64,000 nucleotides of DNA from a virus (Duplodnaviria; Caudoviricetes): IMG/VR virus record IMGVR_UViG_3300033121_000971, positions 1 to 64,000 of that record. One strand, 5' to 3'. The notes beneath the pieces are model-generated. The model was not told where the DNA came from, made no database searches, and saw nothing but the letters and a program-made list of their open reading frames with translations. Positions 1-64,000 of this stretch are shown here, in pieces. Position 1 is the stretch's first letter; each line of letters starts with the position of its first letter. Both the position numbers and the translations under genes were made by a program.

Positions 1-156
1 CACAGGCAGTTTAGAGCACCTGCTGGAATGCCCTTAAAACGCCATAGGAACGCCACCATTGAACGCAAACCCCTAACCCATAGGTCATATAACCCTAAAA
101 TCAGGTCATTAAACCCGTTAGACTAATATACCCCTAAAAATCACTTATTTACGGTA

Positions 157-187
157 TTGCTTTATGTACGTTTACCTGTTATATTTG
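157..187 (+). promoter_or_regulatory. sigma70-type promoter (TTGCTT-17-TATATT, extending to TATATTTG)
   Basis: -35/-10 hexamers with exact 17-bp spacer upstream of ORF 218; same layout recurs 8 times in the window. Confidence 0.7.
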
Positions 188-217
188 TATGTAATTAAAA
201 ACTAAACAAAAACGAAA

Positions 218-415
218 ATGAAACAGTTATCCATAGAAAACGCAAAAACAGCAAAAACAATCCAGAACATAAACAACCCTGAATGGGGAATTAAAAGATT
301 TAACTATAATGAACAACCCTTATTAGACGGTAAGTTTGCAAGTACTTGGGGAACAGGTTTAAATAGTGCGGTTTTATTTGAGAGCGAATATAAATATTGG
401 GAGGTTATAAGCTAA
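218..415 (+). CDS. hypothetical protein (early-type small ORF)
   Basis: ORF directly downstream of promoter, A-rich leader. Confidence 0.7.
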   Translation: MKQLSIENAKTAKTIQNINNPEWGIKRFNYNEQPLLDGKFASTWGTGLNSAVLFESEYKYWEVIS

Positions 416-417
416 AA

Positions 418-630
418 ATGAAAATAAAAGTAAAATTAGAAGTAAGTGAAATCGGTACTAAATATATTACATTAGATATTATTGGTGATTTAGAAATTTC
501 TCAAAAGGATTGGGGTAAAATGACTGATGAACAAAGATTAAATATAATTAACAATGAATATGTTTTTAATGCAAACTTAGAGCAACCTTATTGGTATGCG
601 AAAAGTTTTAAGGAAATTGAAACACTATAA
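418..630 (+). CDS. hypothetical protein
   Basis: ORF-track 397..630; ATG at 418 just after upstream stop is the likelier start. Confidence 0.6.
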   Translation: MKIKVKLEVSEIGTKYITLDIIGDLEISQKDWGKMTDEQRLNIINNEYVFNANLEQPYWYAKSFKEIETL

Positions 631-640
631 CTAAATTTTA

Positions 641-823
641 ATGACCACCACCGAACTAACAAAACTAACAGGGCTATCTAAACAAAGGATAGCCCAATTA
701 CGCAACAGTAAAACCAAGAATGGTATTAAACTCATCGAGGGTAAAGACTGGTATTGGGAACGTGGCAAAATAGTTTACACAATTTCAGCAGTAAACAAAC
801 TAAATAAAAGGAGTGGGAAATGA
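641..823 (+). CDS. small helix-turn-helix DNA-binding protein
   Basis: MTTTELTKLTGLSKQRIAQL pattern typical of HTH/excisionase-like proteins. Confidence 0.6.
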   Translation: MTTTELTKLTGLSKQRIAQLRNSKTKNGIKLIEGKDWYWERGKIVYTISAVNKLNKRSGK

Positions 824-1095
824 AAATAGGAAATGTTTGGAATATAAGTACATTTCAGGAAACTATGCCAATAGATGAGTTAATATTATGGTTAGAAGAA
901 CGCAAAGCACAAGGCGATAACGTAATTAATATTGAGCCTGATTGGGGATATTACGATAGTTTGGACGGTATTGATTTAAGAACCGAGCAAATAAAACCTA
1001 AAAGATTTGCGGAACTTAAGAAAAGATTTGAGTTATTAAAACAAATAGCACAGGACAATTTAGTAACCCCCACAAAGGAAAGGAAAAATGGATGA
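820..1095 (+). CDS. hypothetical protein
   Basis: ATGA-coupled ORF with AAGGAG upstream. Confidence 0.65.
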   Translation: MKIGNVWNISTFQETMPIDELILWLEERKAQGDNVINIEPDWGYYDSLDGIDLRTEQIKPKRFAELKKRFELLKQIAQDNLVTPTKERKNG

Positions 1096-1343
1096 AAAAC
1101 TTATTATTGACTAATCCACGTGAAGGTATAAAAAAAGCATATATTAATTTAATGCCAAATGAAGACTCTAACTGGGGTGCTGTAATACTTTACGTTACTT
1201 GGAATAATTTAATTAGAGGCGAAGAAACAATTTACAGCAAGAAAGGTATTAACCAAGCCATTGTTTCAGCTAAAGCGTATTATTCAAGAGAATACCAGTC
1301 CAAGAAACACGGGTTTGATAAGCCAAAGTGGATTGAAGATTAA
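1092..1343 (+). CDS. hypothetical protein
   Basis: ATGA-coupled ORF. Confidence 0.65.
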   Translation: MKNLLLTNPREGIKKAYINLMPNEDSNWGAVILYVTWNNLIRGEETIYSKKGINQAIVSAKAYYSREYQSKKHGFDKPKWIED

Positions 1344-1371
1344 TACCTCAACACAGGCAGTTTACTAGGAC

Positions 1372-1400
1372 TTGCATTTACGAAAATTTTTAATTATATT
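1372..1400 (+). promoter_or_regulatory. sigma70-type promoter (TTGCAT-17-TATATT)
   Basis: exact 17-bp spacer, followed by AAGGAG RBS and ORF 1422. Confidence 0.7.
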
Positions 1401-1421
1401 GCAGTATAAAGGAGAACAATA

Positions 1422-1643
1422 ATGAGTGATACATGGAAATGGTCTGAAGAGTTACCAAAGCTAAAACAGACCTGTAATAAAATAGTTTGGTTAATAGAGG
1501 AGTCAGTGGACGGAGCTTTAATGCACTCTCAGCAAGTGTTTCTGGCAGACTTGGTAAAAGAATTTGTAAACAACCCAGTAGTGAAGTACTCTGGAGTTTT
1601 GGAAAAAGAATTAGTATTCGATGAGAGGAGTCCTCTGGAATGA
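1422..1643 (+). CDS. hypothetical protein
   Basis: AAGGAGAA RBS upstream. Confidence 0.7.
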   Translation: MSDTWKWSEELPKLKQTCNKIVWLIEESVDGALMHSQQVFLADLVKEFVNNPVVKYSGVLEKELVFDERSPLE

Positions 1644-1999
1644 GAGTAAAAGTAGTTAAATGTAGTGACCCACGCATGTGGTATAATGATAGCTCTTTCA
1701 TAGAATCTGGTACTGAGTTTAATGTTGTGGGGGAATACGAGTATTACATCATACAGGAAGGCAATTTAAGAGGTAAAGCTTTTCTAAAAGAGGATTGTGA
1801 GTTGGTGCAGGACATAAATAACAATAAAGTGCTTAAAGAGACAGTATCCAAAGAATCACTTTTAAATGATGAATACTTTAGAAGGCAGTTGATTATAAGT
1901 CTGGCTGGGAATTCCAGACTTTTAGAATTAGAAGGAAAAGCAAATTTTCCTGAAGCAGTTGTAAACATGGCATATAAGATAAGGCAGGCGATGAAATGA
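1640..1999 (+). CDS. hypothetical protein
   Basis: ATGA-coupled ORF. Confidence 0.65.
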   Translation: MRVKVVKCSDPRMWYNDSSFIESGTEFNVVGEYEYYIIQEGNLRGKAFLKEDCELVQDINNNKVLKETVSKESLLNDEYFRRQLIISLAGNSRLLELEGKANFPEAVVNMAYKIRQAMK

Positions 2000-2265
2000 A
2001 AAAATTAATACTATTCATATTCTGTGTAATACTTCTATACGGATGCAGTTATACAAAGTACACTCTGGAGCTGGAGGAATGTAACACTCACACAAAAGAC
2101 ACTGTAATTACATATATGGAAAATATAGGCGATAATCGTCCTATGATACAGACTAACAGAGAAGCTCTCCCAGTTGTGTACATACAGGACAGGAACGGTT
2201 ATGTGGTAGATAAAAAAATAAACATCTGTAAGCTCAGGATTCTGTCGCAGGAGAGGGCAAAATGA
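1996..2265 (+). CDS. putative lipoprotein
   Basis: MKK, hydrophobic core and LYG-C lipobox. Confidence 0.65.
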   Translation: MKKLILFIFCVILLYGCSYTKYTLELEECNTHTKDTVITYMENIGDNRPMIQTNREALPVVYIQDRNGYVVDKKINICKLRILSQERAK

Positions 2266-2456
2266 GTAAAGATAAGTTTCTGGATGGTTTGGCTATAGCT
2301 ATAGTAATTGTGACTGTTCTAACAGTAGTAAGCGTCATAACAGTGGGAATAATTACTTCTGGGCAGGGTTTTACAGCTTTAATGATTTTAGGTTTTTTGG
2401 CAGTTGTAGCAGTGGTAGCTTGGGCAGTTCTTAGAATAGCTGACAGGACTGTTTAG
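2262..2456 (+). CDS. small membrane protein (2 TM helices)
   Basis: two long hydrophobic segments. Confidence 0.65.
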   Translation: MSKDKFLDGLAIAIVIVTVLTVVSVITVGIITSGQGFTALMILGFLAVVAVVAWAVLRIADRTV

Positions 2457-2474
2457 TATTAAAAACATTAAAAT

Positions 2475-2493
2475 TTTGTATTTATTATATAGA
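2475..2493 (+). promoter_or_regulatory. conserved 19-bp motif TTTGTATTTATTATATAGA (putative late promoter), copy 1
   Basis: identical copies at 15225, 24536, 34745, 50934; +TA variant at 8085. Confidence 0.7.
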
Positions 2494-2498
2494 GACCT

Positions 2499-3125
2499 TT
2501 GAAATCATATACCTTATATAAGCTAACATTCCCTAATAGCAAAATCTATATAGGGCAAACAGTAAATTTTAAAAATAGAATGAATTTCTACAAAAGTTCT
2601 TCTATTAATAAAAGTTGCAGTAACTACGATAGAATAGTAAATAGGGCAATCCGAAAATACGGTTGGGAAAATGTTCAGAAAGAAATTCTCTTAATCTGTG
2701 GCTCTCAAATTGATATGTACGAGAGGCAGTATATCAGATTACTAAAAACTACTGATATCGAATATGGGTATAACATTGAAGAGGGTGGTAATAAAAATAA
2801 AGTACTCAGTGTCTCCCATAGAAAGAAAATGGTAGACAACAGCTACCTAAAAGGTAAATTTGGTAGTGAGCATCACAAGTCCAGACCAATTTTGCAATTT
2901 GACTTAAATGGTAATTTCATAAAAGAGTGGGAATCCATAACTAGTGTTAGTATCGGTACTGGTATAGGGCAAGGTAACTTGAGTAGCTATTGTTTAGATA
3001 AGGTGGTCGTAGGAGGGGATGGTAGTGGCTATAGGTTAAATTGTTTAGGTGGGTTTATATGGTTTTATAAAGATAATTTTTCTAATGAGAAGCTACTTTA
3101 TAAAATTAAAAAGATTAAAAAATAG
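2499..3125 (+). CDS. GIY-YIG homing endonuclease with NUMOD-like C-terminal DNA-binding motifs
   Basis: YTLYK...IYIGQT...R motif, GYNI, and RPILQFDLNGNFIKEWESI NUMOD1-like segment. Confidence 0.85.
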   Translation: MKSYTLYKLTFPNSKIYIGQTVNFKNRMNFYKSSSINKSCSNYDRIVNRAIRKYGWENVQKEILLICGSQIDMYERQYIRLLKTTDIEYGYNIEEGGNKNKVLSVSHRKKMVDNSYLKGKFGSEHHKSRPILQFDLNGNFIKEWESITSVSIGTGIGQGNLSSYCLDKVVVGGDGSGYRLNCLGGFIWFYKDNFSNEKLLYKIKKIKK

Positions 3126-3132
3126 ATTATAT

Positions 3133-3208
3133 TGCGGAGTAGGGGAGTCAGGTCGTCCCCGTTGGGCTCATAACCCGAAGACCATGGGTTCGAATCCCAT
3201 CTCCGCTA
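3133..3208 (+). tRNA. tRNA-fMet (CAT), initiator type
   Basis: cloverleaf; 1:72 mismatch; three consecutive G-C pairs in anticodon stem; TTCGAAT T-loop; CCA not encoded. Confidence 0.9.
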
Positions 3209-3330
3209 CGACTAGTTTTGTTTTATAGGTTTGCTTGTACTGTCACGTAGAAACAATGAAAACCGAGGAAGCTAAACATAAATGGGTTTAGCAACGAGGG
3301 CAATGGAATGGTTGAGAAGCTCCTCATCTT

Positions 3331-3402
3331 GGGGTAGAAGTTTCTGAGTGAAATGCCTCCCTGTCACGGAGGAGATTGCAGGTGCGATTCCTGTGTGCCT
3401 CG
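3331..3402 (+). tRNA. tRNA-Asp (GTC), non-canonical
   Basis: CCTCC-CTGTCAC-GGAGG anticodon arm, G73; T-loop TGCGATT and G7:G66 mismatch. Confidence 0.7.
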
Positions 3403-3504
3403 CTCACACATAGTTTGGTTGTATGTTCCTAATGTAAAGCGAACATTCTCTCTTACCTCCAGAGGAGATAAAAATTACTGGAGGTGCTCCATGGGCAGAA
3501 ATAA

Positions 3505-3577
3505 GCTGGCATAGCTTTAATGGTAGAGCAGGGCTCCTGTAAAGCTCAGGTTGGGAGTTCGAATCTCTCTGCCAGCT
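3505..3577 (+). tRNA. tRNA-Thr (TGT)
   Basis: GCTGGCA/TGCCAGC acceptor stem, normal D and T arms; loop CCTGTAA has C33. Confidence 0.8.
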
Positions 3578-3662
3578 CAACAAGGTTGGGTTGAAAAGTA
3601 AAATGGAAGGTGAGTGGTTTCGGTACACTGTAAGGAAAATCCTATCTACCCTGACCAAATAT

Positions 3663-3735
3663 TCAGGTATAGCTCAGTTGGTAGAGCATCTCACTGTTAA
3701 TGAGAATGTCGGAGGTTCAAGTCCTTCTGCCTGAG
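3663..3735 (+). tRNA. tRNA-Asn (GTT)
   Basis: canonical cloverleaf, G73. Confidence 0.92.
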
Positions 3736-3746
3736 CAAAAAATTTT

Positions 3747-3822
3747 GGGGTCACATGTACCGTGTTGGGGGCGAAGATGCTTTGCAAGCAACTTGTGGTG
3801 AGTTCGAGCCTCACTGATTCCA
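3747..3822 (+). tRNA. tRNA-Ala (TGC), atypical D-arm
   Basis: G3:U70 alanine identity pair, TTTGCAA loop, GTGAG/CTCAC T-stem. Confidence 0.8.
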
Positions 3823-3844
3823 CTAAAAATTAAACATTAATAAA

Positions 3845-3997
3845 ATGGAAACCAGATGGGAAAAATTTCATAGAGAGCGATTTGAAAAGTGGTATAAGGA
3901 AAACTTCAATGAAGACCTTCCACTTGACCCAGAGGTGAGAGATTTTTTTACAGTAGTTCGTAACTATGAGATTATGCAAGAAGCATTAAAAAATTAA
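3845..3997 (+). CDS. 50-aa hypothetical protein within tRNA cluster
   Basis: ATG...TAA read manually (METRWEKFHRERFEKW...); below ORF-track cutoff. Confidence 0.55.
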   Translation: METRWEKFHRERFEKWYKENFNEDLPLDPEVRDFFTVVRNYEIMQEALKN

Positions 3998-4056
3998 AAT
4001 GAAAAACACAGTTAATAAATTTCGATGGCAAGTCTTACAGAGTGTAGATAATGTAC

Positions 4057-4128
4057 ACGACTGTAAGATAGCGGTTAGTCTACCAGTCTCCAAAACTGGG
4101 AGCGTTGGTTCGAGTCCAACCAGTCGTG
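4057..4128 (+). tRNA. tRNA-Trp (CCA)
   Basis: ACGACTG/CAGTCGT acceptor, CCAGT-CTCCAAA-ACTGG arm, TTCGAGT T-loop. Confidence 0.88.
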
Positions 4129-4180
4129 CTATTCCCGTAAGGGTGTTAAAATAATATTTTTAACAAGATAGATTTATTAA

Positions 4181-4255
4181 CTGGATGTGAGGCGAGATAG
4201 ATGAGTGGCTGGTTTTGGAAACCAGAGGAAGTGGGAGCGTTACCCACCATCCAGA
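4181..4255 (+). tRNA. tRNA-Pro (TGG), non-canonical D and T loops
   Basis: CTGGATG/CATCCAG acceptor (C1:G72, A73), CTGGT-TTTGGAA-ACCAG arm; T-loop AGCGTTA. Confidence 0.72.
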
Positions 4256-4260
4256 CAAAA

Positions 4261-4617
4261 ATGTGGAAAAATAAAGAAGACAAACGTGCATATGATAGAA
4301 ATTATTATATTACGAAAGTTGATAAGAAAAAGAAATTAGCAGTTGAAAAGAAAAGAAAGAAGAGCACACAGCAGTATGTGATTGACTATCTTAAAGCTCA
4401 TCCTTGTATTGACTGTGGAGAAGGTAACCCTGTAGTATTAGAGTTTGACCATAGAGATGATTGCATTAAAGTATCAGAGATAGCAGAAATGGTTAGACGT
4501 GGGTTTTCTAAAGAACGTGTACAAGAAGAGATAGATAAATGTGATGTTAGGTGTGCAAATTGTCACAGGATTAAAACTGCTAGCCAGTTAGGTTGGTATA
4601 AAGATATACAATTTTAA
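4261..4617 (+). CDS. HNH endonuclease
   Basis: CIDCG...LEFDH...CANCH; start moved to ATG 4261 because 4201 lies inside tRNA-Pro. Confidence 0.85.
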   Translation: MWKNKEDKRAYDRNYYITKVDKKKKLAVEKKRKKSTQQYVIDYLKAHPCIDCGEGNPVVLEFDHRDDCIKVSEIAEMVRRGFSKERVQEEIDKCDVRCANCHRIKTASQLGWYKDIQF

Positions 4618-4779
4618 ATAAGTAAAGATTAATAATACTCATCACGAACAGAGATGTTTTCTATCGCACCTGATGAGTTGAGTGTTCTCAGTGTAGTACG
4701 TTTTTTTTTCATGGTAACCTCCTTTCTATCCAGATTAAATTCTGGACTGGGTGCAAGCAGATAACTTGCATGAAATTTT

Positions 4780-4820
4780 GAAGAGGTAGTTGGGGTGTCC
4801 CCAGCTATCTTTTCATTTTT
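4780..4820 (+). terminator. intrinsic terminator ending the tRNA operon
   Basis: GAAGAGGTAGTTGGGG/CCCCAGCTATCTTTTC stem followed by T-rich tail. Confidence 0.75.
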
Positions 4821-4857
4821 ATAATGAGACCCTGCAATAAGTAATAAATAAAATATT

Positions 4858-7665
4858 TTGGCAAATAAGCAAGTAACTTCAACCAGAAGAAGTAGAAGAT
4901 GGCAACCACAAGTTGGAGGGCTCCCAACTCCACAACGTGCAATATTTGGTAGTTCAGTAGGAACACCTTTAGGTACAGGTAACTCGTTTCAAGGGCAGTT
5001 GGATGGTAGCAGAGACATGTCTACATTCTCTCCAGAGATAAGAAATCCTACTTTAGGAACTGACCAGTTTTATCTTCCTAAATTCGTATCGGTTGATGGT
5101 ACTCCTAACATAGAATTAAATTCTTGGTTCAGGCATTATGCTCGCTGGCACCCTCTTGTAAAAAACTTAATTCAATTACATTCATCTTTACCTATTTCCA
5201 GATTTGGTCTGGTAGGTGTAACAGATAAAAAGATACTTCAATTCTTTGAGGACAACTCAGATGAGCTGGATATTCTTACTGTTATTATGGATGCTTTAAA
5301 AGAATATTTTACAGTAGGTGAAGTACAGCCGTTTGCAAAATGGGATGTTAATCAAGGTAAGTTTATTGATTTAAAACTTCTTGATACTGATTACATTAAT
5401 GTAACCAGTCATTATATGCTTAATGCAAAAGACGGAGAGATACCAGAACTGTATGAGTATATTCCAGACGAGTATTTAAAACAACTTGTTAGAACAGATA
5501 ATCCTTTTGAACAGAAACTTCTTGAAGATAGTCTGGATGATGAATTACGTTATGCTATTGAGAATAATTTTACTCTTATCCTTGACCCATTCTGTACAAC
5601 AATGATAAGAGATAGGCATACCCCTCGTGACCTTCGTGGCACAAGTATGCTTAACAGTATTTTAAAGATTTTAATGCTTGATGATAAGCTTCGTGAACAG
5701 GCTTATGCTTCAGCACAACAGAACATCAACCCTATAAGGCTTTGGAAGATTGGTAATGAAAATTTCTTACCAGATGATGCAATGCTGGAAGGTATGAAGA
5801 ATTTAATTCTTCAGGCACAATATGACCCACAACTTAATATCGTTACTCATCCTTTTGTAGAGCTTGATATACAAGGTGCTACTGGAAAAGTAGATAAGAT
5901 GAAAGATGACTATGAGTACATTGAAAAACAGATTTTAACAGGTCTGTGGTCATCAAAAGCTTTTGTTCATTCAGACGGTATTACTCTTAATTCTTCAACA
6001 GTTGCTATGAGGATGCTTATGGGAAGGTATCTTCCTATACGTTCTATGTTTGAGAACTACTTTTATAGAAAAATTTTCTTACCTACAGCTCTTGCTCAGG
6101 ATTTTTATAAACCTTTAACACAGGCTCAATCAAATCATGGTATAAGACCTTCAAATAAAGATAGAGAACTAGTTTATCCTTTATTTGACTGGAGACATAA
6201 ACAGTCATTAATGGATGACCAGTCTGTAAGAAGTATGTTAATAAGTTTAAGAGATAAATCTCAAATGCCTATGAAGGTTATTTGTGACTCTCTTGACTTA
6301 GACTATAATTACGTAAAAACATGGCTTGAAAAAGAAACAAATACTGTATTTGATAATGATATGATTGAGAGCAAGAAAACTTTAATGAACTCAGCAGTTG
6401 CTGGAGGATTAAAAGATTCTGGTTCTGGTATGATTAAGAGAATAGTTGATGCAGGTGCAAACTGGGCAAAAGCTATGTTCGGTAAATCTCCTAACCTTCA
6501 GGTTGAAGAGACTGAAGAAGCTAAGAAAGCTAAAGAAGAAGATAAGCAGGATGAAGCTGGTGCAGGTCTTGGTGACATGGGAGCAAATCCTTTGGAACAG
6601 CCACAAGGTGGAGAAGGTGAACAGCTAAAAGAGAACAGACGTTACTTTGCTACAGAGGAAGGTCAGGCTCAGTTAAAAATGTATGAGAGTATTAACAAGA
6701 CCGCTAATGTAGTGAAGAAGCAAATTGATAAGATGAATACCACAAAGTCTCCTTATGTATCTAATATATCAAGCCGAGATGATATCATGGTCAAGCTTAG
6801 AGATATGAATTATGATGGTAACATTGTTACAAGTTTAAAATCTCAATTGCTTGATTTAAAATTATTACTTGCTTCAGAAGGTGAACGTTTTGCAAACGGT
6901 TCAGGCACTTTAAACGAATCTATAAATAATGTTTTAAAAGAGACTAGAAACAGTTATAATAAGAGACTATACGATTTAGGTAAGTACTCAGCTCAGACAA
7001 CTATAAATATATTAGGCAAAGAAGCTAGTGTAGGTGACTTTATTCCTGTAGAATTTAATGCATATGAGATTAAGAGTAAGCTGAAAGAGGTAGATATAGA
7101 TGATAAAAACGTAAGACGTGCTGTGTGGAATCAGGTTTATCCTCACATTGAGCAACAGGTTGTTTCTAACTTCTTAACCTTATCTAAAAAAGTAGAATTA
7201 AATACTTTTGAAAAACTAGGTATAAAGAATGTATATTTGAACAACGTTAAGACAGCAATAAAAGATGTATCAGACAGTGTATTGTCTGACATATCAACTA
7301 TTATACTTCCAGATACTGAGTCTAAAGTAAGACATTCAGTTAACATAAGGAAGTGTGCGGTTAAGAATTGCCCAGTTGAATCTCTTCCACAAGTTATAAA
7401 AACAGTAGAAAAATTAAACGCTGTAGGAGTATTTGATTTATCTGGTAAAGACTATACTTCAGACAGATACAATGAAGACATACTTAAAGCTCACCTTACT
7501 TCAAAGTTCTATAATATTAATAACATTGAAGTAGAAGAGATGTTCTCTAAACATATGGATTTAGAAGATTCTGAGCTGGATTGGTTCTTAAAAAGAGCTA
7601 AGAATGTAGTATATGGTACAGAAGAAAATAGTGAAGTTAAAGAGTTCATAGAAAAATATATTTAA
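4858..7665 (+). CDS. portal protein with long C-terminal extension
   Basis: HPLVKNLIQLHS, EYFTVGE, RGTSML, NPIRLWKIG motifs typical of large-myovirus portals; first large gene of head region; TTG start. Confidence 0.8.
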   Translation: MANKQVTSTRRSRRWQPQVGGLPTPQRAIFGSSVGTPLGTGNSFQGQLDGSRDMSTFSPEIRNPTLGTDQFYLPKFVSVDGTPNIELNSWFRHYARWHPLVKNLIQLHSSLPISRFGLVGVTDKKILQFFEDNSDELDILTVIMDALKEYFTVGEVQPFAKWDVNQGKFIDLKLLDTDYINVTSHYMLNAKDGEIPELYEYIPDEYLKQLVRTDNPFEQKLLEDSLDDELRYAIENNFTLILDPFCTTMIRDRHTPRDLRGTSMLNSILKILMLDDKLREQAYASAQQNINPIRLWKIGNENFLPDDAMLEGMKNLILQAQYDPQLNIVTHPFVELDIQGATGKVDKMKDDYEYIEKQILTGLWSSKAFVHSDGITLNSSTVAMRMLMGRYLPIRSMFENYFYRKIFLPTALAQDFYKPLTQAQSNHGIRPSNKDRELVYPLFDWRHKQSLMDDQSVRSMLISLRDKSQMPMKVICDSLDLDYNYVKTWLEKETNTVFDNDMIESKKTLMNSAVAGGLKDSGSGMIKRIVDAGANWAKAMFGKSPNLQVEETEEAKKAKEEDKQDEAGAGLGDMGANPLEQPQGGEGEQLKENRRYFATEEGQAQLKMYESINKTANVVKKQIDKMNTTKSPYVSNISSRDDIMVKLRDMNYDGNIVTSLKSQLLDLKLLLASEGERFANGSGTLNESINNVLKETRNSYNKRLYDLGKYSAQTTINILGKEASVGDFIPVEFNAYEIKSKLKEVDIDDKNVRRAVWNQVYPHIEQQVVSNFLTLSKKVELNTFEKLGIKNVYLNNVKTAIKDVSDSVLSDISTIILPDTESKVRHSVNIRKCAVKNCPVESLPQVIKTVEKLNAVGVFDLSGKDYTSDRYNEDILKAHLTSKFYNINNIEVEEMFSKHMDLEDSELDWFLKRAKNVVYGTEENSEVKEFIEKYI

Positions 7666-7677
7666 ACTTAAAAAAGT

Positions 7678-8079
7678 ATGATATTTACAAGTTATAGACC
7701 TTCGTTCTTTCTAAAAGACATAATAGAAACTAACAATGATATTATTTCTGAAGCTATTGCTAAAACAGAATGGATTCAGGAAAGAGGTAAAAAGTGCTGG
7801 CGATTTACAAGCTGGGATGGGGACGTAGTGGAGCTGAGTTTGGGAAGCATTGGTATGGATTCTGAAGGTAAACCTGCTCAGTATTTTGTATTAAAAGGCA
7901 TTAATTGTATTAATTTCTGTGACGTTATTTTTATAGCTATGAGAGCTCGCATGCTGATGGGTGGCATAACCCCAGTATCCGAAGAGGATGACCATAAAAG
8001 TCTCACACACATTTTCTACTTTACAAATAAAAGTATCCCAGAGAATTGTGGGGAATTTGGTGAGAAGATAAGTTCTTAA
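7678..8079 (+). CDS. hypothetical protein
   Basis: in-operon ORF. Confidence 0.65.
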   Translation: MIFTSYRPSFFLKDIIETNNDIISEAIAKTEWIQERGKKCWRFTSWDGDVVELSLGSIGMDSEGKPAQYFVLKGINCINFCDVIFIAMRARMLMGGITPVSEEDDHKSLTHIFYFTNKSIPENCGEFGEKISS

Positions 8080-8084
8080 TGAGT

Positions 8085-8105
8085 TTTGTATTTATTATAT
8101 ATAGA
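8085..8105 (+). promoter_or_regulatory. putative late promoter motif, copy 2 (extra TA)
   Basis: TTTGTATTTATTATATATAGA. Confidence 0.6.
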
Positions 8106-8121
8106 AGGTAAAAATAAACAA

Positions 8122-8400
8122 ATGGCAAATAACGTAATACTATATCAGCGTCCAAACAGAGCATTTGAGCTGGAAATAAATAGCTTAATAGCTAAGTCGG
8201 ACTTCACTAGTGCAGGATTTCCTGCAGTTATAGGAGAAGCAAGTACTTACTTATTATCAACTGAAGGTCAGGCTAGGTTATCTGGAAATTTTAGTGACCT
8301 AGGGGATGCAAACATTACTTGGATTACTTCTACTCCAACTCCTACAAGTTTTGATGGAAGTAATGGTTACAGAATAGCATTTATAAAACAAACAGTATAA
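8122..8400 (+). CDS. hypothetical (possible virion) protein
   Basis: ATG 8122 downstream of promoter motif is a likelier start than 8086. Confidence 0.65.
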   Translation: MANNVILYQRPNRAFELEINSLIAKSDFTSAGFPAVIGEASTYLLSTEGQARLSGNFSDLGDANITWITSTPTPTSFDGSNGYRIAFIKQTV

Positions 8401-8405
8401 GATAA

Positions 8406-8753
8406 ATGAAAAAATTATTAATAGGTTTAGGTTTAGGGTTTTTATTAGTACTAATGTTAGGCATATCTGGTACCCAAGAGGTCAGAAGAAACATAGTAAC
8501 TTTTAGAGTAGTTACTACAGACACATCAACATTTCAGCTTCCTAACTACCAAGCAGAGGCTTTTACAATCACAAATTTTACAGCTAGTGATACTCTATTT
8601 ATAGGCAACAGTTCTTCCATGATAAAGGCAACTAGTTTTCCTATATTTGCTGGGCAGAGTTTGACAGTAGACCCAACAGTAAATACAAATATAATATATG
8701 GTAAATTTAACAGTGGTAGTTCTGGAGATGTGAGGGGGATAACATTTAAATGA
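8406..8753 (+). CDS. signal-peptide-bearing small beta-rich protein
   Basis: MKK plus hydrophobic core; Thr/Ser-rich alternating strands. Confidence 0.65.
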   Translation: MKKLLIGLGLGFLLVLMLGISGTQEVRRNIVTFRVVTTDTSTFQLPNYQAEAFTITNFTASDTLFIGNSSSMIKATSFPIFAGQSLTVDPTVNTNIIYGKFNSGSSGDVRGITFK

Positions 8754-9166
8754 AGAAGTTAATATTTTTAATATTTTTAATTTTTGGTTTAAGCTCAACA
8801 TATTCACAATCAGTTACAGGGTCAGAAGTAAGTCAGCTTTTATATAAAGAGGCAAAGACTACTGATGCATCTGCAGGCAGTAAAGCTACTGTGACTAGCA
8901 ACGCTTTCTACGGTACAATAGAAGTTACAACAGCTACCATAAGTAGTGATGGAGTTTTCACCTTAACCGTAAACAATGATAACTGTAAAGGTGCGAGCTC
9001 TGTGGTTGTAGTATCATTAGAGATTGATGGAGTTGATTTTAACATATTTAGTGCTTCATGCATAGTGCATGATAAGGTGGCAGGTCAATTCCAAGTTACT
9101 ATAATGCCTGCGAAAAGCCAGACTTTAAGTGAACAATCTTTTAAAATAAATTACATATTGAGATAG
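8750..9166 (+). CDS. signal-peptide-bearing beta-rich protein (fibre/decoration-like)
   Basis: MKKLIFLIFLIFGLSSTYS-Q; GTIEVTT...FTLTVNN...SSVVVVS. Confidence 0.65.
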   Translation: MKKLIFLIFLIFGLSSTYSQSVTGSEVSQLLYKEAKTTDASAGSKATVTSNAFYGTIEVTTATISSDGVFTLTVNNDNCKGASSVVVVSLEIDGVDFNIFSASCIVHDKVAGQFQVTIMPAKSQTLSEQSFKINYILR

Positions 9167-9205
9167 GCGACAAAAATAAATTAACCTAAAAAATAGGAGA
9201 TAACA

Positions 9206-9832
9206 ATGGCAACAAAGAAAGTAGTAAATAAGAAAGCAGTGGAGTTCCCACTAGACCAGATTGGTTATGATACAGTATCAACATACATATCTAACATAGA
9301 AGAACTGGCAAAAGTTTTAGAAAAAGCAGTTTACAGTAAAGACAGTTTTGAGAAGTTTAGAAAAAGATTCTTTGAAGCTTATGAAACAGTAAGGGGTAGA
9401 TTGATAGTATGGAGAGATAGACTTGGAAATGTCTTACCTTCTGAAGCTTATAACTCAAAAGAGCCAGCCCCTAATAGCTGGGTTGCTGTAGCAAAAGAAA
9501 AAGGTGTAAGTAGATTACCTCTTCCCAGAAATGAATATGATGACAAGCTTGATAAAGTAAAGCAAGATGAAAAAGATGGTGTATGGCGTACATACTACGG
9601 TTACTGGGGAACAACTGACGAAGAGATGGAAGAGATTGTAAATAAAGTAGACCCTGATTATATAGAGCCAAAATCACCAGTATCAGAGTTAGAACTAGCT
9701 CAAAAGGATATAAAGATAGAGGAGCTGGTTGATAGTATAAATGCTAAGGACGAGTATATTGACACACTAGTCAAGATTATAAAAACGCCATGGTATAAAA
9801 AATTATGGAACTGGGTAAGGAGGGCTAACTAA
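9206..9832 (+). CDS. hypothetical coiled-coil protein with PWYKKLW C-terminus
   Basis: AGGAG RBS; amphipathic aromatic/basic C-terminal helix. Confidence 0.7.
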   Translation: MATKKVVNKKAVEFPLDQIGYDTVSTYISNIEELAKVLEKAVYSKDSFEKFRKRFFEAYETVRGRLIVWRDRLGNVLPSEAYNSKEPAPNSWVAVAKEKGVSRLPLPRNEYDDKLDKVKQDEKDGVWRTYYGYWGTTDEEMEEIVNKVDPDYIEPKSPVSELELAQKDIKIEELVDSINAKDEYIDTLVKIIKTPWYKKLWNWVRRAN

Positions 9833-10371
9833 TGTCAGAATCAAAGACTCTAGAACATAAGGATGCCTATTCTTCAGATGAGAAGGCAGAAGCTTTAAAA
9901 AACATAGAAGAGCTTAACAGTAAGATAAGATTAATTGAAGATGCTATTGAGCAGGCTAAAGATAAAGATGAAGAACAGGAACTGAAGTATAATCTGGATG
10001 ACACCATTGCTGAAAGAAAGTACTGGGAACGTGTAGCAGTAGAGAATGATGAATGGGCACCAGAAGATATTACAGTAGTAAAAAAAGATGCTAATAGACT
10101 TTATACTATACCTGTAAAAACATTTGAAGAGAGAACAGCAGACTTAACTAACATGGATGCTTTAAAGTACAGAGCTCTAGAGAATGAGAAATACATAAAA
10201 GGTCTGGAAGATAAAGTAAGATGGCTAGCCGAGAGTAAAAAAGAAGTAGAGGATACTTTTTTAGAGCATAAGAAATGGTTTATGGACAATAGAAAAAGTA
10301 TATGGATAACTTTTAAATGGTTCGTTAAAGCTCTGTGGAATAAAATTAAATTTTGGAAAAATGACTTATAA
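9832..10371 (+). CDS. hypothetical coiled-coil protein with amphipathic C-terminal helix
   Basis: TAATG coupling. Confidence 0.7.
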   Translation: MSESKTLEHKDAYSSDEKAEALKNIEELNSKIRLIEDAIEQAKDKDEEQELKYNLDDTIAERKYWERVAVENDEWAPEDITVVKKDANRLYTIPVKTFEERTADLTNMDALKYRALENEKYIKGLEDKVRWLAESKKEVEDTFLEHKKWFMDNRKSIWITFKWFVKALWNKIKFWKNDL

Positions 10372-11284
10372 ATTCGTAAAAATACTTACAAAAGGAGATT
10401 CTGGGGAAGAAGTAGTTAATCTTCAGAACTTTCTAATAAGTATTAATTTTGATGACGTGCTTATCAATGGTAAGCCTAAAAAACTTACAGCAGATGGAGA
10501 CTTTGGAGCTGTAACAGCCGAATGTGTTGAAAGTGTAAAAGCTAAGAGCTTGGACTCTATCTCTGCTGAGTATGTAAAAGCTAAATACAAAGAGATAACA
10601 GGTAATGATGTTCAACCAGACTGGTTAGAAGTTAACTCAACTGTTAATCCTTTATTTGGTCTTCTCCTTGAAAGATGGGACGAAGTACAAAAGTATCTGG
10701 GTGTTACAATGCAGGGAATGGACTTAACTCCAGAACCTGAAACTGTAACAGTTGATTCAAGACAAGAGCTTATTAATGAAGTAATAGCTTTTGAAAAAGG
10801 TGAGATAGGCACAAAAGAAGAGACAGGTAATAATGATGGTGACCGTGTAGAATGGTATCAAAAGATTGGTAGCAACGGTGAAGTTAACCATGGGGGCTCT
10901 CCTTATTGTCAATATGGTCAAAATACTTCTTTAATAGTTTCCAGTAAAAAGTTAAAGCTGGATTACAAATGGTGGTACAATGGTTACACTCCAGATAATG
11001 TAAACAAAGGAAAGAAGTTAAAGATTTGCAGAGGTGGAAATTCTAGTGGTGGTCATGTTGATATCTCTGAAATTAAAGCTGGTGATTGGGGCTACGTATA
11101 TTCTAGCGAGAGAAGAAATGCAAGGCATGTATTTTTAATCACTGGTAAAAAAGGAAACAATGTTTATACAATTGAGTTCAATACTAACTCACAGGGTGGT
11201 GCAGAAGGTAATGGAGTATTCAATAGGATTAGAAACATATCACAAGTATGGGCAACAGTAAGATGGGCAGATTTATACGAGTAA
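10361..11284 (+). CDS. endolysin: peptidoglycan-binding domain plus CHAP-like amidase
   Basis: LTKGDSGEEVVNLQ...ADGDFGAVT PG-binding motif; PYC...HVF...TIEFNT CHAP-like catalytic motifs. Confidence 0.8.
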   Translation: MTYKFVKILTKGDSGEEVVNLQNFLISINFDDVLINGKPKKLTADGDFGAVTAECVESVKAKSLDSISAEYVKAKYKEITGNDVQPDWLEVNSTVNPLFGLLLERWDEVQKYLGVTMQGMDLTPEPETVTVDSRQELINEVIAFEKGEIGTKEETGNNDGDRVEWYQKIGSNGEVNHGGSPYCQYGQNTSLIVSSKKLKLDYKWWYNGYTPDNVNKGKKLKICRGGNSSGGHVDISEIKAGDWGYVYSSERRNARHVFLITGKKGNNVYTIEFNTNSQGGAEGNGVFNRIRNISQVWATVRWADLYE

Positions 11285-11344
11285 GAAATGGTAGTAAAAG
11301 AATAAAGAATCAGAAAAAGAAATCTCATGGCAACAGGGTAGGTT

Positions 11345-11782
11345 GTGAATGTTTTATATGCACTGGTCATGACAAAGATTATTACCGTAAACATAAATAC
11401 CCTAACGAACTTGATTTATTTAATTCTTAATTATTTAGTCGGTGGATTAAAACTCTTAGCCCTTATAAGTGTTTTCCAGTTACAAATTAACAGTTATTCA
11501 ATTAAAGAAGATGTTTATATAAATTTTATAGACTCTTCTTTTCTGGTTGATGACAGCGTAGAATATTACTCTTCATTTGAAGTTGCTCAGGATGGAACTT
11601 ACTGCAGTATTAATGTTACAATCCAGCATGAGGAAGAATTTACAATGTATTTAGTGTTTCACGAACTATTTCATTACATGAATTACATTGAATGGTTAAA
11701 TGATTCTAATACTCCTATATGGGGCGAAGAAGAGGTTGACGAGAAGGCATACGAATTTTTAAAATTGTATAAGAATGAGTAA
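11345..11782 (+). CDS. putative zincin metallopeptidase (start uncertain)
   Basis: FHELFH (HEXXH) and downstream EEEVD. Confidence 0.55.
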   Translation: MNVLYALVMTKIITVNINTLTNLIYLILNYLVGGLKLLALISVFQLQINSYSIKEDVYINFIDSSFLVDDSVEYYSSFEVAQDGTYCSINVTIQHEEEFTMYLVFHELFHYMNYIEWLNDSNTPIWGEEEVDEKAYEFLKLYKNE

Positions 11783-11978
11783 ATTAGGTCACATAAAAAA
11801 AGCATTGGAGACAATAGTTAAAGATAGTATCCCTAACAAGAGACCTAAGACTATGGAAAGCTCTTCACCAAAAATGAGTGAGAGCTCACCTAAGATGAGT
11901 GATTTAGGAACTGGTAAAATAAAAAAAGATTATACTTTAAGTGAGGACGGTTCTTACAAAATGAGTGATTATGTTTAA
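11775..11978 (+). CDS. small tag-bearing protein with short internal repeats
   Basis: MSKLGHIKKALETI; SSPKMS repeated twice. Confidence 0.65.
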   Translation: MSKLGHIKKALETIVKDSIPNKRPKTMESSSPKMSESSPKMSDLGTGKIKKDYTLSEDGSYKMSDYV

Positions 11979-12010
11979 CAGTAAATAATTAAACCTTAAA
12001 AATAAATAAT

Positions 12011-12520
12011 ATGTTACAAGATACAATACAAATAGTAGCAGGTGGTGGGCTAGAAGACCTTAGTTGGTCAACCATGTGGGTGAACTATGTAGAATTTATT
12101 ATACTCGGTCTGTTGTCAGCTCTTGCTTACTTCTGGTTCGTAATAAGAAATGCTAAAGAAGATTCAGATACATTCAAAGAATTTTTCTCAATAAGAAAAA
12201 ATCAAAACGATGTAAGTCTGCATTTAATACTTTACTTTGGTGTTGTACTTATTTGGGTTTTAGAAGGCGGAGTTGTACTTCCGATGCTACTTCTTGAACC
12301 TGTACGTGGAATGTTTGGATTAATAAACATTGACATTACTCAGCAAGTAGGTACAGTGTATGCATCATTCAGAAGCTGGATGCCTCAAGGAAAGTTGAAT
12401 TGGTTCTCTATAATTTTAGGTGGAGGTATGACATTCTTTGTAAGAATGGTTGTGCCTAGACTAGTAGAATTTATTAAAGGTGCTTGGGGTAAATTTACTG
12501 GATTATTTTTAAAGAACTAA
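12011..12520 (+). CDS. membrane protein, holin candidate
   Basis: about 3 TM segments, near endolysin. Confidence 0.5.
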   Translation: MLQDTIQIVAGGGLEDLSWSTMWVNYVEFIILGLLSALAYFWFVIRNAKEDSDTFKEFFSIRKNQNDVSLHLILYFGVVLIWVLEGGVVLPMLLLEPVRGMFGLINIDITQQVGTVYASFRSWMPQGKLNWFSIILGGGMTFFVRMVVPRLVEFIKGAWGKFTGLFLKN

Positions 12521-12533
12521 TAACTGGTATGGA

Positions 12534-13004
12534 ATGGCAAGAAGATATAAGTCTCAGGAGACAGAGTACAGTTGTGGAAGCAGTGCTGTTAGAAATATTC
12601 TTATCCATTTCAAAATAGCAGACGTAACAGAAGCTACAGTAAGAAAAGCTTGTGGCACTACTAAAAATAATGGAACTACTGAAGCTGGTTTACTGGAAGG
12701 GTTAGAGTATTATGGGTTGCAGACTAGAGAATGGGAATCAATATCTTCACAAGTATTTAAAAGTAAGGTAACGAAAGCTTTAAAATCTGGTCGGGCAATA
12801 ATTCTTAATTCAGATGCTCTTCATCACTGGATAGTAGCTTTAGAATATAAAAATAAAAAAGTTAGAATAATAGATTCACTGTTTAAAGATTCACATAAAT
12901 CAATTGACCAGTGGGTAACACTTAAACAATTATCAGAGATGTGTGATTGTTACGATAGAGAAAGACAGAAAAAATATTTTTATGGAATAGAAGCATGGGT
13001 TTAA
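12534..13004 (+). CDS. C39-like cysteine peptidase
   Basis: QETEYSCG, HWIV, IIDS catalytic motifs. Confidence 0.75.
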   Translation: MARRYKSQETEYSCGSSAVRNILIHFKIADVTEATVRKACGTTKNNGTTEAGLLEGLEYYGLQTREWESISSQVFKSKVTKALKSGRAIILNSDALHHWIVALEYKNKKVRIIDSLFKDSHKSIDQWVTLKQLSEMCDCYDRERQKKYFYGIEAWV

Positions 13005-13450
13005 AAGAAATAAAGAATACGTTGATTAAGCTGTGTGGTTCTAAAATTATAGCTTACCATGCTACTACTAATGAGTATGATTTTAAAGATATGAAAATGC
13101 CAGCACATTTTGGAACTTACCAAGCATCCTTAGATGCAATTGGTCAACACGGTAAAGTCTTAAAAGCTTATATTGATGTTAAAAACCCTATTAGACTAGA
13201 AGATGATTCAATTAAAGATTGGGGGACAAGTACAGTAAGAGGTAGTTTGCTTTATGAGTATAATATTCCAGAAGAAGAGATACTAAAGTTTGAAGAGGAA
13301 TTTGGAGAAGAGGTTGGATTAGTAAAACTTCTCCAGAGTAGAGGGTATGATTCAGTTGTATACATGAATGAGTATGAGGACGCAGGAAATGATTCTTATA
13401 TTGTTTTTGAAAACAGCCAAGTAACTCCAATAAAAGTAATAACAGTATGA
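12995..13450 (+). CDS. tag-bearing ADP-ribosyltransferase-like protein (polyvalent-protein type)
   Basis: YHAT...HFGT...AYIDVKNP...GYDSVVYMNEYE...SYIVF pattern after N-terminal LKEIKNTLIKL. Confidence 0.65.
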   Translation: MGLKEIKNTLIKLCGSKIIAYHATTNEYDFKDMKMPAHFGTYQASLDAIGQHGKVLKAYIDVKNPIRLEDDSIKDWGTSTVRGSLLYEYNIPEEEILKFEEEFGEEVGLVKLLQSRGYDSVVYMNEYEDAGNDSYIVFENSQVTPIKVITV

Positions 13451-13935
13451 TTGAACTAATATATTTCCTCATAGCAAACGCTACAGTACTGGCACATGCC
13501 ATCCCAGATTTTATAGTGTGGTTCTTTCTTGCAAAAGAAGATATCAACTGGAAATGGACAAAGATTTTTCGTATAAGTAAATTTATGTATGACTTTCCAG
13601 TAACTTTTGCTGTACTCTTTTGGGTACTAGGTCTTCCATTAGATATAATAGGCTGGTTCTACATGTTGAAGTGGGCTCATTGTGCCGATAGTTGGTACAA
13701 CATATTTAGTTTTATGTTTAAGAAACCTGTAGAGAACAAACAGGCTTTCTGGAGATGGTGGGTCTTCCCTTATATCTTTAAGAGTAAAGTAATATATCAA
13801 GAGATACTGGCTCACTGGCTGATAAGAATAAATATAATAAAAGCAAGAGTGGATAGAAATCAAGCTTGGTATTCATCAATAGGTATGGAGATAACATTTA
13901 TAATTTATTTGGTGGCAAGATATTGGGTAAGCTAA
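13447..13935 (+). CDS. membrane protein
   Basis: Trp/Phe-rich hydrophobic segments. Confidence 0.6.
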   Translation: MIELIYFLIANATVLAHAIPDFIVWFFLAKEDINWKWTKIFRISKFMYDFPVTFAVLFWVLGLPLDIIGWFYMLKWAHCADSWYNIFSFMFKKPVENKQAFWRWWVFPYIFKSKVIYQEILAHWLIRINIIKARVDRNQAWYSSIGMEITFIIYLVARYWVS

Positions 13936-15215
13936 AAGAAGTAAAAGTTAGACAGTACCTTTATCATAAATCTTTAGCTAAAAATAGAGAAAGCATTTTT
14001 GAGTACGGGTTGGAGCCTAGGCTAGGAAGATATTCAGAAGGGTATTACAGTGGTGAGCCTGCTATATTTTTGACTAACTCTTCAAAGGCAAAGGATTGGT
14101 TTGAAACAGGATTTCATGAAGATGTATGGCAGATAGATACAAAAGGTCTTTCTAATACATTTTATATAGACCCGTTTTTTGAAAATTTATCTGGTGGAGA
14201 TTATAAACATGTGCTTACGTTCTCTCATATACCTCCAGATAATTTACAATTAGTTTATGAAGGTGATGATAGAGACCAATACAGTATGACTAATGACGAA
14301 AGAATGAAGTATGAAACTATAAAACCTATTGAATCATTGAAGCATATAAAATCAACATTAATAAAACTCAATAGCAACATCCTTGATATGACCAATCCAG
14401 TAGATGCTACTGTGAACAGGTCGGATGCTTTACAAGCAGAATTGGATAAGATAAAAGAAGAAGCTAATAACCCATATGCAGACAAGAGGCAACTGGCAGA
14501 GAGGGCTGAGGAAATTATGCTGGAGCATGAGATATTAACAAGAGACTTAGAGAGTCTTGGTAATGTTAGAAGTGTATTGATAAGACTTAACGGTTATGAT
14601 GAAGAAGCTTATAACAGTGCAAACCAGTATCTCCAGAAAGCAGGACTTCCAGAATTGCAATATCATGAACCTGTAAAGTCTGACCCTGTTCGTGGAAAAG
14701 AAATTGCTAAAGCTTATGAGGCAATGAAACATGAACCAGAAAATCCAGAAGTAATAAAAGCATATCGGCAGTTTGCAAAAGAAGTTGAGAATCAGTGGGA
14801 ACATTTACCTGTAAAAGTAGAATTTACTGACGGTGACCCTTACAAGAACTCAAAAGAAATGTTTCAGGATATACTTCAGAACAAAAGACTAAAAGTTTTC
14901 CGTGGTGGTGAACCTCATGGATTTTTAAGTGCAAAAGATTCTAACGGTATATCTGTAAATGAAAAATTCAGAGCTGTGCATGATTACTTCGGACACTTCA
15001 TGGCTAAATATCAGTTCGGAGCATCAGGAGAACAGAATGCATATCTTGAGCATGCTAAGATGTTTTCACCTCTTGCCAGAAAGGTAATGGCTACAGAAAC
15101 TATGGGTCAGAATAACTGGTTTAACTATTCTGATGCAAATGAAGGGAAACATCCTAAAGAGAGACAGTTTGCAGAGCAAAAAGCTGGGTTTCTTCCAGAA
15201 GAGTATTTAAAATAA
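13923..15215 (+). CDS. multi-domain tag-linked protein: ART/Tpt1-like domain, helical domain, RAVHDYFGH domain
   Basis: LYHKS...GLEP...AIFLT; two internal tags; TTG 13923 start inferred from 17-bp identity with start of ORF 17880 (ORF track: 13866). Confidence 0.65.
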   Translation: MGKLKEVKVRQYLYHKSLAKNRESIFEYGLEPRLGRYSEGYYSGEPAIFLTNSSKAKDWFETGFHEDVWQIDTKGLSNTFYIDPFFENLSGGDYKHVLTFSHIPPDNLQLVYEGDDRDQYSMTNDERMKYETIKPIESLKHIKSTLIKLNSNILDMTNPVDATVNRSDALQAELDKIKEEANNPYADKRQLAERAEEIMLEHEILTRDLESLGNVRSVLIRLNGYDEEAYNSANQYLQKAGLPELQYHEPVKSDPVRGKEIAKAYEAMKHEPENPEVIKAYRQFAKEVENQWEHLPVKVEFTDGDPYKNSKEMFQDILQNKRLKVFRGGEPHGFLSAKDSNGISVNEKFRAVHDYFGHFMAKYQFGASGEQNAYLEHAKMFSPLARKVMATETMGQNNWFNYSDANEGKHPKERQFAEQKAGFLPEEYLK

Positions 15216-15224
15216 GCAGAAAAA

Positions 15225-15243
15225 TTTGTATTTATTATATAGA
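15225..15243 (+). promoter_or_regulatory. putative late promoter motif, copy 3
   Basis: exact 19-bp match, intergenic. Confidence 0.7.
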
Positions 15244-15272
15244 AGATTCTTTAATTTAACCAAAAACGACAA

Positions 15273-16349
15273 ATGTCTAACGAAAAAACAAGATTTATAA
15301 AATTAAATAAAAACCTTAAGCATGAGAACAGTGGTATTTTTGCTAAAGACTCTGTATTAGAAGTAATAGCAGGAGCTACAAAGTTTGCATTACCACAAGT
15401 AATCGCTATAAATGCTAAGGATGAGTCAGGTTTACCTTATCCTACAGACGACTTTAATCTTTATACTTTAGCCTTCAAGGAAGAGGATGTAACAGAAGTT
15501 ACAGACAAAACAGCTATGAAGAAAGTATCATATCAGATTCCTTTTGGCTTCGGCTGGGGAGAAGATGATGGTCAGAATTTAGACTTAGGTCTTGAAGATA
15601 AGTATGCAGAAAAAGACTACACAATTGACAGAGATGGTAACATCGAAATCAAAGCTGGTTTACAGAAGACAGCAGATGTAGGTAAGAATATGCTTACTGA
15701 TTCAAACGAAAACATTTCAACAGAGTTTGCTGAAAAAGTTGAAGGTCAGGATGACCCCTCTTATTCAGAACCATGGACTGCTGATGAGAAGACAATGCCT
15801 GCTACTTCACCTATCCTTGGTGAGCTTACAGGTAAAGCAAGAGAATTGTTCCACAAGATAAATAGTACTGAGCCTAACAACTTGTTACCTAGCAAAGAAG
15901 ACACAAGTATTAATTACAATACTGCTGTTGACGGTAGCGGAACTGTTACAGACGTTTACAAAGAGGACACAAAAGAAATGCCTTGGAAAGATGAAAACCT
16001 TGGTAAAGTTTCAAACCAGATAAAAACTGCTGAAGAAAAGGTTATCAAAAACATGCCTTCAGATGGTAATGCTGGCGGAGACAACCTTGATGACTATTCA
16101 AAAGAAGGAAACGTTGAAGAAGGTGCTAAAGATGAATTCAGACCTAAAGAAGCTGGTAAAACAAAGCTTGCTAATTTAGCTGACCAATCAATTGTTGACT
16201 ATGAATCAACACAGCCAATGTCTATTGATAACGTGGATGACATAGATGATGACGATGATTGGGGAAATGCTGAAGACCTCGGTTTAACACCTGAGCAGGA
16301 ACAGGAAGCTTTAAGTAGCCACGGATACGATAATCCAATAGGACACTAA
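15273..16349 (+). CDS. acidic low-complexity protein with K-x-A/S linkers (internal head/scaffold-like)
   Basis: D/E-rich; KKVS, QKTA, IKTA, TKLA. Confidence 0.6.
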   Translation: MSNEKTRFIKLNKNLKHENSGIFAKDSVLEVIAGATKFALPQVIAINAKDESGLPYPTDDFNLYTLAFKEEDVTEVTDKTAMKKVSYQIPFGFGWGEDDGQNLDLGLEDKYAEKDYTIDRDGNIEIKAGLQKTADVGKNMLTDSNENISTEFAEKVEGQDDPSYSEPWTADEKTMPATSPILGELTGKARELFHKINSTEPNNLLPSKEDTSINYNTAVDGSGTVTDVYKEDTKEMPWKDENLGKVSNQIKTAEEKVIKNMPSDGNAGGDNLDDYSKEGNVEEGAKDEFRPKEAGKTKLANLADQSIVDYESTQPMSIDNVDDIDDDDDWGNAEDLGLTPEQEQEALSSHGYDNPIGH

Positions 16350-16352
16350 AAA

Positions 16353-17513
16353 TTGAACGAGAAAGCTCAAGTAACGTTTCCAGATGACACAGAAATAAGC
16401 TGTGTTATTCTGGGAGAAGACGAATTGGGTAATTATAAATGCTCAGCTCTGGAGAGTAATGGAAAATATAAACAGGGTGATATCTTTTATTGTAACGAAG
16501 ATACTCACGAAATAGTAAAGACAGCGAAATTGACAAAATTATCTGGATTAAAGAATCTTCTTTCAAACGAAATAAAAAAATATCAATGGGGATTTGATAA
16601 CCACAAATCTCCATGGAAGTATAATAAAATTACTGGGATGATTGAAAAAGACCCAGAAGCCGTTAAGAAATTAGCTAAGCTGTTAAAGACTGCCATGGGT
16701 ATAGACCATGCTCCTGATGTGTATGATGAAGGATTTCAACCTAGTACTTACGTAAAAGTTAATAATGCAAATGAGATAGTGTCTTTTTATGATAAGAACT
16801 ATCCTGATTTTGACTTGCAATTTGTAGATTTTAATAAAGTTGATGTTGAATCTTTTCCAGAAGATATGACTTTAGAAGAAGCACGAGAACATGTTGAAAG
16901 TACAGATTATCAATTGCATTGGCGTAACAGTCGTGGAATAAAATCTTTAAGTAAGCTTTTAAAAACCTCTTTACAAAGTGGAGATGAGTACTGGGATAAT
17001 GAAGATTACGGTCAGACACCACGTAAAGAAGTACGTTACGCAGTAGAGGCTGATTTCTATGTGTATGCTACTTCTGATGAAGAAGCTTTTCAACAGGCAG
17101 ATGCAGTAAAAGAAGTTTTGGAAGATAAAGAATTACCTGAAGTTTTAAAAATAAGTGATTTTGAAATTAAGAATATTTACAAGATTCCTACTGGAACAAT
17201 AAATTTTGATAATAAGCCTTTACAAAGGCAGTCTAAATTAAGTGGTTTAAAGTTTCTTCTTTCACATGCTTTAGACCCAAAGATTGAAACAAAATTTGAC
17301 AATAGCCTGAAAGCTGTAAAGTATCACTTATTTCAGTATTCTGGAAACGATGATGTGAAGGAATTACAGACGGTAGCAGATTACTTAAATGATTTATTAA
17401 TGGTTACAAAAGAACAGATTGCCAATCATCACACAGATGAAAGACCTGAATTCAAAGGTAGTCATTCAAGTGAACAGGCTACGTTTAACGCAATGCAGGG
17501 AGGAACTGATTAA
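16353..17513 (+). CDS. multi-module protein with repeated KL...L(L)KTA/S linkers
   Basis: KTAKLTKLSGLKNLLS, KKLAKLLKTA, SLSKLLKTS, SKLSGLKFLLS separating short domains. Confidence 0.65.
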   Translation: MNEKAQVTFPDDTEISCVILGEDELGNYKCSALESNGKYKQGDIFYCNEDTHEIVKTAKLTKLSGLKNLLSNEIKKYQWGFDNHKSPWKYNKITGMIEKDPEAVKKLAKLLKTAMGIDHAPDVYDEGFQPSTYVKVNNANEIVSFYDKNYPDFDLQFVDFNKVDVESFPEDMTLEEAREHVESTDYQLHWRNSRGIKSLSKLLKTSLQSGDEYWDNEDYGQTPRKEVRYAVEADFYVYATSDEEAFQQADAVKEVLEDKELPEVLKISDFEIKNIYKIPTGTINFDNKPLQRQSKLSGLKFLLSHALDPKIETKFDNSLKAVKYHLFQYSGNDDVKELQTVADYLNDLLMVTKEQIANHHTDERPEFKGSHSSEQATFNAMQGGTD

Positions 17514-17879
17514 TTGGACTTAAAAAAAGACGTATATCCAGTATCAAACAGTTGGTTTGGGAAAGTAACAATATCTGATATCGGTAATTATGATTTATCA
17601 TTATTCACAAAGTATGCTGAGCCTACAATTGATGTTGGTGGCTCGTTTGTAGATGGTACTACATCTTACTCACTTACTTCCATAACAAAAAGAGTTTACA
17701 ACGATTCTCCTTTTGCTCAAGAGTTTAATCCGACTACGTTAGGAGTCTCTCTTAATGAAGCTGGAAAGAGAGCAACAGCATTTGTTAATGTAATAGCTAC
17801 CAGAATTGAGACAGCTATGGATGCAGTTAGAGCAGTTGACGGGACATCTTCAGAAGCAACAAGTTGGAAAGTAGTATAG
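17514..17879 (+). CDS. hypothetical (probable virion) protein
   Basis: TTG directly after upstream stop. Confidence 0.65.
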   Translation: MDLKKDVYPVSNSWFGKVTISDIGNYDLSLFTKYAEPTIDVGGSFVDGTTSYSLTSITKRVYNDSPFAQEFNPTTLGVSLNEAGKRATAFVNVIATRIETAMDAVRAVDGTSSEATSWKVV

Positions 17880-18131
17880 ATGGGTAAGCTAAAAGAATTA
17901 GAAAACAGTTTAAAAGTATTATCTACTGATAGAAGTTGGTATGATGATAGTACTCCAGCAGACAGTGGTGATAAGATTGCTCAACAAGTTGGTACTTCAG
18001 TGCTAAATTTTTTAAATATAAAAGTGGGCAGTAACGGCAGAGTTAACACTTCATATGGAGCTAAAAGCATAGTTGGAGTTGGTCAGGCTATTATAGACAC
18101 GGTTAATAACTATAGTAACTCAGGTGTATAA
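17880..18131 (+). CDS. small tag-bearing protein
   Basis: MGKLKELENSLKVL N-terminus. Confidence 0.65.
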   Translation: MGKLKELENSLKVLSTDRSWYDDSTPADSGDKIAQQVGTSVLNFLNIKVGSNGRVNTSYGAKSIVGVGQAIIDTVNNYSNSGV

Positions 18132-18304
18132 TGACCTTCCAGAAAATAATAGAATATTTATTAAGATTTCTTAATATACCAGCACACGCATTTGGCACCC
18201 TTACTATTAAATTTCAAAGAGGTGAAGTAAAGCATATAACATTTGAGGAGTCATTTGATTTGGAAAGTTTAAAAGTTTCTGAATTAAAAATAGAGAAAGC
18301 GTAA
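18131..18304 (+). CDS. 57-aa hypothetical protein
   Basis: TAATG-coupled ORF read manually (MTFQKIIEYLL...). Confidence 0.55.
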   Translation: MTFQKIIEYLLRFLNIPAHAFGTLTIKFQRGEVKHITFEESFDLESLKVSELKIEKA

Positions 18305-18306
18305 CA

Positions 18307-18471
18307 ATGGCATTTGTAAAGTTTGGAACAAAAAATACTAATGATTCTGATTCAAGCAAACTTCTTACTGAAGTAATACTTGAAGACGGTAAAATAACAA
18401 AAGAGTCTAAATTAAAGAAAGTAGTTGAGTCTACTGATGTTGAAGAGTTTAAAAAAGAAAACAAAAATTAA
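18307..18471 (+). CDS. 54-aa hypothetical protein
   Basis: fills gap on coding strand (MAFVKFGTKN...). Confidence 0.55.
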   Translation: MAFVKFGTKNTNDSDSSKLLTEVILEDGKITKESKLKKVVESTDVEEFKKENKN

Positions 18472-18482
18472 CGGAAAAACAA

Positions 18483-19088
18483 ATGGCAAATCTTATCTTA
18501 GTAAATTCCTCATCATCAATTGTTAGAAACCTTGACAGTGATAGAGGTGATAGAGAAAACACATATGCACAGTGGACTATTGCAGGTGGTGGAACATTAG
18601 CTATTGACGAAGCGGAAATAAGAGTTCCTTTCGACAAAAGTATTCCACAAGCACTTAAAGACGGTCAGGTTACTACAACCGAATCAGCTTTAGATGCATT
18701 AACAAGGCTTGATGTAAAGAACTTTGTAGCAGAAGGTCTTGGCTTAAAGTATTACAACACAAACAGTGTGCTTTTAAAAGCTAACAGAGCTGTATATGCA
18801 ACTCCAGAGACTGGATTTATTGCATATCCTTCAGCAGACGGTGGAACAGTAACAGGTATTGTTAGACAGGATGCAACTGGTTCAACAACTTATGTAAGAG
18901 TTCAGACATCAGGTTCAGTAACTGTAGAATTAGGCGGAACTGTTGCTCAGGGTGATTACTTAATGTCAGATACAACTGGTAGAGCTATTGTAGCTACAAG
19001 TGGTAAAAAAGCATTCGGTGTTGCTCCTTCAGCAGGTGCAGTTAACGATACAAAAACAGTTACTCTTAGCTTCACAACAAGACCGTAA
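18483..19088 (+). CDS. capsid cement/decoration-like protein (DUF2190-like C-terminal domain)
   Basis: VRVQTSGSVTVELGGTVAQGDYLMSDTTGRAI...FGVA pattern; followed by terminator. Confidence 0.65.
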   Translation: MANLILVNSSSSIVRNLDSDRGDRENTYAQWTIAGGGTLAIDEAEIRVPFDKSIPQALKDGQVTTTESALDALTRLDVKNFVAEGLGLKYYNTNSVLLKANRAVYATPETGFIAYPSADGGTVTGIVRQDATGSTTYVRVQTSGSVTVELGGTVAQGDYLMSDTTGRAIVATSGKKAFGVAPSAGAVNDTKTVTLSFTTRP

Positions 19089-19113
19089 CTGAATTAAAAG
19101 ATAAACAAAATTA

Positions 19114-19143
19114 AAGGGGCATTTTTTAGTGCCCCTTACTTTT
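19114..19143 (+). terminator. intrinsic terminator
   Basis: AAGGGGCA/TGCCCCTT stem then ACTTTT. Confidence 0.75.
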
Positions 19144-19165
19144 CTAAACAATACTGCTTACAACA

Positions 19166-19810
19166 TTGATAACAAAGACTGCAAGTAACTACAAAGTAAA
19201 AAATTTTGATGAGCTTATACTTGCTTTACAGAAATTAAAAGAGAACTCAGGCAGATTAACCTTACCTGAAGGTAAATCTCAATTGATAGATTCAGGTACT
19301 GCAAGTCTAATGTTACAGCTTAATGACAAACTCACAGACCCAAACATAAGACCTAAGTTTGAAGCAGATATTATGACTTGGGCTGGATTTTTACGATTAG
19401 CAAATTTTGCATGGGGTAAATCCTCATTTAATAAAGATATGACAATACAATCAATAAAAAAAGTTTTACAAAGGTTACTTAAAACTTCTACTGATGAGCT
19501 TGGTGGAATCCATGATATTGATTTTGCCCAGTGGGAAGGTGATGGAGTAGATGAAGAGACCGATGCCATCAACATGCAGAAAATGATTAGTTCAGGGCAG
19601 GCTTGGACTATGCAAGGTAGCTATGGCAGAAGTGCTATGCAGTATTTAGAGGCTGGCATGTGTATGTTAGGCAAAGAAGGTCATAATGACTATTATGGAA
19701 ATTACGTTCCATCCAGAACTGAAGTAAAAGCTGGAACTAAAGGTTCCGAAGCTTTATGCAAGAAAAATTATCCTGACCTTTATAAAAAGTATATAAAACT
19801 AGGCTTATAA
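19166..19810 (+). CDS. two-domain tag-linked protein
   Basis: MITKTAS start, internal IQSIKKVLQRLLKTS, C-terminal QGSYGR...DYYGN domain. Confidence 0.65.
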   Translation: MITKTASNYKVKNFDELILALQKLKENSGRLTLPEGKSQLIDSGTASLMLQLNDKLTDPNIRPKFEADIMTWAGFLRLANFAWGKSSFNKDMTIQSIKKVLQRLLKTSTDELGGIHDIDFAQWEGDGVDEETDAINMQKMISSGQAWTMQGSYGRSAMQYLEAGMCMLGKEGHNDYYGNYVPSRTEVKAGTKGSEALCKKNYPDLYKKYIKLGL

Positions 19811-19811
19811 A

Positions 19812-20012
19812 ATGTATTTAAAAGATATAAAAAATACTTTAATCAAATTGAATACAGAATTTGGAACTCAGTTTTTGAAAATAACAACAAGGGATTTAGA
19901 TAATATCGAAGATTTGATACGAAGCTTAAAAACTATGTCTAACTTTGGGGCAAGCGGGCTGGTTAGCTCTCTTGAGTCAATTGTTAAAAACGTAAGAGGT
20001 TATAATACATAA
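19812..20012 (+). CDS. small tag-bearing protein
   Basis: MYLKDIKNTLIKL. Confidence 0.65.
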   Translation: MYLKDIKNTLIKLNTEFGTQFLKITTRDLDNIEDLIRSLKTMSNFGASGLVSSLESIVKNVRGYNT

Positions 20013-23000
20013 ATGGCTTTCATAAAAAGAGCACAATCAAAATTCAAAGTAGAGCAGGTTTATAGCTATTCTGATTTACAGGAAGGTCTTGTAAAAGTAG
20101 CTGGTAAGAATGTAACTGCTAAAGTAATAAACAAGATATCAAGCATTCCAGCAATTCAAGCTGAGCCTGATAATTATTTGTATATACGTAATAGAAGTGT
20201 CTCAGGTTTAGATACTTGGGGCTTTAATTCTAATTTTGATGCATTCCCTTCCGAAGAGTTACAATCAGCATACAAAACATTTGTACGTGTAGGTATTTCT
20301 GTAGACCATATTAACAATGGAGAAGAAGATTTAATAGGTCTTGTTCTTGACAGTGAGTATGTTCCTAAACAGTTATACTGTATAAACGACAATACATTAT
20401 TTCCTTTCTCAGAAGAGAAGAGAGCTTCTTTAATAAAAGAAGGTAAGAAATTAAAAGTTGTTGGAGACTATGTAGAGAATTTACTTTGCATAGATAAAAA
20501 ACTTGCTAACGAAAAACGTGCAGGACTTGTACAGGCTATCCTTAACGGAGAAGTTACAGATACAAGTATGGGTACAAGTGTACAGGAATCTGAATGTTCA
20601 ATCTGTGGTAATGTAGCCAGAGGCGAACACGAGTACTGCGAGCATATAAAGTGTAAACGTTGTGGTAACAGAGCTCCTAAGAATGGAGAAAAAGAGTGTC
20701 TTCATAGCAACGATAAAGGTAGAATGATTTCTTATAACGGTCATAACCCTAAGTACTGCTATGAAATAAACAGAGGACTTGATTTCTTTGAGGATTCTAT
20801 TATCCTTTCTGAAACCTTTGCTAAAAAATCTGGTGCTACAGCTCAGGCTGGTGGAGAAGGTGCTGATACTGGTGCTAAGATTCTAGAAGTAGTTGCAAAC
20901 AAGAAACCTTCTATACTTGATGAAGTAAAGAAGAGAGCTAATGTTGGTACTCTTTCAGATGACACTATTGTTATCGGAGAAGAGCCTAAAGAGCTTGAGC
21001 AAAAAAGAGAAGAGTATGAAGAAAGCCGTGAAGATTATTTTGAAGATGGTAAAACTTCAATGAAGATTGAAGATAAAGATATTACTGCTTCAACATTAAA
21101 ATCTATTGCCAAAAATAAAAAAGATTATTCAGAATTTGAAAATGAAGTTTCAAAAGTAGTAGGTAGCATCTCAACACCTTCCAGAATTAAGCTAAGAAGT
21201 TTTTACAAGACTTTTCAGGAAAGACACAGAGATGAAGTGCTTGCTGTTGCTAAACATATAGTTGATACTCAGGACGGAATAAATCAGGAAAGCTTAAAAG
21301 AAAGACTTGCAAGCCACGGATTTAATCAGAAAGAGATTGATGAAGCTTTAGCTTATCAGGTTAAAGTAAAAGGTAACTATGATGTCTCATCTAAGCTTAA
21401 AAACTTCCTTGTGGAAGGTATGAAGCTTTACAATGAGATTGACAAGACTGCTGACCTTCAGGGAGCAAATTATGCTAATACAATGAACACTGGATTAGCT
21501 GAGCTTGTTGACAGATACAATGATTCTAAGATGGATGACTCTGGTGACTTAAACGAAACCAAGGGAGCTGATGGAAAAAACTATATAGGTTCAGAACCTA
21601 TTGGTGAAACCAGAAGCATGAAGAAAACAGCCGACCTTAAAAATGAAATTTTACAATTTGTAAATGGTCAGACTGAAACTCCTAAAGAAAATATCTTTGG
21701 AAGATTTGGATATCAGCCAGAAGTAAATCAGGCTATTGATGATTTAGTATCAGAAAATAAAGTTACTGTAGATGAGTTTGAATCAGTTCATCCAGTTACA
21801 GATGATATTAATAATGCAGGAGCAACCGCAGAAGCTCAGGAAAATGTATCAGTAGTAGAACCTTCTGAAACAGATTCTTTTGCTAACGTTGAAGCTTTTG
21901 AAAAGTATTTAGTAAACCCTCAAAGTGATTGGGTAATATTATCAGCAACAGACCAAAGTAAAACAACTGATGCAAACGGTAATTCAATACCTGCATACTT
22001 AAATCCAGAGAACATAGAAGCAAATCAAAAACTTCTAACAGATATTAAAGCTCTTGGATTTGATGCAGTTGAAGCTCAAGGAGTTTATTTAAACAGTCCT
22101 GAAGGAAAAAGCTATCTTGTAGATGGTGCTTCCCTAAAGGATGGAGTATTCCTTGGACTAAAGTATAATCAGGAATCAATTTTAATTCCACAAGGTATTT
22201 ACACATTGCCTAAAGCTGGAAGTGAAAATATAAAATCTCCTAATGATGTTTCTGAAGCTTTAATACATCAAGGTGAGCTTGCTCCAGCAACTACATCTGG
22301 AAATCAACCTAAAGTTTACTGGGGAGACTTAGCAAAAGAACAAGATGGTTACACAATGCTAAGCATTGGTGGTGAGGATGTTGCATTCTCATTTGATATT
22401 GACTGGAACGGTATAAAACCTTTCGGACAATATTTAAGTAAGACTTCTGGACTTGTGGAAGATGAAGCTAAAGATGCTCAAGAAGTAAAAGATGATGCAG
22501 AGATAATAAAATACACTGATGAGGACTTAACAAAAGAAAGTAAAAATACAATGATTGAAAGATTAGAGCTAACAGCCAGAAGACTGAATAAAGCATTTGA
22601 AAAATTTGCTGGTATTGACATGAACAAACACATCTGGGAAGGTTGGACAGTAGGTAACTTTATAGAGGAGCTTGAGCCTTCATTTGACATGATTATGCGT
22701 GGTCAGTCTCATCAAGAACCTTTTAAGACAGTAGCTGAAGTTAAGAAATGGTGTATGGAAAATCAACCTTACTATAAGAAGTATATACCAGATGTAGTAT
22801 CTTACTTTTGGAATAAGGTTCAACAGAACTCTAACAACAGGTTTGCTAAAAAAGATTCTGACAAAGTAAAACAAGACAAAATGGATATCGGTGGAGTAGG
22901 TAGCCCTGACTCTGACGGTCATTATAATACAGAAGAGATGGATTTAAGCCAAGGTTCTGGTGACCCAGCTAACTATAAAGACTTGAAGAAAAATCAGGAT

Positions 23001-24518
23001 TCTGAATTCACAACTGATGAAGATGGTATGGTTCAGAAAGTTAAAGCTTTACAACAAAAGTTGGCAAGTGGTGCAGTGAACAATAATTTAATGCCTTCTT
23101 CAAAAGGTAAATGTAGTTGTGGCAGGTCTATGAGTATTGGCGAAGCCACATCTGGCGTAAGTCCTTTTGGGTATGTTTGTCCTGATTGCAAACATAGAAA
23201 GCACAGCCCAACTTCAAGAGAAGATTACTACAAGCAGTTTGGAATTACAGATAATAATAATAATAATAAACTTGGAGATATTAAATCTCATCTATCTGAA
23301 CTGACTGATGACAGAGTAGAAGACGCTGAAAAAGATAAAGAAGACTACGGCTTTGAAATGAATGATGAAATTCTTGATGACAAAGAAATCAAAGGTAACA
23401 TGGAAGACACTTTGAAAGATAAGAAATCAAACAGAATGTTTGAAGACTATGATAAAGAAAAACCTGAAAAAGAAGAAGATGAAGTCGAAGAAACAGTAAA
23501 AGAGGCTAAGAACGCATTTGAAAAAATGAACAATGCTATGACTCTTGATGCTACTCCTTTAAATCTTGATTCAGAAAACTCTTCAAGTCTCGGAACAGAA
23601 ACAGATAACCTAGGTAATGAAGACCAGTCAGGTATTGGTAAAATCATGTCCTTCTTAAAAGACACTATGTCTGCTATGGATGATTTTGATACTCCAGAGC
23701 CTATGGATTATTCTATCAAGACTGATGAAGATGGTGTAAAGGATTTTGAAAATAAGACTGCTAGTATAAAGGTTGACCCAACTAAATTCAAATCAGGTTT
23801 CCAAGAAGGTGACCGTATAGATTTAGATGACCAGCATTCAAGTAGGTATGTTGTAGTACGTGATGGTTTTAATAGAACTTTTATTGTTGCTGATAATGGT
23901 GAAAGAAGAATGCAGATAGTAGATAGAGGTAATGTAAGGTTTGACCCACCTCTTAACAAGCCTGCTCTTAAAGGAAATTTATCTCTGTCAGATATCTTAT
24001 CTAAGAAAACTGCTGGAACAATCCCTTACAACATAAACCCTAACGACCCAGTAGAAGTTAAAAATGAAACTGGTGGAACAGAGACAACAGGTACTGTTAC
24101 AGATGTAAAAGAGGAAGTTAATCCAGACGGTTCAACATCTCCTACAGTTGAGATGAGTGACGGCAAAACATATCCTGCTGATGAACATATGATTCAGAAG
24201 ACTATGAATAAGTCAGCTAAGCTTTTAGAGCTTGAGACCATGGATTTCGGAGATTCTGAAAAGCTTTCAAAACTAGCTAAATTAGAAGTAGAAGCACTTG
24301 AAGTTCCAGAACTTATAATTACTTCTGCTGTACAGGATTCTACAGAAGCAGATGCTATGATATCTGACAACGAAGCTGGGGAAGTATTCGATTCTGAGCC
24401 AGTTGTTAAAAGGTCAGCTATAAAGCCTAAAGTAAATAATGGATTTACTATAAACACTCACGGTTCATTAAAGCCTAGAAATGCAGAATTGAACATTGAT
24501 AATATGTGGGATGAGTAA
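20013..24518 (+). CDS. head maturation (prohead) protease fused to long acidic multi-domain extension
   Basis: NSNFDAF...VDH...DTSMG...CSICGN...CEH...FFEDS N-terminal domain; upstream of decoration and MCP genes. Confidence 0.72.
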   Translation: MAFIKRAQSKFKVEQVYSYSDLQEGLVKVAGKNVTAKVINKISSIPAIQAEPDNYLYIRNRSVSGLDTWGFNSNFDAFPSEELQSAYKTFVRVGISVDHINNGEEDLIGLVLDSEYVPKQLYCINDNTLFPFSEEKRASLIKEGKKLKVVGDYVENLLCIDKKLANEKRAGLVQAILNGEVTDTSMGTSVQESECSICGNVARGEHEYCEHIKCKRCGNRAPKNGEKECLHSNDKGRMISYNGHNPKYCYEINRGLDFFEDSIILSETFAKKSGATAQAGGEGADTGAKILEVVANKKPSILDEVKKRANVGTLSDDTIVIGEEPKELEQKREEYEESREDYFEDGKTSMKIEDKDITASTLKSIAKNKKDYSEFENEVSKVVGSISTPSRIKLRSFYKTFQERHRDEVLAVAKHIVDTQDGINQESLKERLASHGFNQKEIDEALAYQVKVKGNYDVSSKLKNFLVEGMKLYNEIDKTADLQGANYANTMNTGLAELVDRYNDSKMDDSGDLNETKGADGKNYIGSEPIGETRSMKKTADLKNEILQFVNGQTETPKENIFGRFGYQPEVNQAIDDLVSENKVTVDEFESVHPVTDDINNAGATAEAQENVSVVEPSETDSFANVEAFEKYLVNPQSDWVILSATDQSKTTDANGNSIPAYLNPENIEANQKLLTDIKALGFDAVEAQGVYLNSPEGKSYLVDGASLKDGVFLGLKYNQESILIPQGIYTLPKAGSENIKSPNDVSEALIHQGELAPATTSGNQPKVYWGDLAKEQDGYTMLSIGGEDVAFSFDIDWNGIKPFGQYLSKTSGLVEDEAKDAQEVKDDAEIIKYTDEDLTKESKNTMIERLELTARRLNKAFEKFAGIDMNKHIWEGWTVGNFIEELEPSFDMIMRGQSHQEPFKTVAEVKKWCMENQPYYKKYIPDVVSYFWNKVQQNSNNRFAKKDSDKVKQDKMDIGGVGSPDSDGHYNTEEMDLSQGSGDPANYKDLKKNQDSEFTTDEDGMVQKVKALQQKLASGAVNNNLMPSSKGKCSCGRSMSIGEATSGVSPFGYVCPDCKHRKHSPTSREDYYKQFGITDNNNNNKLGDIKSHLSELTDDRVEDAEKDKEDYGFEMNDEILDDKEIKGNMEDTLKDKKSNRMFEDYDKEKPEKEEDEVEETVKEAKNAFEKMNNAMTLDATPLNLDSENSSSLGTETDNLGNEDQSGIGKIMSFLKDTMSAMDDFDTPEPMDYSIKTDEDGVKDFENKTASIKVDPTKFKSGFQEGDRIDLDDQHSSRYVVVRDGFNRTFIVADNGERRMQIVDRGNVRFDPPLNKPALKGNLSLSDILSKKTAGTIPYNINPNDPVEVKNETGGTETTGTVTDVKEEVNPDGSTSPTVEMSDGKTYPADEHMIQKTMNKSAKLLELETMDFGDSEKLSKLAKLEVEALEVPELIITSAVQDSTEADAMISDNEAGEVFDSEPVVKRSAIKPKVNNGFTINTHGSLKPRNAELNIDNMWDE

Positions 24519-24535
24519 CAAAATTAACAAATTTT

Positions 24536-24554
24536 TTTGTATTTATTATATAGA
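24536..24554 (+). promoter_or_regulatory. putative late promoter motif, copy 4
   Basis: exact 19-bp match ahead of scaffold-decoration-MCP genes. Confidence 0.75.
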
Positions 24555-24605
24555 AAGATACCCTTAACGAGTTTAATAACGATTTAACAATTTAAAAGAT
24601 AAACA

Positions 24606-25064
24606 ATGTCAAAAGAAACTAACAAAACTGCAATAAGAAAAGTAGCTGTAAAGACAGTTATTGCGAACTGCAGGGAAGACCTTAAAGAAGTAAAGACAGT
24701 AAAATCTCTGTTATCTACTTTGTTCAAGAAAGCAGAAACTGAGTGGATTCCTAAAATTGCTAAAACAGAAAAAGAAGCTAAAGACCTTTTAAAGAAAGCT
24801 TTAGATATTTCTGTTAACGATGAGAACGGTTCCATGGACGTAGCTGTATCTTCAGATGAAGGTGAAGCTGTAACAGTTACTGACAATACCATGAACGGTG
24901 GTGCTGGTGATGACGGTTTTGCTCCTGAAGGTGGAGATGACTTCGGTGCAGAAGGTGATGCTGGTGCTCCTATGAGTGAGGATGAAATGCAAAAAACATT
25001 CAAACTTATTCAGGATAACATGGCGAAGCTTTCAAAAAGTATTGAGAAAAAGAAAACAAAATAA
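24606..25064 (+). CDS. scaffold-like protein
   Basis: helical ends, acidic linker, position before decoration/MCP; KTA, KVA, KKA motifs. Confidence 0.5.
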   Translation: MSKETNKTAIRKVAVKTVIANCREDLKEVKTVKSLLSTLFKKAETEWIPKIAKTEKEAKDLLKKALDISVNDENGSMDVAVSSDEGEAVTVTDNTMNGGAGDDGFAPEGGDDFGAEGDAGAPMSEDEMQKTFKLIQDNMAKLSKSIEKKKTK

Positions 25065-25083
25065 TTAATGGAGATAAACTAAA

Positions 25084-25596
25084 ATGGGATTAGGTAGACA
25101 AAAATTTACAGTTTTAAAAGTAGGTGAATTCGCTCAGGAATCTGGTGCAGTTTACTATGGTGGTAGCCCTATGGCTGTTACTCAAAGTGGTACTTTAAGG
25201 AATGCTAAATATGCTCAGCTCGCTTCTGCAAAATCAGATGCTACAGCTACAACATATGTAGGTATTGCTTATAACACTTCAACAGTAGATGCGAATACTT
25301 ACGGTGGAAAGTCAACATTCTTAGCAGGTGCATGTGTTGTTACTATGTCAAAGATGTTAGCTAACACAAATAACAGTGTATTAAACGTTCAGGGTACTGC
25401 TGGACAGTCAGGTGATGACTATCCTTACGATACCACATTAACATGGAACGAAGCAGACTTAGTATTTGTAGGTCACACTGGTAAATGGGTTAATGTTAAC
25501 CCTGCTTCAGGTAAACCTTGCTACGGTACGGTTCTTGAAGTTGGAACAGATAGTCTTACAGTTCTGTTCTACGGTGGTTCAAACGCTGTATATTAA
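25084..25596 (+). CDS. head decoration (minor capsid) protein
   Basis: small Gly/Ala/Thr-rich beta protein immediately before MCP. Confidence 0.65.
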   Translation: MGLGRQKFTVLKVGEFAQESGAVYYGGSPMAVTQSGTLRNAKYAQLASAKSDATATTYVGIAYNTSTVDANTYGGKSTFLAGACVVTMSKMLANTNNSVLNVQGTAGQSGDDYPYDTTLTWNEADLVFVGHTGKWVNVNPASGKPCYGTVLEVGTDSLTVLFYGGSNAVY

Positions 25597-25613
25597 TAGG
25601 TTTTTGAAAGAAC

Positions 25614-25646
25614 TGCTATCTCTCCTTACCTGAGATAGCATTCTTT
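25614..25646 (+). other. stem-loop between decoration and MCP genes
   Basis: TGCTATCTC/GAGATAGCA 9-bp stem followed by TTCTTT. Confidence 0.55.
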
Positions 25647-25713
25647 CTCTCTTACAAAATGTTAAGTAGAGTAGGTTAAGTAGAAATGAAAAACAATTAG
25701 ACACAAATAAATA

Positions 25714-26604
25714 ATGTCAGAAATAAAAAAACTTAGCAGAGAAGAGCAATATAACAAAGACCTTCGTAAAGAAGCTTTGTTAAAACAGGCTATGAAGTCA
25801 CCTGCTGGTCTTAAAAAGATTACCAGTGCTCTTAGCAATCCAGTAAGAAAGAAACTTGACTACGTAGGTATCTCAAGAAAATTCGTTGTTACTGAGCTGT
25901 GGGCTGAAGGTATGCCTTTAATATTCGACAGAGATGTTGAAGAATTTACAGCAGTTGTTATCGGTAAAAACGGTAGTGCAAGGTATCTTGAAGTAGAGGT
26001 TGAAAGAGTTGAATTAACACCTTTCGAGGTTGTTGTTAACCCTAGAGTACCTTACAGAGAACTTTACAGCAGGTTATATCAGGTTGTAAAAAGAGTAAAA
26101 GAGAGAATTGAACAAGCTATGGCTTTAAGAGAAGACTTAATATTCTTCTCAGCTTTAGAGGATGCTTCAACAGCTTATCATCCTACAACAAGTGTGGCAA
26201 CATACTTAACAAAGGATGCTCTTGCTAGAAGCTTCACACCTTTAGAGAAGAACAGGTTAGTACCTCAGAATATTCTGATGACAGCTTATGGTATCCAAGG
26301 TATCAGACGTTGGCAGTATCAGGATATTGATGACACAGCTCGTATGGAAATCAGAAAATCTGGATACTTAGGTAGTATCTGGGGTGCACAGATGTACATT
26401 TCCGACCAGATTAACATGGGTACATACTATGTTATGGCATCTCCTGAGTTCCTCGCTTGGCAACCTTTTAGGAAAGAAGCAGAAGTAATTCCTGCTGATA
26501 GTCCTGAGAACTTAACACTTGGATTCTTAGCATACGAATACTATGCTCTGTTGATTCACAACGTGTTAGCATGTTTGAAGGGTACCTTCAGCGTAACTGC
26601 CTAA
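25714..26604 (+). CDS. major capsid protein (HK97 fold)
   Basis: NPVRKKLDYVGISRKFVV...FDRD...GYLGSIWGAQM; recalled resemblance to Bxz1-type capsid proteins; followed by terminator. Confidence 0.85.
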   Translation: MSEIKKLSREEQYNKDLRKEALLKQAMKSPAGLKKITSALSNPVRKKLDYVGISRKFVVTELWAEGMPLIFDRDVEEFTAVVIGKNGSARYLEVEVERVELTPFEVVVNPRVPYRELYSRLYQVVKRVKERIEQAMALREDLIFFSALEDASTAYHPTTSVATYLTKDALARSFTPLEKNRLVPQNILMTAYGIQGIRRWQYQDIDDTARMEIRKSGYLGSIWGAQMYISDQINMGTYYVMASPEFLAWQPFRKEAEVIPADSPENLTLGFLAYEYYALLIHNVLACLKGTFSVTA

Positions 26605-26630
26605 TTTTTAGGTATGTAGTTAAAAAGTCT

Positions 26631-26669
26631 AAGGCAGAAGAGATAACCAAAAACTTCTGCCTTGCTTTT
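26631..26669 (+). terminator. terminator after MCP
   Basis: AAGGCAGAAG/CTTCTGCCTT 10-bp stem then GCTTTT. Confidence 0.7.
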
Positions 26670-26690
26670 ATAAAAATTTTTTAGTATATT
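26662..26690 (+). promoter_or_regulatory. sigma70-type promoter (TTGCTT-17-TATATT) for HNH gene
   Basis: 17-bp spacer; ATG only 5 nt after the -10 box. Confidence 0.6.
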
Positions 26691-26695
26691 ACAGT

Positions 26696-27397
26696 ATGAA
26701 AAAAGTTTGTACTAAGTGTGACGTTGAAAAATTACTAGAAGATTTTCCTAAAAATAGTACTAGAAAAGATGGGCATGCAAGTTGGTGTAAAGTTTGTAAT
26801 TCAAACTGGAAGAAAGATAATAAAGAACATATTTCTGACTATAACAAAGCATACATAGAAAATAATAAAGAATATGTTGCAGAGTTAAAGAAGAAAAATT
26901 ACGATGAAAATCGTGATAGTATTTTATTAAAGCATAAGAAAAAAAGAGAAGAAAACTTAGAAGAGTATAGAGCACGAGATAAAAAACGTGACGATGCACG
27001 CAAAGATGCAAGAGTAGTCTACTCTAAGAAGTGGGCACAACGTCCTGAAACAAAAGTAGTAAGAGTTAATGCTCAAAATAAGCGAAGAGCGAAATACAAA
27101 GAGACAGATATAACCACAGAGTGGCTTACAGAATTAAGGGTGTTAACAGTACATTGTCCGACATGTAACTGTGAAATGATTGAAGACGGACTTGCCCAGA
27201 ATGGGAAAACATTAGACCATATAATTACACTAAATACGTTTGGAACTCACACCATGGACAACGTGAGATATATTTGCAGAAAGTGCAACAATTCCAGACC
27301 TAAAGATAATAGTGATGTTGAAGAAAGTTTTATTACAGAGTTTAAATTTAGACATAATGTTGAAGAGGAACAAAAAATAACCTTAAAAAAGGAATAA
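26696..27397 (+). CDS. HNH homing endonuclease
   Basis: N-terminal CxxC...CxxC; CPTC...TLDHII...H...N...CRKCNNSR. Confidence 0.85.
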   Translation: MKKVCTKCDVEKLLEDFPKNSTRKDGHASWCKVCNSNWKKDNKEHISDYNKAYIENNKEYVAELKKKNYDENRDSILLKHKKKREENLEEYRARDKKRDDARKDARVVYSKKWAQRPETKVVRVNAQNKRRAKYKETDITTEWLTELRVLTVHCPTCNCEMIEDGLAQNGKTLDHIITLNTFGTHTMDNVRYICRKCNNSRPKDNSDVEESFITEFKFRHNVEEEQKITLKKE

Positions 27398-27401
27398 TAC
27401 A

Positions 27402-27986
27402 ATGGCAACAACAAAAGCAAAAACCCCTACCTCAGATAATTTAAAAGCTAGGCTTTTAGAATTTCATAATAAGAAAATAGCTGATTCAGAACATGTTCTG
27501 ATGGAGGATGATAAAGTACCATGTTTTGATTACATGATTAATGTATCAGGTGGGGATATCATGATTCCAGACTTACAAGCTATAGACAAGAATCCTGATT
27601 CAGGAAAGATTTTTAAAGTAGAAGCTGGCAGAAGAATAAATTTAAATACTGTATTCTCTGTCGGAGCTATTAACAGGAACAGGTTACAATTATTAAATGT
27701 ATTGAATGAAATGCGTTCCAGCATTGATTCAGATTACCCAGCTTTTCTTTTAGTATCAAAAGAAGATATTCAGATTCAATTTCCTTTTGAACTTGTAAAA
27801 AAATCTTTAGTTGATAAATTAAAAGATAAAGGACAGACCTCATTTGAACTTGGAAGAAATGAGTATGATGATAAATTAGCTGAAGAGCTTGCAAAAGAAG
27901 AGAAAGCTAATGCTAAAGCCTCTGTTAAAAGCGGTGTAGGTAATTTAAATACTAAAACTAAACAAGAAGCAGAGAATTCAATCTAA
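27402..27986 (+). CDS. hypothetical protein (head-neck region)
   Basis: in-operon ORF. Confidence 0.7.
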   Translation: MATTKAKTPTSDNLKARLLEFHNKKIADSEHVLMEDDKVPCFDYMINVSGGDIMIPDLQAIDKNPDSGKIFKVEAGRRINLNTVFSVGAINRNRLQLLNVLNEMRSSIDSDYPAFLLVSKEDIQIQFPFELVKKSLVDKLKDKGQTSFELGRNEYDDKLAEELAKEEKANAKASVKSGVGNLNTKTKQEAENSI

Positions 27987-28429
27987 TGGATTTTATAACA
28001 TTTAGAAAAAACGTTCCTGAAACTCTTTTAGTTACGGATGCACGAGATGTTTTTAAAATAACAAATGATTACTTTAAACTTAGAGAGTCGAACTACCCGT
28101 TTGACTCTCTTCAATTTTCTGGGTATCTTAAAACAGAAAAGATAAGTGTAGTATTTATAGGTGAAGACTTTCCTAATGGAGAGCTGTTTAAAAAATATCT
28201 TAAGCCTGATGCTAAGATGCAGGCTCAAAAAGAAGAGCAGATAAAAGTTTTTGAAGAAAAAGTAAAGCAGGACAAAGAGCTTCAGAAGATAGAAGATAAG
28301 AAAAAAGCTCAGGCTGAAAAGAAGGAAGAACAAGCTCGTGCAAAAAAAGAGCTTGACAGAAAGAATAACATAGTTGTTATTAAAGACAGCGAAATTGAAG
28401 AGAATGTAAGTAAGCATTTAATGGCATAA
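27986..28429 (+). CDS. hypothetical protein with charged coiled coil
   Basis: TAATG coupling. Confidence 0.7.
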   Translation: MDFITFRKNVPETLLVTDARDVFKITNDYFKLRESNYPFDSLQFSGYLKTEKISVVFIGEDFPNGELFKKYLKPDAKMQAQKEEQIKVFEEKVKQDKELQKIEDKKKAQAEKKEEQARAKKELDRKNNIVVIKDSEIEENVSKHLMA

Positions 28430-28437
28430 GTAAAGAA

Positions 28438-28764
28438 ATGATAACAGCAGAGAACATAACAATTATAGAAAACGGTCAAGTGCGTCCTTATATTAAATAT
28501 ATATCTATAAAAATAGATTGTAATCTGGATAAAGTTTATTTTTTTGGTGAACGCTTTATTAAAGATGATACTAAAGTAGATATGGTTGTAGTATCAAGAA
28601 AGCAGTATGCTAATGGGGCTGTACTAGAACCAGTTTTATACTCTTTCAAGGGTGTAGTTAACTCTATGTCTACTGTAGATAATAAATTAACAATAGATAT
28701 AACTACTGAATGGGATGAGTATGAAGATGAGGAATTCCCAAAGAAAACAATAAACAATGGCTAA
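28438..28764 (+). CDS. hypothetical protein
   Basis: in-operon ORF. Confidence 0.65.
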   Translation: MITAENITIIENGQVRPYIKYISIKIDCNLDKVYFFGERFIKDDTKVDMVVVSRKQYANGAVLEPVLYSFKGVVNSMSTVDNKLTIDITTEWDEYEDEEFPKKTINNG

Positions 28765-29617
28765 TCTTGTAAAAGTAGGTAACGTAAAAACTTCATTTAT
28801 ATTTTTAGGTGAACACTGTGAAATACAGGTTTGCTTTTTAGATAAAACAGCTCAAGCTCCTGTTACTGTTACTAAACCCTCATTCCAGATTCTAGATTCT
28901 AATGGTAACGAAGTTGCTGTAAGAATCCTTAAACATCTTTCTCCTATGGAGAACAGAGAAGGCTACTACAAAGTTACTTTCCTTGCTACCAATGCTTTAA
29001 CTGACGGTAAGTACGATTTAGTATTTTCAGGCTATTACCCAGATGACAGCAAACCTAAAAATAAAATTGAGATTAAAAGTAGCATAGAGATTGTCCCAGT
29101 AGATAATCTTCAAATCACTATGGAGCTTCTTAAAAGAAGAGTGCATGACCATTTAACAGAGTTCTATCAGATAGATGACCCAGAAACTTATAAGTTTGAT
29201 GATGGTGATTTGTATAGTGCTTTAAAGATGGCTACTGACAGGTGGAATGAACAGCCTCCAGTAACAGAAGAAGGATTTAATAATTTAGCTTCTACTATTG
29301 ATAACTTTCCTTTTCCAGCACTGCAGATAGATTTAGCTGAATGCTATTTATTAACTCCAGAGCTTTTACTTGAAATTTGGAATACGATATCTTATTCAGA
29401 TGATATCTCTTTTAATATAAATCGTGCTCCGATGTTACAATCTTACATTCAATGGAAGATGCAGGATATAACACAGAGACTGGCAAAGATTAAACCAGAC
29501 TGGACATGGAGACATACAAGAGTTAAAGGTATTAAGTCAACTAAGATTCCTACAAGGGCATTAAGGCAATTAAGCTTTATCCCTCAACTCTCATTTATAA
29601 GCACAGGTGGTTACTAA
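28757..29617 (+). CDS. head-tail adaptor (neck) protein with N-terminal Ig-like domain
   Basis: GYYKVTF...GKYDL beta sandwich; helical FDDGDL...WNEQPP domain; synteny. Confidence 0.55.
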   Translation: MANLVKVGNVKTSFIFLGEHCEIQVCFLDKTAQAPVTVTKPSFQILDSNGNEVAVRILKHLSPMENREGYYKVTFLATNALTDGKYDLVFSGYYPDDSKPKNKIEIKSSIEIVPVDNLQITMELLKRRVHDHLTEFYQIDDPETYKFDDGDLYSALKMATDRWNEQPPVTEEGFNNLASTIDNFPFPALQIDLAECYLLTPELLLEIWNTISYSDDISFNINRAPMLQSYIQWKMQDITQRLAKIKPDWTWRHTRVKGIKSTKIPTRALRQLSFIPQLSFISTGGY

Positions 29618-29883
29618 TGTTTAAAACAGCTAAAGAAGAAGGCAGTGAAAAATTTAGAGTAGACCCTTTTAAAAAAGTAGTCTATGAACAGGAACCAGAA
29701 GAAGATGAGACTGAAAAAGTTTCTGAAGATGATTTTTCTAACAAAAGTTTATCCGATAAGCTTGATGTAATATTTGACATGTTGAAAGACATGAATAGAA
29801 AAATAGATGAGAATCAAAGACAGAACGCTGGAGCTTTGGAAGATTTAAGTTTAATTGCTGGGAGGGAACATGAAGGAAGTTAA
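29617..29883 (+). CDS. small acidic protein starting MFKTA
   Basis: TAATG coupling. Confidence 0.65.
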   Translation: MFKTAKEEGSEKFRVDPFKKVVYEQEPEEDETEKVSEDDFSNKSLSDKLDVIFDMLKDMNRKIDENQRQNAGALEDLSLIAGREHEGS

Positions 29884-30247
29884 AGATTTTCTTAATGCGA
29901 TGCTCTCTACCAGAGGGGAACCAAAAAAGATTTTATCCGTACTAAAAGGAGATTACACTCCAGAAGTACAGGAAACCTTTATTCAAAAAAGAGCCAGACT
30001 GCAAAAACTAGGCTGGGAAAAAGTTGCCAGACTTGCAAAGACTAATAGTAATATAGATACTACTTCCAAGGATGGAGATAAAGTTTTAATTAAGTTGGAT
30101 AGTTTACTAGATTGGAAACAAAAAGAGACCTTCATGAAACATTATATGAACGGTAACTTTGAAATAGATGGAGTTTACTTTAGTGAGCTTGACCCCATGG
30201 AGCAGAGCAAGATTAGAATAAAGTTTAATGATTTAAGATATTCCTAG
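29870..30247 (+). CDS. hypothetical protein
   Basis: ATG 29870 after GGAGG. Confidence 0.65.
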   Translation: MKEVKDFLNAMLSTRGEPKKILSVLKGDYTPEVQETFIQKRARLQKLGWEKVARLAKTNSNIDTTSKDGDKVLIKLDSLLDWKQKETFMKHYMNGNFEIDGVYFSELDPMEQSKIRIKFNDLRYS

Positions 30248-30296
30248 CTACAACTTGATTTTTTAATATTTTTTTAAAGTTATAACTTACACCCTT

Positions 30297-30944
30297 TTGT
30301 ACGAACCAATAGTCTATACAGGAAACGAAGGTCTAGAATTCATAGTCAATAATGGAGCTATGTGGTTAGACACATCTACTCTAATACAAGTAGAGGAAGC
30401 TTTTATTCTAGGCTTACAGAACTGGATTACCTATTTACAGGAGAACGGGCACTACGATGCTACTACAAAGACCTATATAGCCTCTGTATATGCTCAGGAG
30501 AAAGCTCAGGCTCATCAGATAGCTGTAGAGGTTACTACCTCAGAAACAGAAGCAGAGGGGCTAGGACAGAACGAGAGACAACTATTCTGGAAAGATGGGG
30601 ATGAGACTAGAGAATTTTTAGTTAAAGGTGGAGCTTTCACTTTTAATGTTGTTTTGCATTGCAATAGTGTTACAAGAGCTTCGGCATCTTACTTGGCTGA
30701 TGTTGTAAAATTAGGACTGGAAACTGAAGTTGATAATTACTTGTCAAGCATTGGAGTTAACATTCCAGCATCAAGTGTATCTATCAGTGCTCCGAAAGTA
30801 GAAGACATTACAGCTAACATGAAGAACTGGTCAATAGACGTTAGTATAAATAAAGTTTTAGTTTATTGGAACCGTGTTCTGGAAAAAAGCGGAGAAGTTT
30901 TAAGAAATTATAATTATTATTTAACTAGATTGAATGGCTCTTAA
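30297..30944 (+). CDS. tail terminator-like neck protein
   Basis: alpha/beta pattern and synteny only. Confidence 0.45.
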   Translation: MYEPIVYTGNEGLEFIVNNGAMWLDTSTLIQVEEAFILGLQNWITYLQENGHYDATTKTYIASVYAQEKAQAHQIAVEVTTSETEAEGLGQNERQLFWKDGDETREFLVKGGAFTFNVVLHCNSVTRASASYLADVVKLGLETEVDNYLSSIGVNIPASSVSISAPKVEDITANMKNWSIDVSINKVLVYWNRVLEKSGEVLRNYNYYLTRLNGS

Positions 30945-31437
30945 CCTTAATACTATAAAACAATTTTTCCTTCAGGAGTCTAAACGTGGAGTCGTTGATG
31001 ACAAGATTCTGAACGAACTTCAGGTTGATTTGATAAGAGTGTATGAAGATATGTACTCCACTCAAGTAATGTATGATGATATGCAGGAAAATCCTGAAAA
31101 GTATTTTGCAGGTGAAGCATTTTTAAATTCTCCTGACTTTTTAGATGACCCTTTTATTGAGAATGAAACAGCTTTTGAAGAGATTCAGAGAAGATTGCCA
31201 AAAGCTCAAGTAATTTCTATGAGTGCTACTTATACTCCAGAGATGTTAAAAGAAGTGTTGAGTAAATTGAAAAGGGCAAAAACAGATAAGCAAAAAATTA
31301 TTGCAATAAATGAAGCTTTAAACCAAGCTCATGACTCTGGAAATATTCTGGGACAAGATTATGATAATCTTAGAAATTCCCTTGGTAAAAAACTTAGTAG
31401 TATAAAATCAATTTTAATTAAATTAATAAATGGGTAA
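30934..31437 (+). CDS. tag-bearing hypothetical protein (tag at C-terminus)
   Basis: ends KKLSSIKSILIKLING. Confidence 0.65.
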   Translation: MALNLNTIKQFFLQESKRGVVDDKILNELQVDLIRVYEDMYSTQVMYDDMQENPEKYFAGEAFLNSPDFLDDPFIENETAFEEIQRRLPKAQVISMSATYTPEMLKEVLSKLKRAKTDKQKIIAINEALNQAHDSGNILGQDYDNLRNSLGKKLSSIKSILIKLING

Positions 31438-33496
31438 ATCAGTAAACTTATATATAGATTTAAAAGACAGTATATTTCAAACTCCCAGAAATAATGCTGT
31501 AGTACAATTATTTAATTACCCTGCTACGTTAACTGACGGTACTATTATAGGTACTCAGGCAGTATCTTCAGATGGTACAACTGTAAAAGGTTATCAATCT
31601 GCAAACAGAGGCAGATATCATTTTAGAAATATACCTAGCGGTAAATATTATACTGTAGTTGTCTCTGGCGGAGGTATTACTACTTTTGTTCCAGAAGGTT
31701 TTGAAAAATGGTCTGTAACACAAGCTCCAGATTTTACAGGAACAGATGTTCCATGGAAAGATGGGGAAGTTGATTCTGTTGCTACAAAGATTGAAAGCTT
31801 AAGTGTAGGGTCTTCTTCTGGTGTAAATCTTGGAGATGGCACAGGAGTATTTTTTCAAAAAGTAGGTTCAGTATTTCAATTCAAGACTTTGAAGTCTGGA
31901 GCTAACATGTCTATAAGTACTGATTCTTCTACTATAACATTTACTAGTGCTCAAGATGGAACTACTAATACACGTCTTAGTGTATTAGAAGCTTCAGATA
32001 TAATTCAGGATGTAGAGATAGCTGACCTTATAACTTCAGACGGAACACAGAACACAAGATTAACTTCAAGAGAAGTTGTAGATGGTACTCAGAATACAAG
32101 ATTAACAGTTGTAGAAGGTTCTGTAGCTACTAACTCAAGTAACATAACTACGTTACAAACTTCAGATGGTACACAAAATACTAGGCTTACTGCTATTGAA
32201 TCAAAAGATGGAACGCAGGATACTACTTTAACTGCTTTGATTTCTTCTGCAAGTACTAATAGTTCTAACATAACTACCTTACAAACATCTGACGGTACTC
32301 AAAATACCAGACTTACGACTATTGAAGGAGCTTATGCTTCAACAGGTGTGAATGTAGGAACAGGTGAAGGACTATTTATTGATAAATCTGGAACAACTTT
32401 AAGATTCAAACCTTTAAAACAAGGTTCCAATATTACTTTGACTTCTGATTCAACTTCTGTTACTATAGCAAGTTCTGCATCAGGAGAAGTTAACACAGCT
32501 TCTAACTTAGGTGCAGGAACAGGAGTATTTGCTCAGAAGTCTGGTGTTGATTTACAATTCAAAAGCTTAAGGGTATCCAGTGATAGTACTGTAAGCACTG
32601 ACACAACCACAGTTACAATTAGCAGAGTCACACCAACTAATATTAAATATGTTTCTCCAGCCTTCTCAGGTCTTGGAGCTCCATACTACACTACTCCAGC
32701 TTTAGCTGTGGCGAGTGCAGTTAGTGGTGACCTCATAATTGTATTTCCAGCTACCTATGATGGTGCTGGTTCACCATGTATTACACTTAAGGATGGGGTT
32801 AACTGGTATCTTCACAAAGGGGTAACTCTGACAAATACAAGTGGTACAACAATTCATACTATTACTGACGGAGGAGCCAGTATTACCTGCACAATTTCTG
32901 GTGAGGGTGATATTTCAAGAATAACAGCAGGTACAGGAAGTGCAGTTTACCTTTCAGGAGCCTCAACAAATTTTACACTGTATTGTAATACTATAACTAA
33001 TTCCCAAGGTGTTACTTTGTATCTTGGAAACTATCCTTCAGGAATATCTTTTATAAAGGCAAAGTCAATTTCTTGTACTGGTGCTTTTACAACAATAAGT
33101 AATTCCAGTTCAGGTACTATTGAGGCAGATACAATTACAGGAACTTCAGGAAGTGTAGTTACACATTCAGCAGGTACAGTGTATCTTAAAGTAAAAGAGG
33201 TAAGTACAGCAACTTCAGGTGTAAGAGGAGTTTATATGGATAATACAGGAACCTTACATATCATGTGTAACAGGATAAAAACTACTTCAGGAAATCCTAT
33301 AAGAAAAGATGGAGGTACAATGTATTTATATGGAGGTTTGGTTTTGGTAGCAAGTCCCAGTGTGGATACCATAACCGCAGGAACAGCACAAAATGTATCC
33401 TATTATGGTACAATTGTTGGTAGTTATACTGTAAATGCAAACATAACCAATATTATTACAGGAACTTCTTTAATAAATGATACTGATGTAGCATAA
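31430..33496 (+). CDS. fibre/whisker protein (coiled-coil repeats plus beta-helix tip)
   Basis: DGTQNTRLT repeats, three N(L/V)GxGxG..FKxL modules, Gly/Thr-rich C-terminus. Confidence 0.75.
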   Translation: MGKSVNLYIDLKDSIFQTPRNNAVVQLFNYPATLTDGTIIGTQAVSSDGTTVKGYQSANRGRYHFRNIPSGKYYTVVVSGGGITTFVPEGFEKWSVTQAPDFTGTDVPWKDGEVDSVATKIESLSVGSSSGVNLGDGTGVFFQKVGSVFQFKTLKSGANMSISTDSSTITFTSAQDGTTNTRLSVLEASDIIQDVEIADLITSDGTQNTRLTSREVVDGTQNTRLTVVEGSVATNSSNITTLQTSDGTQNTRLTAIESKDGTQDTTLTALISSASTNSSNITTLQTSDGTQNTRLTTIEGAYASTGVNVGTGEGLFIDKSGTTLRFKPLKQGSNITLTSDSTSVTIASSASGEVNTASNLGAGTGVFAQKSGVDLQFKSLRVSSDSTVSTDTTTVTISRVTPTNIKYVSPAFSGLGAPYYTTPALAVASAVSGDLIIVFPATYDGAGSPCITLKDGVNWYLHKGVTLTNTSGTTIHTITDGGASITCTISGEGDISRITAGTGSAVYLSGASTNFTLYCNTITNSQGVTLYLGNYPSGISFIKAKSISCTGAFTTISNSSSGTIEADTITGTSGSVVTHSAGTVYLKVKEVSTATSGVRGVYMDNTGTLHIMCNRIKTTSGNPIRKDGGTMYLYGGLVLVASPSVDTITAGTAQNVSYYGTIVGSYTVNANITNIITGTSLINDTDVA

Positions 33497-34248
33497 TGTC
33501 AAACTTATCTATAATATATTTAGGCAATCAACCTACTCTTAAATGGTCTCCTTTTCCAGATTCTATAAAATATAGAATCTACAGAGGCACTACAAAAGAT
33601 AATCTGGAAAAGTTAGCCGATACAGATTTACTTCAGTATCAAGACAATTCTCCAGAAGCAAATCTTATGAAAAAATTTGATAGAGTAAAGTACTTTTATC
33701 AAATTGCTTCAGTAAGAGAAGACGGTACAGAGGAAAAATTTTCTGATATAATAAATTGTTATCAGGAAATAAAATATCCTTATGCTGGAATTCTTAAAAC
33801 AATTGTAAGAAGAAATAATTTAATGCTTGACAGAATGACTGGGGAGGATTGTACCTTCTATATAAAGAAAGGTGCAGGTCAAAGATGTCCTGATTGTTTT
33901 AATGAAATAACCAGAGACGTTGACAGTGAAAGTCCTTTCTGCAGTACTTGCTATAACACTACTTTTGTAGGTGGTTATGTTCAGGTACAGGGTAAAGTAA
34001 GAATTAAGAATGCTACAGAGCAGGAAGTAAGAACACTCTATGGTATGGTAATTGAATCTAATGGTAGAGTTGGCTGGACAGCAAATTACCCTCTAGTAGA
34101 TAATGGAGACTTGATTAAAACTATTTCTGGGGAGATATATGTAATAGATAACTTACTAAGAAGAAGCCAGAAGGATTTTGTTACTTTACAGACTTTTACC
34201 GTTAAAACATTGAAAACTACTGATAACCTATACTCTGTTGTAGTATGA
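33496..34248 (+). CDS. neck/head-closure-like protein with Zn finger
   Basis: FN3-like N-terminus; CPDC...CSTCYNTTFVGGY; synteny. Confidence 0.55.
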   Translation: MSNLSIIYLGNQPTLKWSPFPDSIKYRIYRGTTKDNLEKLADTDLLQYQDNSPEANLMKKFDRVKYFYQIASVREDGTEEKFSDIINCYQEIKYPYAGILKTIVRRNNLMLDRMTGEDCTFYIKKGAGQRCPDCFNEITRDVDSESPFCSTCYNTTFVGGYVQVQGKVRIKNATEQEVRTLYGMVIESNGRVGWTANYPLVDNGDLIKTISGEIYVIDNLLRRSQKDFVTLQTFTVKTLKTTDNLYSVVV

Positions 34249-34718
34249 CTTTAAAACAAATTAAAGCTATACTTAAAAAATTAGTTTCTACACTAAATCC
34301 TGAAGATTACATTGATACAGTATCTAGTATTATGGATACAGATTTAGAAGATGCTGAAATTACAGCTTACGAACTTGTTAAAGAGTATAATTCTCTTCCT
34401 GACCCGTTTTTAGTTTATAGAGGTATAAGTTTAGGGCATCCTTCTGAGTTTAGTTATGAGTATGGTAAAGCTGTAGAAGATGGTCAAGGTCACTCATGGA
34501 CTACAGAAAAATCAGTAGCAGAAAGATTTGGTAATTTTATACTATGTGGGCTTGTAAAAAAAGTAGCTGTAGATTGGGATATGACTGTCCATAATAGAGT
34601 TTACTTTCTACTCGAAGATGAGTATGAGATTGTAGTACATGACCAGAAGAAAGTAAAATTGTTAAAAATAGAAGATTCTAATGGAAATGATGTGACCAAA
34701 TTGTTTAAATTACAATAA
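34245..34718 (+). CDS. tag-bearing ADP-ribosyltransferase-like protein (R-S-E type)
   Basis: VYRGI...SWTT...EYEIVV after MTLKQIKAILKKL. Confidence 0.62.
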   Translation: MTLKQIKAILKKLVSTLNPEDYIDTVSSIMDTDLEDAEITAYELVKEYNSLPDPFLVYRGISLGHPSEFSYEYGKAVEDGQGHSWTTEKSVAERFGNFILCGLVKKVAVDWDMTVHNRVYFLLEDEYEIVVHDQKKVKLLKIEDSNGNDVTKLFKLQ

Positions 34719-34744
34719 AGACTGCTAGATAATTAACTTAAAAA

Positions 34745-34763
34745 TTTGTATTTATTATATAGA
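34745..34763 (+). promoter_or_regulatory. putative late promoter motif, copy 5
   Basis: exact match ahead of tail operon; last base is the A of ATG 34763. Confidence 0.7.
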
Positions 34764-35008
34764 TGACAACCGAACAGGAAAAAAAGGTGCTATCAGAGCT
34801 TAAAACTAACTATATTTATGATTTAAGCAAGGCTGTGCCTAATTTATTGCGAAAAAGTTCTATAGATATTAAGTTAAAGCTCTCTGAAATACTCCAAACC
34901 AGTGATTCCCAAGAGCTGGCAGAAGCAAAAACTTTTGTAGAGCAGTCTGCAAACATAATGGGTTCCGATGTTGTCAACACATTGATTGAAGCAATAGAAA
35001 AATATTAA
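34763..35008 (+). CDS. hypothetical protein
   Basis: ORF between promoter motif and sheath. Confidence 0.6.
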   Translation: MTTEQEKKVLSELKTNYIYDLSKAVPNLLRKSSIDIKLKLSEILQTSDSQELAEAKTFVEQSANIMGSDVVNTLIEAIEKY

Positions 35009-35024
35009 AATGAGGAACTAACCC

Positions 35025-36716
35025 TTGGCATCAATAGAAATAAAAACACAAAGAGTAGAGAACCAAGGTTCTCAGCCTAATTTTACAAGACCTCAATTAG
35101 TAGGTGTTGTTGGTCTGTCTTTAGGAAGTAACACTCCTGTAGCAGATGTTCCAACAAATTTAACTGTATCAGATGGTACATCAGATACCTTAACAGGGTA
35201 TGTAGTAAGAAGTATTGATAAAGTAGCTCTTGCTAAAAATGATACTGTTAACGTATTTACAAAAGATGTAGACTATACTTTAGTTGCCCCTAATGTTATA
35301 AAGTGGCTTAACAATACTATGAGTGCTCCAGAACTTGAAGGTTCTGTTGTTAGCTCAGGTGGTTCAGGCATTGGTACAACAGCAGTAAACTATAAGATTA
35401 CAGTTCTTGACCAGAACTCAGAAGAATCACTCCCTTCTAATACTGTTATTTTGACAGGTGATAGCGGAACTGTTTCTCACAAACTAGACTGGGTAAAAGT
35501 TCCTTTTGCTAGCGGTTATAAAATTTATGACTCAACAGCAGGAAGATTGATTACTACAATTACTAATGCTAACACTGTAACGTATACCAGAACAGATAAC
35601 TCAACTTCAGCAGGAACACCTCCTGCAACAGCTAAGGCTAGAAGAGTTCCTAAAACAGGTACAGGTTCAGATAGTACATACTATGCATCTTTCACAAGTG
35701 TAACTTACAACTATGATGTTAATAGCTATACAAGTGTTAATCAGGTAGAACAAGCTCATGGTACAGGTAGTGACTTAACTAACGTTGCTATGATTGGTTT
35801 TCAGGATATGAAAGTATCAGAAATGTATATTTGTGCAGTAGACGGTACTACAAATAGTGCATTCCAATCTGCAATAGATAAGTTTGCAAACAATGAAGAC
35901 ATACAGTATATCGTTGCTTTAAAAGATTCAACAACAGTACAATTATACACAGTTAACCATGCAAAGACTTATTCAAGTGATGAAAACAAGAAAGAAAGAT
36001 TTGCAGTTGTAAATATCAGCAACGGTGTTACTAGTGTTGGTACTCCTTCTACTCCAGATACAATCAGATACTGGTTGGCTTACTTTGGTGGAGAAAAGAG
36101 AGCTATTGTTCCAGTTGCTAATGGTAATAAAGTATATAGAAATATATGGCAGGAGACAGATGGTAGTGTAACTGATAATAAATTAGTTCCTAACCACTTC
36201 TTAAGTGCTGGTGTTGCTTTTAGAGCTACAATGGTTCCTAAAGTTTCTGAGTCAATTGCTTACCAATTCTTAGACGGCTTTAACTACGGTGCAACAGGTG
36301 CTCCTTGGAATGATTCAGTAGAGTCTGAAAAGATTACATCTGAAGGTGGTATGTATATTACTTCTGCTAATGGTAGATTAAGAATATACAATGATAACAC
36401 AAATGACCCTTCAATAACTGAAAACTTCCAGAGGTCAGTACTTACAGCCGAAGATGAGTTAAGACGCAGATTAAGAACTTCAGTAGAGCCTTACATTGGT
36501 AACATAATTACTGATGGTTTAGTAGGTGCTATTTGGAGAAAGACTCGTGATGTACTTCAAATCATGGTTCAGGAAAGCTTAATTGAAAGCTTTAATGAAA
36601 ATGAGATAGTAGTTGAGCAAGATGCTTTAGTAAAAACTCAGGTTAATATTAGTTTTGCATACGGTGCTTTATATCCAATGTTGAGAGTAATATTTAAATA
36701 TTCATTTAATTTATAA
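35025..36716 (+). CDS. tail sheath protein
   Basis: KKERFAVV, SVLTAEDELRRRLR...YIG, YGALYPMLRVIFKYSFNL sheath C-terminus; 563 aa; precedes tube. Confidence 0.85.
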   Translation: MASIEIKTQRVENQGSQPNFTRPQLVGVVGLSLGSNTPVADVPTNLTVSDGTSDTLTGYVVRSIDKVALAKNDTVNVFTKDVDYTLVAPNVIKWLNNTMSAPELEGSVVSSGGSGIGTTAVNYKITVLDQNSEESLPSNTVILTGDSGTVSHKLDWVKVPFASGYKIYDSTAGRLITTITNANTVTYTRTDNSTSAGTPPATAKARRVPKTGTGSDSTYYASFTSVTYNYDVNSYTSVNQVEQAHGTGSDLTNVAMIGFQDMKVSEMYICAVDGTTNSAFQSAIDKFANNEDIQYIVALKDSTTVQLYTVNHAKTYSSDENKKERFAVVNISNGVTSVGTPSTPDTIRYWLAYFGGEKRAIVPVANGNKVYRNIWQETDGSVTDNKLVPNHFLSAGVAFRATMVPKVSESIAYQFLDGFNYGATGAPWNDSVESEKITSEGGMYITSANGRLRIYNDNTNDPSITENFQRSVLTAEDELRRRLRTSVEPYIGNIITDGLVGAIWRKTRDVLQIMVQESLIESFNENEIVVEQDALVKTQVNISFAYGALYPMLRVIFKYSFNL

Positions 36717-36728
36717 TAGGAAAACAAA

Positions 36729-37280
36729 ATGTCAGGTACATTTCAGAAAAATATTGGATTAGTAAAATCTAAAACTCCGTTGCAAGATACTAAAAATCGT
36801 GACGGAGAAGTTTTACTTTCTACACAGATTTCTATATTAGACCAAGATGGGTATGCCATCGGTTTTATAACTGGGTTTACTCCTTCACAAACTAGGTCTA
36901 CAGAAAGAATAAGACACATATCTCATGCTGATGCTGGGCGTGTTATTGAGCAAGCTCCTAAACCTGAAGATGTTAGCATCCAAGTGAATGGCTTTGCTTT
37001 ATATAACACTGTAGCAGAAAAAGGAAATTTAGCACAGAGATTAGGTGCTTGGAATCCAAGTCGTGCATTTGCATCACTTCAAGAACAGCAGTATGGGTTT
37101 ACTTTAATAGTAGTAGAAAAGAATCCTAAAACTGGTGAAACAGCAGATGTAAGAGAATATCAAGACTGCTGGCTACAAAGTTATAGCAAACCTATCAGCG
37201 TAGGTAATGCTACTATTAGTGATTCTGCATCTATATTTGCAAGTAGGATAGTAAGACCAGACAACTGGAAAGCTCTTTAA
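36729..37280 (+). CDS. tail tube protein
   Basis: follows sheath; AIGFI...QTRSTERI...YQDCWLQSYS pattern. Confidence 0.8.
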   Translation: MSGTFQKNIGLVKSKTPLQDTKNRDGEVLLSTQISILDQDGYAIGFITGFTPSQTRSTERIRHISHADAGRVIEQAPKPEDVSIQVNGFALYNTVAEKGNLAQRLGAWNPSRAFASLQEQQYGFTLIVVEKNPKTGETADVREYQDCWLQSYSKPISVGNATISDSASIFASRIVRPDNWKAL

Positions 37281-37292
37281 TAGGGGGCTTCC

Positions 37293-37736
37293 ATGAGTCT
37301 AAAACCTTTAATAGCCACACTTAAAGAACTGACTAGCAGTTTTTTAGAAGACAATATGGAAGTATTAAAAGATTTAATACTTTTACACAGAGAAGGCAAG
37401 AGCCAGCAAGAACTTAAAAGCTTGCTGGTACAAGAGAACAAGTACAACAGAAAACAAATAAAAACTTTACTTACTTGGGTTGAACGTTTTGGAGACGACC
37501 AAGCAGAGCTACAATATTTATTTACAGACAAATCTGTAAGTGATAAAGGTGTCATAAGCAAAGCTTCTATAGACCACTTCTTAATTAATTTTCATAACAA
37601 TCTTGATGCTCTAAAAGGTAAAAACTTGGCAGAGCAGAGACAGATATTACACACTATAAATAACGGCTTACAAGGTCTAGATAAAACTATCTCACTTATA
37701 AATAGTAATCTGAGTAAAGGTGTAATAATACAATGA
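37293..37736 (+). CDS. tag-like N-terminus helical protein
   Basis: MSLKPLIATLKEL. Confidence 0.65.
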   Translation: MSLKPLIATLKELTSSFLEDNMEVLKDLILLHREGKSQQELKSLLVQENKYNRKQIKTLLTWVERFGDDQAELQYLFTDKSVSDKGVISKASIDHFLINFHNNLDALKGKNLAEQRQILHTINNGLQGLDKTISLINSNLSKGVIIQ

Positions 37737-37987
37737 AAAATTTAATTGTCACACTAAGGAAGGTATGTGAGTCTCAGGATGACCAAGTTGCTGAATTTCC
37801 AGAGTACAAAATACTAGAAGAGATACAAGGGTTACAGGATGCTTTTAAAAGCTTGTACCAAACTAAAGATTTAGCCACACAAGAACGAAGAATTAAAGAA
37901 CTCGCTTCTGTAGCTTCTAACATTAAGAAGACTATGGAATACTTAACCCACATGAACCAAAGTGGTAAAACTATAAAATTTGTTTAA
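37733..37987 (+). CDS. small helical protein
   Basis: MKNLIVTLRKV; ATGA coupling. Confidence 0.6.
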   Translation: MKNLIVTLRKVCESQDDQVAEFPEYKILEEIQGLQDAFKSLYQTKDLATQERRIKELASVASNIKKTMEYLTHMNQSGKTIKFV

Positions 37988-37990
37988 ACA

Positions 37991-38455
37991 ATGGACAACA
38001 GTTTTGACATTTATCCAGAGCAGGCAGAAGACTTAATAAATTTTGCCCAGTTCACTAAAGTATTAGAGATACCAACAGCTCAAGGTGGCTTGATGGTAAA
38101 TTTTAGTTTACTATGGGAAGGTGAAGTAGCTCACATACAGAGAAAATCTGCTGAGTATGCTTCTACTCCACAAGATATTATGAGCAGAAGTGCTTATATA
38201 AAGTTAGAAACTTTAGTACAAGCTATTGATAACATAGGTGAGATGCAGTTTAAAGCAGACGACCCTAATGAAAATACTTTACTTAAGAATAAACTTAGAA
38301 CTATATTACAAAAAACTTCTCCAGCTCTAGTGCAGTACATGTACAATTGTTATAGTGAGCTAGCATTATATAGAGATGCATTTGTCGCTGAAAAGACAGC
38401 CGACTTTAAAAAAAAATTTCAAGAAGAGCTTCAGGGGAAATCTCTGACGATATAA
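37991..38455 (+). CDS. tail assembly chaperone (G-like, short form)
   Basis: between tube and tape measure; slippery A9 run near 3' end. Confidence 0.72.
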   Translation: MDNSFDIYPEQAEDLINFAQFTKVLEIPTAQGGLMVNFSLLWEGEVAHIQRKSAEYASTPQDIMSRSAYIKLETLVQAIDNIGEMQFKADDPNENTLLKNKLRTILQKTSPALVQYMYNCYSELALYRDAFVAEKTADFKKKFQEELQGKSLTI

Positions 38456-38802
38456 ATAGATTTTACAGGTTAAGCTATCTTATAAGACAGAATCTTAATC
38501 TGACCTTCACTAAGAAGAGACATTATCTCTGTTCTGAGTTAGATATTATTTTAAACAATAATTATTTACTTGCTTTTTATGCTTCAATGTTCTCAGAAGA
38601 TTTTGACCAAGAGTTTAGCATGTATAAGTATCAAGGTCTTTTAATAAACCCAGAAGGGTTCAAAGAGATAGAAAGACATATCAACCCTACAGCTAACTTA
38701 CACAAGTATAAAGAATCTCAACCATTCGAATCTGGAATAGAAGCCGATAAGGAGCTAAGTAAATTTATAAAACAAGAAGATGATGGTATTGAACTGGGGT
38801 AG
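38410..38802 (+). CDS. tail assembly chaperone -1 frameshift extension (GT-like)
   Basis: -1 frame is stop-free from 38410 to 38802 and opens at the A9 run 38408-38416. Confidence 0.7.
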   Translation, partial: KKISRRASGEISDDINRFYRLSYLIRQNLNLTFTKKRHYLCSELDIILNNNYLLAFYASMFSEDFDQEFSMYKYQGLLINPEGFKEIERHINPTANLHKYKESQPFESGIEADKELSKFIKQEDDGIELG

Positions 38803-38818
38803 GGTATGAATTTATGCA

Positions 38819-38849
38819 TTGTTTTTTAATTATTAGCATACTATCTTTG
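38819..38849 (+). promoter_or_regulatory. sigma70-type promoter (TTGTTT-17-TATCTT, extending to TATCTTTG)
   Basis: 17-bp spacer, AAGGAG RBS downstream. Confidence 0.65.
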
Positions 38850-38877
38850 TACTGAATTAAAATTAAGGAGAAAATAC

Positions 38878-39189
38878 ATGCTGACAGATATGGTTGTAAA
38901 AGCATTTGAAGTTGTAGAACTATGTAAACCCTTTTTTAAAAGAGCAGTTGAGGTATCAGCAGATTGGGACAATACTGCCTATATAGTACAAGAAGTTATC
39001 AGTGGTAAAGTATATGTAATGTCTTGGAATCAGTATAAGAGTCATGTCGGCTGTGGGCATTGTAATAAGCTATGTGAGCTAGATGGTAATGGTATAGGTT
39101 TTTATAATTCAGAGACACAAGAGCAATTAGTAGAGTTTGCGGATGCTTCACCAATTTATAAAAGTCTTTTAGGTGAGTATATAAAATAA
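38878..39189 (+). CDS. hypothetical protein (inserted, own promoter)
   Basis: AAGGAGAA RBS; CGHC motif. Confidence 0.7.
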   Translation: MLTDMVVKAFEVVELCKPFFKRAVEVSADWDNTAYIVQEVISGKVYVMSWNQYKSHVGCGHCNKLCELDGNGIGFYNSETQEQLVEFADASPIYKSLLGEYIK

Positions 39190-39419
39190 TGAGTGATATA
39201 AAATCTTTAAAGTGTCAAAATTGTGGAAGTAATTTATCTTCTGATAACTTAGTAAGTACGTTGGCTAACAGCTTACTGTTCGAATGTTCCTCATGTAGAG
39301 GATTCAGTGTATTAAAAACTGAATCGGTTACTAAGGAGCCAGTGTTAAAAGAGAAAACTACTAAAGAGCTTGCACAAGAAATGCGACAAGCTTATAAAGA
39401 TTTCATGTACCCAGATTAA
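39189..39419 (+). CDS. zinc-ribbon protein
   Basis: CQNCG...CSSC. Confidence 0.65.
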   Translation: MSDIKSLKCQNCGSNLSSDNLVSTLANSLLFECSSCRGFSVLKTESVTKEPVLKEKTTKELAQEMRQAYKDFMYPD

Positions 39420-39437
39420 AATAATAATTTTACCCTT

Positions 39438-39776
39438 ATGCTTAACGAAACAGATTTTAACGTAATAGGAAAAGATATTGATACAGAGTTAGAAACTTAT
39501 TTACATAAGACTTCTGACTCTGTTTCTTTTGACACTAGTCAATATGACCCAGTAGTAGAATATTATGCAGGTCTACTGGATGCTATAATTGCATGTTTAG
39601 ATGTGGCAGTGAAACGTGAAGAGATGCTGTCAACAGTTCAGAGGGCAATGAAAGAAGATGTTGAAAAAGAAATGCTTGACTTAAGAGAACAACTTGAAAA
39701 GTTACCAGATACACCATATAAAAAAAATCAATTATTGAGATTAGACATTAACTTAGCTTCTTTAGATAGATTCTAA
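39438..39776 (+). CDS. hypothetical helical protein
   Basis: in-operon ORF. Confidence 0.65.
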   Translation: MLNETDFNVIGKDIDTELETYLHKTSDSVSFDTSQYDPVVEYYAGLLDAIIACLDVAVKREEMLSTVQRAMKEDVEKEMLDLREQLEKLPDTPYKKNQLLRLDINLASLDRF

Positions 39777-39785
39777 TTAACCTTT

Positions 39786-42005
39786 ATGGCATCAGACAAT
39801 TTTAACATACAAGAATTACTAAGTCTACTTATGAAAGCTATAAAAGAGCTTTCAAGTGCTTCTTCTATATTTAAAGAAGTTGGTAAAGATTTATCTACAT
39901 CAAAGATTGATAAAGCTCAAAGATTGATTGCAGGTGGCAGAGATAAAGTAAATAAGCAAGAGCGATATTTAGAAGCTATAAAAACAGCTATCGAAGATTT
40001 ACGAGCCGATGGTAGAAAAGAAGACAAAGGGTTACTCAATGAGCTTAAAGAAGAGTTAGCTAAAGGTAACAAAGAGTTAAGAGAGATGACAGGTACACGT
40101 AACTTTGGTGAACGTATTGGGGATATGGTGTCTTCTATGCAGAATTTTACTCAGACTGCTGATACTATTGCTGGAGCTATAAATAGATGGATAGAGTTTA
40201 ACACTCAGATGCAAATAATGCAAATCACTGCTATACAAACTGGTTGGGAAAACATATCCAATGGTCAAACTCCTTATATGAGTAAGACTATGAGCATTTT
40301 ATCAAATTATCAAAAAGAGAATTTAAATATATCTCAAGAGCAGAGTAGAGCAACAATAGGTTTGATTAGTAAAATAGTTGGGGGTGTAATTGGTGGAACA
40401 GTTGGAGGTTTTGCAAGTGGTGGTTTAGGTGTAGGTATTGGTGCTGGTGTAGGTACAGGTTTAGCAACTAGTATAATGGATGCAGTGTTCACTATGCAAA
40501 TTGCTAATGAAAAAGAAATAATGAACAATGTAAACAAGTACACTCAGACATTTGGAATGATGAATGAGCTACAAAACAATGTTCGTTTACAGAAAATTGG
40601 AATATCAGGATATCTTAGCTCATCAGGCGTATCTTCATCTGATGGAGATGTACGAGGTATAAGAGATGCAATATTAAAACAAAGTACACAATATGCTGGC
40701 ATAGAAGGTTTCGGTCAAGACCAGATTGCTTCTTCATTACAGGCGATAGGTATGACAAAACAATTCGGTGGTGTTGACCAGATGCAGATGCAAAAAGATA
40801 TGAAGCTTGCAGGTATGACTACTGGTTTAGGTGAGCAGTCTGTTATGGCTTTTGTAACAGAGATGAGTATTAGAACAAAAGCTCCACTAGATAGAGTTAT
40901 GGAAACTTTTGGTAAACTTACTGATGTGTCCGATAAGTTAAAGATGCCACTACAACAAGTAATGGAAGATTTTAAAACTCTTACCATAAGCAATCAAAAG
41001 TATGGATTTTCTCAAGAGGTACTATTAGGACTATATAGTTCTTTTGCAGACGAGATTAAAAAAGGAACTATGTCTGTAGCTGACTTCCAAAAAGTTTTAC
41101 AAGGGATGTCTCAGACTCCTACAGATAAAGCTACTGGTATAGGAGCATTGCTAAAAGGTACAAGCTTATCTACTATACTTTCTGGCACACCTGATAGTGA
41201 TAAAGCAGGCGTATCTGCATTGCATAATTTAATCAGTGGTATGGATACTCAAGACATTGGGGCATTTTTAAAAATGGCTTCAAGTCCTGATGCTAAAAGA
41301 AATATATTTCAAGACCAGATATTGGATAAATATAATCTTGGTCAAAGTGACTTAGAAAGTATGCAACCAAATGTGATGAAGTCATTACTAGGGTTAAGTA
41401 CTGGGTATGGTAAGCAAGGTTCTGGTGGTCTGGGTCAGATTATAATGGAAGCTTTTGGAGGTACTGTTGGTCTTAATATGTCTTCAGGATATTATGAACA
41501 AGGTCTTGAGAGAGAACAAATAAATAAACTTGGCACAAGAGGTGACTTCGATGCATCTAAATTTTCTGGAGCTATGGGGGAGAAGGATGCATATCTTCAA
41601 TCTAACGTAAGTCCATGGCTAAAAAAAGATTTAGAAGCTTACCAAAAGTATATACCTCACATAGATGCTTTTAATAGGGAGTTTGCTGAGACAGGTGACT
41701 TATTTAAAAGTTTCGATAAAATTTTACCAGAGTTAAGTAAGACCATGGACGAGATTAATAATATTATTACTGGCAAACTCCATGAGATAGTAGAAGCTGA
41801 GAGAAAAAGAATAGGTAAAACTTGGGTTGAGTCATACTATGATTTTATGAATCCTATAGTAGGTGGAGTACTTGATGTAACCAATAAGTTGAATATTGGT
41901 AATCAGTTCAGTAAAGAACAAAATGTAAAAGTAGAAGTTAAAGCATCAGATGAGATGCTTAAAGTATTTACAAAATTTGGTGATAGCATGGATGGTAATA
42001 ACTAA
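39786..42005 (+). CDS. tape measure protein
   Basis: 739 aa, helical, Gly-zipper hydrophobic segment; after chaperones, before baseplate. Confidence 0.72.
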   Translation: MASDNFNIQELLSLLMKAIKELSSASSIFKEVGKDLSTSKIDKAQRLIAGGRDKVNKQERYLEAIKTAIEDLRADGRKEDKGLLNELKEELAKGNKELREMTGTRNFGERIGDMVSSMQNFTQTADTIAGAINRWIEFNTQMQIMQITAIQTGWENISNGQTPYMSKTMSILSNYQKENLNISQEQSRATIGLISKIVGGVIGGTVGGFASGGLGVGIGAGVGTGLATSIMDAVFTMQIANEKEIMNNVNKYTQTFGMMNELQNNVRLQKIGISGYLSSSGVSSSDGDVRGIRDAILKQSTQYAGIEGFGQDQIASSLQAIGMTKQFGGVDQMQMQKDMKLAGMTTGLGEQSVMAFVTEMSIRTKAPLDRVMETFGKLTDVSDKLKMPLQQVMEDFKTLTISNQKYGFSQEVLLGLYSSFADEIKKGTMSVADFQKVLQGMSQTPTDKATGIGALLKGTSLSTILSGTPDSDKAGVSALHNLISGMDTQDIGAFLKMASSPDAKRNIFQDQILDKYNLGQSDLESMQPNVMKSLLGLSTGYGKQGSGGLGQIIMEAFGGTVGLNMSSGYYEQGLEREQINKLGTRGDFDASKFSGAMGEKDAYLQSNVSPWLKKDLEAYQKYIPHIDAFNREFAETGDLFKSFDKILPELSKTMDEINNIITGKLHEIVEAERKRIGKTWVESYYDFMNPIVGGVLDVTNKLNIGNQFSKEQNVKVEVKASDEMLKVFTKFGDSMDGNN

Positions 42006-43261
42006 TGGCACTAGTAAAAAATATGAATTCGCAATCTTTAACTATCATTAATCCAGTAGCATTTGATAGCTTAAGTGATATAAGGGCAACTCTATTAAAA
42101 GATTCTATAACTGATACAGTAGTAAGTAACATTCGTAATATTGTAGATGTTATAGGAAGAGGTATAAATAGTAGCATAGAAGAGCGTGTAGGTAGCATTG
42201 TAAGCAAAGTTGCTGGAGAAATACTTAAGCAGTCAAGTATAGGTGAAGATTCTTTAGATTATTTTAAATTTAGAATAAATCCTAATAAGCTGAGCGTCCC
42301 TAAAAAGAAAATGGTAGACAACAAGTATACAGGTGATGGATTTGATTTAGATACAAGAGGTCAAGAGATGATTCCATACTCTTATAAAGCTTCTACGGGC
42401 AGTCTTGTTCCAGATAATTTACTGGAAGGTGCTTGTTTACCATACTTGAATGAGTTGTTTTCAGTTTTAAATTTAGGTCAAGAATTATCAGGTACTAATT
42501 TGCAAAGGTTCCCTCAGCTTACTGCTAACCCTAAGCTATCTGGTGCCTATATTAAGTTTAAACTGTTCGAACAATTTTGGGAACAAAATAATGATGATTT
42601 ACTTATTTTTTGGGAAGATGATTGTTACTTAGGTAAGTTTATGAATTTTTCTTATGAGGTAGATGGATTTAATCCTTATCAAATAATGTATACATTTGAT
42701 TTTATGGTTTATCCAGACTTCAAATATAATTTACTTACTGGCTATATTACTGAAAATAGTTTTGCTACTATTAAAAAAACCTTCAACAGATTCTATGGTA
42801 TACAGGAAGGAAGCTTAGAAGAAAAGATTAGAAGCGGTGCTTTAAAGACAGCACCAAACCTTACTAATCTTGCTGGCAATGCCACAAAGCTAACAGATAG
42901 TCAGCAAGCTGATGAAGATTGGTTTGCTTCATTAGGAGCATATCCATATAACAGAAATAAGACATCCTTACTAAAAAATCTTTCAAGAGACCATCAAACG
43001 GAATTGCAAAATATTACTCCAAGGCAGATGGCTGACTGGTATAAAGAAAATAATGGCATTGACATATTTGAAGATAGTATATCTTTTAACTTGAGACGAG
43101 TAATAAAAGGCTCCAGTCTTAGTAATCCAAATGCAAACAGTAGGAATAAAGGACAGTCTCCAACTATTGATACTGGCGAAAGCAAAGAAGAGAAAGAAAT
43201 ATTAACAGGTAATAATCCTGACCCTAACGGTCTTACAGGAATCACTACTTTTACACCTTAA
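42005..43261 (+). CDS. baseplate/tube-initiator-like protein
   Basis: FKFRINPNKL...YLGKFMNFSYEVDGFNPYQIMYTFDF tube-fold pattern. Confidence 0.6.
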   Translation: MALVKNMNSQSLTIINPVAFDSLSDIRATLLKDSITDTVVSNIRNIVDVIGRGINSSIEERVGSIVSKVAGEILKQSSIGEDSLDYFKFRINPNKLSVPKKKMVDNKYTGDGFDLDTRGQEMIPYSYKASTGSLVPDNLLEGACLPYLNELFSVLNLGQELSGTNLQRFPQLTANPKLSGAYIKFKLFEQFWEQNNDDLLIFWEDDCYLGKFMNFSYEVDGFNPYQIMYTFDFMVYPDFKYNLLTGYITENSFATIKKTFNRFYGIQEGSLEEKIRSGALKTAPNLTNLAGNATKLTDSQQADEDWFASLGAYPYNRNKTSLLKNLSRDHQTELQNITPRQMADWYKENNGIDIFEDSISFNLRRVIKGSSLSNPNANSRNKGQSPTIDTGESKEEKEILTGNNPDPNGLTGITTFTP

Positions 43262-43263
43262 CT

Positions 43264-46200
43264 ATGGGAAACTCGATTTCAAAATATTCAGCTAATGCTA
43301 GAGTCTACATATTAATGGATGATTATGAGCCTAGCAACTTAACAACGCATCCTAACAAAACTTTATACAAAGTTAACAGTATTATTCAGGTTAACTCTAA
43401 ATTAAGCGTTGAGGGTGGTGGCAATGCTACAGTCACCTTTAATGATAAGGACATGAAGTTCTGGAAGTACATTAAGTTTAAGTATGCTAATTCAAAAGAG
43501 TGGGGTAATGAACAGCTTACAGGTGAGTCTGCTGGAAACCTTTTAGAAAATCTTAGAAATCAGCAAGAGATTGCTGATTTTAGAAAACATCTTGTAGAGT
43601 ATGGTACTAAAAGTAAAGCAATAAGTGCTTTAAAAGTTTTAGCTGGAGAAACTGGTAGTGAAGAGTTAAGTGGTGGTATACTATTACCTATACTTACTCC
43701 ACAGAATTTAATATGGATTCACTACTTAGGTCGAGACGGCAATTGGTATGCAGGCTTCACAGGCGTTATAACACAAATGAGTTTAAGTGAGACAGCAGGT
43801 AAGACTTCTGTGTTCACTGTTAACGCTAAAACTCCTGATGTATTTTTTGAAAATTCACAACTACTTATTCGTACACAGAATATTGGTGGGGCAGATTCCA
43901 GACAAAATATTAAGTTAGAGCAGATAGATAATCTGGCTATGACTAATGTATTTAGTGGGAAGATAACTAGTGAAGTTATTTCTGAAACTATAAAAAAAGT
44001 AAACAACTTCTTTTTAAAAACAGATAGAGAGGGAGTAGACTTCAAAGGAGAAGACCCTCGTTACTTCAAAGTAAGAAAACTTTGGGGGTTTGGAAAAGAT
44101 TTACCTGAAACAAAACCAGAAGAAACTAAGACTTCAAAAAAAGATGGAGAGTCTAGTGGTACTTCTTCTGCAAAGATGCCAAGAACTATACAGGAAATAG
44201 AGAAGCATTTAGTAAAGATAAGTGAGCCTGATGGTGATTTCATATCTGCTTTTGATTTTACTGATTATGAAGTAAGGTCAAGGACTGATAGAGGTTGGTA
44301 CGTACAAGACCAAGTAACAGATGCTGATTCTTTTTTTGATACTGATGCTCAGTTCCAAACGTGGCTTGATTCTAAAGAACCTTTACCAAAAGTTATTAAA
44401 TCTACAACAGGTGTTGCAGGGTCTAAATCTGAAACAACTCAAATTACTCAAGAGGGTGAAAGAGGATATCCTAACAATCATGAAAAGTTTAGAAATAAAA
44501 AATGGCACTATACTGATAAGATAGATATAGCAAAAGATTTTTATAACGGAAAAGAACTTATAGTAAAAGGTAGCCCAGTAGTTTCAGCCGAAGAGGACTG
44601 GCGAGAAGTTGTTATGGATGAATTTTTCTATGATGATGGTGACCGAGTAAAACCATTCCAAAATCTTATAGCTACAAGTTTAGATTTATTTACAGTAGAC
44701 AAGATGACTGCAAAAGATGTACTAGATACAGTTCGTAAAACTGTGTTAGCCTACATTTATTTTGAAGGTGATGGTAACTTAAGAGTAGAAAGACCTTACT
44801 TTGATATTCATTTAGGAATGCTGGATAATGCAGAACTAAGTCAAGAGTTGCCTCCAGATTATGACACTAGGTACTTAATTACTAAAAAAGATAGAAGTTA
44901 TAGAAGTCATTCATATTCAGAAAACGCAAGTGGTCTGGTTACAAGAACTGAGTTAGTTATTAAACCTGACTGGATACAATTAAGTTCTGATATAGATGCT
45001 TTAGAGTTTTCTGGTAAATCAGAAAGTTCATGGCAGACTACATTCAAGTTCGGAGAAAAACAAGTTCAATTAAACTCAATTGTTTCTCCTAAGTTTGCTT
45101 TGGGGGACGGAGAAGTAAAAGCTAAAATTTTACGTTCTTATTGTTATGCAATGAGAATGTTAATGTCTTCTGATTATAGAAACATATCTTTACAGTTAGA
45201 CCAAAGACCTGACCTGCAACTAAACAGGAACATGCTGTTCTTAGATTTAGGCTTATATTTTGTAACAAAAGAAATTTCTCATTCATACTCACCAGCTAAT
45301 AATAGACTTGATACTACTGTTACAGGCACGTATGCTCGTCCTGTAGGCACAAGATTGGTTAACCCTTACAGGTTCATTATAGAGCCTGACGGGTCGCTCA
45401 CAGCTTGGGAAACAGTTGATAAATGGAAAGAGGGAGCTTTTAATTCTGATTTCTATAAAACAACAGATGTAAACAACCCTATAGAAGTAATGGAAGGTGG
45501 AGAAACCTTTGAAAGTATAGAAGATACTTGCAGAACAGAATATTCCAGAATAGAGAAATTTACTAATGAAGATGACGACTTCGATAAATTATATTCTGGA
45601 GATGGGGAACAAAAGAATCCTTACATTCTATGCTTCCGAGGTCTGGCAGACAGTAATACCAATTATGAAGATTTCTGTGATGATTTTTATTTAATGCTAC
45701 CTGCTTCAAAAGAGTTTGTAAAGATAGGTTCTGAATCTGGATACAAGCAAATGTCTTGTGGTGATAGTCAAAGTGCTGGAACACTTATAAAAAGTGTACA
45801 GGAAGAATTTACTACATCTGATGATGGAGTGTCTCGTCCTAACTTTTCATCTTTTGTAAGATTACAGGAAGGGCTGTATAGATATGCTAGAGTTGGAAAT
45901 GAGTTTGTATGCAGTAACTTTAAGTACTACGACTTAAACAGTTCTTTTATAAAATCAGGAACAGCTACAGCTAATAGTAAAGTAATTTGTAATTTAAGTA
46001 ACGGACAGAAGAGTTCAGTTGATTACAAATCTTATTTGAAAAATGAATGCAAGTTTGCATATAACACTAGTAACTCTGGGGCTAATAGGATGTTTCTAGC
46101 TGAGTCTAATGGTACTGGTACATGGTGGGAAGGTGTAAATATATTCCCTGCATCTTCTGCTAGAACACAATTTGATAGTGCGATGGCACGTATCAACGAT

Positions 46201-47073
46201 AGGCAAAAAGTAGATGTGTTTGTATTAAACTATGTTGTGCGAAGAGAAGAGCAGTTGAAGCCAAATACAGTTAAGCCTGATGGTTACAATTTTAATGATA
46301 ACCAACGATTATTTTTCTATCTTAAACTTATACAAGGGCATTTTGATTTAATAAAAAAAACAGATAAAGGATATACGTGGAAAGACAAAACTATACCTAC
46401 AGATATTACAACTGAAAAGTTATATTCTGGTACAGACAATCTATGTGGTTTATATAATATAGAAAAAGGTGTTATAGGCTTACCTGATAAAGATGTTGAG
46501 GAATTTATTAACTACAAAGATATAACGAAAAGTAAAGCTAAGCAGGATACTTGGTTTAGTACTTACTATGCTTTTATAATTCAAACTTTAAAAGCTCAAT
46601 CTAGTACGTTAAGTGGTCACAGTTTGTGGGAGTTATTTGATTTAATGTCTTTATGTAATATTGAGCAAGAGTCTAGAAGGGTTCATAAAGTTACAGATGC
46701 AGAAAGTAGTAACCCTAAAAACTATCCACTATGGACTGCAACAGAGTCAATACTAAGGGGGCAGAGAGGGTTTTTAATAGCACTATTTCATTTATATATA
46801 CAACATTCAAATGTTAGTTATTCAGATATGGGACAGTTACTAAACGGGTTTATAGACTTCTCTGATTATTTTTTTAAATGGAAAGAATTTGGGAGTAAGT
46901 ATGCAGAGGTGGATGCTTCTAGGCACGATAAGGTAGTTACTTTTGCATCAGATTTTTTATATTTTTCTGAAATACCTATTCTTAATGATATAAGACCTAT
47001 CAACGGTAGCAATGCTACAAAATTAAGTTACATAGATTTAAGAAATCTACTAGCAGGGAAAGTTGCTTTATAA
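43264..47073 (+). CDS. baseplate hub protein with insertions and C-terminal extension
   Basis: FTGVIT, YFEGDGNLRV, RPDLQLNR, ISHSYS hub-like motifs; synteny. Confidence 0.65.
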   Translation: MGNSISKYSANARVYILMDDYEPSNLTTHPNKTLYKVNSIIQVNSKLSVEGGGNATVTFNDKDMKFWKYIKFKYANSKEWGNEQLTGESAGNLLENLRNQQEIADFRKHLVEYGTKSKAISALKVLAGETGSEELSGGILLPILTPQNLIWIHYLGRDGNWYAGFTGVITQMSLSETAGKTSVFTVNAKTPDVFFENSQLLIRTQNIGGADSRQNIKLEQIDNLAMTNVFSGKITSEVISETIKKVNNFFLKTDREGVDFKGEDPRYFKVRKLWGFGKDLPETKPEETKTSKKDGESSGTSSAKMPRTIQEIEKHLVKISEPDGDFISAFDFTDYEVRSRTDRGWYVQDQVTDADSFFDTDAQFQTWLDSKEPLPKVIKSTTGVAGSKSETTQITQEGERGYPNNHEKFRNKKWHYTDKIDIAKDFYNGKELIVKGSPVVSAEEDWREVVMDEFFYDDGDRVKPFQNLIATSLDLFTVDKMTAKDVLDTVRKTVLAYIYFEGDGNLRVERPYFDIHLGMLDNAELSQELPPDYDTRYLITKKDRSYRSHSYSENASGLVTRTELVIKPDWIQLSSDIDALEFSGKSESSWQTTFKFGEKQVQLNSIVSPKFALGDGEVKAKILRSYCYAMRMLMSSDYRNISLQLDQRPDLQLNRNMLFLDLGLYFVTKEISHSYSPANNRLDTTVTGTYARPVGTRLVNPYRFIIEPDGSLTAWETVDKWKEGAFNSDFYKTTDVNNPIEVMEGGETFESIEDTCRTEYSRIEKFTNEDDDFDKLYSGDGEQKNPYILCFRGLADSNTNYEDFCDDFYLMLPASKEFVKIGSESGYKQMSCGDSQSAGTLIKSVQEEFTTSDDGVSRPNFSSFVRLQEGLYRYARVGNEFVCSNFKYYDLNSSFIKSGTATANSKVICNLSNGQKSSVDYKSYLKNECKFAYNTSNSGANRMFLAESNGTGTWWEGVNIFPASSARTQFDSAMARINDRQKVDVFVLNYVVRREEQLKPNTVKPDGYNFNDNQRLFFYLKLIQGHFDLIKKTDKGYTWKDKTIPTDITTEKLYSGTDNLCGLYNIEKGVIGLPDKDVEEFINYKDITKSKAKQDTWFSTYYAFIIQTLKAQSSTLSGHSLWELFDLMSLCNIEQESRRVHKVTDAESSNPKNYPLWTATESILRGQRGFLIALFHLYIQHSNVSYSDMGQLLNGFIDFSDYFFKWKEFGSKYAEVDASRHDKVVTFASDFLYFSEIPILNDIRPINGSNATKLSYIDLRNLLAGKVAL

Positions 47074-47864
47074 TGATATCTGATATATTAAATAAAATAA
47101 TTCAAAAAGATGAAACTTATAGTTTAACGGCTGACTTTGCTGAAGTAATGTCAGCAGACAATGCTAATAAGCTGTTATCTGTTCGTATGATGCAAAGGTC
47201 TGGAGGAAGCAAGCCTGACTATGATGATGTGCTGTTTATAGGGTTTCAAAAGCCTTCAGTAGGAACTAAAGGAGTTGTAATTTTTGTTGGAAAGCAAAAG
47301 TATCCAGTATTTATACCTCTTCTCCAGAACTTAGGGCAGAAGTCTGGAACTGTGCATATCGGTAACACTTCAAGCAGTGGCACAGAGTCAGAAAGCTTAG
47401 GGGACTCTAAAGCTACTTTTACAGATGCAAACTCATGGGTACAGTTTGATAGGACTTTTGATTTGTTTATATTTAACGGTGGTTCACCTTCTAATCAACA
47501 GTGGGGCATGCCTGATGTAATAGCTAAGTTAAAAAGTATTGCAAAAGATTGGTATTATGATTCTATAAACAATCCAACTAAAATTAAACTTATATTAGGA
47601 GACCTTGCTAAAGAGGGTGGGGCTAAATTTCATAATGAACATCATTCTGGAACAGTTGCAGATATATATGCTAATGCTGAAGCTTCACATGTTGAGAATA
47701 CTTATACTGTAAATCAAGTAAAAGCAATATTAAACATATTTAAGAATAATGGTGTTAAGTATTGTTTGTATAATCCTAAAAATTATGATGAGTATAAAGA
47801 GTATCATTCATGGGTAAGCAATAGAGTAAATAGCCATGAAAATCATTTTCATATAAAATTCTAA
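47073..47864 (+). CDS. spike-associated protein: OB-fold-like N-terminus plus Zn endopeptidase (MepA/M15-like)
   Basis: GDL...GG...HHSGTVADI...HENHFHI (H-x6-D, H-x-H). Confidence 0.68.
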   Translation: MISDILNKIIQKDETYSLTADFAEVMSADNANKLLSVRMMQRSGGSKPDYDDVLFIGFQKPSVGTKGVVIFVGKQKYPVFIPLLQNLGQKSGTVHIGNTSSSGTESESLGDSKATFTDANSWVQFDRTFDLFIFNGGSPSNQQWGMPDVIAKLKSIAKDWYYDSINNPTKIKLILGDLAKEGGAKFHNEHHSGTVADIYANAEASHVENTYTVNQVKAILNIFKNNGVKYCLYNPKNYDEYKEYHSWVSNRVNSHENHFHIKF

Positions 47865-48601
47865 TGACAATACAGTACGATAGACAATTAATAGCTGACT
47901 TTCCTGATTTGCCAAATAATTTGCAATTAATTTGGGAAGCTTCTAATAATGATGGTAAAGAACATATGGTGTTTGTTTTTGATGATGATGTAAAAATGGA
48001 AGTAATAGGCACAGACGGTATGGTTACTCATACTTTAGTAAAAGCTGAGTACACAAAGCCAAACGGTTTAAGCTTAGTATATGGTGAGGATTTAAATACT
48101 TTTGGTCGTGTAAACTATAGCAGAATAAAGTATTCCGCACACACTCACCCATTAGTAAGCAAAGAGAATGAACAGGGGAGACCTTCTGGTAAAGATGTTT
48201 CTCGTGGAGCTGAAGCAGATTATGGGGTGACAAAAACACTTATGGGCAATAAGCCACACTATGTGATAAGTCCAACTCATATATACTGTATTAACTATAC
48301 AAAAGATTCTAGAACAATAACTTCTTATAGAACAGACATACGTGTTCCTATAACACCTGTAGATATGGAAGTAAGCTTTGCAGGTAAATGGAACTGGTCA
48401 AAGGCACCTGATGGTGTAATAACTTATATATATGTAAGTGATGACCATTATGTTCCTGAAGAGTTAAGTCCTGCATACGAACCTCCAAATGTAATAATAG
48501 AAAACACTGGGGAGTTAAAAGATTTTGAGAACATTGAGGGCGGTATTATAATAGATGAGAGTGGAACTACTATACAAACAAATCAGACTTACGAAAAATA
48601 A
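47864..48601 (+). CDS. JAB/MPN-like metalloprotein
   Basis: E...HTHP...PSGKD...YVIS. Confidence 0.6.
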   Translation: MTIQYDRQLIADFPDLPNNLQLIWEASNNDGKEHMVFVFDDDVKMEVIGTDGMVTHTLVKAEYTKPNGLSLVYGEDLNTFGRVNYSRIKYSAHTHPLVSKENEQGRPSGKDVSRGAEADYGVTKTLMGNKPHYVISPTHIYCINYTKDSRTITSYRTDIRVPITPVDMEVSFAGKWNWSKAPDGVITYIYVSDDHYVPEELSPAYEPPNVIIENTGELKDFENIEGGIIIDESGTTIQTNQTYEK

Positions 48602-49320
48602 TGGCAACATTTAAACTTACAATAGGAAACCCTAAACCAGAAAATGGTGTAGGTATAACAAAGTCTAAAGAAGGCAGTCCGTACATTGGAGGGCTTGAAG
48701 CTCACAACGGTAGTCATCTTTTATATGATAATGCTGGTAATGTGTTTCTGGAAGCTTCAAAAACTTTATTCATAAGAGGTAAAAAACTTTTTGAAGAGTT
48801 GGAAAGCAAACAAGTAGTTGTATCCGATGCCCATACTTTGAATGCTTTGACTATTGCTTTATCTGCAATAGAAAGTATATTTGTTTCTGGGAAAGAGGTT
48901 AACGTACATGGTGAGAATATTAATTTACTTGCTGATGGTACAACTCAAGTTTTGGCTCCCAAAATAATATTAGGTAAAATAAATAGTGAAGTTTTGTATG
49001 GAGAGAAGGATGGAGAAATATATGAAACTAATGAAGAACTTTATACTGAGAACTCTATACCAGACCCAGTAATGACAAAGAGAAGGTTCTCTACTTGGTG
49101 GGGCAAGAGCATGACTAAGCTACTGTCTGATATTAATGATTTACGAATAAAGTATGATGCACTGGTTTCTAAATATAATAGTCATGTACATATCGGTAGA
49201 CCTCCAACTGAGAAAGTATCTCCTTCTGATTACGGAGAAACTTCTGATTTAGATTTTGCAGGGCATACAGCAAAGAATGTTAGTAACATGCAAGCTTCTA
49301 AAACAACTAGTGCAGTGTAA
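48601..49320 (+). CDS. baseplate spike protein (beta-helix with HxH tip)
   Basis: repeating short strands, APKIILG, YNSHVH. Confidence 0.68.
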   Translation: MATFKLTIGNPKPENGVGITKSKEGSPYIGGLEAHNGSHLLYDNAGNVFLEASKTLFIRGKKLFEELESKQVVVSDAHTLNALTIALSAIESIFVSGKEVNVHGENINLLADGTTQVLAPKIILGKINSEVLYGEKDGEIYETNEELYTENSIPDPVMTKRRFSTWWGKSMTKLLSDINDLRIKYDALVSKYNSHVHIGRPPTEKVSPSDYGETSDLDFAGHTAKNVSNMQASKTTSAV

Positions 49321-50075
49321 TGTCAACAGACTTATTAAATAGAATTAATAAATCACAAGAGACCTATGCTTTAAACTTTGATTTTGCTGAAGTAGAAGGT
49401 ATACAAAGTAATCGCTTACTAAGATGTAGATTGACTCAACGATTAGGAGCTTATGAGGATTGCTTAATACTTGGTGAGTCTTACTCCCCAAAGATTCCAG
49501 ATAAAGGAATAATAATTTTCGTAGGAAAACAAAAATATCCATGTTTCTACCCCTTTAGCTCAGGTAGTGCTCCTCAATCTAGTGGCGAAGTAAACTATGA
49601 GTCACTACCTCCAGCAGGAGAATTAAAATTAAGCTATACAGCTATAACTCAAAAAGCTATTGATGATTTAGAACTACATAAGTCTGGTTGGTCAAGCCGA
49701 GTTACCCTACAACAAATATTAGATGCTTATGATAATAATGCCAAGTCTTACGGTACAGACCCTAATTTTTTTATAGCACAGACAAAAGCAGAATCTACTT
49801 TTCAATATGATGCTGGTTCACCTACTGGGGTACAAGGTTGGTCGCAGTTTACACAGTCTACAGCAAACTTGGTAGGATTACAGGATAGGTATAACATTTT
49901 ACAAAACATTGATGCTCAATATAAGTACATGTTCATGTTGTACAATGGAGAATCTAAAGGAGACATTATTGATGCTCTTGGTAGGTACAATAGGGGAGCA
50001 AATTGGAGAAACATAGATGAGTCTAAGAAATATGTTCCATACGTTATAAGCATATATAATAGGTATACCAGATGA
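49320..50075 (+). CDS. spike-associated protein: paralogous OB-fold-like N-terminus plus lytic transglycosylase (SLT)
   Basis: AQTKAESTF...SPTGVQGWSQF...ALGRYNRG. Confidence 0.75.
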   Translation: MSTDLLNRINKSQETYALNFDFAEVEGIQSNRLLRCRLTQRLGAYEDCLILGESYSPKIPDKGIIIFVGKQKYPCFYPFSSGSAPQSSGEVNYESLPPAGELKLSYTAITQKAIDDLELHKSGWSSRVTLQQILDAYDNNAKSYGTDPNFFIAQTKAESTFQYDAGSPTGVQGWSQFTQSTANLVGLQDRYNILQNIDAQYKYMFMLYNGESKGDIIDALGRYNRGANWRNIDESKKYVPYVISIYNRYTR

Positions 50076-50932
50076 GCAGAATGACAATTAGAAAAGACGG
50101 AAGTATTGAGATAGTTTCAGATGGTGTTTTAGAAGATTTTTTTTCTTTACCTTCTGACTCTTACATTGATGTGATTCAAACTTTAAATAATATTAGAGAA
50201 ATTGTTTTAAACAGAGAGAGTGGTGAGCAGTACACAGAACTGTTTACTTTTGGTAGTGTAGCATTTACTAACTTTACTCAAATGTTAGGCTTGTTTAGCC
50301 GATGGTACCCTGTAGACAATTCTGGAAAAAACATTGACCTGTGGAAATCATATTTTGCTTACATTCTTGCAACAATAAAACATGAGACAGCTCACTCTTG
50401 GGAACCTTGTTATGAAGCCTTTTATTTAAATAATGGCTCTCCTCCAGATGGTGGAGTAGGCTCTCCTGAATGGCTTTCTGAACTTAGAAGTAAGGCTGGT
50501 AGGTATGAAGGAGGAGTGTATCCTGCTGGTCATCCTTGGGCTGGAGTTCCTATATACTTTGGAAGAGGCTTTGTACAATTGACTCATGATTACAATTATG
50601 AAAAGTTTGATATTGTTTTAAAGAAGCCTAGATTTGGCACTTTGTTTTCTGGAATAGATTTGCTAAACATTCCAGAACAAGCTTTAGACAAAGTAGTGAG
50701 CATGGCTGTAACAAGCTATGGCATGCTAACAGAAGGATTTAGAGGTGAGCCTCCTTATACACTATCTAAATATATGGGTGGCAATATTGAAGTTCCAGAC
50801 TTCTTTAATGCCAGAGATATTGTGAATGCTGATAAGAATAGAGTGTACAGAGGGTACTCAAAAAGTGTGGGAGCTACTATTGCTGACTATGCTACAGATT
50901 TTTACAATGCTATAGTAATTAAACATAGATAA
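50072..50932 (+). CDS. GH19-family muramidase/chitinase-like protein
   Basis: AYILATIKHET...YFGRGFVQLTHDYNY...ARDIVN. Confidence 0.82.
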   Translation: MSRMTIRKDGSIEIVSDGVLEDFFSLPSDSYIDVIQTLNNIREIVLNRESGEQYTELFTFGSVAFTNFTQMLGLFSRWYPVDNSGKNIDLWKSYFAYILATIKHETAHSWEPCYEAFYLNNGSPPDGGVGSPEWLSELRSKAGRYEGGVYPAGHPWAGVPIYFGRGFVQLTHDYNYEKFDIVLKKPRFGTLFSGIDLLNIPEQALDKVVSMAVTSYGMLTEGFRGEPPYTLSKYMGGNIEVPDFFNARDIVNADKNRVYRGYSKSVGATIADYATDFYNAIVIKHR

Positions 50933-50933
50933 T

Positions 50934-50952
50934 TTTGTATTTATTATATAGA
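50934..50952 (+). promoter_or_regulatory. putative late promoter motif, copy 6
   Basis: exact match ahead of wedge genes. Confidence 0.7.
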
Positions 50953-50977
50953 AGCCTTTAGAACAAAACCTTAAAAA

Positions 50978-51451
50978 TTGTCAATAACAGATATAAAATT
51001 AGTAAGTCGTACCCCGAAAGAGCTGGTAGACCAGACGGAATTTAAATCAGATTCTGATATAGATTTTGATGTTTATGGTGAGGTAGTACTGTGTACTCCA
51101 GAAGAAGGTTTAGAACAGAATTTATTAAAAGCTGTACTAACAGATAAACAGCCTGATGGTTATGGTACATCCTTTAAAAGTTTAATCGGTAGACCTAACA
51201 CAGATTTTGTAAGAGTATCACTGATGCATGAAATATTGTCTTCTGTTGATACTTTAAAAAGTAGTCAAGTGACTTACTTAAAAAGAAATCCTACTTATGA
51301 TAAAAAAAGTATTATAGGGAGTATGGTAAATATAAAAGGCAATAGAATAAGTAAAACAGGTTTTGAAGTAACTTGTAAGTTAAGGTCTTTAAATGATATT
51401 GAAAAAAATACAAATTCACTACAGCAAGTTACAACAACTTTAGATATATAA
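50978..51451 (+). CDS. gp25-like baseplate wedge/sheath initiator
   Basis: LEQNLLKAVLT...YGTSFKSLIG; precedes baseplate J. Confidence 0.65.
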   Translation: MSITDIKLVSRTPKELVDQTEFKSDSDIDFDVYGEVVLCTPEEGLEQNLLKAVLTDKQPDGYGTSFKSLIGRPNTDFVRVSLMHEILSSVDTLKSSQVTYLKRNPTYDKKSIIGSMVNIKGNRISKTGFEVTCKLRSLNDIEKNTNSLQQVTTTLDI

Positions 51452-51452
51452 T

Positions 51453-53063
51453 ATGGCACTACCAATAAAAAATAAAGCAAATATAATACTAGACTTAATA
51501 AAGTCTTTTAATGAAGATTCAAAAACAGGTGTAGCGACTTACGAACATTCTGTTTGGTATGACATGTTTTTTAATCCTATGTCAGACCAGATATCTGATT
51601 TGTATGTTATAATGGATTTTGTAAATAAGTCCAGCAGTTTAGATGAGCTTGAGCTGGTTGTAAGAGACTCTGCATACCAAGATAGGTTACGTTTTGCCTT
51701 AGACTTATCTTTTCCAGAAGTTCAAACACTGATATCTAATGTAATAGATTATAAAATTTCTAACTTTAATGAAGTGAGAAAATCAGCTATTGCATCCAGA
51801 GGATACATAAGATTATATTTTAATTCTGGGGCTAATGTTACACTTAGTGCTGGTTTAGAAGTACAGACTATTGCTGGAGTAAGGTTTTTAACAACAAATA
51901 GTTTTGTAGACTTGGCTCCATCTTTTGATTCTAGTGAAGGTTTATACTACGTTGACTCTGCAATAAGATGTACCGAAGCAGGACAGTTAGGTAATGTTGA
52001 AACTGGAACTATAAAAAGAATAACTTTAGGAGCTCCAAATTTAGTAAAAGCAATTAATTTACAAAGAACAAAGTTTGGAAGAAATAGAGAAGCAGACTTA
52101 GAAGTTATTGACAGAACTAGAACTTCTTTAATGTCAAAAAGAACTTCTCTTATAAAGGGTTTTATAGATGCAGTATCTGGATATGATGGTGTGCAAGATG
52201 TAGCAGTAGTGTTACACGGCAACAACCTAATGGTAAGACGAGAGAAGAATGCAGTAGATGTATATTTAATAGCTGAAGAAAAGCTTCAATTGAAAGAAGA
52301 TACTTTTAACAGTGTATCAGCTAGGTATGCATGGGAAAGAATGGATAATGAGTTATCCTTCGAAACTTACCCCACTGCTTATAGCGGAGCTAACACCTAC
52401 GCTTATAAATTATTATCTCAGCCAGTCATAGATATATCAGGCATATCTTACTCAACTTCTCCAGACGGTGTTTACTCAAGTATAGGAAGCTCTTATACAT
52501 TTGTACAGGACTCTACTGGAGTATGGGCAACTTCTGTAAGAGGTCATGACCATGTTGTACTGGATGCTGGAGCCATACCTAACAATGTTTGGGTAAAGGT
52601 AAACTACACTTATGACAGACTTTATAAAGACCTTCAAACTTTATTTCAAAATTATGAAAACATAGCTGTAGGAGCCGACCTTTTAATTAAAAAAGGTAAA
52701 GAGATTCCTGTAGACATTACTATATATGATGCAAAAATATTTGCTGGATACACAGAGTCAGAAGTAAAAGATGTTATACAAAGTGACTTGAGTATATTTT
52801 TTACTGGAGGTACCGATAGCAACGGCACAATAAGACTACTGTCCAAGTTAGGAGCTTCACTGGATAAAAGTGATTTACTTGAAGTAGTACTAGCTGTTCA
52901 AGGTATAGATAGAATGGATACAGATTCATTTGACGTAAAAGTTAATGGCATTTCTATGGGGGCAACAACCTCAGTACCATTAGATTCTTTTATGAGACTA
53001 GGTTCAGTTACGTTTGTAAATGGTAATATAGTTGTAGGTGAGATAAATTCAGGAGGAGTATAA
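51453..53063 (+). CDS. baseplate J-like wedge protein
   Basis: RKSAIASRG, CTEAGQLGNV, GRNREAD, VDVY. Confidence 0.82.
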   Translation: MALPIKNKANIILDLIKSFNEDSKTGVATYEHSVWYDMFFNPMSDQISDLYVIMDFVNKSSSLDELELVVRDSAYQDRLRFALDLSFPEVQTLISNVIDYKISNFNEVRKSAIASRGYIRLYFNSGANVTLSAGLEVQTIAGVRFLTTNSFVDLAPSFDSSEGLYYVDSAIRCTEAGQLGNVETGTIKRITLGAPNLVKAINLQRTKFGRNREADLEVIDRTRTSLMSKRTSLIKGFIDAVSGYDGVQDVAVVLHGNNLMVRREKNAVDVYLIAEEKLQLKEDTFNSVSARYAWERMDNELSFETYPTAYSGANTYAYKLLSQPVIDISGISYSTSPDGVYSSIGSSYTFVQDSTGVWATSVRGHDHVVLDAGAIPNNVWVKVNYTYDRLYKDLQTLFQNYENIAVGADLLIKKGKEIPVDITIYDAKIFAGYTESEVKDVIQSDLSIFFTGGTDSNGTIRLLSKLGASLDKSDLLEVVLAVQGIDRMDTDSFDVKVNGISMGATTSVPLDSFMRLGSVTFVNGNIVVGEINSGGV

Positions 53064-53066
53064 CAA

Positions 53067-54620
53067 GTGCAACTAGGCTGGAAAAAATCTCCGTACTCAC
53101 AGCATGATAATGTTTTATTTGATTTTGTAAAAAAGTCTTTAGTAGATTCTAATATATACGGGACTACTCCACAAGATTTTTCTTATACTGATAAGATAAA
53201 AAAATATCAATTAACATTATCAGATTGTTATGCAGTAGTTAACATTACAGTAAATGATACTGTATGGATTACTTTAGATGGTACAGGTAGTACACATAAT
53301 TTTGATTTTTATATTGCTCCTAAGTTAGGACTTAATACTGTAAAAGCAGTGTCCACAGACGGTGAACAGTTGTATGCCTCTCTAATATTTAAGACTTACA
53401 ATATGCACAACTTTCTTGCTTTTATGGCAAAGAAGTTTAAAGAATTGTGGAACTTGTATAAGCAAGCTCAGGCAAACATATACATAGAGTCTGATGTAAT
53501 ACAAGATATGGATGGTAATGACCTATCTCCAGAATATAGATTTACTAAAAGTTTTGCAACACTGCTAGGTACAAAACGCTACACAGGTTTAACCAATGAC
53601 CAGTATTACACATTTTTAAAAAATGTGTTTATAATGAATCAGAACGGTGGAGCTTTAAAGTCTTACTACCAGTTACAGCAAGCTTTACCTGACTACATAG
53701 ACCGAGTTGACTTAATTCCTATGGAAAAGTTTTTAGTACAGGGAAATAAGCAGGCTGGAAAGGTTTATGTTGATGGTACTAATACTACTAAACTGAGGGT
53801 ATACCCTGCGTATGTTTGGCAACAACAGAATGAGTGGGGACTTTTACCCTACAGTGCTGAAGTTCCAGATAGCACAAGTGCAGTGTTTTATGTGTATACT
53901 GATTCGGATATACATTCTGATACAACCAATAAAGGTAGTTTAAAAATACAGTACACTGATGATGCAGAATTTTTCAAAAGAGAATTCTACACTACTGATA
54001 CCTTCTACAGTACTGACCTAAGAGATGATACAGGTGGAGGTATAACAGGGTTTGTAAATGGAAAATATGTTGTACTAAAAAGTCCTTCTGTAGATGGTAC
54101 TATAAGTGTTGATTCTACAGGGTCAGTTCTTGTGAACAATAGCAGTCAACTACTTATAGCTCCTAATTATAATTTTGTTGATTTAGGCACAACCTATGGA
54201 AGTCAAATAAATAATGTAAAAATCACTTACAAGACTTATGACGTTCCTAACATTTTAGCGAAAGTATCAAAAGACACTACTACAGGAGTAATACAGAACA
54301 TCTTAATGTCAGGGCATCCTGTATATAACAATTCGGGAAAAAACTATATATCTGAATATGGAGATAAACATTACTTATCTTATATTGAAAATGATTATGG
54401 TTCAGTTGTCTTAACTATAAGAGCTAAACAAGTAATAGATAATGAACTAAAAGATATTATAAATAATCTCATAAGGAATAACCTTCCTATGCATTTAAGA
54501 TATTATCTAGTTTGGTCAACTGTGAATCTGTGGGACTATTGGGGTGATACAAATTTCACTTTTGCAGATACTACTACACAAGCTCAGTGGACTGGCGTAA
54601 CTTTTGGAGACTTGAAATAG
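53067..54620 (+). CDS. baseplate wedge protein
   Basis: follows J; C-terminal IRNNLPMHLRY motif; GTG start. Confidence 0.6.
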   Translation: MQLGWKKSPYSQHDNVLFDFVKKSLVDSNIYGTTPQDFSYTDKIKKYQLTLSDCYAVVNITVNDTVWITLDGTGSTHNFDFYIAPKLGLNTVKAVSTDGEQLYASLIFKTYNMHNFLAFMAKKFKELWNLYKQAQANIYIESDVIQDMDGNDLSPEYRFTKSFATLLGTKRYTGLTNDQYYTFLKNVFIMNQNGGALKSYYQLQQALPDYIDRVDLIPMEKFLVQGNKQAGKVYVDGTNTTKLRVYPAYVWQQQNEWGLLPYSAEVPDSTSAVFYVYTDSDIHSDTTNKGSLKIQYTDDAEFFKREFYTTDTFYSTDLRDDTGGGITGFVNGKYVVLKSPSVDGTISVDSTGSVLVNNSSQLLIAPNYNFVDLGTTYGSQINNVKITYKTYDVPNILAKVSKDTTTGVIQNILMSGHPVYNNSGKNYISEYGDKHYLSYIENDYGSVVLTIRAKQVIDNELKDIINNLIRNNLPMHLRYYLVWSTVNLWDYWGDTNFTFADTTTQAQWTGVTFGDLK

Positions 54621-54877
54621 TGGCAAAAATGTATAAACCTAATTACGGGTTCTTTGAAGCAGAGCAGGAAGACATTGTACCTTTTTTTCAGTACATAGTA
54701 TTTAACAAGAATAGCGTAGACATGTACTATGATTATAAAGATTTTGAAAATATAAAAAAGATATTAAAAGCTCAAGGTTGGGAAAAAGATTCTAAAAAAA
54801 CCTATGAGAATAAAGAAGTAGAAGAAGTATACGTAAAAGAGAATAACAAAAAATTAATGTTTTACCACGATAAATAA
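54587..54877 (+). CDS. hypothetical protein (true start probably near 54620)
   Basis: fills gap on coding strand. Confidence 0.55.
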   Translation: MDWRNFWRLEIVAKMYKPNYGFFEAEQEDIVPFFQYIVFNKNSVDMYYDYKDFENIKKILKAQGWEKDSKKTYENKEVEEVYVKENNKKLMFYHDK

Positions 54878-55710
54878 TGGCAACACTAACTTTAATACAA
54901 AGTGCAGATACTCCTAATTCTGGGAGAGTAAAAATAAATGCTAATGACCAAGCTCTTAATAATGAGCTTGCAACTACCATTCATGCAGATGGCTCAGTGC
55001 CAATGTCTGCAACATTATCTATGGGGGGCTATAGAATAGTCAGCCAAGGAGCTGGTGTAAATCCTACAGATGGTGTAATATATTCTCAACTCCAGAATGA
55101 GGTTAATAAAAGAATAGTAAAGAACTTTTTAGAAGTAGCTGTAAACTATCCTGCAGAAGACAGCACTAGCAGAAGATTTGCTAGTGTAAGAAAAGCTCTT
55201 GATGCTATAACCGATGCCACAACAGACAATTGGTATTCTGTAAAAGTATATCCAAACCCAAGTCAGTCTACTGGATATTCTGAAGAGCTTGGCACATACA
55301 TAAAGAATTACGTAAATATAATTGGTGAAGGTCAGCCTATTATAACTATTACACCAGATTCTGGGCAGACAGGTACCTTAACAAATAATGGGAGAGTGGA
55401 AAATGTTAAATTCAAATTTACAGGTCATAATATTGTAGCTAGTGAACTAAAACTTGCAGGTAATGGATTTTATGAGGGCTGTACTTTTGTACTGGGCTCT
55501 GGATTAAATATTGCAGATTTGGTTCTGGGAGGAGTAGGATTAAATAACTGTAAAGTAGTGGTACCCTCTTCTTCACAAATAAGACTTGATGGTACAACAT
55601 ATAATTTTGTACAAGCTTGCTCACTGTCTTCTGATATCGTTACAGGTTCTGGTGTTATTGAGAGTGGATGTACTTATAATATTGTACCTAACTTAGTAAA
55701 TTGGGTATAA
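54877..55710 (+). CDS. tail fibre/spike-like protein with beta-helix
   Basis: GRVKINAN, LSMGGYRI, pectin-lyase-like C-terminus. Confidence 0.62.
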   Translation: MATLTLIQSADTPNSGRVKINANDQALNNELATTIHADGSVPMSATLSMGGYRIVSQGAGVNPTDGVIYSQLQNEVNKRIVKNFLEVAVNYPAEDSTSRRFASVRKALDAITDATTDNWYSVKVYPNPSQSTGYSEELGTYIKNYVNIIGEGQPIITITPDSGQTGTLTNNGRVENVKFKFTGHNIVASELKLAGNGFYEGCTFVLGSGLNIADLVLGGVGLNNCKVVVPSSSQIRLDGTTYNFVQACSLSSDIVTGSGVIESGCTYNIVPNLVNWV

Positions 55711-55719
55711 ATTTTTACA

Positions 55720-55748
55720 TTGCATTTATGAAAACTTTTAACTATATT
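55720..55748 (+). promoter_or_regulatory. sigma70-type promoter (TTGCAT-17-TATATT)
   Basis: 17-bp spacer; close match to promoter at 1372. Confidence 0.7.
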
Positions 55749-55785
55749 ATAGTGAATAAAAAATTAAATTTAAGGAGAATTTAAA

Positions 55786-56253
55786 ATGAGAAAATCAACA
55801 ATTTTTTGGGTAGTTGTTGCAATCTGGATGACATTCTTTATAATGATGGCATTAGCAGGGTGTGGGGAAGATACTATAACTGGTGTTAGTACAGAAACTA
55901 ACAGTAAGTACTCACAAAATATTAGCTTATATCAGATTTACACTTATAAACAAGATACTATAGGAATTTTAATATTTAAAGAGGATTGCAATGTTGACTC
56001 TTTAAATTACTCAACTTATTTCGGGTTCAGTACAGAACCTAAATTCAAGTACTTAAATAACAACGTATATACTACAGTTGCATTTTACTACGAGCAAAAA
56101 TTTATATGTCCTAACGATGATGTTTATATGTCGTATTGGGTTATAGATAGCAACTATCTTACCGTAAGAGGCAGTGATTCAAAACAAGGCTACATTCAAT
56201 TGGAATGTGAAAATACTTATTCTGTAGAAAACTACATAACATTAGGAAATTAA
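55786..56253 (+). CDS. lipoprotein (inserted, own promoter)
   Basis: LAG-C lipobox after hydrophobic core; AAGGAG RBS. Confidence 0.75.
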   Translation: MRKSTIFWVVVAIWMTFFIMMALAGCGEDTITGVSTETNSKYSQNISLYQIYTYKQDTIGILIFKEDCNVDSLNYSTYFGFSTEPKFKYLNNNVYTTVAFYYEQKFICPNDDVYMSYWVIDSNYLTVRGSDSKQGYIQLECENTYSVENYITLGN

Positions 56254-56264
56254 TTAAAATAAAA

Positions 56265-57113
56265 ATGAAAATATTATTACCCTTACTTCTGCTTTTATCA
56301 TTAACCTTTGTAACTTTTTCTCAGCAAGGAAAATTAAAGATAGGCAGTTATACCATATATGACTCATCTGGAGTATTAGTTATATCTGGAGGCATGTTAA
56401 AAGTAAATGCAAATGGATGGATAAATCCAAAAGATTTAAATAGTACAGTTGCAGGAAATGGATTATCTTTAAACACTACTTTAGGACTAAGATTTAATGC
56501 TGGCACAGGTTTAGAAATTGGGAGCAATGATTCTGTAGTTTCTACCCAAGAGCTGTCTTTTGCACAGGTGGACAGCATAGCAATTAACGGGGTTTTGTTA
56601 AAAAGTGATGGTAATGTTTTTACATCTGTGCACTCTGATAGCATTGTAACTCCACAAATAAATACAGACTTTATTGGGTTACCTTCTACAGGCTCTTCAG
56701 TTAGTTATGAGGGTAAAATGTTCTTAGATAGCTCGCCCTCCCTAGTAATACAATCTTTTACTGGTACAGGTTTGAAATTGGTGTCAGGGTCTAATATTGT
56801 GACGGTATCCTCATCTACTTTAAATTTTACAGCAGGAGCCTCAGTATCTATAGGTACAACTGATAACTTCAACGTTGCCTTAAAGAGAAATAATTCAGCA
56901 TACATGACTTTAGGAGCTTCTGACCTAACTATAGAGGGCAACACCCCTTTAAAATTTGCTAATGGTAGCATATTCACTACTCCAGATGGGCTGACTATGG
57001 CATCTCTTTTAGGTATTCCAAATGGTATTGTAGGAGCTGTGCACACAGGTTGGATATTAATGAAGAATACAGCAGGAGCTACAATATATGTTCCTTATTG
57101 GAAGGCACCATAA
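56265..57113 (+). CDS. signal-peptide-bearing fibre-like protein
   Basis: MKILLPLLLLLSLTFVTFS-QQ; VAGNGL/AGTGLEI fibre-type motifs; C-terminal YVPYW. Confidence 0.65.
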   Translation: MKILLPLLLLLSLTFVTFSQQGKLKIGSYTIYDSSGVLVISGGMLKVNANGWINPKDLNSTVAGNGLSLNTTLGLRFNAGTGLEIGSNDSVVSTQELSFAQVDSIAINGVLLKSDGNVFTSVHSDSIVTPQINTDFIGLPSTGSSVSYEGKMFLDSSPSLVIQSFTGTGLKLVSGSNIVTVSSSTLNFTAGASVSIGTTDNFNVALKRNNSAYMTLGASDLTIEGNTPLKFANGSIFTTPDGLTMASLLGIPNGIVGAVHTGWILMKNTAGATIYVPYWKAP

Positions 57114-57114
57114 C

Positions 57115-57360
57115 ATGAAACATTTATTATTTATAGTTATAATTGTACTTTTATTTTTAGTTATTCCAATTTTTTCACAATCAGATTCTACTAGGTTAAA
57201 ATCTTACGAGAATTATGTTTTACAAATTGACACACAAATAAAAGACACAGAAAATAAAATTTTAGAGTTACAAAAGTATCTGTTGCAGTTACAAGGAGCA
57301 AAGAGTGCTTTTGAAGCAGTAATTAGTGATGAAAAGAAATATATAGAACAAAAGAAGTAA
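57115..57360 (+). CDS. signal-peptide-bearing coiled-coil protein (fibre chaperone-like)
   Basis: ATG 57115; ...IPIFS-Q; LLQLQGA motif. Confidence 0.6.
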   Translation: MKHLLFIVIIVLLFLVIPIFSQSDSTRLKSYENYVLQIDTQIKDTENKILELQKYLLQLQGAKSAFEAVISDEKKYIEQKK

Positions 57361-59886
57361 ATGGCAAACTACCCCTTATCAGACGGAACAAACAGTGAAA
57401 TGGTTCTATACCCAGCAGGTGTAGACTCTTACAATGAAGATTATCAGGAATCTGAAGAGCTTCGTGAACATGAAGATAAAACACGATTCAATAGTATAGT
57501 AAAAGTATCAGGTATTGTAGCTAAAAAAGCTGACTGGACTACTAAACTATTTCCTACAGTAGTGTCTGGAAATCAGATTGCTATAAGTTCAGGTGTTGGT
57601 TACACAGGTAATGGTGCTGAAATAAATATAGAATCAGATTTAACTATTTCTGACATTACTTCTCTTACTGGATATGTAGCTCCAAGTGGAACTAACAACG
57701 TATACTTAGTATTAAGAAAGTATGCTCAGGATTATGCAACAAGACCACACCCTATAACTGGTATACAGAAGTACACAAGACGACTTATTAAGAGTGACTC
57801 TTCTATTGTAGAATTTGTTGTAAAAACAGGTTCAGGGAAAAGTGATGCAATAACTGACAGAGATGTAATAGTTCTTGGAAGATTAAGTTCTATATCTCCT
57901 GCAGTGTTTGATACAACTGAGGCTACTGGTTTTAGAAAAATACTTAGAGTTACTGAAACTCTTGCTATGGAAACTGGTATTCCAAATACAATGGAAAATG
58001 ACATATACTTTCAAAATAAGTATAACTGTTTTGATTTTCCTCAGTTCGGTGAACAATATTACAAGCTTAATGGTGCTGTAAATAATAAAGACTTTCAAAG
58101 ATTAATAGCAAAAACTACTTCTCAACTATCTGTGCTTCGTGGCGTAAAATTCCAAGCAGTGACGGGTGGTTATGGAATTCAGTTTGCTAACGATTCATCC
58201 ATAAAAATAAAAATATTTCCTGCACAACAGCCTCCTCAGACTGTAGATATAATTCAACAGAACACTCAGGTGGCTATCCCAGATAATTACATGATGTATA
58301 TAACACTATCTGATGCTCAACTGCTTATTACAGCAGGTGGAGGTGGTGGTTTACCTGTAGAAGAAGGAGACGGTGTAATTGGTGGAGGTGGTGTAGCTGG
58401 AAGCTTCTCTACTGCAAGTTTAAGCTCAAGCAATCTAGGTACAACGGTAGGTTCTAACTTAAGAAAGTTTCCTATCTGCTGGCATTATTATAATGCTGTT
58501 ACAGGGCAACGTTCATTAATATTTTTAGACGGTACTCTATTAAATTTAGATGATGAAATAACTACAGAAGGTTATCACTCAGCTAATTTAAGAAGAGCTG
58601 GTGTAGATGTAGCAAATAACTACATGACAGGTAATTTTGAGATAAGAAAAAATTCTGGAAAAGTAATTTTAACTCAAGGTTCTGAAGGAGTACTAACAAA
58701 CGATATCACTACTGGTATAGAGTGGAGAAAAGCTCCTCCGTTTAACAGCGTGGTGATAGGTGAGTTTAAAAGATTCATAGCAGGTAACGCTGGTGGTAGC
58801 GATGCTCCTCCAAGCGGTATAGAGGACTATGATTTTTACCTTAATGCTTTTGATAATGATGGTAATAATGGTAAATCATTCGTATTCAAAAAAGATGGTA
58901 GAGTTCAAATTGATACTCCAGCCAGAAGTGCAAAAGATTTATTAAGATTGAATGAAGGTTTTGATAAACGTGGTGATGACCTAGCTAACAACTTTATTTC
59001 TGGTAATGTTACTATTGCTAAAAACAACCCACAACTTATATTACAAGACACTACTTCTACTTCTGGATTCCAAGGTATTCAAGTTAAAAAAGCGGATGGT
59101 GGTGGTATTGGATATTTTGAAAGAGAATCAGAATCTGGAAGTGATTCTATATTTACAGATGGCTACAATGCTGGAGATTGGCTATGGGCTACAACTGATA
59201 ATAATGGTTTAAACGGGAAAGGTGTAAGGCTTAGTGTAAATACTGGTCATCTGGTCGTGCCTAAATTACTAGTTCAAACAGATGGTACAGTTGGAGGTAC
59301 GTTACGTGCCACAGATTTAAAAGTTACTACAGTTAATGCTCCTGCCAGTGGCTACGATAGAATTATAAGTGCTAGATACTACCCTACTGCTGGTGTGGAA
59401 ATTCCTACTGTACAGCTTGAGACTGATTATGACAATCTGGCTGGTATACAAAAACTTGTTAACTATTCCGATTCTACATCTTTACCTATAGCTTTTTCTA
59501 TTTCAAACGGTGGTACTCCTACCTATACAGGCTTATCAGTTGCATTGCCAGCATACTCTTCTGCATTGATATCAATAAACTTGAATGGTACGGTTATAGG
59601 AGATGGTACACCTCCTGCTGATGGTGAAGTGAGGTTTGAAGTTAGAAATTCTTCAAGCACATCTGGAACATTACTACACTCTTTTGTAAGAGAATATCAT
59701 ATAGGCAGTTCAGAGCCAGCAAGCACATTTCATGGCTGGGGAGCGTCTGAAACATTTGTAATCACATCAGGATATGATAGATTATTCCTATTAGCCAGAC
59801 AGGTCGAGACAGTGGCTGGAGCTACTGTACAATTAAGAAATGATTCTACAGCATACTCTAAAATGACTGCAGTTGTTTTGACATAA
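57361..59886 (+). CDS. tail fibre / baseplate-attached fibre protein
   Basis: ISSGVGYTGNG baseplate-anchor-like N-terminus; internal repeat (RAGVDVANNYMTGN / KRGDDLANNFISGN). Confidence 0.7.
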   Translation: MANYPLSDGTNSEMVLYPAGVDSYNEDYQESEELREHEDKTRFNSIVKVSGIVAKKADWTTKLFPTVVSGNQIAISSGVGYTGNGAEINIESDLTISDITSLTGYVAPSGTNNVYLVLRKYAQDYATRPHPITGIQKYTRRLIKSDSSIVEFVVKTGSGKSDAITDRDVIVLGRLSSISPAVFDTTEATGFRKILRVTETLAMETGIPNTMENDIYFQNKYNCFDFPQFGEQYYKLNGAVNNKDFQRLIAKTTSQLSVLRGVKFQAVTGGYGIQFANDSSIKIKIFPAQQPPQTVDIIQQNTQVAIPDNYMMYITLSDAQLLITAGGGGGLPVEEGDGVIGGGGVAGSFSTASLSSSNLGTTVGSNLRKFPICWHYYNAVTGQRSLIFLDGTLLNLDDEITTEGYHSANLRRAGVDVANNYMTGNFEIRKNSGKVILTQGSEGVLTNDITTGIEWRKAPPFNSVVIGEFKRFIAGNAGGSDAPPSGIEDYDFYLNAFDNDGNNGKSFVFKKDGRVQIDTPARSAKDLLRLNEGFDKRGDDLANNFISGNVTIAKNNPQLILQDTTSTSGFQGIQVKKADGGGIGYFERESESGSDSIFTDGYNAGDWLWATTDNNGLNGKGVRLSVNTGHLVVPKLLVQTDGTVGGTLRATDLKVTTVNAPASGYDRIISARYYPTAGVEIPTVQLETDYDNLAGIQKLVNYSDSTSLPIAFSISNGGTPTYTGLSVALPAYSSALISINLNGTVIGDGTPPADGEVRFEVRNSSSTSGTLLHSFVREYHIGSSEPASTFHGWGASETFVITSGYDRLFLLARQVETVAGATVQLRNDSTAYSKMTAVVLT

Positions 59887-59894
59887 TGCGTGAC

Positions 59895-59925
59895 TTGTAT
59901 TTATGGAAATTTTTAGTTATATTTG
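59895..59925 (+). promoter_or_regulatory. sigma70-type promoter (TTGTAT-17-TATATT, extending to TATATTTG)
   Basis: 17-bp spacer at the end of the structural module. Confidence 0.65.
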
Positions 59926-59963
59926 AATATTAAGGAGAATATTATAATAACTATAATAATATA

Positions 59964-61184
59964 ATGTCTAAAAAATTAAGTAAACCAGAAATATTAGAAG
60001 CACATTTACGTGAGAATGTTAATAAAAAAGACACAGATATAGCTAAAAGCATAAAAAGCACTTACCCAGATTTGTATAAAGGTGTGCAGACAGAGAGCAT
60101 ACGAAAGCAATTAGGTCATTTGAGAAATGAATTAAACCTACCCCAAGGCACTGAAAAGAAAATACTCACTGTAGAAGAATCTATAGAAGAGGATAAAAGG
60201 ATAAAAAGCCTTCAAAACAAGAATGCTGACTATAAGATAAAGTACGAACATTTATTAAAGCAGGTAGACAAAAAAGACCGAATCATAGACTTGCATACAG
60301 AGCTTAGCAAAGTGGTATCTGTGAGTCCTATAAGAGTTAACAAGAGTATAGGAAAATCACAAGCTACAGTGTTAACAGCTTTGTCAGATGTGCACATAGA
60401 ACAGAGGATAGACAAGGCTTCTGTGAATGGATTAAACGAGTATAACCCAGATATTGCAAAAAGAAGAATCAATAACTATTTTGTCAATCTTGTAAAGCTT
60501 ATAAAGAAAGAGAGACAGGATGTTGCTATATCTAATTTAGTACTATCACTTCTTGGAGATACGATTCACGGTTATATTCACGAGGAATATCAGCAAACTA
60601 ACTACATGACCCCAATTCAGGCAAGTCTGTATGCTTACGAATTATTACTTCAAGGATTTAATTACATACTTGAAAATGATGACAAGTTAGAAACTATAAC
60701 AGTAGTCTGTAAAGTTGGAAACCATTCCAGAACTACAGAAAAATCTTATACTGACGCTGAGGCTCTTATGAGCCATGAGTATGGTATATACAAGCATCTG
60801 GCAAAACATTTTGAGAATGAAAAAAGAATAAATTTTATAATTGAAGAAAGCTATCTTACATACTTAGAGATATATAATAAAACAGTTCGTTTTCACCACG
60901 GTCATGCCTTCAGGTATGGTGGCGGTGTTGGTGGTTTGTATATACCTTTATTAAAATATGTATCTAGATTGCAGGAACAGAGGCATGCAGACATTGATTT
61001 TATAGGGCACTGGCATACTCATATTCATATACCTCAAGCTTTAGTAAACGGTTGTGTGTGTGGATTTAGTGCATACAGTTCCAAGTTAGGCTTTAAACCA
61101 GAGCCTCCTACTCAACAATTTCAGTTGATAGACGCTAATAGAGGTTTTACTTTAAATTTACCAATACTTTTGGAGAGCAATTAA
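59964..61184 (+). CDS. calcineurin-like metallophosphoesterase
   Basis: SDVH, LGD, GNH, HHGH, GHWH motifs. Confidence 0.8.
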   Translation: MSKKLSKPEILEAHLRENVNKKDTDIAKSIKSTYPDLYKGVQTESIRKQLGHLRNELNLPQGTEKKILTVEESIEEDKRIKSLQNKNADYKIKYEHLLKQVDKKDRIIDLHTELSKVVSVSPIRVNKSIGKSQATVLTALSDVHIEQRIDKASVNGLNEYNPDIAKRRINNYFVNLVKLIKKERQDVAISNLVLSLLGDTIHGYIHEEYQQTNYMTPIQASLYAYELLLQGFNYILENDDKLETITVVCKVGNHSRTTEKSYTDAEALMSHEYGIYKHLAKHFENEKRINFIIEESYLTYLEIYNKTVRFHHGHAFRYGGGVGGLYIPLLKYVSRLQEQRHADIDFIGHWHTHIHIPQALVNGCVCGFSAYSSKLGFKPEPPTQQFQLIDANRGFTLNLPILLESN

Positions 61185-61237
61185 TAACGAGACTAATGGG
61201 AAGTTAATGTGAAGATGAATAATTTTATGATACAAAC

Positions 61238-61771
61238 GTGGACTCAAAATATTATAATGAAAATGCTTATGTTGACATAGGTAAGTTGCTTGATGATGAG
61301 GATAAAGAATTACACAAAGAATATAAAAAAGTAACAGGAAAAAATTATGACCCAGATAAAGCATGGGACTTGTTACAACAGCAAAAAGATAAAGACTTAA
61401 ACTTAGTTCATAAAGCTAGGGCTGGAAGTATAGAGGCTAGAAATTACCTCTTTATAAAACATTTACCTACTATAAAAGGGTGGTTAAAATCTATGAAGCA
61501 TATAAAGCCAATAGACTTTAACGATAAGCTTCATGATTGTTTTTTTGTAATGATGCTGGCAATTGATGAGTTTGATGAAAAGAAGAACGATAACTTTTTA
61601 CGTTTTTGTAAAATGTTCATTCCACAAAGATTGATAAATGATTATAAAAGTAAAAAGAACAGATATGAAACAATATATCATGATAATATAGATGACTATG
61701 ATGAAAATAATCCATTCATGACGTTACCTCCAAGCATGCAAAACCATGAAAAAGAATACGAGCTTACATAA
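61238..61771 (+). CDS. truncated sigma70-family factor (region 2, no region 4)
   Basis: ARAGSIEARNYL...AIDEFD...FLRF region-2 pattern; only 177 aa. Confidence 0.68.
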   Translation: MDSKYYNENAYVDIGKLLDDEDKELHKEYKKVTGKNYDPDKAWDLLQQQKDKDLNLVHKARAGSIEARNYLFIKHLPTIKGWLKSMKHIKPIDFNDKLHDCFFVMMLAIDEFDEKKNDNFLRFCKMFIPQRLINDYKSKKNRYETIYHDNIDDYDENNPFMTLPPSMQNHEKEYELT

Positions 61772-62120
61772 AGTAGAACAAAAATTACGAGAACTAGAAG
61801 AACGTAAAAAAAATTTACACACAGAAGAATACAAAAAACTATTCAAAGATACACAAGAACTTTACACAAAAATACTTAGAAACACAAACTTTCGTTTCTC
61901 CTTAACCGACCATGCAGTAGTTGAGTACCAGACAGATGTAGAATTTCTACCTCCTGCTCAGGCTAAATTTAATATACTGTATGCAGTGGAATCCTATTTC
62001 AACCTTCACCCTCAAATTGATATAAAATCTCTAACCGATGTTATATACAGACCTAATATAAATGGTATAGTCTATGTTATTAAAAATAACAAAGTCATAA
62101 CTACTTACCCAGCCGACTAA
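61746..62120 (+). CDS. hypothetical protein, possible RelE/BECR-like fold
   Basis: LTDHA...VYVIKNNKVITTY. Confidence 0.4.
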   Translation: MKKNTSLHKVEQKLRELEERKKNLHTEEYKKLFKDTQELYTKILRNTNFRFSLTDHAVVEYQTDVEFLPPAQAKFNILYAVESYFNLHPQIDIKSLTDVIYRPNINGIVYVIKNNKVITTYPAD

Positions 62121-62140
62121 AAAGGTACCAAATTTATGCA

Positions 62141-62171
62141 TTGTTTTTCTCATTTCTTTTCCCTATACTTG
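62141..62171 (+). promoter_or_regulatory. sigma70-type promoter (TTGTTT-17-TATACT)
   Basis: 17-bp spacer; near-duplicate at 63327. Confidence 0.7.
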
Positions 62172-62204
62172 TAATAGAAAGAAATTAATTAAGGAGAAAA
62201 ACAA

Positions 62205-63275
62205 ATGAAACCATCCAAAGCAATCAACTTCATACAGTTCTGCCTCGAAACCAAACGTGGAGTTCTTTTAGTTGGTAAAGGCGGAATAGGAAAGACAGAT
62301 ATAATCAAGCAGGCTGTTGCTCTTGCTGATGCTAGAGACAGAGCTATAAACGCTATAAACTTAAAAGGTGGCAAAATCAGTGCCGATGAAGTAGGCTGGG
62401 ACTTAATAATATCTCACCCTGTTGTAGCTGACCCTACTGACTATAAAGGTTTACCGATGCCTAATGCTGATAGAACTTCAGCCGACTTCTTACCCTTTGG
62501 TGACCTTCAGAAGCTTATGAATGCAAAAAGAAAAACAGTGTTTTTCGTTGATGACCTTGGTCAGGCTTCTCCTATGGTGCAGGCTTCTTTAATGCAGTTA
62601 CTCTGGGGTGGAGAAATCAACGGTAAGAAAATCTCTGATAAAGTTGTGTTCATGGGAGCTACAAACCGTAAGCAGGACAATGCTGGAGTAGTAGGAATAC
62701 TTGAGCCAGTAAAATCAAGGTGGGATGCTATCATAGACCTTGAAACAGATGCAAATGACTGGGTTATGTGGGCACTTGACAACAATGTACCAATGGAACT
62801 TGTAACTTTTGTCAGAATGAAACCTGACTTTGTTAATGAAGGTGTTCCATCAAAAGATATAGCAAACTCACCTCGTCCCAGAACCTTGTTCAAAGCTGGC
62901 AAGTTCATGACAGATAGTCTCCCTGAAGAGTTTGAGTTTGATGCTTTCAAAGGTGCTTGTGGGGAAGCTTTTGCAGTAGAGTTCTGTGCTTTCTTACAAG
63001 TTTACAGAAACATCCCCAGTCTTGAAGAAATCTATAACAATCCTACCAAAGTTGACATACCAAAAAAAGCTGACCTGCAGTATGCTTTATGCGGAGCACT
63101 GGTAAATGTAGCTGATGATGTAAAGCTTCCGAACATAATCAAGTTCTTGGAAAGACTTCCTGTTGAGTTCCAGATGTTCGTAAACAAAGACCTTGCATGC
63201 AGAAAACCGAAACTTACAAAAGAAATGGCTTATGTAAAATGGTCAACAGAGTTAATCAATAAAGCTAACGACTAA
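62205..63275 (+). CDS. AAA+ ATPase (MoxR/dynein-related type)
   Basis: Walker A GKGGIGKT, Walker B VFFVDD, ATNR sensor, PRT. Confidence 0.85.
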   Translation: MKPSKAINFIQFCLETKRGVLLVGKGGIGKTDIIKQAVALADARDRAINAINLKGGKISADEVGWDLIISHPVVADPTDYKGLPMPNADRTSADFLPFGDLQKLMNAKRKTVFFVDDLGQASPMVQASLMQLLWGGEINGKKISDKVVFMGATNRKQDNAGVVGILEPVKSRWDAIIDLETDANDWVMWALDNNVPMELVTFVRMKPDFVNEGVPSKDIANSPRPRTLFKAGKFMTDSLPEEFEFDAFKGACGEAFAVEFCAFLQVYRNIPSLEEIYNNPTKVDIPKKADLQYALCGALVNVADDVKLPNIIKFLERLPVEFQMFVNKDLACRKPKLTKEMAYVKWSTELINKAND

Positions 63276-63326
63276 ATACTTGACTCTCACCCTTACTTTC
63301 CAGAGTCATGGTACCAGATTTTTACC

Positions 63327-63357
63327 TTGTTTTTTAAAAAGATTTACCGTATACTTG
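63327..63357 (+). promoter_or_regulatory. sigma70-type promoter (TTGTTT-17-TATACT)
   Basis: 17-bp spacer; AAGGAG RBS downstream. Confidence 0.7.
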
Positions 63358-63392
63358 TAATAGAAAGTTAAACAATTAAGGAGAAAATAAAA

Positions 63393-64000
63393 ATGAGCAG
63401 AAATAAATCAAATACAGGTGCAATAGTAGTCCAGAATGGTGAAGTAAAAGTAACCGAAAACGCTATCATCATGGCACTCAGCATCTCCCAGTGGACAGCA
63501 AGAGTAAAGGATAAAGTTGCTACAGCTTCAGTAGAAAAAAGTTTTAACACACATGGCAATGCTGGTCAGTTCCAGAAGTCTTTAGTTGAGGGTGATATCT
63601 TGAAAGAGATACAGCAGTTAGCATCTGAGATGAGAACTTACCACAATACAAACACACTTCCGTGGGGGGATAACGGTGAGAGGTTCCTGCCAATCATAGC
63701 TGTAAACAAGACTGGAAAAACAACCTACCATGAGTACACAAGTGTAATGAGCCAGCTTAAAAGCAAGTTTGAAGATAAGGTTGCTGAGTTTGTAAAGCTG
63801 TACCCAACTTTAAAAGAAGAAGCAAGACGCAGACTCAACGGCTTATATGACGAAGCTGACTACCCGAATAGCATAGAATCAAAGTTTGGTGTAAAACTTA
63901 CACCCAGTGCAGTTCCAGCATCAGAAGACCTGAATGTTAACCTGCCTGAATCAGAAGTACAGAGACTGAGAGAAGAGCTTGGAGTAGAAGTAAACTCAAA
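63393..64000 (+). CDS. DUF3150-like phage protein (partial, runs off window)
   Basis: open frame from ATG 63393: LSISQWTARVKD...TLPWGDNGERFLP...DYP. Confidence 0.6.
   Translation, partial: MSRNKSNTGAIVVQNGEVKVTENAIIMALSISQWTARVKDKVATASVEKSFNTHGNAGQFQKSLVEGDILKEIQQLASEMRTYHNTNTLPWGDNGERFLPIIAVNKTGKTTYHEYTSVMSQLKSKFEDKVAEFVKLYPTLKEEARRRLNGLYDEADYPNSIESKFGVKLTPSAVPASEDLNVNLPESEVQRLREELGVEVNS

Follow-up and report, generated by a model that had tools for sequence, protein, structure and literature searches.

How do otherwise unrelated proteins of one phage come to share a short peptide, and where would such a peptide take them? The question is raised by a window of 64,000 nucleotides (positions 1 to 64,000 of the IMG/VR record IMGVR_UViG_3300033121_000971), in which copies of a 12-residue amphipathic helix with the consensus x-L-K-x-I-K-x-x-L-x-K-L ride on about a dozen unrelated, fast-swapping accessory proteins of the head-and-tail gene block. 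A preliminary description of this DNA had proposed that the helix is a portable signal loading small effectors into the prohead. To our knowledge, T4 is the only large phage for which the choice of proteins carried to the next host is understood in molecular detail, with P1 understood in part. If the helix were a second tag of this kind, unrelated but likewise defined by its sequence, one could read from genomes what an uncultured phage lineage injects and trace at nucleotide resolution how near-identical phages exchange anti-host effectors, and a short candidate handle would be at hand for testing protein loading into capsids.

The hydrophobic stripe of the tag occupies positions 2, 5, 9 and 12, and its core I-K-x-x-L is near-invariant. 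The preliminary description listed 14 peptides, all of which (14/14) translate as quoted and from where they had been placed. Shuffled sequence does not produce the motif at a comparable rate: a strict pattern derived from the listed peptides gave seven matches in the proteome of the whole 159.5-kb record (G000; 246 proteins, 49,286 residues) vs. 0.18 in residue shuffles, and 7/7 lie between 12,995 and 34,718. At N-termini, the loose core pattern was found 11 times vs. 1.5 expected in G000, and 9 times vs. 0.5 in a relative with a whole genome of 157 kb (G001). Seed-free clustering of all N-termini of this phage and of a relative returned only two classes, namely signal peptides and the tag. 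As with the capsid-targeting sequence (CTS) of T4, a peptide is thus shared, at N-termini, by otherwise unrelated proteins of one phage. Leu and Ile codons differ freely among the copies, with six Leu codons used at the invariant Leu positions; synonymous codon identity is 0.41 vs. 0.36 expected from codon usage, the DNA flanking the tags is unrelated and no upstream DNA is common to the copies. The tag is real, and selection acts on the peptide and not on the DNA.

Individual copies were graded by leave-one-out scoring, where strong denotes at most 0.05 equal-or-better matches per shuffled proteome and moderate denotes 0.5-6.5 matches anywhere, with far fewer at start codons. Seven copies are strong, namely those of the genes at 12,995, 19,812 and 34,245, the first internal copy of ORF 13866, the internal copy of the gene at 20,013, the C-terminal copy of the gene at 30,934 and a new N-terminal copy at ~137,834, outside the window. 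Five are moderate (37,293, the second internal copy of ORF 13866, 19,166, 17,880 and 11,775) and are upheld because of their exact N-terminal position or their orthologues. Three of the listed copies score at chance level and are not supported: two claimed as internal in a 386-aa protein (16353..17513; scores 4.9 and 0.7) and a weak one in an 84-aa ORF (37733..37987; score 7.0, about 11 equal matches per shuffled proteome).

All genes of the window given here with both start and end are on the + strand, and the portal protein (4858..7665; PHROG 16240, E = 1.2e-39) and the major capsid protein (25714..26604; PHROG 2522, E = 1.4e-40) provide their context. The latter shows 35% identity to the major head protein of Bacillus phage G. 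Scaffold-like proteins (18483 and 24606) and a decoration-like protein (25084) are encoded in the window as well. For most tagged proteins, neither Pfam nor PHROG offered a function. The gene at 11775..11978 encodes a 67-aa accessory ORF with a tag exactly at its N-terminus (11775-11816; weak score of 8.4) and is wholly missing from the near-identical phage L019. ORF 13866 probably has its true start at TTG 13,923, with a weakly tag-like N-terminus, and encodes a multi-module protein (13923..15215) whose internal tags at 14334-14369 and 14553-14588 were graded by leave-one-out scoring. A conserved small protein of 83 aa (17880..18131) bears an N-terminal tag at 17880-17921, supported by orthologues in G001 and L017 that show the tag version of those genomes. 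The gene at 19166..19810 combines a conserved N-terminal domain, a tag (19442-19480) directly preceded by an in-frame Met, and DUF7417 (PF24192). It is followed by a 66-aa accessory ORF (19812..20012; tag 19812-19850, score 23.5), which is wholly missing from L019 and L020.

Concerning the 1501-aa polyprotein (20013..24518; PHROG 18299), the prohead-protease domain is N-terminal. Every relative conserves roughly 340 N-terminal residues as well as the C-terminal end, while the middle is variable. Its one tag (23268-23303) follows a poly-Asn run in this variable middle and is missing in L020. The copy at ~23,270 had been described as lying inside the head protease; it is found at residue 1086 of 1501, far beyond the protease domain. 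ORF 29855 probably starts at ATG 29,870 and encodes a small protein with a weak tag-like N-terminus (29870..30247). Its homologue in L009 is the last 86 aa of a protein of 829 aa, in which the helix forms an internal junction. A 167-aa accessory ORF (30934..31437) carries its tag C-terminally (31390-31425; score 21.5) and is missing in L009, G001 and L010, where its two neighbors abut. At 34245..34718, a tag (34245-34283; score 19.6) heads a domain with a weak, DRAT-like resemblance to ADP-ribosyltransferases, the protein-atlas neighbors of which include DRAT clusters, as a lead only; in L009 the same domain makes up the N-terminal part of the fused 829-aa protein. Finally, a 147-aa accessory ORF (37293..37736; tag 37293-37331, score 12.7) is located just past the tube gene. 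No orthologue of it was found in G001, where the tube gene and the next gene abut.

The tags are specific to the structural block in the two whole genomes compared, G000 and G001, the capsid proteins of which are 73% identical. In G000, 12/13 copies are inside 11.7-37.7 kb, and in G001 13/13 matches lie between just upstream of the portal gene and just after the tube gene; a whole-genome scan gave no match in the other roughly 120 kb of G001. G001 carries its own tag version, N-I-K-x-I-K-x-x-L, and orthologous proteins bear the version of their own genome. Tag similarity is 22.4 within lineages vs. 15.5 between them (permutation p = 2e-4), as measured with a scoring matrix whose seeds came from two of these lineages. 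A matrix built from the tags of one phage transfers poorly to the other phage, which we read as lineage divergence of the tag. It also means that what connects the two versions is chiefly their common I-K-x-x-L core and their position. Among more distant relatives with the same head genes (L010, L011, L012, L015, and L016), no N-terminal tags were found within 10 kb of the capsid gene, and a blastn search of isolate phages with the head region gave no match. Several tagged genes adjoin tail genes, and the sheath and tube genes are also flanked by tagged genes. Their destination could therefore be elsewhere in the particle.

Between near-identical phages, DNA homology breaks off at the tag end, at nucleotide resolution. 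Specifically, the ADP-ribosyltransferase (ART) domain that follows 13,033 is replaced in L019 by an unrelated domain right behind the tag, and the part of the 13,923 protein past the second tag is in L019 a separate, tag-initiated gene of 221 aa (90% identity). Extra tag-modules are inserted exactly at 19434-19442 in L019 and L020. Additionally, tagged genes are gained or lost whole between near-identical phages, and the breakpoints of swaps, insertions and deletions coincide with tag ends. Several proteins hold two to four tag copies. Domains that are tagged here occur fused to head-module polyproteins in relatives, and in L009 DUF7417 sits within the protease polyprotein. Modules are swapped, joined and split exactly at the tag, and the claim that it is portable is supported by the cargo exchanged behind it, by the gain and loss of whole genes and by fusion and fission exactly at the tags.

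One cargo can be firmly assigned, on sequence and structural model, as a predicted ART-PolyVal domain. The gene at 12995..13450 encodes a tag (12995-13033) followed by a domain scoring 33.6 bits against PF18760 (curated cut-off 31.2). In its AlphaFold2 model (pLDDT 89.7) the tag is a low-confidence helix (residues 3-13) outside the core. Foldseek matched the model to PARP ART domains with a probability of 0.9-1.0, albeit with TM-scores of only 0.40-0.46, and also, by fold, to a cyanophage pre-ejectosome chain. A tblastn search of this protein against isolate phages gave one marginal match.

We propose, with a probability of roughly one half, that the tag is a portable docking helix by which accessory modules are directed to the prohead or into the virion, in a manner similar to the T4 CTS. 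It would act as a handle marking effector-type modules for the assembling virion, most likely for the prohead interior, and the cargo would travel with the DNA. The tag may bind some part of the prohead, be it the scaffold, the core or the inside of the capsid, would not be removed, and the tagged cargo would be packaged and injected. The unit would be a tag plus a domain, encoded alone, strung together with others or fused to head polyproteins, and new cargo domains would replace old ones right behind the tag since only the tag stays constant. Against this reading stand the internal and C-terminal copies, which targeting does not require and which have to be put down to fusion, and the distant relatives without N-terminal tags near the capsid gene. 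The confinement to the structural block, the ART-PolyVal cargo and the fusion of the same domains to head polyproteins in relatives fit a role as virion cargo.

The internal proteins of T4 have only a capsid-targeting sequence in common (PMC3012670, PMC9026906). The likeness to the CTS of IPI, IPII, IPIII and the Alt propeptide is that a short N-terminal peptide is the sole shared part of unrelated, fast-evolving proteins, that one cargo is an ADP-ribosyltransferase and that the cargo set differs between close relatives. The CTS also has critical hydrophobic residues at i and i+3 near the N-terminus (PMC9026906); this spacing is all that the N-termini of T4 IPII and IPIII share with the tag, without sequence similarity. 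In contrast to the CTS, the tag is longer (12-13 residues with four hydrophobic positions), has no recognizable cleavage site after it, is found internally and C-terminally as well and is present in at least 13 copies per genome. The lineage itself differs from T4 in its small phage-G-type capsid protein and in a protease fused to a long polyprotein. Concerning P1, the N-terminal 30 residues of DarB direct a reporter to the capsid (PMC9024508), so that here too an N-terminal peptide takes an anti-defense protein, or a reporter, inside. However, the DarB signal is known from one protein and not from a family of tagged cassettes, does not resemble the tag in sequence and operates in a packaging process for which several Dar proteins are needed in an ordered manner.

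An unlikely alternative is that the helix serves assembly as a coiled coil. The modules would use it to bind each other, or to bind a virion part outside the head such as the neck, the lumen of the tail or the outer face of the capsid, and would form a multi-protein complex instead of going individually to the prohead core. The stripe is narrow, and its i, i+3, i+7, i+10 spacing resembles a heptad pattern, the proteins with two to four copies are suited to such an arrangement and tagged genes flank the sheath and tube genes as well. In the model of the ORF 13866 protein, a helical hairpin opens with one tag and closes with the other, but this model (AlphaFold2, 4-row alignment) has a pLDDT of 43.6 and is too poor to rely on. 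Moreover, 12 residues are short for a stable coiled coil, and the expected site of action of an ADP-ribosyltransferase is the interior of the host cell, a role for which internal packaging fits better than surface display.

Less probable again, the helix could be a recognition leader for a C39-like peptidase or for the prohead protease, which would cut the multi-module proteins or remove the leader; the products would in that case be the same whether the genes are fused or split, and free fusion and fission at tags fits cleavage. C39 enzymes recognize amphipathic helical leaders ending in Gly-Gly, and the tag is likewise an amphipathic helix of similar length with a competent-looking C39-family peptidase beside a tagged gene. 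This untagged 156-aa protein (12534..13004; PF03412, E = 2.8e-10, above cut-off) is encoded directly upstream of the gene at 12,995, overlapping its start, and its homologue in G001 has the same Q8, C14, H98 and D114 residues, so that the Q/C/H/D set is intact in both tag-bearing genomes. The gene is linked to tagged genes in G000, L019 and L020. About a third of the tags are followed by x-Gly, and one L019 copy by Val-Gly-Gly. However, only a minority of copies have Gly-Gly (or Gly-Ala/Ser) at the tag end, the hydrophobic residues are spaced differently from those of double-glycine leaders and the tag also occurs internally. The G001 peptidase gene, the only one recovered by a C39 family search of viral contigs, is unlinked to head genes and lies among small early-like genes far from the tags. 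Here the gene is in a lysis-like cluster, and the closest solved relative of its product by sequence is, as a weak match, a cell-wall endoisopeptidase; the protein stands alone, in contrast to C39 systems with a fused ABC transporter. As for the prohead protease, K-T-A is 6-fold enriched in head genes and is likely its motif. The tag of the 19,166 protein runs straight into L-K-T-S and the 386-aa protein at 16,353 bears repeats ending in L-L-K-T-A/S, but K-T-A is missing after most tags and, like Leu/Ile-x-Glu, was found after none of the N-terminal ones. With no recognizable protease site after them, the tags do not show the T4 pattern of targeting followed by cleavage; the interpretation first put forward is partly supported, namely in its portability.

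It is very improbable that the tag has no function at the protein level and is just a joint for recombination or what is left of a single ancestral segment after its duplication. The breakpoints at tag ends would suit such an origin, but it is largely refuted by synonymous sites as scrambled as codon usage predicts, by the six Leu codons at invariant positions, by the unrelated flanking DNA and by a consensus that is kept as amino acids and differs by lineage. Chance in an AT-rich proteome rich in Lys, Leu and Ile, to which the generic amphipathic pattern (87 occurrences vs. 50 in shuffles of the G000 proteome) and the 3/14 listed copies at chance score might point, is close to negligible and is refuted for the 12 supported copies by the large excess over shuffles, the exact N-terminal placement and the confinement to one block in two genomes.

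The docking helix could also be part of something wider, which we offer as a tentative possibility: phage-G-related phages of low-GC hosts may run an open cargo system, in which any domain behind an uncleaved 12-residue helix is loaded and delivered with the DNA. The helix would work N-terminally or internally, would co-evolve with a prohead receptor and would be the fixed joint for a very fast exchange of effectors between phages. Polymorphic toxin systems are bacterial secreted toxins with immunity genes, and at their pre-toxin boundary motifs a short conserved peptide is followed by variable domains that are replaced by recombination. An open cargo system would be the phage counterpart of such cassette switching and a natural short tag for protein loading into capsids. 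In contrast to polymorphic toxins, no immunity-like partner was seen here and the tag DNA is not conserved.

Polyvalent proteins have been argued to be packaged and injected (Iyer et al., 2017; PMC5512222). The effector repertoire of polyvalent or MuF-fused effectors recurs here, with ART-PolyVal among the virion genes (PMC5512222), and relatives add 2H phosphoesterase and Acb1-like domains. L011, L015 and L009 carry the covalently fused form, as polyvalent proteins do. Polyvalent proteins are one giant polypeptide anchored by a structural domain, whereas many modules here are separate genes or short chains, each headed by the common peptide. Recognizable effector domains in the window number one per protein at most, and forms with at least two domains are clear in L011 and L015. 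The ART-PolyVal domain of the 12,995 protein has 751 relatives at E ≤ 0.001, mostly embedded in polyvalent proteins of 1000-5800 aa. The closest solo relatives come from contigs of only about 1 kb, and among the solo relatives 6/36 start with a T4-like targeting pattern vs. about one expected.

A 12-residue tag, an amphipathic helix of the pattern x-L-K-x-I-K-x-x-L-x-K-L, recurs on proteins of the structural block, and the present analysis both confirmed and extended this observation. Each of the peptides quoted in the preliminary description was found in its place, and the strict pattern has 7 matches in the whole proteome vs. 0.18 after shuffling, with 11 matches against 0.07 for a position matrix (score ≥16). 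As the pattern and the matrix were derived from the copies themselves, each copy was rescored with a matrix built from the remaining ones. Seven copies far exceed any shuffle under this leave-one-out scoring, and five are moderate at an arbitrary protein position, improbable at a start codon and supported by orthologous proteins. Scores no better than chance were obtained for 37733 and for both copies in ORF 16353 (ORFs are named by start coordinate), which had also been counted. In ORF 16353 (16353-17513), L-L-K-T-A/S closes each of three repeats, and a K-L-S-G-L-K-x-L-L-S repeat is present twice; these are distinct from the tag and may be protease-site repeats. Comparison of all N-termini without a seed led to two classes, signal peptides and the tag, in this genome (G000) and to the same two in a relative. 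In line with the claim that the tagged proteins are otherwise unrelated, all-against-all BLASTP gave no similarity beyond the tag among them. An additional N-terminal copy is located beyond the window at ~137.8 kb, behind an ORF of 1829 aa. Finally, at 31420-31440 the 688-aa ORF 31430 begins inside the tag-ending ORF 30934 but one base out of frame, and a +1 shift would set the tag right before the 688-aa protein.

The proposed portability of the tag was borne out by comparative genomics. Nucleotide-level comparison rests on two loci, L019 and L020, with capsid proteins 99-100% identical to that of G000. Homology with L019 runs from the C39-like peptidase gene through the tag of ORF 12995 and ends at 13033-13039, where the ART domain is swapped for an unrelated domain of ~112 residues, and it returns at the following gene. 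Tagged genes 11775 and 19812 are gained or lost as whole units, and both L019 and L020 carry extra tag-headed modules at exactly 19434-19442, directly 5′ of the 19166 tag. The part of ORF 13866 after its second internal tag is a separate L019 gene starting with the same tag (90% identity), and a 623-residue L019 protein bears four tags. From these swaps, insertions and fission, the internal copies are best read as the outcome of fusing tag-headed units.

Other relatives bear versions of their own. In G001, a relative with a 157-kb genome and a capsid protein of 73% identity, N-I-K-x-I-K-x-x-L is present at no fewer than seven N-termini (≥7) and several internal sites; in the full G001 sequence, 13 of 13 matrix matches lie between the gene just 5′ of the portal and just after the tube gene, with zero in the remaining ~120 kb. 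Lineage-flavored versions were also detected in loci L014 and L017 (capsid proteins 70-81% identical). The motif of L009 (capsid 90% identical) is solely internal or C-terminal, in larger proteins, and the more distant L010, L011, L012, L015 and L016 lack N-terminal copies out to 10 kb from the capsid gene. Mean 12-mer likeness is 22.4 within a lineage vs. 15.5 between lineages (label permutation, p = 2e-4), with the caveat that two of these lineages supplied the seed of the matrix. On the conserved small protein 17880 the tag is of the G000 type in G000 but of the G001 type in both G001 and L017, as would be expected if the tags of any one genome all track a single partner. Bacillus phage G (record 3313-44122 and whole record) shows its own recurrent N-terminus, M-K-R-L-I/V-K, with six occurrences on the genome forward strand, none in the control, and several looser variants near head genes.

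The best-supported reading, to which we assign a probability of roughly one half, is by inference that the tag serves as an address for virion cargo. The only part shared by the internal proteins of T4 is a 10-19-residue N-terminal capsid-targeting sequence, which docks on the prohead core and which the prohead protease removes (PMC3012670, PMC9026906); the T4 peptide itself was taken from the T4 record. The first 30 N-terminal residues of P1 DarB likewise bring a reporter into the capsid (PMC9024508). By analogy, the tag can be regarded as of the same kind in a new form, although it differs in sequence and length, lacks a cleavage motif after it, is usable internally and has far more copies per genome. 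ORF 12995 carries, behind its tag, an ART-PolyVal domain (Pfam, above cut-off); its AlphaFold2 model is confident (pLDDT 89.7), and in it residues 3-13, the tag, form a low-confidence helix set apart from the enzyme core, which begins at residue 17. Foldseek matched PARP ART domains and, as the top match, one chain from the pre-ejectosome of cyanophage A4, a complex inside the capsid; TM-scores were modest. The protein has 751 relatives, and of the best 150 the majority form part of proteins 1000-5800 residues long; these are polyvalent proteins, argued to be packaged and injected (Iyer et al., 2017, PMC5512222). Of 36 solo ART-PolyVal relatives of other origin, 6 open with a T4-like targeting pattern vs. 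~1 expected, so N-terminal address peptides seem common on this family. The DUF7417 of ORF 19166 belongs in L009 to the protease polyprotein, the 34245 domain (weak DRAT-like resemblance, a lead only) is fused there to a protein that matches 29855 at its C-terminus, and the same gene block of L011 and L015 has genes for fused polyvalent proteins of ~1060 residues. There are thus two routes by which the same domains reach the head gene block, namely covalent fusion and placement after a tag.

Alternatively, and with a smaller share of the probability, the tag could be a substrate mark for a neighboring C39-like peptidase (ORF 12534), whose Gln/Cys/His/Asp set is kept in the G001 homologue and whose gene, in G000, L019 and L020, runs into the beginning of a tagged gene. 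However, the G001 gene lies amid small early-like genes, that of G000 adjoins endolysin-like and membrane-protein genes, and among solved structures the closest by sequence, a weak match, is a cell-wall endoisopeptidase. The N-terminus of the peptidase also matches an endolysin PHROG. A lysis-like cluster (10361-13004), comprising a 307-aa endolysin-like protein, two membrane-protein-like ORFs and this peptidase, occupies the stretch that separates the portal from the head genes. A residue that two copies have in common is encoded by the same codon in 41% of cases vs. 36% expected from codon usage; the tag is thus conserved as a peptide, and neither recent duplication nor gene conversion nor a DNA signal accounts for this conservation. 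The invariant Leu residues are encoded by six different codons, and the DNA 5′ of the copies is unrelated between them.

The window covers the opening 64 kb of a 159.5-kb uncultured virus record (G000); GC content is ~34% and practically every gene lies on the + strand. Structural landmarks are the portal (4858, PHROG 16240), the major capsid protein (25714, PHROG 2522, 35% identity to the head protein of Bacillus phage G), the sheath (35025) and the tube (36729). The polyprotein ORF (20013, + strand, 1501 aa) matches a prohead protease near its N-terminus only; this protease portion and the final few residues are conserved in relatives, and the middle ranges from nothing to ~1700 residues. 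Its C-terminus (24440-24518; L009-L017 and G001) is invariably Asn-x-Phe/Trp followed by two acidic residues, an ending which distant relatives have on a separate large protein directly before the decoration and capsid genes, and which is a candidate for the end by which a scaffold-like protein binds the capsid. The tripeptide K-T-A has 27 occurrences in the whole proteome vs. 11.7 ± 3.4 in shuffles and is about six-fold denser in head genes, with 15 of the 27 within 8,372 residues of head-region proteins (4858-31000), namely the portal tail, 15273, 16353, 19166, the polyprotein, 24606, 28757 and 29617, several of them close to N-termini. As this density is expected of a prohead-protease cleavage motif, K-T-A is probably one; none follows the N-terminal tags.

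The site just 3′ of the capsid gene (26696-27397; L009 13899-14633) holds a homing-type endonuclease that differs by relative, being HNH in G000 and L020, GIY-YIG in L014 (4619-5353) and LAGLIDADG in L012 (11007-12248). Small ORFs of 57 and 54 aa (18131-18471) match the first and second halves of one 104-aa G001 protein, and represent either a split gene or an unrecognized frameshift. Four tRNA genes (Met, Thr, Asn, Trp) are located 5′ of the portal gene at 3133-4129, where several of the short listed ORFs are translated tRNA genes.
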